The notes beneath the pieces were generated by a model. The model worked only from the letters and a program-made list of their open reading frames with translations, was not told the origin of the DNA and made no database searches. The position numbers and the translations under genes are program-made. This document shows, piece after piece, positions 1-44,079 of a stretch of DNA of 44,079 nt. Source of the DNA: Folioceros fuciformis (taxonomy: Eukaryota); contig JBNGIO010005378.1 of the NCBI GenBank assembly GCA_049999805.1, positions 1 through 44,079 on the forward strand. Direction: 5' to 3'. How positions within the stretch are numbered: position 1 is the stretch's first letter; every line of letters starts with the position of its first letter.

Positions 1-1516
1 CAATTAATGGATATACATGTTATTTTAAAACAAAATAGAATGCAAACAAGTAGAGATTTTGAATATGTTATGGGTGATTGTTTATTTGATTCCATTACAT
101 ATTTGTTGAATGAAACGATAACATCTCAGGAGCTACTAGTTAAAACAATGTCCCAATTGAAAAGAAGCATAGAAGAAAATGATCCCAATGCAATGACAAC
201 CCGTGAAGCCTACTGAGGAGAAGTCTTGGTGAACATTCATGGACCAAATATTAAAAATATCGAACAATATATAGACAAAACAAAATTGCCAGCAAGGTTG
301 GAGGGCTTATGGGGTGATGCAACTGCCATCCAATGGTTAAGCATAGCCTTGGGGAGAAGGATTTGCGTATAGTCAAAGCAATGCAAAAAGTTGATGTGTG
401 ATTATAATACAGTTGTCTCATTGGTGTTAGAACCTTTAAACCTTTTGTTTGATGCTGAGCGCGAACATTATGAACCTCTCATTCGAGTTAAGAGGATGTT
501 CAATTTTAACTCAAAAATTTCAATTGAGGGTAAATGCAATACATGTAAAATACATAACAAGAAAAAAAAGAAGGAAAGTAGTTTAAAAAATATCCTTATG
601 TTTCAAGACCTTGTCTAGATCAAAAGTTAGAAAAAACAAAGATTTATATTTAAAATTCTTATATAAGATGTATATAAGACCTAGCCTTAGGGGCTGGTTA
701 TCTTGGATTCGTTTGCCTTTGTGGTGTTTGTTTCCGTCTTTGTGAAGGTACATGGACTTTTCCATCTTGTTCTTTGAATAAAGTCTTCATTTTAATTCTG
801 TAGAGAAACATATAATAAAGACATATTATACCGCAAGGTTGGGCCAACACACGTTGGGTGAGCCACCTTTGTATGCATATTCCCTTAAATTTTGAAAGGG
901 CAATGAAGCTGAGTAGTAGGCCTAGGTAGGGGTTGTCATCTCGACAACAATAGTGATGCCATTGGCATGACAAGATCACACCATGCTGATATGTTGGAGG
1001 GACGATGGTTGGTTACACACCATTCTATGCTCCAGTGATAGTAACCAACCATTCTATGCTCCAGTGATAGGACACATCCCGACCATCGGTGTGACGGTGA
1101 CGTACTCTCTCCCCAACTGATGGCCACTACATTGTCACTCCACACTCTCTCCATAACGGGTTTTCTCTCACTACGCCGTGGTGCTTTTGTAGAACCTCAT
1201 CTTGATGAATTAGTGGACATGTTGTAGATGGCACGGCGGGAAGGAAGGACGTGGGGGGGGGGGGGTGGGGTTGTCAATGCAAACATACGTCACTAACTAG
1301 TATTGGGGTGTATCATAACCCTTCGTCATAATTGTCGAGTATGAAGTTCGTTGTGATAGGCAAATGACATAAAGACACAATGGTCCATAATAGGAGGCAA
1401 ACCCATCGGCCCACTGTCATACTTATAGTGCATTGTTTTAAATTTATGTCATAAGACTTGGAGACTCGTGCATGTCATATAGCGAATGTTATAAAAGCAC
1501 CCTTTTTGTAGTAGTG
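1..1516. mobile_element. Probable right end of a CACTA/EnSpm DNA transposon
   Basis: TTTTTGTAGTAGTG at 1503-1516 is the reverse complement of CACTACTACAAAAA, a CACTA-type TIR. It is preceded by several GTCATA-like subterminal motifs (about 1310-1495). The partner TIR is not in the window. Confidence 0.45.
7..618 (+). pseudogene. OTU-like cysteine protease (deubiquitinase) domain, disrupted by two in-frame stops; probably transposon-borne
   Basis: One frame (ORFs 7-216 and 391-618 plus the gap) reads ...VMGDCLFDSI...EAY*GEVL...EGLWGDATAIQWLSIALGRRICV*SK...LLFDAEREHYEPL. This gives the OTU Cys box (GxCLF), the WG motif and the His box (HY). Stops are TGA 214-216 and TAG 370-372. Confidence 0.7.
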
Positions 1517-2634
1517 TAATTGATTGGGGCACTCCAATGACCATACCAAGACATCGGATAACTAGTGCACTCTTGACACTACAATGGAGTTGTGTGGAAG
1601 AGGATCACTGAGAAATTAGTCCGCCCGCGCTCCTTAGCCCTTGAAACCTCAACCGAGTATATAAGAAGCTCGCCTCTCCAGCAAAACACACTTTGTTCGC
1701 CAGCAAATTTGTAGACTTGCTATCTCCGCAAGAGTTAAGGTAGGCAAACAACCCTCCAGCGTTTGAGAGCGAGCGTAAGTTAAGAGTATGCCTTGTAATT
1801 GTGCTCGCTGCGAATAGTACTGGCCACTCATGGACACTTCCTACCTCTTACTTCCACTATGCATGCTCACACGTGTCCCAAAATCTTCTTTGATTTCCTT
1901 AAGTTCGTGACGACCTTCGTTGCTTGACCAGTCACAAATAAGCAGATCACATGGTTTTATATCACGTCGGTTAGTCTAACTAAACCTAGCTACAGATAGT
2001 AGTCAGATAACTGGTAGGTTAGTTGAAAGGACACACCTCTTGGTGTACTGCTATAAAAGACCTACCTCAGATGCACCTTAATAAGAATTAATTTATTTTC
2101 TTCGTTGATTGGAAAAGGCCCTTCCACTTATGCTTTTCTAACTTGACCTACTTGCCGCGTAGGTTTATTATCCATGGAACACTTAACTGACATGTGCACC
2201 TTATGCTTGACATCCTATTAGATCTAGGATTTATTTGCCTACTAACATGTAGGACTAACAAAACAACACTAAAAAACACTCACTTAACCATACCCTTGAA
2301 GGCCGTAGGTCAACCTACAAAAATCAAACTAATGATCTTCTTAACAGTTTCACTTCTCTTGACACAAGTGCTAGACTAATCAAGTGAAATCTGATTAAAG
2401 ACCGACATTTGAGACCTACCAAACGCGTAGATATGAATGACTTGTAAGCTAACCACCAAAAAGACAGGGAAAACAACATAGGACTAAACAGACACAAATG
2501 AGAAAAGAAGAAACAAACCAAACCACGCATTGGGCAAAACACTCAAAATGGTAGGATAGTAGCCCATCCTGTATCCCAAAATTTCACATTCCACATATCC
2601 TCCCCTTCTCAACTGTTTGCGACCCCACAAATAG

Positions 2635-2810
2635 CTGATCCTTTAGGTTGATGATATTTCTTGACTTTCCACCCATTCAAAATTTTGAGCTCAACCAAAC
2701 CATTTGAGAATACCTCCGTCACTTCATACAAGCCTAATTAGCACGACCCCAATTTGCTAAGAAATCCATGTAGCATCTATCATAGAGCAAAGACAAGTCA
2801 CCTCCTACTA
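2635..2810 (-). mobile_element. Ty3/gypsy integrase C-terminal (GPY/F region) remnant
   Basis: Minus strand, with one frameshift and a stop, reads GDLSLLYDRCYMDF/SKLGSC*LGLYEVTEVFSNGLVELKILNGWKVKKYH. This resembles the gypsy pattern GD.VLL...GKL..RW.GPY.V..V..NG.V.L...NG..LK.Y. Confidence 0.55.
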
Positions 2811-3392
2811 AACGCTCTGATGGTTGAACCTTGGGATTATATCTCTAAAGAGCGTCCGCACAAACACAAGATTGGACAAGGAGAGGCAAGGTGGTCACAA
2901 GCGAATGTTCAATTAAGATCAAGAAAGATGTTTATATTCAAAAGAAGTTGTAACTTTTTCTAGAATGCCCCGTTTCATAACTCGATTATAAGTTAGGGCT
3001 GGTTATATGAATAATGATTCATATCTTAACACCCCCTCTCAGACCGAACCTAAAATCGAAATGAGAAACGTATTTGGCTTGCTGCTCCGAGCATAATCGT
3101 ACACGCTCTTGAGCTGATCGCTGCTATTCTCATAGCTGCATGGATGCTAAATCCCCCAGGACCAAATGCATTACACGCCCGTCATAGGAAGAGAAAGTAT
3201 CTACAACTAAAAAAAAGACCTTGAGAGAGGATCCCCGTGAGCGAAGCTAAACATGTGTGAAAAGAAGGAAAACTCAATTGACTGACGTTTACAAGGGCTC
3301 ATCCATGACGAATGCAGAACTACTTTGCCTCTTTAATGTGTGTACTGTAGATATCTATCACTGGCTCATCAACAAGCAAAGTAGTAGCAAGC

Positions 3393-3840
3393 GTGATTCG
3401 GTGGCTCCTAGGTTACAGGTTATCGGTTGCTCGGCAATACTCCTCTATCGAGTTCCTACGGACAGCCATAGGCATCCCTCCTAAAGTCAGGTTGCTGGTC
3501 TGGTGTTTGTTTCAAGTGTGCTTACCTACAGTGGATTGGTGGGACAATTGGCTTGTTGCAAAAGGGGAGAAATTTTGTATGATTTGTACCCTTGGTGCTC
3601 CTAAGAAAACCCAGCATCTGTTCTTCCGTTGCGCCTATGCTCATGAAGTTTGCATTTGGTTCCAGCACCTCTTTTCAACAACGAACATTGCTATTATGGA
3701 ATAGACATTTCTCTTCGACCTTAGGGAACTATCTGGTAAGCTTCTTTTCTGGTTCTTATGGTGGGGCCTATTGTGGAGCTCTTGCCTCTTTGGTCTCTGG
3801 CTCAACTGGATAGCGGTGGTTTATGGTAATAAAGATCCAC
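3393..3840 (+). mobile_element. LINE (L1-like) ORF2 C-terminal zinc-binding (zf-RVT) remnant
   Basis: IPPKVRLLVW...LPT...CMIC...TQHLFFRCAYAHEV matches the zf-RVT pattern PPKV..F.W...LPT...C..C....HLF..C. A LW..LW.N stretch follows in the ORF starting at 3771. Confidence 0.7.
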
Positions 3841-4492
3841 TATCAGTCAAGGCCCAGGTTTGGAGTATTTACGGGCAAGTACTAATTGCTGTAGAAGGGA
3901 TAACAACATCCTCCCCAAGGAAATTCAAACGCAACGACTGGCGCCGAGTTGGTTTTCTTGCTTCTGGAAGTAAGAGAGGATGGAACCACTTATGCCCTTC
4001 GAAGAGGAAAGGTCCTCGATGCGTCATTAGTTTGATGTTGGGATCTTTCCTCGATGCATTGAGCGTTTATGGTTGCTACTTTAGGGTTCTATCAATCAGT
4101 GTCTGAATTGTGCGAGTCGTATAAAGGTCATCCGTCCATTTGTGGATAAATGTCGAACACATTAAGTAGTGTATTTCAAAACATCATTGAGTAAGTAAAT
4201 CAATATATATTTTACCATTATTAATGAGTGAGTATGTGGTCTATCTGCACATCTTTAAAGGAAAACAAGAAAATCATCATTTGAATAGGTAGTTGATAAC
4301 AACCACAATAAAGTTCTTCTTATTTAATTACAAAAATAAAAGACAAGTTTAAAAATAGATTTGTCAATCAAGCTTTGTTTATGGGAAACATGATTTAAAA
4401 TGGATTATTGATTGGGATATCATTGTTTCGGAAATGTACCAAATGGACTTTGTGGAATACCAACATTTAACATAGACATTCAATTAAAAAGG

Positions 4493-4598
4493 GTGTCATA
4501 ATTAAGATCAGAAAGGGAGATAGAGAGGATGGAGGGCGCGGTGTCATGTTTAAGATCAGAAAGGGAGATGGAGAGGCTGGAGGGCGTGGTGTCATGTT
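4493..4598. repeat. 48-bp tandem duplication (about 2.2 copies)
   Basis: TTAAGATCAGAAAGGGAGATRGAGAGGMTGGAGGGCGYGGTGTCATGT occurs twice in direct tandem. Confidence 0.85.
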
Positions 4599-5673
4599 GG
4601 GCGCTAGCCGATTGGAGCCTCTTACCTCCACCTATTTTATGCAAATGTGCTTTTGTGGCAGTATGGGAGGTTTTGGTTTGGTCTTTGCATAGTTTGGCTA
4701 ATGGCTTGTCAACGCTTGTGAGAAGTCTTTTGATCAGTACCAAATTGTAGGCACCTCCATTGATTTACTTGGTGGTTAATTGTTAAATAATATCTCCCTT
4801 GCAGGCGCATTTCTTTGAGCATCCAAATCTCTATCCCCTGAATTGAATCAGAATGTTCAAGAATGCTAGGAATTGGCCCATCATCTTTACCCAAAGGCCC
4901 TACCTCCTTGTCTTCGTCTTGGGAAAAATCCTTCTTTGCGTGGTTGTTGCCTGCCCTTATTTGTCTTAATTTAGCTATTTGCTAGTGCTCTTGCATTGAA
5001 TGCGTAAAATCTATGCAAAGGAATTGAGTAAAAGCCTGGCCGAAGATGATAGCTTGTGTTGGGAAAACCGTAGGGCTGTTCCAAGGCCAGACCACAACTG
5101 GGCCATTCTGGGCCATGGAAGAGGGTCTTGGTGAGTGGGGGGGGAGGGAGGTTCTAGTGCGGCCAAGAGGACATAAGAGGCTTTGTTGAATACAAGATTA
5201 TCTTAGGATGTGGTCCTTCATGATGTATGTGGAAGTGGTTTTACCGTGAAGAAGTTGTGGAAAGTTTAATCACACATCCGTTGCATGTGCTTGCTATCTC
5301 CATCCTTGACACAACATTTACTTATGGACCTTCTCGAAAGTGACATGTACCTTGGTGGTTATGGACGTCCAAGGAGCTTTTAACAATGTATGAATCCGTT
5401 GTAGCTCGGGTTCTCACTCGAGCGATCGGGATTCGGGTCCTGGCAATGGAATCTGTGAATCTAAAGTTTTCCTTTTTTAATATTAGACTTAAATTTCATT
5501 CTCGAGCAATTTTCCTGCAATATGTCCGCGATTTTTTCTTACAAATATTAGACTAACGTTTCATTGAACGAGAAATTTTCCTTCACTGTGTCATTTGCGA
5601 GAAGGCGAAGACTTAGCTCCGGAAAACTGTGATCGTGGGGCAGCGTGTGAAGCGGAGGCGGATTGAATTCGCA

Positions 5674-6271
5674 ATGGCAACTGGCCTGATCGTCGGCGTG
5701 CTTGGCGTTGTTATGTTAGCGCACGCCGCCTACCAGACTGTCCACTGTAAGCACGGGTTACATCTTTGATGCGGCTTGCTGTCAGATTTCCTCTGCTGTG
5801 TGTGTGTGTGGGGCATGATAGCTTGTAATGTTGAGTTTTCAGATCGAGGAGCTCTGGCAATCAAGGAAGAGGAATTTGTGCGGCCTCCTCCGAAGGTGAG
5901 GGATTTTTCATGTTGGATCGGTTTTGAAGTTCGAATTCCGGTGCTGATAGGTGGGGTTCTGGTGTCAGGTAATTTTCGAGATCATCGTGAGTGTTTTGCT
6001 CTGCTTTTGGGCGGCTGTCACTGTGCCTGGCACCTTCATCCGTATTCTCCCCGACTCAGATGAAAACAGGTTGGGAACCTGTTTGTTGCTGCTCTTGTGC
6101 GAGTGCTGTGAGACATTTAGGGTTTGGGGTGCTGTGGAAGGCTGATTCCGCAAGCTTGACGTGTGTTGCAGGATAACGAGCCTTCCGGAGAATCTGGATT
6201 TCATGATGTTTAATCACAGGGGCAAGCTGTTCGCTCCAGCATTGGAAGCCAGATTTCCGGTTTCAAGATAG
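5674..6271 (+). CDS. EMC5: Membrane magnesium transporter / ER membrane complex subunit 5 (MMgT family), 4 exons: 5674-5746, 5843-5895, 5969-6069, 6172-6271
   Basis: Splicing at canonical GT-AG sites gives MATGLIVGVLGVVMLAHAAYQTVHYRGALAIKEEEFVRPPPKVIFEIIVSVLLCFWAAVTVPGTFIRILPDSDENRITSLPENLDFMMFNHRGKLFAPALEARFPVSR*. It has the HAAY and FxxFNHRG signatures of the MMgT family. Only fragments appear in the ORF track. Confidence 0.93.
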
Positions 6272-6319
6272 CAGATTGATAACTTACCGTTCCTATTTTT
6301 TCAGTATTTAGGTTTTACA

Positions 6320-7913
6320 TTACAGGTCATTCAAGTGATGCACAATCCCGTCTACATTGTCTTTGATTGTCTGGCGCAGTTCTTTAATCTGGTCATTCGA
6401 CCTGTCCAGCACCTGAGCCACTCTGTTCAGCCTGTCCACATCTTGGGCCATTTTTGCTGCCAGTTTCCCGTTCTCCCCCGTAGTTGTTTGCCTCTTATGT
6501 AATTTCTGCCCCAACTTTGTTTGCCTTCCCTTGTCTGCCTTTATTGTGCTCTTCGCGCTTGCGTGAGACTTCGGGGCTACGTTGAGTAGCTTTTCCTTTT
6601 CTACCTTCTTTGGAACACGTTCAGAATCTTCCTGTGAAGCATCACTCTTCCTCTTCCCTTTCCCCAATGTATGCTGAGGGGTTTCAATCTTTCCTCTCCT
6701 CAATGCATGCCGAGGGGTTTCAATCTTCCCTTTCCTCTGTGCATGTCCAGGGGTTTCAATTTTCCCTTTCCTCAAGGCATGCCGAGGGGTGTCAGATGAC
6801 ACTGGGGGACCTCTCCTTGGTCTTGGAGTCAAAGGACAAGGGTCCGAGTCTTGGTTGTTGCCTGGTAGACCGTGACGAGCCTGCTTCCCGGAACTCCTGG
6901 TGTCTCGTTTGGACGGGGTTGCACCACTTCTCTTCCCATGCTCCGCACTGGAGCCGAGTACTTTGGCTTCCTTCGCCACAACTGGCAAGGCAAGGCTGAT
7001 GTACCGATGCAGAAGAGCCTTGGCTGCTTGCGGCAACGCCCCATCCCTTGCTATCGTGGTCTTTACATAGCTTACTCTATGGCCAGCCCAGTTGAAGGTC
7101 TCGCCGTACTTCATGCTTCTTGCGAAAGCCAATGTTTGGCCAACAGGAAGTATTGAAGGGTGTCCTGCCAGGAACATCTTCTTCCTGTGCTCCCTTATGT
7201 ACTCTTGTAGCTGGGGCTGAAGACTATGGAGCAGTATTCCGTCGTTGATGCTGACAGTACCATTGTCCAGGCTTTCTTGTGTCATAAACTCCTCAACTTC
7301 CTTTCTCAGGTTCCTGCTCCCAGAGCCCGGAATTGAGACACCATGGGATGGCAAGCCAAGGACTCGGCCTACCACTTCGGGTTCCAACAGTAGCTGTGAT
7401 TCCCGATTGATCTGGAACATGGTGGGTGCTTTGTCTCCGCCATCATGGAAACCGGTAATGAAATAATTGTCACTGACAGCCACTGGTCTGCGAGAGTGAA
7501 AGGCGAAGGAATCTGGAGTACCTGGCCTTGTTAGGCAACCCAGCTTCATAATGAAGTTCCTATTTTTCTTCCATGACCCGGGCTCCTGACTCTCCCTGTT
7601 GAAGTCTTCAAGGTCTACCTCTGATCCCTCGTCTTGTAACACTCCCTCATCTGCCGGAACAGACTTTTCGAGTCTCTCGTCGTCTGTTGCCATGGGATCG
7701 TCCAGGCCGTCTTCTTCTGCTTTCACCCTCTCCTCTCGGTCATTCGCACCGCTGTTCATACTCCTCAAAGTTCTAGCCTGCGCAGCAAACGTTTGAGAGA
7801 CACTTAGCCATTCGCAGACACTGCTATTACGATAGATCGACGGCCACGTCACAAACAAAGGGACTAACATTGGGAGATCGAGGGGCTCTCGGTGTCGAGA
7901 CTTTCTTCACCAT
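6320..7913 (-). CDS. Unknown-family paralogue 1 (intact). Likely model: ATG 7913-7911, intron 7910-7778, exon 7777-6320
   Basis: 516-aa open frame with family motifs (RNFIMKLGCLT, FITGFHDG, LLLEPEVVGRVLGLPSHGVSIP, FNWAGHRV, LLHRYISLALP), a basic repeat tail and a C-terminal coiled-coil-like end. An ATG|GT donor and an in-frame CAG| acceptor are present. Confidence 0.8.
6654..6793 (-). repeat. 36-bp coding tandem repeat x4 encoding (TPRHALRKGKIE)n
   Basis: Seen in the DNA and in the translation TPRHALRKGKIE-TPGHAQRKGKIE-TPRHALRRGKIE-TPQHTLGKGKRK. Confidence 0.9.
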
Positions 7914-8501
7914 GACTGAAGCTAACGAGAGAGCCTTGCACCAAGATGAAAGGTGCCTATAACAGTCAAGCTGAAGAGCTTGAAGGGAGAAAGGATGCGA
8001 ACAGTCTCCACAATGCTTGCGTGTGTTGGGCAGTTAGCATCATTATTACAGATCGCAAGCCGCCTTAATTCACACATGTAAGGGTAGTTAGCATAATGGC
8101 AGAGAGTGGGAGTCATGTATCTATTTTGGACAGCACTTTCACAGGTGATTACGCTTGGAGTCTGGTACAAACATACTTAGCTCACCCCAGAGCTGAACGT
8201 CAGGAAATTGACACAGTCCGCACATACCTGCTGCTTTTCACCACAGGGAAACGCTGGATTGTTCCAATGTTAACTGACACAGCCTAGTCTAGCCGATCTC
8301 GAAAAAACACATGCATCCACAAATTGTCAAATTTCCATACGAAAGAGAATCCCTTTTAAGTTACATCCTTTCAAAAACAAAGCACAATGCACTCACAGAT
8401 GTCAGCGAGATCAATTGGCAATTGGCAAACCAAAATATCATCTTCCACAAAGCGCGTCCTTCCTCTTGCACTGATCAACGCTGGCAGCTCGCTTTCCTCT
8501 T

Positions 8502-9241
8502 TCAACATCCTGGCTGCTGTTCTTCGGACATGTTCTTCATCCTCTTGTTGGCCTAATTGACTCGGTTTCCTTTGCAAAGCTCCTCTTGAAAACAGACAAT
8601 CGACAGAGATTCCGAGCTTTGCCTGGCCCAAGAATTCACCTTGCTGCCTCTCAATGTACTCCCTGAGCTGCGCGTGTCCAGTCTACCTCAGATTGAAACC
8701 GCGATGGGAGGCTCGGTTTTGCTTCCAGGCTACTTTTGGCACGAGAAGCTGCTCCTTTTTAACTTTTCTCAGCGCATTCGGAACCTCCAGCCACTCGAGC
8801 TGCAGGCCGAGGACTCTTCCTGCAATTTCTGGCTCCAGAGACAGTAGAGTCTCGGAGCCATCGGCCATCCTCACTCTCACCATGGCCTTCAGGCCATCTT
8901 GGCTATCCTGGAATTCGGTAAGGGTGTGCTTATGATTCAGAGCGAAGGAGCGAGCTCCAAGTGCTGCCACCTCAGATTCCCAGTCCGGCAGGCCAGCTTG
9001 GAGAGGAAGCTTCTGGACTGTTTCCAATCTGGCTCCCTCTCCCGATTAGCTGGGGCTGGGGTTCTGCTAAAGCCTTTCTCATCATCCTGGCAATAAGCTG
9101 GTGTCTCCTGTGGGAAACGAATGGCTGGATTAGTAGCTCACTCTAAACGCTTGAAGTTCAGGAATACTGCAACTGTGAGAGAAGAAAAAGAAATGCTTCT
9201 GAATCAGGCATTCACGCATAACGTGCTTCTGGACTCACCAT
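8502..9241 (-). pseudogene. Unknown-family paralogue 2 (pseudogene: frameshifts, stops, internal deletion)
   Basis: ATG 9241-9239|GT...CAG|9107, then ETPAYCQDDE...WKQSRSFLSKLAC / HTLTEFQD...LLSLEPEIAGRVLGL...GFNLR*...LREYIER / CFQEE...VN*ANKRMKNMSEE. Closely similar to the 10.0-11.3 kb copy. Confidence 0.8.
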
Positions 9242-10017
9242 GATTTGAAGCTGGTGGCAAAGTTGCACCTAAGGCTTGCGCAAGTCGTTACAGTGGCATA
9301 CTTCGGATCGTAAGCTTGCAGGACAAGGCGGCTGGGAAGTAACATCGTCGAGCTGCTGGCATTTATTACTTGAGTCCATTAATTCAGACCGTGTCAATTG
9401 GGACAGGGCCTCCTGCAGTTTAGAGGCCATTACGACTGGACTTCGATACGCCCTAAGCTCAGACTGCTTCAAGATTGCAGCAACTCTTTCTAGCATTCAT
9501 GGCAGGCCTTCAGAAACTGCTCCAAGATTGCATCAGTTCGTTCTACTCAATTCTAAGAACATCTAGAGCAAGTAGCCCATTATCCATGGCAGTTCTCAAT
9601 AGCTTTGCAGCATGTCTTTGATACCCATCGTAGAACATGCTTCAAGCATGATCCGCGCCCCTCATTTCTGCTTCTGAGGTGAATGTAATGAGTATCAAAG
9701 TCCCCGAGCCTGAGCCTCTTACTACACACTCTACGCTGGCTCCTGCTCTTCCTCAGCTGCCGCTGAACATCTGGTACATCGTCAGTTCAAGCCCGTGACG
9801 AACGAGAGTAAATGGACACGCGCCGTGGATGAGTGCCCACGTTTAACGTTATGAAACGGCGAGTTTTTCAAAATGCTCACAACGAGAGCTTAGGCTTAGC
9901 TGATTTTGACAAACAAGGAGACACGCACACAGTCTCCTCTGTTCATACGACAATCAATGCGAAGTTGCATCCTATCAAAAATCAACACACAAATTTCCTC
10001 CTCCAACATCCTGACTG

Positions 10018-11293
10018 CTATTCTTCGGACATGTCGTGTCGCAGACTCCACAAGTACCTTGCTTGCTTGCTTCTTAAGATGGATCAACGGCTCAAGGCTC
10101 TGTCCCAAACGTGCACTAACGGTTCCATCAAATTCACTAACGTGAGCGAGAGTTCGTCCTCCACAGCAAGCTGCGGTGAACGGGCACACGCATCAGCCGG
10201 GTTTCTGCCGCCAGCTTTCCCGCAAGGATCGCACTCCCTTGAGGTCTCCTTTGCACCGGTGTGATCTAAGCGATCAGGCTTCACATGATGCTCCTCAGAG
10301 TGCTCTCGCAGTCGGTTCGACCGCCTTGGTGTCTCGACCTCGTCGTATTGCCTTTGAGAACCATAATCAGTCCGCAGTTTCTCAAACTCTTCTTCCAATC
10401 CCTTCCTCACATGGTTTTGCTGCTTCGTCCTTCGACCAGTTCCGGCTCGAAGCTTGGCCACAAAAGGCAACACCGACGGCAAGGCACAATCAAAGTATGA
10501 AAACAGCAGATCCTGCACTGGGATGCTCAACACCTTTCTTCTTGCGACCAGCTGCCTCATCACGTTCTTGATCCTCTTCTCGGCTCAATTGAATTGGATG
10601 TTGCTGAAATACTCCTCTTGGAAACAGAGCAAGTCGACTAGGGAAATCCCATTCTTCGTGTTTCCGAAGACTTCACGCTCGCGCCTCTCGATGTAGTCCC
10701 TCAGCCCCGGGTGATCGATGCTCTTCAGATTGAAGCCCCCTTGTGTATTGCGTGTTTTCCCATTTGATTTTGGCACGAGTACCCGCTCCTTGTCCTCGAG
10801 GTTCAGACCGTCCGGAATCTCCAGGCCCTCGAACGGCAGATCGAGGACTCTTCCAACGATTTCTGGTTCCAAAGACAGAAGTGTCTCGTGGCCATTAGCC
10901 AGCTGCACACGCACCATGGCTTCAAGGCCATGTCCTCCATTCTGGAATCCGGTTATGGTGTACTTGTTATGCACAGCGGCGGAGTGAGCGTCGAGCTCCT
11001 CTGCCTCAGATTCCTTGGTGAGGCAGGCCAGCTTGGAAAAGAAGCTTCTGGAGTGCCGCCGATTGGTGTTTTTCTCCCAACGAGTCGGCCTTCTCCCGAA
11101 ACGCTCGTCGTCATCCTGAGAGTACGCGAATGTGACCTGTCCAGAACAAAACGTTTGTCAATATCGTTGGATAATGGAGCGAACTCACTCAGAACTCTCA
11201 TCGTGCGATCTCACTCAAAACTCTTGAAAAGGATTCAACCGTCATTAAGACATGTTCATGTATTCAGTCAAAACTTCCTTCTCTACTGACCAT
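10018..11293 (-). pseudogene. Unknown-family paralogue 3 (frame intact apart from premature TGA). Model: ATG 11293-11291, intron 11290-11137, exon from 11136
   Basis: One continuous frame: VTFAYSQDDD...SFFSKLACLT...YTITGFQNG...LLSLEPEIVGRVLDLPFEGLEIP...IQFN*AEKRI...LLFSYFDCALP...ALSR*SILRSKQAR...DMSEE*. The TGA at 10587-10585 sits at the family NW position. Confidence 0.8.
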
Positions 11294-11424
11294 GGTTGAA
11301 GCTGGTGGCAATGTTGCACCCAGGCTGCTTCAAAAAATGCTTGCAACCGACCAAGCTGCATAGTGACCAGGCACGAGAAAGGTGGGGAGTAATCAGCAGC
11401 AGCAACAGGGTGGGACAAGACGCA

Positions 11425-11580
11425 AGCAGGCTGGAGAGTAACCAAAACTCAACACCCAGACTGGCAAGTAAGCAGCAGCAGCAGCAACAGGGCAGGGCAA
11501 GAGGCAAGCAGGCTAAGAAGTAGGCAGGCTGGAGAGTAACCAGAACTCTGCACCCAAGCTGGCAAGTAAGGAGCAGGAAG
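11425..11580. repeat. About 50-bp direct repeat with CAG-rich spacer upstream of paralogue 3
   Basis: GCAGGCTGGAGAGTAACCARAACTC..CACCCA..CTGGCAAGTAAG occurs at about 11426 and 11524. Confidence 0.8.
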
Positions 11581-12153
11581 CACGCTTAGAACTGTTGGTC
11601 AAGAACTCATGATTGTACTGTGTTCTCAAATGAGGCGTAATTTGATCCATGTCCAGGGGACGGCGACTGCTGCAGTATGGAGGTGATAACTCCTCAGTAA
11701 TGTGCGTACAGGCAACACAAGTCGGCAGCACAGTCGATTTGCTGAAAACAGTTCATTCGAACAATGAAATAAGTTTCAAAAACAAGAATCTCTCCTCAGT
11801 CGTTCTTTACTGGCTCTAGGAGTCAAGGAGTCGTATGGTGTTGCATGGTGGCCAGCCGTGATGATCCGGTCTGGATCACTGCCACTGGTTCCCACTTGGT
11901 AACACAGAGGGAGAGGAAGGCAAGGGAAGGGAAGGAAAGAAAACTTTCTTGCTTCAAGAAAGTTTGGGAGTTGGAATGGTGAAGCAGGGTGTAGTGAGGA
12001 TATACGAGGCTCCAATTCCAATCCGTCATGTCCGCAGAAGGAACACAAATCGGCAGCACCAGGTTCACCTACATGGTTCACTGCGTATGTTCGCTTTCGC
12101 TGTGTTCGGAAAACGTCTAGATAGAAAACGTGTGAACTCGAGAGTCCAGCACA

Positions 12154-13851
12154 TCAACGCTGTAACCTGTCACGAGCTTGGGAGCGTTTGTGTCGTACCC
12201 ACCGCAGAGCATTCTCCAAACCCGTCTCCAATATGGACCACAACAAGTCGTCCACCGATTTCATCCTACAAAGAGGGCCACACACTTGAGGTTCCACTTG
12301 AGCATCCATGGGGTCCGTGGAGGCCTGGGCGAACCCGGCAACACCCCTCCTATTGTCGTGTTGAGCGGTGGATCCGCNNNNNNNNNNGAACCCGGCAACA
12401 CCCCTCCTATTGTCGTGTTGAGCGGTGGATCCGCCGCGCACAAAATTCCCCTTATCAAACAGAAGGGTACGAGGGTTATAGTTGTTGAACCTCGCAGTTG
12501 TCCTCTTCCTGGACATCGTGGGTACCACAGGCTCGGCATCTCCCTCCTCCTGCCCTTTCTCAAGGAGTTCTTCTTCCAAGTCCTGTAAGTTCGAGATCCT
12601 CCTCTTGCGCCTCCTGGGCGAGGGCGTCTGAGGATCGGCATTTCGAGGCTCTGCCTGCTCCTCCTCAGAGATGATCTCGTCGCCCGAGTCGTCACTGGAC
12701 TCACTCTCGTGGTACTTGGGTTTAGGGTTGGTGTTCCGCGTGCTCAGTCTCCTGCGCTCAGGGTCTCCCTGATCCCCTTCTATCTCCTTGCCCTTCTGAG
12801 GCGGGTTCCCATCGCTTCCCCTGCCGGCATGGTCCTGGCAAGCCTCCTCCACCCCAACTACGACCGCAGCAGCAGGACCAGCTCCAGGACTAGGATCAGC
12901 CCCGGGACCAGCTTCAGGACTAGGATCAGCACCAGGACCAGTTCCAGAACCGGGACAAGCAGTAGGACCATCAGCGGGTCCACTCCCTTGACGAGTCACC
13001 CTAAATCTGTGCAACGCTGGCAAGGCAGCATCGATGTAGCTTTTGAGCACCGCCCGGAACGAGTCGCTTCCAACTCCACGCTTGTTCCGCAAGTTGGCCT
13101 TGATGCTCTCCACCCTCAACTCCGCCCAGTTATATTTCACCTTATGCTTGTGCTCCCTCATCAAGCAGAACGCGTCTCTTGTGCTGACGCCGCGTTGCCT
13201 ACAATCCAGAAATAGTTCCTGCTGCCTTTTGACTATGTGTTCAACAAGCGAAGGAGGCTTCATGCAGCTGAGCAGAAAGCCGCCATGCAAAACCCGGCAC
13301 TGGGATGAAAGCGAATCGACGTACTGATTGATTTCATCCCGGTCAGCACCGAGAAGCCGTGGTGGGACTGCGAGCCCCTGAAAATCCATCCCCAGGACAG
13401 TTCCCAGCATTGCCGGCTCTAGTGAAAGCAAAAGTTTCTCATTCACCTCCACATAGCTTCTGGTGCTCCACCCTCTGCCCTTCCCGGGTGCAGAGTCTCT
13501 GACCATCCTACCCCCTTCGTGAAACCCGGTGATGGTGTGCCTGCGGCTGAGTTTGATGTTGCATGCCTTGTGTCCTGCTTCTTGATGCTCTGTCGAAGAA
13601 GTGAAACAACCCAGGTCGCGGAGGAAGTTTCTGTCATCCTTCCAGCTCACGCTCTGTTCGGCCTCCTTTCCTGTGGTGCTCATCACTGCCCCTGCTGCGG
13701 TTTCCTGCTCCATTGTTCGGAAGCAGGAACTCTGGCAACAATTGTGAAAACAACGGTGTCGTTTGGCAAAGCAGGCAATATAAAAGCCACAATCATATTG
13801 CCAAAGCTGTTGCTCCCTTAAACTTGAGTGGACTCCGGTACTGCGCGACAT
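12154..13851 (-). CDS. Unknown-family paralogue 4 (intact; start may be the ATG at 13713; spans a 10-N gap)
   Basis: 565-aa frame with WKDDRNFLRDLGCFT, HTITGFHEG, LLSLEPAMLGTVLGMDFQGLAVP, KYNWAELRVESI and VLKSYIDAALP. It also has GPGADPSP repeats, acidic and basic (PRRRKRR) patches and a C-terminal LENALRWV motif. Confidence 0.8.
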   Translation of the reverse strand: MSRSTGVHSSLREQQLWQYDCGFYIACFAKRHRCFHNCCQSSCFRTMEQETAAGAVMSTTGKEAEQSVSWKDDRNFLRDLGCFTSSTEHQEAGHKACNIKLSRRHTITGFHEGGRMVRDSAPGKGRGWSTRSYVEVNEKLLLSLEPAMLGTVLGMDFQGLAVPPRLLGADRDEINQYVDSLSSQCRVLHGGFLLSCMKPPSLVEHIVKRQQELFLDCRQRGVSTRDAFCLMREHKHKVKYNWAELRVESIKANLRNKRGVGSDSFRAVLKSYIDAALPALHRFRVTRQGSGPADGPTACPGSGTGPGADPSPEAGPGADPSPGAGPAAAVVVGVEEACQDHAGRGSDGNPPQKGKEIEGDQGDPERRRLSTRNTNPKPKYHESESSDDSGDEIISEEEQAEPRNADPQTPSPRRRKRRISNLQDLEEELLEKGQEEGDAEPVVPTMSRKRTTARFNNYNPRTLLFDKGNFVRGGSTAQHDNRRGVAGFXXXXGSTAQHDNRRGVAGFAQASTDPMDAQVEPQVCGPLCRMKSVDDLLWSILETGLENALRWVRHKRSQARDRLQR

Positions 13852-14095
13852 TGGGTTGTCCTTTTTGGGTTGGTTTTGATGATTCCCTTGGTGGGAAAGT
13901 CACTCCCTTGCGATTTGCGACCATTGGGGTTGCTCCACGGGGTTCGTTTTTGTTAAGCCCTTTTGGGCATGTCACGCTCATGCAATTTGGTTGCTTTGCT
14001 TAAGCCCCTTGCTGGATTACCATGTCACCCGATTGCCACAGTCGGGATGCTTTTCTTAAGCCTCTAGCTGGATTAGTATGTCACTCGACTTGACT
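13851..14095. repeat. Degenerate ~60-bp tandem repeat (4 units) upstream of paralogue 4; related units at about 16785-16925 upstream of paralogue 5
   Basis: Recurring GGTTG...TAAGCCCYTTG..GG...GTCAC.C motif, e.g. GGTTGCTTTGCTTAAGCCCCTTGCTGGATTA (~13989) versus GGTTGCTTTCATTAAGCCCCTTGCTGGATTA (~16792). Confidence 0.65.
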
Positions 14096-14210
14096 GGTGG
14101 GTTTGAACCACAACCAACCCAAAAAAGGTTGCTTTGTTGGGTTGGTTCTGGGTTGAAATTTGGACTCATGTACGTGTGTATTACATGACAGACGTACTGG
14201 AGCATGAAGA

Positions 14211-14428
14211 GACGTGAATGCGTCGAGTGTGAGTGGCTTGGTTCTTGGATTCCTTGCCAACGCTCACATGCCATAAAATGTATGTACTGAGCAAGGGAGC
14301 CATGGCTCCCGGCTGGTGCACCACGCTCCGTTGAACAGGCTGCATTCAACACTGTGTCTGGAGTACCGGACACATTCGGAGCGTGAGAAAGGACCAGGGA
14401 CTCGAATGGCATTTATGGAATTGCAGAT
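14211..14428 (+). repeat. About 220-bp dispersed direct repeat, copy A (copy B at 17137-17358)
   Basis: The two segments are colinear from GACGTGAATGCGTCG to AATTGCAGAT, including the shared TTCGGAGCGTGAGAAAGGACCAGG. Confidence 0.9.
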
Positions 14429-14991
14429 CACGTTTGTGGGCGAGTGTTCGGTGCCAGGGTTAGCGCAGAGGGACGGAGAAAGAAAAAGTGTTCCTCTCTT
14501 TGCACAACGGACAGAGGCTGATGTTGATTGCCCATCCCTTTGATATCCGTCTTCGTAACGTATGAATCATGTCATTACCCATGCTTTGGGCAGGACATCT
14601 TTGTTGTGCTCCAACACAAAGCACCACACTCATTAGCCGTTGCAGTAGCAGCTACGAAGAAACTGATCAGACATGCTCCAGCGCTGGCATATGATACGTA
14701 TGGAAGGAAGACACTAAAAGCATGCTATGTTTACGTCCCACGACACAGCGAGAATTAGTTAGTGAATGGGTGGCAGGTGGATGCCGAAGCTACTCTCTCT
14801 GATGTCCTACTTTACCCTGTTTTTCTTGCTACAGTGATTCCAACGAAACCCCAGACATCGGAACAGAACGCCCGTGTTTTCTACACGCACGCTTGCTGCG
14901 AGATCCTGCCATGGCCCAAGGCCCTTCACCCTTGTTAATGTGTGCATACATTGGGTGCTTCCAGAAATGCGAACTGACATGCGTCCCTTCC

Positions 14992-16284
14992 TTAACTGCC
15001 AATGCGCATCCTCTTTCTCTGGACCCATCTCAGACAGCTCTCCAATCCTTTGTCTGCCATGCCCAGTGCTTTCTCAGTGCCCAGTGCCCAGATGCCCGCT
15101 GGTTTGAGCCAAGATACGCCTTCCGTAAACTCACACTTGACCCCATCCAGATTTACTCTGGGCCTCTTTGACGTCTTCAATATGTGGCCTCCTTTCAAAG
15201 GCTTGTAGTGATCCCTTGCTGTGTGCATCCGAATTCTACTGTGAAGGATCGACAGAGCCAGTTGAGCAGCGGTGACGCACTTGCTCAATGCTTTCAGCCA
15301 CGTGTTGTTGAACAAACGCGGGCCTGTCACACACTCCAACATTACTCCATCTGACTTCACTTTAGGCCTTTTCCATAGTTTGCTAGGTGACTGGTCTCGT
15401 GCAATGCGCCTCTTTGATCCCAATGCCTTGTCGTCATCCCTCGCCGTGTGCATTCGAAATCTTCTACTCTGAAGCCGAGACAGAGCCGGTTGAGCAGCAG
15501 TGATGTATTTCAGAAGGAAGGCTTCGATGAGTGGGCCTAATGTTTTGCGCTGTCTCGTCAACATCTTCTCCATGATATCAACTTTGTACTTCATCCAATT
15601 GTAGATCTCTCCATCGAACCACTCTCGCTTGAAAACGTAAGCATGTGCCACAGGAATACCTCCTTTGCGCCTCTTGCTTTCTGAAGCACAAAGCTGCTTC
15701 CTCCTTAACAAGACGTACCCTCTGAAGGCTTCCGTCTTCAGGCTCTCCACGGGTATCCCGGCGCTCACCCACCCGACTTGGTGAGGATTAATGGACTTCG
15801 AACAAGCAACCTGACATAAGAGATCTTTCTTCTGCTCTATGCTTAGAGACTTCGGGATGGGGATCCCTCCATAATCCATCCCAAGAAGCTCCCCTAATGA
15901 TTCGACATCCAGCGGCAAATTGAATCTCCCATCGATTTCGATCAAGCTCTGCAACATCTCTGTGCCCTCCTGGAAGCCCGTAATAGTGAACCCACCAACG
16001 TCATACCTGCAAGGCACCATGCGTGCAGTGGCTATGCTTCTGTCATCCTCGCTGTTAAAGTAACCCAACTTTAACAGAGTCTTCTTACTTATGATCCTCC
16101 CCGCTCTGCAAGTGCGTCCAGACTCCTTCTGCAGAAGCTTGTCGGCCTCCGATTTCCTGTGTGGTCTCGGCCCCATGGATTCCTGCTTTTCCCTTCTCCC
16201 TCCCAAGGCCTCACAAACCATTGAAAACGAACAGTTACCCTTCGATACCACTACTTGCTCACTGCAACCCTGAAAAATAGCCAC
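14992..16284 (-). CDS. Unknown-family paralogue 5 (intact; true start uncertain)
   Basis: 430-aa frame with LLKLGYF, FTITGFQEG, LPLDVESLGELLGMDYGGIPIP, EIYNWMKYKV, LLKYITAAQP and C-terminal GLESCLRWV. An in-frame acceptor TTTTCAG| precedes 16269; a possible ATG|GT lies at 16655-16653. Confidence 0.78.
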   Translation of the reverse strand: MAIFQGCSEQVVVSKGNCSFSMVCEALGGRREKQESMGPRPHRKSEADKLLQKESGRTCRAGRIISKKTLLKLGYFNSEDDRSIATARMVPCRYDVGGFTITGFQEGTEMLQSLIEIDGRFNLPLDVESLGELLGMDYGGIPIPKSLSIEQKKDLLCQVACSKSINPHQVGWVSAGIPVESLKTEAFRGYVLLRRKQLCASESKRRKGGIPVAHAYVFKREWFDGEIYNWMKYKVDIMEKMLTRQRKTLGPLIEAFLLKYITAAQPALSRLQSRRFRMHTARDDDKALGSKRRIARDQSPSKLWKRPKVKSDGVMLECVTGPRLFNNTWLKALSKCVTAAQLALSILHSRIRMHTARDHYKPLKGGHILKTSKRPRVNLDGVKCEFTEGVSWLKPAGIWALGTEKALGMADKGLESCLRWVQRKRMRIGS

Positions 16285-17066
16285 ACCAGGCGTACAAGCT
16301 CCATCACACTGGGCTTAACGATAAAGTCTGACAGGTTCGGAATCCTTCTCTACAACGCTTATGCGGATTGCAGACCCACCAAGAGAACCTGTCCGGATAC
16401 TAGTCCTGCAGAGCAAATTAAACGCCTGTGTGTTGCTAAGCTTGTAATTGAATGCTGTGATGGATGACTTGATGTTACTCAGACTCTTGTCTGTATTCAA
16501 TCGGCATGCGCTGCCAACCGGTTGTGTGGTCATGAACGTGCATTACGCTGGTCGGAGACCGAATCAGTATCACGGTCATTGTTTCAGCACAAGAGGCAGA
16601 GTACAAGCCGTGAGCGAGCTGATAAGGTTCTTTCCTTCAGTACAAGCTTGACCATTTCTCAGTCCTCAGCAAGGGCCCGTGTCTCCCCCTGCGAGCTCTC
16701 ATCCCTTTTAAATGACTTTGGGCAGATCCGCATATGTAATTGCACATTAACAACGCAGGAATGCACTCGCATGCCATTTTTGGGGCAGTTGGGTTGCTTT
16801 CATTAAGCCCCTTGCTGGATTAGGACGTCACTCGCTTGCGATATGCACTTGGGGGCTTGCGTTGTTGGGTTGGTTCTGGTAAGCCCTCTTGGTGTGCTGA
16901 TCACTCGCATTCGATTTGCGACATGTCCCACCTTTGGGCTTGAGCGAGCCTCTTGCTTTCACCATTCATGTTCTAACTCTGATGGCTACGAGGATTTGGA
17001 TCTGGAGGTCGAGTCTTCTTCTCATTACTGTTGATGATGATCTGAAACGGAGCTGTACAAGCGTAT

Positions 17067-17096
17067 GCAGTGACGTCCAGTACTGGACGTCACTGC
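17067..17096. repeat. Perfect 30-bp palindrome
   Basis: GCAGTGACGTCCAGTACTGGACGTCACTGC is its own reverse complement. Confidence 0.95.
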
Positions 17097-17136
17097 GTGG
17101 ATTGTACCCAGATATGTAGCGCGTGACAAGAGGCGT

Positions 17137-17358
17137 GACGTGAATGCGTCGCGTCGAGCGTGAGTGACTTGGTCCTTGGATTCCTGGCCAGCGCTCACAT
17201 GCCTTCAAATGTATGCACTGAGCAAGGGAGTCATGGGTACCAGCTGGTACACCACGCTCCATTGGACAGGCTGCATTCAACACAGTGTCTGGAGTACTGG
17301 ACACTTTCGGAGCGTGAGAAAGGACCAGGTACTCGAATGGTATCGATCAATTGCAGAT
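17137..17358 (+). repeat. About 220-bp dispersed direct repeat, copy B
   Basis: Colinear with 14211-14428. Confidence 0.9.
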
Positions 17359-17639
17359 TGGAACTGCACAGCTGCAGCTTGCCACGACTCCACCTGTCAA
17401 CGTCTGGGGTACAACTAAAGAGACTTGATATGATGGGTGGCTCGATTTTGGATGTCACCGATTGGTATGGGCTTTTCACCTACCAGCAACATGAAGCTTA
17501 CAAAACTGCCTATCAACTCCACTGCTAGCCTCTAAAGATCCACCATCTTTGAGATACTGTAGGGTTTACAAACGAGGGACCCCTGCTCGAGGAAATCGCT
17601 GTACAAATGAATAATCGACCAACGTCAGATTCTCGTGCT

Positions 17640-17924
17640 TCAGCTCAGTAATGCAATCAGGGAATCCTTCAATCTCTTCTTGACGGGTTCTCCAGGATTT
17701 GGCATACAGGCTCTCCGGGTCCCCAACACCACCACTTGAATCAACATCCCGGCCAAACCCCACCTTGGTAGAATGGTGCCTCCTGTCATGAATGATCTCA
17801 TTTGACGTTGATGGGCAACAAAAACTCTTGCACAATGCACATTCATGGCTCCAATTGTGTCTACTCTAGCGGATATCTGGAGAGAAATCTCAAACAGTGG
17901 TAAGGAAGAATTACTCACCCGCAT
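17640..17924 (-). pseudogene. Internally deleted duplicate of paralogue 7 (start micro-exon plus 3' end only)
   Basis: It ends in VKKRLKDSLIALLS* versus VKKRLKDSLMRWLS* in the 19713 gene. It begins CTGCAAAATGCGG|GTGAGTA versus CTGCAAAATGCCG|GTGAGTA. The domain-coding core is absent. Confidence 0.75.
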
Positions 17925-18199
17925 TTTGCAGAGCCTGACCATGTATACAGCTAGACGGAGACGAGACTGCAGATGCAGCTTCAACCCTACGCCTGCTTCA
18001 ATCTGAGAAGCATGCAAAGCATGGTATCGTCAGTTTCTTATCCGAATGCAGAAACAGGCACAGCTCGGACAAGATCGATCTACAAACAAGTCAGCTATGA
18101 GCTCTGAGCGTGTAGGACTTCACAGTCTTCACACTGTCGCAGTGAAACGGACTTGATTATTCCCTTGATTAGACCATGCCATGGGAGCTGCAGAACGCA

Positions 18200-18600
18200 C
18201 GATTTTCCCAGGCTGGACAGGAGGCGTTGCAAACGTACAGTACTTAAGCCCTGAAACTGTTCTGCCAATGGCCGTCACTAGCATTGATTTGGTTCCGGAA
18301 GAGCAGGCAGGCCCGGCAGGCTTAAGAATTAGGAGACGGTAGCTTGGTTGTTTTTGGCTCTCCCAACCACTTTGTTAATCATCCAGGCTGTTGCTGATTC
18401 CTCCACCAGGCATGTAGATCTCCCCTTGGACCACGGGTCTGGAAGAGTGGATTAAAAGCGCACCAAGACATTGCATCAAACAGGAGTTCTCCATTGAGCT
18501 CTATTTTGAAGTCCGTGTCATCATCCTCGAATCCTGTTGTAGTGCACTTGACCCTCACAAGGTTACAGCAATCTGATCACTTACTCTGCCCAAGAAATCT
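18200..18600 (-). pseudogene. Degenerate unknown-family fragment
   Basis: Minus strand about 18550-18482 reads KCTTTGFEDDDTDFKIELNGELL, matching GYTITGYRDEEHEDLKVEVNGEFLL of paralogue 7. The 18185-18420 segment resembles 21228-21460. Confidence 0.6.
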
Positions 18601-19712
18601 CTTTTCTTCAACTCTATGTAACTTCTCTAGGTAATTACAGCCATGGACAGTTGCTCATACCGAGTTTCTGCAGAACTCGGTATGAACAAGTCGTCTCAAG
18701 TTTTCTTGAATCAGCAAATCCCCTGAACGTGTGAAGGGCTTCAACCTCTGACCAACCTATGAGAGGCCTCCCAGCCATTTCGTGGTGCATCAGGTGAAAG
18801 GTTCCCGATCGCGAGGAGAAACCTGCAATATGCTGGAAGGAACACACAGGCTAGCAAAGCTTGAAGTTTCTCTTCGATCTTCAAATTTCAATGCTCCTAA
18901 AGTGAACAACGAAAGACCGACGTTCATAAGGGAGAGTGTGTTCTCAGTAGATGATACGTCCGGCCTGGGAACGAAGGTAGTACTCACAAAATGGGACACA
19001 CTGCTGTAATTGAGAGAACTACGACACACAGAAGCTCCCTCAAGTGCTGCGAAGGCAAGCGATGGGGCATCAAAAGTACAGCGTGGAACATGGAGACGTT
19101 TCCAAAGGCTCAGCGTGTTCTCATTCTGAGCGTGCAAGGTCGATCAATGAGGTGAGAGTTTCTGGCGCCTCAGTCCGTGCATTGCTCATGACCTGTGAGA
19201 TTCACTCTGTGGGCGGCCAGAGTTGGGCGGAGAAGGGGGCAATGGACAGGACACGGGCCAACTGTGTGTGCCGTGCACTCAAAACTGCACATCTGGAGCT
19301 TGCCATAACTCAGGACTCGTAGTATCCACTTCTGGGGGACAACTAAGGAAGTGGCAACAGAGCGACAAAATGTGATGGGCCCTTTTCTGTGATAGTTCTA
19401 AGGTTCAAGGATATCATGCTAGTTGGCTTATGGTAACACCTACAACTATAGAGAGACTGAGGTCTATATTCTAAGCCTCTTGTGGGGCTCTATGCTTAGC
19501 ATTGTAGTCTTGTTACTGAGCCTCTTTTGGGCTACTTTTGTTGTTGCCTCTTTGCTCTTGCGCTTCTGCTATAAAGCCTTTTCTTATGTTTCCGTCATCC
19601 TGGTATAATCCTAGCATTCTGGTTTGCCTCAATGGCCTCGTCCTCTACAAGCAAACTGCAGCTTGCTTAACTAGCTCCCTATCACTTCAAGTATCGATTA
19701 ACATCTCGAGCT

Positions 19713-20953
19713 TCAGCTCAGCCATCGCATCAGAGAATCCTTGAGTCTCTTCTTGACGGCTCTCCATGCTTTGACACACATGCCCGGACCCGAGTTCCCA
19801 ACACTACCAAACAAATCAACGTCCTGGCCAAGTCTCCCACTACCAGAGTCTTGTCTGCTGCCATTAAAGACAGAGGAAAGCAAGGGGGCCTCATGATAAG
19901 ACTGGGCTTCAACAAACTCGTGGACCAGTTTTCGCCTCTTGGACCTCCTCCACCGGAACTGAGATTGGACGTCTCTTTGCTCCTCCGTTTGCCTCTCCCC
20001 TTGGTTGTTTTCGGGTCTTCTCCTTCTTTCATGACACCGTCCTTCGTAAACCTTAACCAATCTCCTAGCAGGTTTGGGCTCCACGGGCACTGGCAGAGCA
20101 GCATCGAAGAACCTTGTTAGCAAAGACCTGGCAACGACGTTCAGCTGTTGGTTTTTCCGTAGAGTGGCTCGAATGGATCCCAGAGCGCTTTCTGCCCACC
20201 CATACTTTTCACCGTGGAGAAGCTCCCTCCTCATGCAATAGGCGTACCTTTTGGCAACACCTCTATTTGCGTCGTCACCGTGAGATATATCAACAAAGAC
20301 CTCCCCGGCTCGTTTGGTAACGTATGTTCGAAGGTTAGGTGTGAAGGTCTTCAGAGTCACAGCTCCACGTCCCATGAAGGATACAGATTCTGAACATCCC
20401 TCCCTAGAAAGGGAAACAGATTTCAACAGTTCTTGCTTCTGGGACATGTTGAGAAAACGTGGCACTGGCTGCCCACCAAAGTCTAAGCCGATGACTCTCC
20501 CCACGACCTTTGGTCGGAGAGAAAGCAGGAACTCACCATTCACCTCTACTTTCAGATCCTCATGCTCCTCATCCCGATACCCGGTTATGGTGTACCCGTC
20601 GCTCACATGGGTGCTGCATTTTGAGAGGTCTGCTGGTTCGGTGAAGCCGCCCGAGAAAGCTGCGTTCTTCCAGCCTCGGTTACGCTCCTGACTTCCACCA
20701 AAGCAGAGTTCATCGGGTGGCATCTTCGGTGCATCTTGTTCCGGCAGTAAGGTCTCCAAAATTTCGGTGCTACCGCTGTACTCTTGCTTCACAGGACGAC
20801 AAGCATGACCATAAGTTGCGTGAACTGTGAAGTCCGGAGTTGATACACAACAAGAACTCCACGGTGAATATTCACAGCTACAGAATGATTCTGTTCCAGT
20901 GGGTAACTGTGCAGCAAATGCTGCTTTGGAAAGGAACAACTACTCACCGGCAT
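19713..20953 (-). CDS. Unknown-family paralogue 7 (intact). Likely model: ATGCCG 20953-20948, intron 20947-20787, exon 20786-19713
   Basis: 408-aa frame with YTITGYRD, LLSLRPKVVGRVIGLDFGGQPVP, EKYGWAE, LLTRFFDAALP and a basic RRSKRRK patch. The GTGAGT donor is strong; the AAG acceptor is inferred from phase. Confidence 0.78.
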
Positions 20954-21229
20954 TTTGCAGAGACAGGCTCACGACGTATTCATGCAGACTGAGATTGCAG
21001 TGTGCTGCAGCTTCAATTTCGAGCCTGCTTGAAGTTGGGAAGTCCACAAAGCCTGTGAAAATTCAGCCCGTTCTTCGAATACAGAACTGGGCACAGCTCC
21101 AACCAAGATTGCGCGATCGAACACGAGATGAGCAAGAAACAAGTCCGCTAAGTTCTGTCACGCTGTCGCAGTGAGAAAGACTTGACACTTGAATTGTACA
21201 CACAGGTTCCAACGCAAGACTTTCGTGAG

Positions 21230-22050
21230 CTGCAGGATCGGCACAGGATAGCAGGCGTTGCAAATGTACAGGATCACGGATCTGCTACGCTGGCTGACTC
21301 GTCTGCCGACGGCCCAGTACTAGTAGTGATTTTTCTTCTCGCGGGAGAGCAGCTGTAAGGAATTAGAAGACGCAAGCCTGGTCGTGTTTGACTGCACAAA
21401 CCACTTTGACCGTAATCTCGGCTGTTGCTGATTCCTCCTGCCGGAATGTACATCTTCCATTTCACGGCTTGGGACGAGAAAATACTATACCAGATTCAAA
21501 GGGCACTCGGACAGTGCCACAAATTCTTTCAAAAGCCTGCTGAAGCCAAAAGTTTGAGAGAGGTTTGGTGCCACAACCAGCTTCGACCCGCTCTGAATCA
21601 AAACTGAATGAAGGCGGGGCCAAAGCTGCCAAAAACGTAGGAAGTAACAAACTCTTGCCTTCCAGAACAAGCTACGGATTCCTCGTGTGCCTGCACCAGG
21701 CATCTCCTCCCCACAAGAGACACTATCAGGAACGAGTTTCCTGGAAACGTGATACCCGATCGGAAACCCTGACGTCTTTGAGCGAAGGCGAAAAGATGCC
21801 CAGTTTAGCCTTATCTCTGTACATGGGATCTGCTTGTGATGTCCTCACCTACTGGATGCTTGAACTGCACCACGTCCTCTGCAGCTACTCCTCTGCCATC
21901 CTGGTTCAGACACCGCGATCTGAGGAGACACCTTCCACAACCTGCGTGGTCTGTGATTTTCTACATCCGTGGCACTGACTCAGCATGCAAATACATCAGA
22001 CATCGATTGATACGAGGGCTACGACGTAACCACACGTGCAACAGTAGAAG
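21230..22050 (-). pseudogene. Heavily decayed unknown-family copy (tentative)
   Basis: Scattered minus-strand pieces (SQTTQVVEGV, IFSPSLKD, TRGI, FDSERVEA, SRLLKEFVAL) occur in the order of the family motifs. The DNA also resembles the 18.2-18.4 kb fragment. Confidence 0.4.
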
Positions 22051-22620
22051 ACCTCAGTCGCACAAACCTGCAAGCCTTTCACGGGACGAAGGGGCAGCAG
22101 CTTGGAATGCGAAAGCCTTGAGCAGACTCGAATTGACGACCGAAAAGTGAAGGCATACCATGTAGTGCCTCCAGTCGGTAAAAGAGTCCTCAACTTCCTA
22201 TGACAAACTCATGCAGATATACACCTGTCATCAGAACACGGTGCGGAATCCGTCCCAAGCATAGAATGATGACAGACAAACGCTCAAACACTCAGATCGT
22301 AAACAAAGCGAGCACAGGCCTCTGAGAGATCCTCACCACAAAACCGACACGTCGCACCATGTTTATCCTCTCCGCAGGAGAAAATCCTGTCACCTTTCCT
22401 GAGATCTTTCTGGACCCTTGGATAGTCAAAGAGATAGGACCCACAGAATCGCATCTCCTCACCCACATCAAGTTGGATGAGTAAGAAAAGATGACCATCT
22501 GTTCCAGCAGATGGGGGTCGAGGTAGCTCATGCAATTAGCAGAGAAGGTACCATTGGTATCTGTGACTTTGCAGGCATCAGTTCGACCTCTTCTTGGTTA
22601 CAGACAATTCCTCTGCTTCC

Positions 22621-25600
22621 TCAGGTATGCTGCCGAGTGGAGTCCGAAATTGAAGCATATCGTGCTTTCTTTAGCTCCAACCTTAGTGCTTCCAGCAATC
22701 CAGTCAGCCGTACTTCGTCTTGCCTCTGGCCTCTCACCAGAAACGAGTGCAACTGCTGCTCATGCTTTATCCAACTCTGACCAGGCTTCTTCCAGGCACC
22801 TGCTCTCTGTCGCAACTCATGAACTTCCCTTGCCTGGTCCCACATGCCAGCGTTCTGATATATGTTGGCCATCAGCACATAGGGTGCAGCATGCTCTGTC
22901 TCGATACTCATGGCACAGTCAAAGACACGCCTTGCCAGCACCACGTTGCCATGCTTCTGGCAGGCACCCAGCAAGCACAACCAGACAGGCAATGTAGGCT
23001 GCATCGGCATGCTAGAGAGCAAATCCTCTGCCTTCCTGAAGAGTCCTGCCCGGGCAACAAGATCTAAGACACAAACATAATGCTCCACGTCTGCAGAGAT
23101 TTTATGATCTCTGCCCATGGCTTCAAAGTATTCAAGCCCCTCGTTCACCATGCCAGCATTGCCACATGCGGAGAGGAGAGCCATGAACGTAATTTTATCT
23201 GGTGTCACACCTGCTAGGCACATGTCCTTGAAACACTGCGTGCTCCTCCTACAATCACCGTGGCGCGCATACCCAGAGAGTAATGCAGTCCATGACACCA
23301 CATCAGGCTGATGGAGAGAATCGAATACGTTTTGAGCGTCCACCATGCTCCCACATTTGCCGTAGGCATGCACAAGCGTGTTTGCGACAGGAAGGCTATT
23401 GTTGAATTCACTCCGAGCAACCTCTTGGTGGATGTGGATGCATACATCCAAGGCTCCAGTGCAGCTGCATGCTTCCAGCATGACAACAAATGTAGTCTCA
23501 TCTGCTTTTACACCTTCTGAACACATTTGTGTATAGAGTTCCCATACCCTGTCTCCTTGGCCATACTGAGAATAAGCTGTGATCATAGCATTCCATGATG
23601 CTGCCTCTCGCATGGACAATTCATCGAAAACATGCTTCGCATCTTTAAGACTGCCACATCTTGCATAGACTGTAACCAGGCAGTTACAAACTGGCATGTC
23701 TGATCCATAACCCAGCTGAACCGTTGTAGCATGTACGTCTTTTGCTTTGTGAAGAGTTTCTGCTTTGATGAACGGTGAGTCTTGCAAACTGCCCTCCTCA
23801 TTTTCAGCGAGGATTCCACATGCTTGGAGAACACTAATAAGAGTCCATACATTTGGATCGATTCCTTCCGCCTGCATTTCATAATACAAATGCAGTGCCT
23901 CCTCTGCCCGGCCCTGTTGCACATGGGCCGCAAGCATGGCAGTCCATGAGACCACATCTCGGTGAGATAACGTGTGAAACACATCTCTTGCATCCCCAAA
24001 GCTGCCACACTTAGCATACATGCTAACGAGAGAACTGCTCACAAACGCATCTGTTTCAAAACCTCTGCTAACAGCTTCTGCGTGTATTTCTTTTACCCTA
24101 TGCAACAACTTCACTTTCATTTGCTGCCCATGCACCAGCACATTCTCTTCTCTGGCAAGAGTGCTCTCACATGCCTGGAGAGTACCAACTACTGTGCGAG
24201 AAGTTGGCTTGACTCCTTCCCCTTGCATTTGCTCGTAAAACTGCAGAGCTCTTTCGCCCTGCCCCTCATGACAGTAAGCAGCAAGCATGGCATTCCAGGA
24301 GACCACATCACGAGCAGACAGGCTGTCAAAAACCCAATGAGCATCTCTCGTGCTACCACACTTCGCATACATGCTGACCAACGTGTTACCAACAAACACA
24401 TCTGAGCAGAAGCGCCCAACAACAGATTCAGCATGAATCTCTTTCCCTTTGTGAAGACAGTTCAATTTGACATTCTGCCCTTCAATTAGTACAGCATCCT
24501 CTCCTCCGGCAAGGATGCCGCACATTTGAAGAGCACTTACCAAGGTCCGAGCATTTGGACAGATACCTTCTGCTTGCATACGAGCATACATCTGCAAGCC
24601 CTGTCCTGCTTCGTTTTGCAGAGCACATGCTGCAAGCATCGCGTTCCATGACACTACACTGCGATGAGGTAGCTGATCAAATACCTGGTGAGCATCCAAC
24701 AGGCTCCCACACTTGGCATACATGCTTACCAAAATACTGCCAACGAACACATCCGTATCAAAGCCCCCAGCAGCAACTTGTGCATGTATTTCCTTCCCTT
24801 TCTGAAGGTACTGTAGTCTAAGGACCTGCCCGTTAACAATGCTACTTGTTTCCTTCTCCGCACAAATAACAATAGCACGGAGCGCGCTAACAAAGGTCCG
24901 GGCATTTGGGCTGACATTCTCCAACTGCATATTGGCATAAACTTGCAGGGCACGTTCTCCATCATTTTGCTGAACATAAGCGGTAAGCATAGCATTCCAC
25001 GAGACAACATTCCGGTCGCGCACACGGTCAAACACCTCTTGGGCATCCACCACACTCCCGCACTTGGCGTACATGCTGACCAAACTGGTCCCAACAAAGG
25101 TATCCAATTCCAGCCCACATTCCCGAGCATGAGCATGAATACATCGGCCCTTTTCCAGGTCTTCCACCAAGCTGCAAGCTTTCAGCAAGGTGACAAACGT
25201 AAACCTGTCAGGCTCCACACCTTCCTCCTGCATTCGCTCATAGCACGACAGAGCCTCCTGACACTTTCCCGCCTTGACATACCCTGAAACAATGGCTGTC
25301 CACGAGAAAACTGTCCGTGTCGACAGCTTCTGAAACACACTCAGCCCATCCTCAATGCTTCCACAGTTCACCAGAGTGGTAACAGCAAGCTCACCCAAGC
25401 TCCTGTTCCACTCCAACCCATGTTTTGCCAAATGGGCCAGCACCTTCTTAGCCTCGGGAAGTGCTCTTTGCTTCATGCACGCATGTAACAGGTTCCTGTA
25501 CGTGCTCACTGATGGAACACTGCCCTGCTCGTCCATGTACAAAAGGGAGTCCATAGCTCTGTCCAGACATCCCTCCCTGCATAATGCCTCTACCTCAGAA

Positions 25601-25692
25601 GCCTCCACAGAAGTCGTACTCGAACCTCTGCAAACTACAACCAAAGGCCTCAACCCAGACGATGGTGCATTGCACCACCATCCAATCCGCAT
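22621..25692 (-). CDS. PLS-class pentatricopeptide repeat protein with E/E+ extension and no DYW domain (organellar RNA-editing factor type)
   Basis: 1023-aa single-exon ORF of P-L-S triplets (VVSWNAML / TFV..L.AC / DVFVG..LVSMYAKCGS). It has E motifs (HYVCVLDLVARAG, WLCLLGAC, YVLMANIY) and a PG box (KKPGQSWI), and ends before any HxE/CxxC deaminase motif. Confidence 0.95.
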   Translation of the reverse strand: MRIGWWCNAPSSGLRPLVVVCRGSSTTSVEASEVEALCREGCLDRAMDSLLYMDEQGSVPSVSTYRNLLHACMKQRALPEAKKVLAHLAKHGLEWNRSLGELAVTTLVNCGSIEDGLSVFQKLSTRTVFSWTAIVSGYVKAGKCQEALSCYERMQEEGVEPDRFTFVTLLKACSLVEDLEKGRCIHAHARECGLELDTFVGTSLVSMYAKCGSVVDAQEVFDRVRDRNVVSWNAMLTAYVQQNDGERALQVYANMQLENVSPNARTFVSALRAIVICAEKETSSIVNGQVLRLQYLQKGKEIHAQVAAGGFDTDVFVGSILVSMYAKCGSLLDAHQVFDQLPHRSVVSWNAMLAACALQNEAGQGLQMYARMQAEGICPNARTLVSALQMCGILAGGEDAVLIEGQNVKLNCLHKGKEIHAESVVGRFCSDVFVGNTLVSMYAKCGSTRDAHWVFDSLSARDVVSWNAMLAAYCHEGQGERALQFYEQMQGEGVKPTSRTVVGTLQACESTLAREENVLVHGQQMKVKLLHRVKEIHAEAVSRGFETDAFVSSSLVSMYAKCGSFGDARDVFHTLSHRDVVSWTAMLAAHVQQGRAEEALHLYYEMQAEGIDPNVWTLISVLQACGILAENEEGSLQDSPFIKAETLHKAKDVHATTVQLGYGSDMPVCNCLVTVYARCGSLKDAKHVFDELSMREAASWNAMITAYSQYGQGDRVWELYTQMCSEGVKADETTFVVMLEACSCTGALDVCIHIHQEVARSEFNNSLPVANTLVHAYGKCGSMVDAQNVFDSLHQPDVVSWTALLSGYARHGDCRRSTQCFKDMCLAGVTPDKITFMALLSACGNAGMVNEGLEYFEAMGRDHKISADVEHYVCVLDLVARAGLFRKAEDLLSSMPMQPTLPVWLCLLGACQKHGNVVLARRVFDCAMSIETEHAAPYVLMANIYQNAGMWDQAREVHELRQRAGAWKKPGQSWIKHEQQLHSFLVRGQRQDEVRLTGLLEALRLELKKARYASISDSTRQHT

Positions 25693-26040
25693 GACTGCTG
25701 TGATCGAGCTCTAAACCGTGCAAATCCCACGCGCCACTCTCCTCCGAGGGCCCCTCGGAGCCATCGGCCCAGCCTCCGGTGCTCTCTTGTATTCCGATCC
25801 GAGCTGCCGGTCCAGCGCGGCTCGGCTACGCTAGGCTCGGCTCGGCTCGTCTCCAGGTCGGCATAAAGGGAAACATTAGCCCGAGCTTTATTTCAATAGA
25901 ACACCGACCTGCTCACTTGTACATCTCTGTTTCCCCTTAGCTTTCTCCTGCCTTTGTCGTCTGCGCTTTCCCCTTCGCTTGTTGCCCACTCGCCTTCGTC
26001 TCCTCGCCTGCCCTTCCTGCTGTCCATCTAGACGTCCGCC

Positions 26041-27003
26041 ATGGCTGCGTGCATAGATGTGAGCCCTCCTTCTAAACCTTCCTTTCTCACTGGCATGGAC
26101 TCCGTGAAACCAACCCTGTCTGAGATGTTGAGCCCGGCCGTCGTCTTCCTCCGACCCGACGTTCCAGCTCCCTTTGCCGCCATAGGAAAGCTGTTTGATT
26201 ATCTGCGTTCCTCGCCGGAGGATGCTGCATCCCTCAACGCAAGCTACCCCGTTCGCGGCGTCTTCAAAACAGCCGCCTCTGAGAATCCTAGTTGCGACCA
26301 GAAGCTTACTATTGATCTTTCCGCTAGCCGCGTATCCCGCATCCCCGTCGGTCTGCGCTCAACCCTGGCCAGCCATGGCCTCGAGGAGATCCTCGCCTTT
26401 TTCCAGGCAACTATTCTTCAGTTTGTTCCGAATGTTATCTCTGCACTAAGCGCCGTGGCCGGCGGAGGCCTGGGTTCCCTGCACAAGTCGCAGAACTTCA
26501 CCTTCCGACTCTGTGATTACAGTCCTTCGACTGCTGCCCCGGCGAGCTCCAAGGGGTGCGGGGAGCACACAGACTACGGTACATTCGCCATCATTTTTCA
26601 GGACGGGCATGCGGGGCTGGAGGCCGAGGTTCCAGATGCGCCGGGCACCTGGGTACCGATTCCCGGAGATGCCACAGTTCTTCTGTGCGGCTGGTGCGGG
26701 CTCATCCTTAGCGGCGGGCGTATTTGCGCAGTGAGGCACCGCGTGCGGCGTGTGCCGGGAGTTCGTCGGCTCTCTGCTGTCCTGTTTGTTGCGCCGGATG
26801 TCGACGTTGTGCTCAAGCCAGTAAAGGTTGATGAGGAATGCAGGGCGTTCTCGGACGCAGTAATGGCCGGGGAGGTGACCGTGGAGTGGTTCAAGGAGGT
26901 CATGGGGAGGTCATGGCGCTTCAGAGAGGGCAACGGGACCTTGGAGGACGGAGAGGTGGAGATCAGCCAGGATCAGCGTATCGAGAATCTTGTCTGGGCG
27001 TGA
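26041..27003 (+). CDS. 2-oxoglutarate/Fe(II)-dependent dioxygenase, single exon
   Basis: 320 aa with the HxD (HTDYGTF), distal His (RHRV) and RxS (RLS) motifs, plus GLE...W.P.P of the 2OG-FeII_Oxy fold. Confidence 0.9.
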   Translation: MAACIDVSPPSKPSFLTGMDSVKPTLSEMLSPAVVFLRPDVPAPFAAIGKLFDYLRSSPEDAASLNASYPVRGVFKTAASENPSCDQKLTIDLSASRVSRIPVGLRSTLASHGLEEILAFFQATILQFVPNVISALSAVAGGGLGSLHKSQNFTFRLCDYSPSTAAPASSKGCGEHTDYGTFAIIFQDGHAGLEAEVPDAPGTWVPIPGDATVLLCGWCGLILSGGRICAVRHRVRRVPGVRRLSAVLFVAPDVDVVLKPVKVDEECRAFSDAVMAGEVTVEWFKEVMGRSWRFREGNGTLEDGEVEISQDQRIENLVWA

Positions 27004-28129
27004 AGCCGAGGACGTTCTACGAGAGCAACATCAACTCTGAACACAAGGAAAGTTCATGCTCAAGTTGTGAGCCCTGTACATATGTATATGGATTTCTCCA
27101 GACTTTTAGTGACGCTCGGGCAAGCTTAGGTGCATATTACTGCTACCAGGTGTGCATATAGACATCTTGCCGTAAACACAGGTCTGCATGCAGGCGTGGT
27201 TGCTTCTGGAGTACTTGGGAAGTCTCATCATCACACGGTTTCCGAGGATTATAACGCCATAGTTGATCAATAAAATTGTTTTTGTGTCCACCAAGCTTCG
27301 GAATCGCCTTTTTGTGATGCCTCCAGTCTTCGACACCTCGGTTTGAAGTCCTGCGCAGTGGCGGGGGACCTGCTCTCAGAAAGCAGAGTGTAGATATAAC
27401 AGATATAACAGCATACGCGAGGCGAGCCTTCCTTTAGACTTCAGAGAGACCTGAGTGCCAGGAAAGTGGGTTGCCACTGGCTAGCTACTCCTGGTTCATT
27501 CCGGATGGTGGAAGGCGGACTGTGAACACTCCAGCGTACCCTCGCAAAATCACTTATAGTTGAAAGTAGAACTGGAAGTGAGGTGTGCTGGTAGATAAGG
27601 ATCCATGTTCCACTAAATGCGTAGTACTGCAACTTAGCTCGCCAAGACACGAGCGTGGAGACCAGTGACGTCATCTGTGGAAGTGAGGTGGAACCCGTAT
27701 CTTCGAGCTAGTCGAAGATTCGTAGATCCCATTTTCCGTTCTGGAGGATGCAGAACCTCTACCCCCTTTGGGAGAGCCTTAGGCCCTTGCCTGCTTCAAC
27801 CCTAATACCACATCCAGGCAGCGGGTTCATGTGATACCTCGCGAGTCCCTCGGGAGAAACAACAAGGAGCCCAATCTGTTCAACCATTCAACTAGCAGCA
27901 GTGGCATTGTTGGAGGACTTGCTCACAAGACCATAAAAAGCGCTTGCATAGTTCCTCACCATCCAGTTCCACATTCGCACTCCGATCAAGGGAGGCGTTA
28001 AGATCAAGGGAGGCCGATCGCGAAAACAACACGATTTGGACTTGCTCCGTGGTGTTGAGCTTGATACGGAAAGCAGCGTCTTCAAGACACGCAGATGAAC
28101 GGGTTCATCCTTCACCTCTCTTCGAACTG

Positions 28130-28350
28130 AAGACTCCAATTCCAACGCCGAGCTCTTTCCTCTCACCGCGGATTACCGCAATGAAAAACGCCGTGGTTTT
28201 CTTCTCCTCCCCCGCCTTCGACAATCCTACTTGCGACCAGAAATCCATCACCGAGCTCTCTCCCATTCGCACATCACGCTTCCCCATCACCTGCGCTCTG
28301 CGCCGTCTTGCGCCGGCGAGACATGACCTGACGAGATCGTTTTCATGTTC
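28130..28350 (+). pseudogene. Decayed, internally deleted duplicate of the 5' part of the 2OG dioxygenase
   Basis: PSSFLS...AVVFF / AFDNPTCDQKSITELSPIRTSRFPI...RHDL aligns with PSFLT...AVVFL / ASENPSCDQKLTIDLSASRVSRIPV...SHGL of 26041-27003. The DNA AATCCTA(C/G)TTGCGACCAGAA is shared. Confidence 0.75.
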
Positions 28351-28807
28351 ACCGTAATTGCGGCAGCAAAGCATATGCCTGTATGCGCATTGTATCCTCG
28401 TACCGTTTCCGCGTGTTTATCAAGGATTTGTAGATCAGTCTTTGGAGTATAGGACAGATCACTACAGAGAGCATTTACGGATGCACAGTGGGGCAGACAT
28501 GTCTGCCGCGCACCCATGCACACTCACAGATGCACAGGAGGGCAGACATGTCAGGAGTGCACGCATGCACTCTCACAATAGCATCTTCAACTGGAGCTAT
28601 TCAAATTGAGGGATCTGCAGTCTTGCCGGTAGAGATGGAAGTGCGGAGAACTGCTGTTGAGGCCTCGCAGACTGAGAGAAGTGACGTCATCTGGAGGCCC
28701 AGCTGTCGGGATCTTGGCCAGTTGTAGGTACCTATGCAGTAGGTACCTATGCAGGTACTGGTTCCTCGGTTCTGGGACAGATGGTTTTGAAGTTCTGATT
28801 CTCCTGC

Positions 28808-30361
28808 TTGACGTGGTCGGGGAAAGAAACAGATGTACATACGTCTATGTCCAGCGAGATGAGGAGCGAAGGACTGGAATATGGTGAAGACATGGGAGTT
28901 GAATACAGCAAGCCGACAGTGACAAGGACCGTGCCGTTGCTGGCCCGCTCTTCACCTTCCGAAGAGGAGGAACTCATCCAGAACGACCTTCCTGGCATCG
29001 AGCAGCCGACGTGGAACGTACGACCCGGGCGATGGGAGAAGTCTGTGGAGGAAAAGGTCCGAGGACGGGAAGTTGGCTTCCTCAACAGATTGAGGAAGCC
29101 CGTAGCCCTGCTCAAAGACTGGAAGATCGTAGGCCATCACACTGGCGAACAGGGATCCGGGAGCCCTGACATGCTTCAGATCAACGATTCTTTTGCTGTG
29201 CATGTGGTGTCCCTGGACGAAGAGGCAGTGGGAGAAATCCTGGGCCTGTCGTACACTGGCGATCAGGTTTTCAGCGCACAGATCGCTGGTGCTGAAGAAG
29301 CCTCCACCATGGTGGCATTTGTGGGGAAGTATGTGACTCCGACCAGCAAACATCGGGCTCCCTTCTACTCCAACCAGTGGGATATGTATGTGTGGGTGGA
29401 GTGCATCATACCACAATTCCGAGCCTACGTCCAGGAGCACGTGAGGAGGCTCTTCGTGCCCACCACTGCGGTGTGCCCTGTCTGGGTGGCGTTTTATCTG
29501 GCCAAAAGCCGGTACGAGAACAAGAAGTTTAACTGGGCTCGGAACAGAATTGAGAACGCTGTGCAGACAGTCCTGGTCGAGAGGAAGTTTCATGGCGAAT
29601 TCGCGAAACAAGCTATGGATCTTCTGGCGAGTTACAGCCGACTGGCAGTCGGCGTGGCCGGTGGTGCACAGAGCCAAGGGGAGACGTGCTGGGCCCATGT
29701 GGAGTCGGAGGGCGGTGAGAGAAGGCGGGTCTTGCGCAAGAGGGTGAGGACTCCGGCAGAGGAAAGAAGGCGGTCCAGCCGGATCCTGCATGCACATATT
29801 GACAATCTGGAGATGTTTGATGTTGTCGATCAGGAGAAGGGTGCAGATCCGGGGCCACCAGGAGACGCCGGAAAGGTGTCAAGCCCACCGAGCCGTCACC
29901 TTGGAAGGAAGGCGGGAAAGAAAACCCCTGGTGGCGATGCCGTCCAGGAGGCTACTGGTGGAAGCCAGAGCAAGAGGCTGAAGGCGGCGTCGAGGAAAGG
30001 CTCCAAACAGGGTCCCACGGTTTGCTCGGGGAAAGACCAGGATGATGCAGTTGAAGGTCAAGCTCGGCAGCCTAGAGATCTGGAAGCCAAGGAGCAACGA
30101 ATCACAGCCATGGAAAGGGAATGTGACGCGAAGGAGCAGCAAATCAATGCCAAGGACAGAGCCCTGGAAGTGAGGGACACGCAAATAAGAGCCCTGGAAA
30201 TGCAGATCGAGGCCAAAGAGCAGCAACTGAGAAGCATGGAAGCGGACTGGGCTGAGGAAAGGAAAATGTTCAAGGGGATCATTCATCATCTCTCAAAGCC
30301 TACTCACATTGAGTTTGGCGGCCGTCGTAAAAGTCCCCCGTATACCGGGCTCCGTCCATGA
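28808..30361 (+). CDS. Unknown-family paralogue 9 (intact, inverted, most divergent; first ATG 28847), C-terminal coiled coil
   Basis: 517-aa frame with WKIVGHH, MLQIND, SLDEEAVGEILGLSYTG, FRAYVQEHVRRLF, KFNWARNRI and LLASYSRLA, followed by heptad repeats LEAKEQRI/CDAKEQQI/IEAKEQQL. Confidence 0.78.
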   Translation: MTWSGKETDVHTSMSSEMRSEGLEYGEDMGVEYSKPTVTRTVPLLARSSPSEEEELIQNDLPGIEQPTWNVRPGRWEKSVEEKVRGREVGFLNRLRKPVALLKDWKIVGHHTGEQGSGSPDMLQINDSFAVHVVSLDEEAVGEILGLSYTGDQVFSAQIAGAEEASTMVAFVGKYVTPTSKHRAPFYSNQWDMYVWVECIIPQFRAYVQEHVRRLFVPTTAVCPVWVAFYLAKSRYENKKFNWARNRIENAVQTVLVERKFHGEFAKQAMDLLASYSRLAVGVAGGAQSQGETCWAHVESEGGERRRVLRKRVRTPAEERRRSSRILHAHIDNLEMFDVVDQEKGADPGPPGDAGKVSSPPSRHLGRKAGKKTPGGDAVQEATGGSQSKRLKAASRKGSKQGPTVCSGKDQDDAVEGQARQPRDLEAKEQRITAMERECDAKEQQINAKDRALEVRDTQIRALEMQIEAKEQQLRSMEADWAEERKMFKGIIHHLSKPTHIEFGGRRKSPPYTGLRP

Positions 30362-32209
30362 CTTGTTATGTACGCGAGAGCATGTTTTTGGACCGTTACT
30401 TTAAGCAAACGAAAGTACATTGGAGGATGCCAGAGTTGTGTCCTTGAGTACTTAGTGATGTGACATCCACCATTTTCGAGAAATTATTCCCAAGTAAGTA
30501 AGGAAAAAAGCTTTACACGAGACTTATCTGTTCATGTTTATTACTTTGATTTAAAAGGGGTGTCTCAAGATGGTTCTTCTTCTAGAGAAGCTTTTTAGAC
30601 CAAAGGATTGTCTACGGGATTTGCTTAATCCCTTTTCGACAAGCCCTACGTCTAAAAGGCTCCAGAAGAGGGGACTATCTGAAGACAATCCTTTGAAATC
30701 AAACCAGTAAATCCAGCATAAATCTCCGGCAGTTAGCATTTTCCTCCCTTGGCGGAGATAATTTACTCGAGACTGATGCACGCTGCAACATCGAAATCCT
30801 CAAAGATAACAGTTTGGGCGTCGTCCTCGATGCCAGATGCGCCTTTGCTTGCTTTCAGTATAGCTTAAATCCTTGCTTCAGCTTGTAATTGTCTGCCTTG
30901 GATGCTGCTAGGCTGATTGGGGAGGTCTTTGCCCTGCAGCTATCTCAATTGAAGACCCTTTCAAATGGCATTCCCTTGCTAAAGCTTCTCCATTGAAGCC
31001 CTTTTCAAATGGCATCACGTTGCTAAAGCTTCCGGCCTCCACCTCTGAGAATTCCTCTTCCTCTTTTGCACTGGAGATGAAAGAAAGCTCCACCACGTTT
31101 GCAAATTCAGCACCGTCTTGTGGAGGATCAGACATATCTGCCTGAAAACAAGCAACGATCACATAACGCGTTGGGTGGGTCGGCAGAGAATCTGTGAATA
31201 GTTAGCACACCAGAGAACATGGAGACAAACATGCTATTTCGGGAGTTAGCACGAAACAGAAAGTCTCCGAGACGATCTTCTCGTGATCGCTGCTTAGAGT
31301 CTGTTGTCACGGTCCTGAAACCCATATCAGATTGCTGGTTAAAAAAAGGAGAGACACCTAAGCTCAAAGAAATCTAGAGGAACGCCATCAAACACAGCTC
31401 AGCAATCACAAAAGGAAAAGATGGTGCAGCAACTACTAGACGCAGCACCCACAGCTGGAAGAGTAGCCCGTGCTATATCAGGTTCCTGAAATCTTGGAAA
31501 TCGAGACAACGTAGGCCCCACTTTATGGATTCCCTCTGAACTCCTGGCTGGGTCCTGGCCAAAATTATCACTGGCGCGACATCAGCCCGCAAATTTAGGG
31601 CAGCGGGTCGTAGAGGAAGCAGCCCGCAGAGTCACGTCCTTTTGAAATCAGACTTGCGAGGTCAGGCCTTGGCAAGATTCCTTTCGTGAAATCATACCCT
31701 GCTCCCGTCCGCGACCCCTCGCAGATTGCTTCCAGCAGGTCTCACCCAACAACACAAACAGCCTGCCACACAAATCTGCTTGTGCCCAACCACAACCGCA
31801 GCCTGGCACCAGAGCGCGCCCTCCGGAGGCTGCGACAACTCGTACTTCCGCAGATTGAACATCGGCGGAGACACTGGAGAGGCGTAGCAGCCTCTGTGAC
31901 TGAAAACCATTCTGCAGATGGCGACAAATATATAGTGGCCGGTGATTTTAGGGTTGTAAACAAACCACATGAGCGTCTTGTGTGAAACGTGTTGGCTATT
32001 TCGAACGCTCGGCTTGTAATCTCATATGATTGAATGGACCGAGAAATCCTGGCCAAATCGTTTTCGATGGGTCGAGGCAACCCTCTTGTCTCCCATAGAA
32101 AAGCAAGATGACGAAGAAAGTTTTGCGGCCAGGGGTTCATGGGGATCAGGGGGTGAATATATCCTCAAAATTTTAAGGAAAACATTATGTTGCTCTGCCT
32201 AAGGCTTAA

Positions 32210-32437
32210 GGCCCAAAACCCTACCCTAAACCCTAAAGAGTGGAGGCCCCAAACCTCGGCAAAGCCTCTTTGCCCAAAGCTAGGAAGAAAAGAGGCATTT
32301 TAAAAAAAAATGGAAACGAAAAAAATGGCACCCAAGAGAAAAGTAATGCAAGTTTCAGCCCGAAGTTGCAGGAAGTGAAGGAAACCCTAAAACTTGAATT
32401 TCTGAACTTGCCGGACGGTTCTAGAGCGCAACCCTAA
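32210..32437 (+). promoter_or_regulatory. Telo-box cluster with site II motif upstream of the CX9C gene
   Basis: GGCCCA at 32210-32215, AAACCCTA at 32216, 32228 and 32382, and AACCCTAA at about 32430. This telo-box/site II pairing is a known plant promoter arrangement. Confidence 0.5.
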
Positions 32438-32534
32438 GGACCATGCAGAGGAACGCAGGAGACTGGTTTCCGCACGCTGCCTTTCACTTGTCATTCCGGC
32501 AGAGGGTTGGGGGACGTATGCTTCGAGGGTTGAG

Positions 32535-32839
32535 ATGGCATCAGCTCCGGCAAGCAAGGGGCAGTCGGCGACGAAGCTGCAACAGCCTCCTCCTTGTGGA
32601 AAGGAGGCCGTGGAGCTTCTGAATTGTGTCGCTCGGGACAACTTCTCCAAGGAGACATGCCAGGACCTCATGCTGGCCCTGCGGAGGTGCATACGAGACA
32701 AGGTAGGCACTCCACTTTTTGGCATATAGGTTAGACCAGGTGTAGGGAATCACTCTTCACACTGCCCGAGCTCCTGCAGAAAGTGAGGTTGTTTTCCATT
32801 GACGGGGGCAACAAACACCCGGGGGAGGGGAGCAAATGA
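32535..32839 (+). CDS. Small twin-CX9C (CHCH-type) protein, probably mitochondrial intermembrane space; exons 32535-32702 and 32780-32839
   Basis: Spliced product MASAPASKGQSATKLQQPPPCGKEAVELLNCVARDNFSKETCQDLMLALRRCIRDKKVRLFSIDGGNKHPGEGSK* has C-x9-C-x10-C-x9-C. The intron is a canonical GTAGGC...TGCAG in phase 0. Confidence 0.82.
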
Positions 32840-33227
32840 ACTACCTCATCACTGCTGCAAAAAAAAATGACTAGCAAGGCAAGACTGAGGAGGCTACTTT
32901 GTGTTGCTGCAAACGGAGGCAGAACTCCGGAAGGCGGATTTCATTCTTACCTACAGGAGCAGAAGTTTCAAAAACAGTTAGTGAATGGAGGACTCCATTT
33001 TTTTTTATGTACATTTCCGATCCATCCTTTGGGGAGTCTACTCTTGATTCGCAATCTGGACCAGCTGTCTGACAAGGTAACATAAAGAGAAACTGCACCC
33101 TCGAAGATACAAAATGCTGTCAGCTCAGAGTCAACCTGGGTTCCCGAAAGCAAGGAACTCTCATGCTACCCAAAAAAAGAACGACTGTGCTTTGACTGGC
33201 ACTTACATGGCCAACTAGTGCACATCC

Positions 33228-34571
33228 CTACCTAAGTAGACTTTCCGATTGTTCCTGCCGGAAGATGGGATGCTTGAGCAAATCGCTGGCCGAAGGTCTC
33301 ACCTTCGCTGTGGGATGCATCAAACCCTTTAACAAGTTCTGAAAGGACAGGGAAAAACCAGGAAGCAGAGTTAGACGCCCTTGCCGAATCGCTTGAAACT
33401 GAGCGCCTGAGGCTGGCAACGGCGCTCCTCTCGCCAGCTCGTAGATGGTAGCGCCTAGGGAGAACACGTCGGCCTTGGAAAGGTCACTATAGTCGTCCTT
33501 CAGAATCTCCAGGGGCAGATAACGGGCATCCCCTTCCTCCACTGAGATGCTGCAGTCCACTCGAGTAGCCCTACCAAAGTCGCCCAGCTTGAACACGCCA
33601 TTCTGAGAATAAATATTGCTAGGCTTGATGTCCATGTGTACCAAGCCCTGGGAGTGGATGTGAGTCATGGCATTGGCAATCTGGCGCATCGCATCCACCA
33701 GGTACTTCTCAGAAACTTCCTCCTGATGCTCCGAGAGCGTACCATCACAAAGCTCAGTTTGAATGTACAAATGATCAGCCTCAAACCAAGAGCTGTAATA
33801 ACGTAACACATTGGTGTGGTGCCCCAATGCAGCCAGGGCCTGCACCTCCGTCAGCGCTTCCTTCCTCTCCCTGTCCAGCTTCAGCGGGCGCAGAGACTGC
33901 TTCACGGCATAGTAGCATCCGTCAATACGCTTGATGACCTTAAACACCTTGCTAAAGTTCCCTCTCCCGAGCTCCTCCATCTCGTGAAACTCATCCCTGT
34001 ACCTCGAAAGACAGTTCCCTCCCACGACCCCCGCCATAGCCGGTGCCAGCGTCCTGGCTCGAAACGGATGATTCTTTGGGTCCCGCTTCAACTTCACCTC
34101 CTCCCCATCCGCCTCCTTGAGGAACGGGTTTTTGATACAGGGAGGAGACAACACTCTCTGCCGCACCGCCGTGAGCCTGCTCCCCCTGGTGTACCAGGAC
34201 CCCGAAAATGCGTCCTCCGAAAGCGCCGAGCTCGGCCCTGACGGCCACGACTCCGGTGGAAACACGCAATCCGGCCGCGGCCGCTTCCCTCGCAGCGGTG
34301 TCAGGCCCGCGGGGGGACATAACGGCACCGAATTCTCCTTGTCCCGATCGTTGTCCACCGGAGTGATGTAGTCAGGGGTGCAAAAGAGATCCTGGCTGCA
34401 GAGGTAGTCATCCGGCTCCTGCTCCAACACAGAATCGGGCTTGGCTCGCTCCGGCTCGATGGCCTCGCCGAGCAGCCAGCTGCTCTCCTGCTGCAGCGGA
34501 GTCCGCAAACACACTTGGCTCATCTGCTGGCTCAATGACAGCCCTTCCGCCGATTGCTCTGCCAGCGTCAT
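33228..34571 (-). CDS. WEE1: WEE1-like protein kinase, single coding exon
   Basis: Plant WEE1 N-terminal SQDLFCTPDYITP motif. Kinase domain SRYRDEFHE..ELGRGNFSKVFK...DGCYYAVK, HMDIKPSN, DFG and the Wee-specific EEGDARY. First ATG at 34571. Confidence 0.93.
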   Translation of the reverse strand: MTLAEQSAEGLSLSQQMSQVCLRTPLQQESSWLLGEAIEPERAKPDSVLEQEPDDYLCSQDLFCTPDYITPVDNDRDKENSVPLCPPAGLTPLRGKRPRPDCVFPPESWPSGPSSALSEDAFSGSWYTRGSRLTAVRQRVLSPPCIKNPFLKEADGEEVKLKRDPKNHPFRARTLAPAMAGVVGGNCLSRYRDEFHEMEELGRGNFSKVFKVIKRIDGCYYAVKQSLRPLKLDRERKEALTEVQALAALGHHTNVLRYYSSWFEADHLYIQTELCDGTLSEHQEEVSEKYLVDAMRQIANAMTHIHSQGLVHMDIKPSNIYSQNGVFKLGDFGRATRVDCSISVEEGDARYLPLEILKDDYSDLSKADVFSLGATIYELARGAPLPASGAQFQAIRQGRLTLLPGFSLSFQNLLKGLMHPTAKVRPSASDLLKHPIFRQEQSESLLR

Positions 34572-35034
34572 AGCCGCCACTCACACCATCTCCCGAGCCG
34601 AGCCGAGGAATGGAGCTAAGCGACAATGCTGGCGCCAACCTCCAGTGCAGGGAAGGCTCGACCCAGTGCGTGAAGATCCCCAAAAGATCACAGAACTGAG
34701 AAGGAGAAAGGGCATAAAGGCGGGAACAAGGACCAGATGTTTAAAACAAAATTTGGCGGCATCGGGGCTTCAATAATAACACGCAGTTTGTTTTGTTTTT
34801 TATGATCAGATATCCGGCGTGCATGAAACTACATATGTACTTCTCTCGTGGATGTATGTAGTCACTACATGCAATGTTTTTCAAATCGACCGGGCGGAAG
34901 GGGGAGTCTTTGGGAATTGTGGGACAATGAAACTCAAGTTGTTTAAAACTTAGAGCTATGATCCCATGATCCTTGTGGATAATCCTTCTCCCAAAGGTTG
35001 AATCGTGAACCAAAAAACTTAGTACAGACATCAA

Positions 35035-35870
35035 TCTCTTGCAAGAGGTACAACAGAGGACAAGACATGAGAGGTACAATAAGCATCGTAGGACCTGAAG
35101 CCTTTGTACAATCTCAATCTCATGCCCGTGCATAGGTTAGATGTGGCACCGGAAAGACAAAGCTTTTGAATGTTAATCCTCCTCTTGCAAGAGGTACAAT
35201 GTCAGACCTTACTCCTCTTGCAAGAGATGCAGTGTCAGACCTTATTCCTCATGCAAGACATGAGAGGTACAATAAGCATCGTAGGACTTGAGACCTTTCA
35301 TACCTTATTCCTCATGCAAGACATGAGAGGTACAATAAGCATCGAGGACTTGAGACCTTTGTACAATCTCAATCTCAAGTCCGTGCATACATTGGCTTGT
35401 GCATAGGTTAGATGTGGCACCGGAAAGACAAAGCTTTTGAATGTTAATCCTCCTCTTGCAAGAGGTAGAATGTCAGACCTTACTCCTCGTGCAAGACATC
35501 AGAGGTACAATAAGCATTGTAGGACTTGAGACCTTTGTACAATCTCAATCTCAAGCCCGTGCATACGTTGGCCCGCACATAGGTTAGATATTAGATGTAG
35601 ATGCAAGAGGTGCAGTGTTAGTTCTTACTCCTCATGTGCAAGACATGAGAGGTACAATAAGCATCGTAGGACCTAAAACCTTTGTACAATCTCAATCTCA
35701 AGCCCATGCATAAGTTGGATGCGGCACCCGAAAGACAAAGCTTTTGAATGTTAATCCTCCTCTTGCAAGAGGTACAATGTCAGACCTTACGTGCAGTGTC
35801 AGACCTTACTCCACATGCAAGAGGTGCAATGTCAGACCTTACTCCTTACTCCTCGGACAAGAGGTGCAAT
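35035..35870. repeat. Composite (higher-order) tandem repeat
   Basis: Three shuffled sub-units: about 31 bp GCAAGAGGTRCARTGTCAGACCTTACTCCTC; GCAAGACATGAGAGGTACAATAAGCATCGTAGGAC...; and GGTTAGATGTGGCACCGGAAAGACAAAGCTTTTGAATGTTAATCCTCCTCTT (at about 35135, 35406, 35713). Confidence 0.9.
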
Positions 35871-35959
35871 GCAACACCAAAAGATGTAGTACCTTAATCC
35901 TTGCACGAGAGCTTTGATGAGGTACCAAAAGAGAAATTTGATGGCCACCCCTTTCAACA

Positions 35960-37020
35960 TTGAGACCAAAAGCTTTTGTGTGTTCGTCCTTGTGCCAGAG
36001 GTTGGTGGGGATTGATTGGGACATGGGACAAAGACCTTTGGTTCGAACATGGGACCAAAAGTTATCGTACGTTGATTATTGTGCCAAAGCTTTGATTGGA
36101 ATAACGACAAAGATTCATGGGAACTGATTGGAACATGGAACGAAGATCTTTGGTTCAAATTTGACTGATTGGAACATGGGACACAACTCTTTGCTTTGAT
36201 GGGAATTGATTGGGACATGACCTGACATGAGACAAACACTTTTGGTTTGATTGGGATCGATTGGGACATGACCTTGGGAAAGGGTCCCATGTCTAAGACA
36301 TGGGACCCTTTCCCAAGGTCATGTCCCAATGGTTCCATAGTTTATGGATGGATTCAATGGGGATGATAAGGATCCAAGGGTCCCGTGTCTTAGACATGGA
36401 ACCCTTTCCCAAGGTCATGTCCCAATGGTTCCATAGTTTATGGATGGATTAGATGGTGATGATAGGGATCCATTGTGACCAAAGGAAACTTTGATATGAT
36501 GGGGACGATGGGGACCCATTGTGGCAAAAAAAACGCTTGGATTGGATGGGGATGATGGGTATCCACTATGACAAAAAATAACTTCTATTTAATGGAGATG
36601 ATGGGAACCCATTATGATAGAAAGAAAACTTTGATTCCATCGAATGTCCAACCTTGGAACAAAACATATTATCCCTAACTCTTGGACCAAAGAAACTTTG
36701 GTTCTATAGGGACCATTAGAACAAAAACCTTGATGCAAAGTTCCACCGAAAACCTTCAGTCAAAGTTGGGACAAAAACTTTTGTTGCCCTTTGATGCAAT
36801 GGGCAAGGACCAAGACTTATTGTATGATTGAACAAAAACCTAATTTGATGATGCAATGGTTTTGGTTCAATGGGTTAGGACAACAACCTTGATTCATGGG
36901 CAAACTTAAATCCTAAACTTGGGAACCAAAACTAAGCCCAAAAGACCTAAGTTTAAGGTCCCCAAGCTTAAACAAAAACCTTTTAGTTAGATTGGGACAG
37001 CAAGGCAAAAAGCCTTTGGG
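35960..37020. repeat. Degenerate short-unit repeat region containing a perfect 71-bp inverted repeat (36260-36330) and a partial direct copy (about 36378-36450)
   Basis: Recurrent GATTGGGACATG / GATGATGGGACCCATT / CAAAA..TTTG units. The hairpin has 35-bp arms around one central A. Confidence 0.8.
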
Positions 37021-37649
37021 AAGAGGACAGCTTCCTAGAGTTGTCTAATGACATCTATTGTGTGACTTATCAGTTTGCTTAGTGAAATATATATATTAAC
37101 TTACGATGTGTTTAGTGGTTTACGTTTAAGAATGAGGGTTGCTTGATGCGAGTACCTTGGGAGAGACCAAGGTTTGTACAGGAGGGTATTTGAAGGGTAT
37201 AAGGCTGTTTACCGTTGCTTTTAATATGAGAAAAAAGATAAGCGATGGGCAAGAGGTCCCACTGGCCCTGCAGCTAGGCACTAGCTCCAAATCGACTCTG
37301 ACCTGCCCGGCGCAAGCTGAAGATTCCAAGCATTAAAGAGCCATCTATTTCGACACACTTGGGTATGCGTGAATCGTTGCAAACGTGCTCGAGTAGTCGT
37401 TGTCACGCTCTCCATTAATAAAGGTCATTGGACAATGGAGCGAGCGCCGTCGAATTTGCTTCCCGATCCACGCTTCGTCTCGTCTTCGCACGGACCTCCG
37501 ATTTGTTATGTAGCCTTTGCATGGCAGCCATGGAGGAGCAGCTTCTTCAGATCTGGGAAACATGAGTTCTGTCAAGGACAAGGATCCATCACCGTGGAAA
37601 ATTCTCAATGCGGGGGTATAAAAATAATAATGCAGTTTAATTAATATGT

Positions 37650-37858
37650 GTAATGTATGTACATTATTCAAGCATAAACAAAAACAAAGTATATTCTCCT
37701 AAAGATGTTTTGTTATATATTATCTCTCCATTAAAAGCCTATTTATATATCCTCAGAAACCCTAAAAATGAAAAGACATCTATGGCTGATAAAACAGTCC
37801 ACGGGATAAATAACGAGTGAAAGGGGCTATAACTACTTAAGGTAACAAAACCCTAACA
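37650..37858 (-). repeat. Putative 3' LTR of the copia element (distal boundary approximate)
   Basis: Minus strand AAGAGGGAG (PPT) is followed directly by TGTTAGGG at 37858, and TATATAAATAGG lies at about 37749-37738. No second LTR is available to confirm the end. Confidence 0.55.
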
Positions 37859-38736
37859 CTCCCTCTTAGCCCTCACGAGTCGCACACAGGAGTAAACCAC
37901 ACGTGTCGCACATTATGGCATCAAACTTTGTCCAACTCCAGTCTTCTTCACGTTCACCACGAGATCAAGCTCTGGAGTGTCTCGAACAGCTCTTAAGCGC
38001 ACTTGCTGTGCCTGAGACGGACATCAGTGAGATCGCGTTCCAGCAAACTTCGCGAGAAATGTCGACAGGCAACAAAAAACGCCACTTCAGCAAGGAGCGA
38101 GGGCCCCCATTGATAGAGACAACTCTGGCTCCTATTCAGCCCCCTGCACCTTCGTCTCCAGTGATACTGGCAACATCTCCATCTGTTCCTAGGAACGCAG
38201 CAGTGCAAACTTTGAGGAACCTACGGGTGAGATGGGCAGGAGTGAAGGATATGTCGTGGCGCTTCATCAAAACAAATGGAAAGCTCGACTCCCAAGGAAG
38301 CATGACTCTCGGGAACAGCACGGAGATTCTTCAGAGCTCATTCGACGAGGAAGGGGAGGTAAACAGCCATGTGCAATCTTGCGTGATAGAGGAGGAGGCA
38401 CCAATAGGCATCGACCAACAGGTGATTAGATCTTTTGTTGAAGCTTCATCCATCTGTTGCTTCGACTTTGCTCTTATTATACAGGTTTCTCTGGATACTG
38501 TGCACATCATCCTCCTAAAATCTGTATCGTGCTCCCTCTATCACAGAACAAGCAGGAGAACAACAGATCTACAAACAGGGGGGAGGATATCACATCCAGT
38601 TGTTGAAGAAATCCACTGTAAACTTTCTGTTGTCAGCATATATCAGTAGAAGTAACATTGTTTCCTCCGCCTGGTGTACTTGGACAAATTTACAGGATAG
38701 TGAAGTTTGAGAACACCAGATAGGAAGAACACGTAG

Positions 38737-40497
38737 TTAAATATGGCTTGAGTAGACAGAAAAATCTGCCAAGCCTAACCCTTCCATATGTTGACAGTGT
38801 TTTTGCTTGGGCAGCCCTTTTGTTAGTATATCGGCTGTGTTCAAGTTTGTAGATATGTAGTTGATAGCGGCAATCCCTCTTTCCACAATATCTCTGATGT
38901 AATGATGTTGTATCTCTATGTGTTTAGTCCTTGCATGGTATTTAGGATGAGAAACGAGATCAAGGGCTGACATATTATCACACAGCAGAGAAGTGGGACT
39001 GTCCTGTTGTTGCCCCAAGTCTAACAGGAAGGTTCGTTCCCATTCGAGTTCTTTAGAAGCTTCTGTTAAGCTTTTGTATTCTGCTTCTGTATAAGATAAG
39101 GCTATTGACATTTGCTTCTTGCTGCTCCAGCTTACCATTGTAGAGGACAGCATGAAGCAATATGCTGATATGCTGCGTCTCGAATCACTATCAGAGGCCC
39201 AATCGGCATCTGTAAAACCAGTTAGGGTAAGTCTTCCAGTGCCAGATGATTTGTAAATAAGCCCGGTGTATTCTGTACCCTTTAAATAACGAATCACCCT
39301 CTTAACTGCCACCCAATGAGCCCTGCCGGGGTTCTCCAGAAATTGTGACAAGGTGCTGACCGCATACTGTATATCCGGCCTTGTCCAGTTGGCAATAAAC
39401 AGTAAACTGCCTACAGCTTGCCGGTAGGGGACTGTGGCCATTTCTCTTATCTCATCACACTCCTGGGGACACTGTAGGCTGGTAAGCTTCATTCCTATAG
39501 CCATGGGTGTAGTTGCAGGGCGTGCTTGCTCAAGTTTAAATTTTACTAACAGTTCCTGGACATATTGGTACTGATGAATTATTAGCAACCCTTCTGATCT
39601 AACACGTAGGAGTTGTATTCCTAAACAGAATTTCAACTCTCCTATATCCTTCATATCAAACTTGCTGCTCAGCACACTCTTGACTTCTGCTAACAAAGGT
39701 TGGTGGTTTGTAGCCAGAATCAAGTCATCAACATATATGGCCACTATAAGAAAGTGCTGTCCACGAGTGATCTTGTATACTGTGCCATCAGCAACACTCT
39801 GTATAAAGGAATTGGCAAGAAGATACTCATGGATAGTGAGGTACCAGATTCGGCCACTCTGCTTCAAGCCATATATGGTTTTCAGCAACTTGAGGACCTT
39901 ATTTGGGTGCTGTTTATCTTCGTAGCCTTCAGGTTGTATCATATAAAGTTCTTCGTTTAATGCCCCATACAAATATGCAGTACACACGTCCATTTGGTGA
40001 AGGTCAAGATTCAGTTCAGCAGCCCGAGCCAAGATCATCCTTATAGATTGAGCTCGGACAACAGGTGAGAATGTTTCTTAATAATCCAGACCTTCAACCT
40101 GAGTAAAACCTCTAGCAACTAGTCTGGCTTTGTGTATTGCAATCTCTCCTTTGGCATTTAACTTAAGTTTGAATACCCATTTACAGGATATCGGTTTTCT
40201 GCCCTTGGGGAGATCTGCTAGCACCCAAGTATGATTCTTAATGAGGGAATTGTACTCATCATCGACGGCAAACTTCCATTTGTCTTTATCAGGGCCAGAA
40301 AATGCCTGGTCAAGTGTCTTAGGTTCTAGGTGTATTGTACTTGAAGCTGAATGGCAAGCATTTGCATATGAAGTTCTGAAATCAATGGACTCATATCTAG
40401 GTTCTTTCCATTGTTCAGAAGGTAGCCTATTTATGCTAGATCTACGGGGAGGATCAGCTACTGGATCAGGCTGTGCAGGTTGGGGCACATCTTCCAC
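38737..40497 (-). pseudogene. Copia reverse transcriptase and RNase H, with one in-frame stop
   Basis: EPKT...KWVFKLK...KARLVARGFTQ..GLDY*ETFSPV...QMDVCTAYLYG...YGLKQSGR.W...YVDDL...TDADWA...RTKHI. TAA at 40080-40078. Confidence 0.92.
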
Positions 40498-40720
40498 TGT
40501 CCTATGTTCAGGTAAAGGTACTCCCTCTGCAGCTGGATCAATAGGTAAGGGCTCCTTAATGACCTGTAAATTTGCAGCAGGGGGACAAACACAGCAGGAT
40601 GTTCATTTCCTACACATCTTANNNNNNNNNNNNNNNNNNNNNNNNNNNNNNNNNNNNNNNNNNNNNNNNNNNNNNNNNNNNNNNNNNNNNNNNNNNNNNN
40701 NNNNNNNNNNNNNNNNNNNN

Positions 40721-41540
40721 NAACATCAGCATCCTCAAGCAATTCATCAGCAACATCAGAAGGATATGATGAATCAAGTGGTTCAGCAGCGGAAAGTAAG
40801 TCTTCTGGAGGCGATTGTAATAATGGCTGATTGAGTAGTTGAGGTTGCTGAGTTTCCAAGAAAGTGACTGAACGAGCTAACACTACACAATTGTTGACAG
40901 GGTCATACAGTTTGTATGCCTTCGATCGCTCACTGTATCCTACAAATATGAGGGCTTGGGCTCGAGGATCTAACTTGCGACGTTTCTCCCTCGGAACGAG
41001 AGCAAAAGCCTTAGAGCCCAAAAGCCTTAGAGCCAAAAACACGAAGGTTAAGTAAGCTTGGCTTTCTATTCCACATAGCTTCATAGGGAGTCCGGGAGGA
41101 GATCGAACTGGTAAAGAGCCGATTCAAAATGTAAGTGGCAGCTACAATAGCTTCAGCCCAAAAAGTTTGGGGTAAGCCTGCCCATAGTAGCATACTTCTG
41201 GTCATAGCCAGAAGTGTTTGATTCTTTCTTTCTGCAACACCGTTTTGTTGTGGTGTGTATGGTACAGTGAGTTGACGTTGTATGCCTTTATCTTGCAGAT
41301 AGGAATCAAAAGTACGGTTCACAAATTCAGTGCCATTATCAGTCCGAAGACACTTGAGAAGTTTGTCAGTTTGTCTTTCTACTAACTGTAACCATTCCTG
41401 AAATATTTCAAAGGTATCACTTTTGAGGTATAGTGGAAATGTCCAAGTATAACGAGAGTAGTCGTCCGTAATACACAGGTAATACAAAGCTCCACCTAAT
41501 GAAGCAACTTGTATCTTGCCTGAGATATCGGCATGTACTA
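40721..41540 (-). pseudogene. Copia integrase, frameshifted
   Basis: DDYSRYTW, LRTDNGTEF, PQQNGVAERKN and KLDPRA..IFVGY. A 16-bp tandem duplication CAAAAGCCTTAGAGCC (41003-41034) shifts the frame. Confidence 0.9.
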
Positions 41541-41542
41541 AC

Positions 41543-43204
41543 TCAAGAATTTTTGTGGCTCTGTAGGAGGCTGTTGAGGGGAATGGATGTTCCTTCTGTT
41601 TTCGCGATTATACAGGCTTCACAAGGAGGTAGCTCCTTGAATACTTGAGGTAATTGCTCATTATGACAGTCTTGTAGGGACATGTCTAACAGCTTACGCT
41701 TATTAACATGTCCCAATCGTGCATGCCACAGGACAACAAGATGCTTAGACTGTTTGGAAACCACAGCAGCCTTATGTTGGAGAACATATACATCCAGCCT
41801 ATACAAGCCATATTCAAGAACTCCTTTAAAAACAGGGAACTCAGGTGTGGTCTGTAGGTAGAAAAGGCAAACTTGTTCTGTAGCCTTCATCTCATATTTG
41901 CCAATCTGCATCAATTTGCTCAAGGAGAACAAATTTTTGGCCATTGATGGAACATACACTACATCTTCAAGTGTAAGTATCGAACCATCATGCAGAGGGA
42001 ACTTGCAGACCCCACTACCCTGAATAGGTAGACTAGTCCTGTTGGTTTCATCACCAAGTAGAACACGTTCGTTTGTGTAATTGGGGGTAAACTCATAGAA
42101 AAGTTCCCTGTTTCTCCAAATATGAGAAGTTGCACCGGAGTCCAAAAACCTGCTATCTTCAGCAGGAAAAGTACGTGCCAAACTAACAGTAAGTATCTTC
42201 ACTACTGACTTAGTGTCACCTTGTGTTTTAGATTTGGCTGATGCAGCTGCAACACTCTTCTGTGTACGCTGCGGCTCGCCTGCTTCCTTCCTCCTGCAGT
42301 CTCTTGCCCAGTGGCCTGCAATTCCACACCAATTGCAATTTCCAGGGCGCTTAACTGTTGCAGGAGGTCTATTATGAGAGTTTGCAGGCATTTTTCCCTT
42401 TCCTCTAAAAACCCTTTGGTTAATGGCCAGTATTTTTTCTGATCTGTTCTTAGGAACAGTCTGAGAAAAAGTTCTGCTTTGTTCTTCCTGGTACAGAGCC
42501 CCAATCACATCTTCTAATGTGACTGTGCTTGTACTTCCAAAGGCAACAGAAGCACTTGCATGGCGTATTGGGCCATTCTGGCTGGTCACAAAGGTCTGGT
42601 AGGAAGGAGGGAGTCTGGTCAGTAATTTGGCAACAGAATCAACCTCAGACATCGGAATGCCAGTTAACGAAGTGATCTGTGCCCTCAAATGTCTGAATTT
42701 GCTTGTGAATACAGCAACTTTCTCTCCCTCTCTCATACGTAGATTGTAGAATTCGTGCTTCAAAGCGCACAAAGTTAACACATTTTTAACTTGATGTGTC
42801 TTCTCTAGTTGATCCCATATCTCTGAAGCATTGGTTAGGAATTCAACTTCTGGGATGAGATCAGCATCCAGTCCTCCAATAAGAAGGGCAATCGCGATGC
42901 TGTTTAGTTCTTCCCATTCAGTTATCTTTTCTGCTGTGGGAGGAGGTATGGCGTTGGGGTCTGGTCTTCTGTATGTACCATCGACAATATTCCAGACATG
43001 TCGAGCTGTCAAGGTAGCTTTCATGCGAATACGCCATACAGGGTATTTGGTACCGTTAAAACGGTCTTTTTCCTTCAACTCTGATGTATATGTGGCCTTA
43101 GGTGCAATAGTAGTCGCCATACTGACAGTTGCTACTGAGTTCAGGCTTAGACTTTGCAGGCCATGGATTATGGAGTCAATGGCAGTAACTAGACCAAAGG
43201 TCAT
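41543..43204 (-). CDS. Copia gag-protease-GAG-pre-integrase ORF (frameshifted before the integrase core)
   Basis: FNGTKYPVW..RMKA (gag N-terminus), LLTRLPPSY, zinc knuckle CNWCGIAGHWARDC, protease LDSGATSH and LWHARLGH...CEAC. Confidence 0.9.
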   Translation of the reverse strand: MTFGLVTAIDSIIHGLQSLSLNSVATVSMATTIAPKATYTSELKEKDRFNGTKYPVWRIRMKATLTARHVWNIVDGTYRRPDPNAIPPPTAEKITEWEELNSIAIALLIGGLDADLIPEVEFLTNASEIWDQLEKTHQVKNVLTLCALKHEFYNLRMREGEKVAVFTSKFRHLRAQITSLTGIPMSEVDSVAKLLTRLPPSYQTFVTSQNGPIRHASASVAFGSTSTVTLEDVIGALYQEEQSRTFSQTVPKNRSEKILAINQRVFRGKGKMPANSHNRPPATVKRPGNCNWCGIAGHWARDCRRKEAGEPQRTQKSVAAASAKSKTQGDTKSVVKILTVSLARTFPAEDSRFLDSGATSHIWRNRELFYEFTPNYTNERVLLGDETNRTSLPIQGSGVCKFPLHDGSILTLEDVVYVPSMAKNLFSLSKLMQIGKYEMKATEQVCLFYLQTTPEFPVFKGVLEYGLYRLDVYVLQHKAAVVSKQSKHLVVLWHARLGHVNKRKLLDMSLQDCHNEQLPQVFKELPPCEACIIAKTEGTSIPLNSLLQSHKNS

Positions 43205-44079
43205 AAAGCTAAGGACCAGGTAAAGCAGAAACTATGGTTTTGCAAACTCCGGTACATGCACTATAACCTCTTCAGTTTTGTTTACTTGTAATTTACAGGT
43301 TATGAATTAATTAAAAGGTATTCAGGAAGAGTGTGATGGAGGGCAGAGCACGAACAGGAAAGGGCTCATCAAGACTATAGCCTCATCGTGTTAAACTCCC
43401 CATCACATTTTTCCTTAGATCACCAAAAGCTACAACCTTTCAGAAATGACTCCTAGTTTTAAAAAAAACGTTTCAAAAACGAAACCCTAACTACCTCCTC
43501 GTTTCATTGCAGAAAACAGTTTGAATGGGGAGATGAACAAACATAGCGAAGCATACTCTTGTAGGGGTGCAAGAGCACATCAAGAGACACAACGATTCAG
43601 ATCTGCCTCCTTAGAATCAGTCTTGCAGGTATGCTCACAATCTCCAAAGCGCCCAATAATCAAGGTCAGATTTTGTNNNNNNNNNNNNNNNNNNNNNNNN
43701 NNNNNNNNNNNNNNNNNNNNNNNNNNNNNNNNNNNNNNNNNNNNNNNNNNNNNNNNNNNNNNNNNNNNNNNNNNNNACTGTTGGGAAATAATTTGAGATT
43801 GCGACTGTTTTATCTGTGAAATTTTGTTTGTTAAATTCTGAAGGGCAGATTTAAAATCTCTCTGTTGATAATGAATTGCCTTATGTAAACTTGCAGATTT
43901 ACAGGGACTGTCTCGCTGATTCAACCTCGATACGAATACATCAGGCTGAACATGTTCTGCGAACACTTTAGTCTTCTGTCTTCTAAGATGATTTTGTGTC
44001 TTCTTACCAAGACATTTTTCTTTCTCTAGATATTCATAGAAATCTAGATTAAAATCAGAAGATAAGTGTTGTCTTCGTA

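Follow-up and report, generated by a model that had tools for sequence, protein, structure and literature searches.

A transcribed tandem array of deeply diverged paralogues in Folioceros fuciformis encodes an unannotated basic domain with faint resemblance to VANC and MAIN

A cluster of long open reading frames that share a set of motifs and little else raises the question of whether its members are host genes, accessory genes of transposons, or frames kept open by chance. Such a cluster occurs in the window, the whole 44,079-nt stretch of Folioceros fuciformis DNA analysed here (contig JBNGIO010005378.1). A preliminary description had claimed about 10 copies, five of them intact and about five dead. 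All five intact ORFs were located as claimed and have in common a domain of ~210 aa, and the array of live and dead copies was recovered, but only three copies are clearly dead, and together with one scrap these make 8-9 units rather than ~10. The start given for the last intact ORF, 28808, falls within a stop-to-stop frame opening at 28799, but the first ATG is at 28847. The features are as follows.

3351-3704: zf-RVT piece, flanking the block
6320..7870, minus strand: copy A, intact frame encoding 516 aa, with the domain at 6971-7597
6652-6794, in the tail of copy A: 36-nt (12-aa) tandem repeat; the tail is basic and its end helical, coiled-coil-like
8374..9269, minus strand: copy G, pseudogene fragment; HMM match at 8686-9045
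9994..11320, minus strand: copy F, coding part at 10087-11157; in-frame stop at 10585-10587
12154..13851, minus strand: copy B, intact frame, with the domain at 13006-13668
12867-12947, in the acidic tail of copy B: 30-nt repeat
13982..14428, minus strand: upstream region of B, 84-87% identical to the upstream region of C (16785-17358), with a ~55-nt direct repeat inside
14992..16221, minus strand: copy C, intact frame encoding 409 aa, with the domain at 15466-16104
15196-15275 and 15421-15503, in the basic tail of copy C: two similar stretches, an internal duplication
17631..18427, minus strand: copy H, remnant whose 3' end, first exon and promoter resemble those of D (self-BLASTN)
18478..18576, minus strand: scrap, possible N-terminal part of the domain, weak (TBLASTN 41% over 34 aa, E 0.009)
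19713..20953, minus strand: copy D, two coding exons for 359 aa, with the domain at 20082-20711; single-frame ORF at 19713-20723
28847..30361, plus strand: copy E, intact frame encoding 504 aa and oriented opposite to A-D, with the domain at 29009-29662
38737-43204: copia element, flanking the block

The intact ORFs, compared pairwise, gave BLASTP scores of 59-97 bits over 170-380 residues in seven of the 10 pairs of A-E; E matched A strongly (72 bits) and B, C and D weakly (24-32 bits). All of the motifs listed in the preliminary description were seen in the alignments of A-E, namely W..xxF..LG, (Y/F)TITG(F/Y), L.L.P..(V/L)G.(V/I)LG(L/M)...G..(V/I)P, L..Y(I/V)..R...(L/V)F, (F/Y)NWA and LL..Y(I)..ALP. 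When all six-frame pieces of the window were searched with an HMM of the intact domains of A-E, F (97.7 bits, E 4.6e-29) and G (34 bits, E 1.5e-9) were recovered, and every piece beyond A-G had an E value of at least 0.75. Protein identity among the copies is 23-33%, a level at which synonymous sites are saturated, and branch lengths of the domain are 0.8-3 changes per site. A maximum-likelihood tree of 13 domains left eight of its 10 inner branches, and the question of whether the expansion is lineage-specific, unresolved; it paired only A with E (77/88), P0001_N with P0006 and P0001_C with P0004, and E is the sister of A.

Duplication in the array was local, as self-BLASTN linked F with G, D with H, and the upstream region of B with that of C. 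Copy F gave its HMM match at 10588-11157 and resumes with its last part at 10087-10584, beyond a single in-frame stop. Copy G is a shortened duplicate of F (8529-9020 against 10561-11055, 70% identical over 500 nt) which has an in-frame stop and keeps the initial two thirds of the domain, without the FNWA part. In copy H the domain-bearing ~1 kb has been deleted, and the first exon persists as an ATG followed by a GTGAGT donor (17924), the same ATG-plus-donor junction as in D.

Four of the copies are transcribed. Sequencing run X3 contains three CT..AC joints (minus-strand GT..AG) at 20786>20948, 21950>22068 and 22196>22336, which are absent from the DNA run X1, whose contigs continue unbroken through all three sites; because of these spliced joints, X3 was taken as RNA-derived. 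The mapped part of the window took in B, C, D and E, copy A lying outside it, and X3 contigs covered B (12549-13734), D (19377-20786 joined to 20948-21147) and E (28823-29421), with read depth also over C. Copy D is spliced: its first exon is ATG-CCG (20953-20948), followed by a GT-AG intron of 161 nt (20947-20787) and by exon 2 (20786-19713), and the joint, found in X3 only, retains the frame to give 359 aa within a transcript contig of 19377-21147. X3 depth was 0 at 13735-14401 and 16403-19070, near 0 at 15736-16402 and low over F, values that were not counted as silence.

The encoded proteins would consist of a basic alpha/beta globular domain of ~210 aa, a mostly basic low-complexity tail and, at the end, an amphipathic helix or coiled coil. 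The pI of the domain is 9.0-9.7 in all five, at most an indirect hint of DNA binding; the basic or acidic tails, NLS-like patches and coiled-coil ends that had been described were borne out by basic tails in four of the five (B being acidic), K/R clusters in all five, helices predicted near the end of D (249-274 and 314-335), and coiled-coil-type Pfam noise matches at the termini of A and E. A C-terminal helix of LRWV type is common to B, C and D, and the tail of E ends in a coiled-coil-like EAKEQ repeat. The tails, which often contain K/R patches and peptide repeats in tandem, appear to be the fast-changing part. The domain folds confidently in prediction, with pLDDT 89.7 and pTM 0.86 for A (AF2 with 14 sequences) and scores of 89-97 over the domain blocks in the model of D.

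The domain is also rare. It matched no curated Pfam family, and among 1.84 billion representative proteins only eight relatives were found, all unnamed singletons; homologues are present in other assemblies. A word-indexed protein search gave no match with the B domain, and with a 14-sequence profile at E <= 10 gave only P0006 and P0007, both known relatives. The same threshold yielded no match of the family profile among PDB sequences, and none of the 21 pattern matches in a scan of metagenome contigs was confirmed. Protein P0008 (1773 aa, E 6.5e-5) was rejected as a relative, since its match was spurious: P0008 is a repeat protein, and only a stretch of 30 residues in which the motif EYTITGY recurs was aligned.

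While the preliminary description saw a resemblance to PMD, DUF1985 and Transposase_32 proteins, sequence searches gave nothing for it: none of 14 family members matched PF09331, PF10536 or transposon-accessory families at E <= 10, none of the five full ORFs matched PF09331 at E <= 1, and Transposase_32 was found neither in the scanned ORFs nor in the family members. When models of two paralogues were compared with 48,161 chains, the chain of VANC21 in complex with DNA came first, with 158-179 residues aligned though a low score, and for both models its alignment was 2-3 times longer than any other among the matches listed. Foldseek against the PDB gave best E values of 0.52 and 0.25 for the two models, and VANC21 was absent from the matches listed. 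In a language-model (ESM) search with D, DUF1985 clusters were among the nearest neighbours, PMD clusters accounted for two of 30 matches (0.91), and a further cluster without a name (0.94) had automatically been labelled PMD; the search with the B domain gave at best 0.87 to unrelated clusters, a low recognition, and neither DUF1985 nor PMD. The family contains a stretch, hydrophobic-x-x-(I/V)LG(L/M)-x3-G-x2-(V/I), which we take to resemble a PMD motif. The link of the family to PMD and DUF1985 is weak.

In Arabidopsis, VANDAL transposons (MuDR-type) encode the VANC proteins, which counter silencing; they contain DUF1985 (PF09331), and VANC21 has been solved together with its target DNA (PDB 9LNK). 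In the passages of PMC5735166 drawn on here, VANC proteins are described as having conserved domains and variable regions in which tandem peptide repeats abound, with DUF287 as a second conserved domain, which Pfam detected in no family member. Similarly, the parts of PMC13547354 used here give VANC21 a predicted self-association via a coiled coil and describe VANC as a structural homologue of MAIN. Both groups pair a conserved globular domain with fast-changing sequence that contains tandem peptide repeats, and both have helical or coiled-coil segments and paralogues that diverge rapidly; the tail repeats of A and B and the terminal helices of D make the architecture parallel to that of VANC. 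However, VANC genes lie beside a transposase (VANA) and VANB, whereas the family has neither adjoining and is arrayed in tandem as host genes may be, with ordinary genes around it, and VANC is described, in the same part of PMC13547354, as dicot-specific, whereas this organism is not a dicot.

The PMD proteins MAIN, MAIL1 and MAIL2 (PMD-C, PF10536) resemble the family in being encoded by stand-alone genes with one large domain as the sole recognisable part, but the family has no PF10536 match and no fusion to, or neighbour of, a PP7-type phosphatase, and while PMD is widespread in angiosperms according to the section of PMC7156037 consulted, the family comes from what is apparently a non-seed land plant. 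A preprint (bioRxiv 10.1101/2024.09.27.615353), in the part cited here, reports that PMD-C of MAIL1 resembles DUF1985 of VANC and that PMD-C is associated with specific DNA motifs. The portion of the literature covered here describes PMD and DUF1985 proteins from flowering plants and treats as debated whether the module originated as a host gene or in a transposon.

Transposon accessory genes, for instance those of VANDAL-like elements without TIRs whose old insertions decayed into the present array, are an improbable source of these ORFs. The nearest structural and feature leads are families borne by transposons, VANDAL elements are known to lack long TIRs, dead copies stand among live ones, and the zf-RVT piece and the copia element lie beside the block. 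Yet the window holds 18 ORFs of at least 150 aa, of which 14 were scanned with Pfam (the others being three antisense overlaps and one ORF across an N run), and these 14 included no MuDR-type or other DNA-transposon transposase in the 44 kb and, as mobile-element ORFs, only three pieces of the one copia retroelement outside the array. As the preliminary description had stated, no transposase flanks the copies, and neither inverted repeats nor LTR-like direct repeats of at least 30 nt were found flanking them in 4000-33000. Duplication was local, PPR, 2OG oxygenase and WEE1-like kinase genes are interspersed, and identities of 23-33% are unlike a young high-copy burst. That the ORFs are non-functional, either transcribed pseudogenes or chance frames in GC-rich DNA, is highly improbable: GC-rich antisense ORFs of 155-281 aa do occur in the window and 3-4 copies are clearly dead, but five frames, 336-565 codons long, have remained open at such low identity and despite tails that do not align, the conserved motifs lie inside a confidently folding domain, the spliced mRNA retains the frame, and there are homologues in other assemblies.

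Greater weight, although we doubt it, goes to a new fold in an orphan, lineage-specific family of basic and probably nucleic-acid-binding or structural proteins unrelated to transposon accessory domains, with the resemblance to VANC21 and DUF1985/PMD due to chance. Against chance, one chain of 48,161 topped both searches with 2-3 times the aligned length of the others listed, and this chain belongs to the very family that the ESM features of D indicate independently. We give about an even chance to a lineage-restricted host family whose domain is likely DNA-binding and a very distant relative of DUF1985 (VANC) and PMD (MAIN, MAIL), and whose proteins act as nuclear chromatin factors modulating silencing. 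Under this host-family reading, which partly supports the domesticated, lineage-expanded family first proposed, local tandem duplication would have both expanded the family and let it decay, leaving five live and 3-4 dead copies; the proteins, probably nuclear and probably DNA-binding, may multimerise and be directed by sequence to chromatin, with paralogues diverging in their choice of target, and they may be an early offshoot of the VANC/MAIN fold. No 8-10-mer was shared by four or more of seven upstream regions, which thus offered no candidate target.

A bolder version, which we hold as speculative and rather unlikely, would make the array an ancient, pre-angiosperm branch of VANC/MAIN, expressed from host genes, whose paralogues are sequence-specific anti-silencing or silencing-boundary factors that diversify through tandem duplication while in conflict either with transposons or with the silencing machinery. 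If true, it would date the origin of the module to long before the flowering plants and show a host-gene state without any transposon carrier. To our knowledge, no plant factors other than PMD and DUF1985 proteins recognise short DNA motifs so as to oppose silencing by DNA methylation or Polycomb. An expressed, transposase-free, fast-diversifying array with a faintly VANC-like fold in a non-seed plant would allow ideas on the age and the ancestral state of the module to be tested. Even if the likeness to VANC were due to chance, a confidently folding, unannotated family almost without relatives would be a clean target for work on structure and function.

The sequence of copy B contains a run of N (12378-12387) together with its 47-nt duplicate, and the joint 12330>12388 was found in both X1 and X3. 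The N run and duplicate are an assembly artefact, without which the ORF of B loses 19 codons. Its likely start may be the ATG at 13713. One X3 contig ends at 13734, a hint at most of the 5' end of B.

All five long open reading frames (ORFs) named in a preliminary description, hereafter A to E, are present at the places claimed for them, and the motifs attributed to them all fall within a shared region about 210 residues long. In BLASTP, seven of the ten pairs among A to E matched at 59-97 bits, with E joined to the family via A (72 bits) versus 24-32 bits against B, C and D. When all six-frame pieces of the window were scanned with a profile of the five domains, two extra copies, F and G, were recovered, and no further piece had an E-value below 0.75. 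The members found by these searches, self-BLASTN and TBLASTN are as follows.

Members of the family in the window
6320-7870, minus strand: copy A, intact ORF
8686-9045: copy G, fragment (34 bits, five-domain profile)
10588-11157, continuing in 10087-10584: copy F, one in-frame stop (97.7 bits, five-domain profile)
12154-13851, minus strand: copy B, intact ORF
14992-16221, minus strand: copy C, intact ORF
17631-18427: copy H, D-like 3' end, first exon and promoter, domain deleted (self-BLASTN)
18478-18576: weak scrap (TBLASTN)
19713-20723, minus strand: copy D, intact ORF
28847-30361, plus strand: copy E, intact ORF

The array thus comprises five live copies, three clearly dead ones and one scrap, with fewer dead copies than the five or so first described. 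Copy G is a shortened duplicate of F (70% identity over 500 nt, self-BLASTN), and the regions upstream of B and C share 84-87% identity (self-BLASTN). A unit of about 55 nt containing GGCTTAA lies within these B and C regions, twice in tandem upstream of B (13982-14092) and once upstream of C (16785-16839); no motif is common to the sequences upstream of all family members.

The domain is rare. No member matched any Pfam family, the only signals being coiled-coil-type noise in the A and E tails, and a HMMER search of 1.84 billion representative proteins gave nine matches at E <= 0.001, eight of which are real relatives (P0001-P0007 and P0009; 133-822 aa). All eight are nameless singleton clusters out of assembled public runs; P0008 was rejected as a spurious match. 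P0001, of 822 aa, holds two domain copies in one protein, and P0001 and P0004 are each recorded on an 8,688-base contig; these records hint that another organism, too, has a tandem pair and a duplicated domain. The 13-domain tree did not resolve, and its terminal branches measure 0.8-3 changes per site; among the copies in the window only A and E pair, weakly, in agreement with the I(V/I)HHL-type ends common to these two copies, the ends of B, C, D and H being a terminal helix of LRWV type.

Expression was assessed by comparing contigs of an RNA-like run (X3) and a DNA run (X1) with the window over 10400-30399, a range that leaves copy A outside. X3 has three joints with CT..AC ends, that is, GT..AG on the minus strand, whereas X1 lacks them and its contigs are continuous across the same sites, thus X3 contains spliced RNA. 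X3 contigs cover B (12549-13734), D (19377-20786 joined to 20948-21147) and E (28823-29421), and X3 depth is also present over C and over two neighbouring genes, for a PPR protein and a 2OG oxygenase. In D, the main exon is preceded by an intron of 161 nt (20947-20787) and a first exon that ends ATG-CCG, and the junction is in frame, giving a protein of 359 aa; the frame opened by a more upstream ATG of the first exon is just four codons long. The ATG-plus-GTGAGT junction of D is retained in remnant H. We regard the existence and the expression of the family as firmly established. Both runs omit 57 nt in B (12330 joined to 12388), which indicates that the segment 12331-12387, made up of a 10-N run and an exact 47-nt duplicate around it, is an assembly artefact and that the real B is 19 codons shorter than its raw ORF. 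The X3 contig of B ends 21 nt upstream of an internal ATG at 13713, at most a hint that translation starts there.

AlphaFold2, run on the A domain from 14 sequences, gave a model in which a small sheet at the N terminus leads into a helical body (mean pLDDT 89.7, pTM 0.86), and the full-length D model has the same confident domain followed by a disordered basic linker and long helices (249-274 and 314-335). The domains are basic in all five proteins (pI 9.0-9.7). Tails had been described as basic or acidic with coiled-coil ends: four of five are basic, D has terminal helices, and the coiled-coil-type Pfam matches at the ends of A and E are at noise level. Tandem repeats occur in the tails of A and B, and C has an internal duplication.

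A likeness to the Plant Mobile Domain (PMD) and DUF1985 had been proposed from motifs, and the evidence on it is divided. Foldseek found no match in the PDB for the A and D models, but an independent aligner that covered 48,161 representative chains placed 9lnk_A (VANC21, an anti-silencing DUF1985 protein of VANDAL transposons, with its target DNA) first for both, at a low structural score. When D residues 1-220 were used as query in a protein-language-model search, 30 clusters scored 0.9 or above, all from Streptophyta, with DUF1985 in seven and PMD in two; the three best reached 0.94 (185-196 shared features), one of them being auto-named plant mobile domain. The same kind of search with the B domain, against named clusters only, gave nothing related (best 0.87, recognition low), so that the lead was replicated in one of two paralogues. 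Every standard sequence or Foldseek test left a kinship with VANC or MAIN undetected. Two weak, partly independent pointers lead to the same small superfamily, and we consider kinship with the VANC/MAIN fold slightly favoured. PMD is reported to be widespread in angiosperms (PMC7156037), the PMD-C of MAIL1 to resemble the DUF1985 of VANC, with PMD-C proteins located at specific DNA motifs (bioRxiv 10.1101/2024.09.27.615353), and VANC to be structurally homologous to MAIN, with predicted coiled-coil self-association (PMC13547354). VANC is further described as conserved domains plus variable regions full of tandem peptide repeats (PMC5735166), and the family parallels this build with a basic globular domain, a variable tail with repeats and terminal helices. 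By analogy, its members may be nuclear, DNA-binding, multimeric factors that would act on silencing.

Within this window, the copies are likely host genes rather than a pile-up of transposons. As had been claimed, terminal repeats are missing around them, no inverted or LTR-like repeat of at least 30 nt bracketing the copies. The window is plant nuclear DNA, with about 50% G+C in a block at about 6-36 kb versus about 40% in both flanks (1-6000 and 36000-44079).

Other features of the window
3351-3704: zf-RVT remnant, LINE-type, in the flank
22621-25692, minus strand: PLS-class PPR gene with E motif, in the block
26041-27003, plus strand: 2OG-Fe(II) oxygenase, single ORF, in the block
33228-34571, minus strand: WEE1-like kinase, in the block
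35179-36778: several tandem repeats, in the flank
38737-43204: copia element (gag, integrase-region and RVT_2 pieces, interrupted by N runs), in the flank

The best named relatives of the kinase, from a moss, a lycophyte, liverworts, ferns, a zygnematophyte alga and Ginkgo, are 48-51% identical, and one further record reaches 66%. We take the window to derive from a land plant that is not a seed plant. Its single unbroken ORF of 447 aa covers 96-99% of the relatives' alignments; Arabidopsis WEE1 has many introns, and an intron-free WEE1 is unusual in plants. Downstream of the PPR stop (22621) lie two minus-strand GT-AG introns (21951-22067 and 22197-22335), both carried by an X3 contig over the gene (22068-22196 joined to 22336-24544), and these belong either to a spliced 3' UTR or to additional exons; as the ORF stops right after the E motif, a C-terminal part may conceivably be encoded separately. 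Inside the gene, at 22803-24724, both runs show many odd joints and loose ends, most likely because contig assembly cross-joined PPR repeats or paralogues, not because of real rearrangements.
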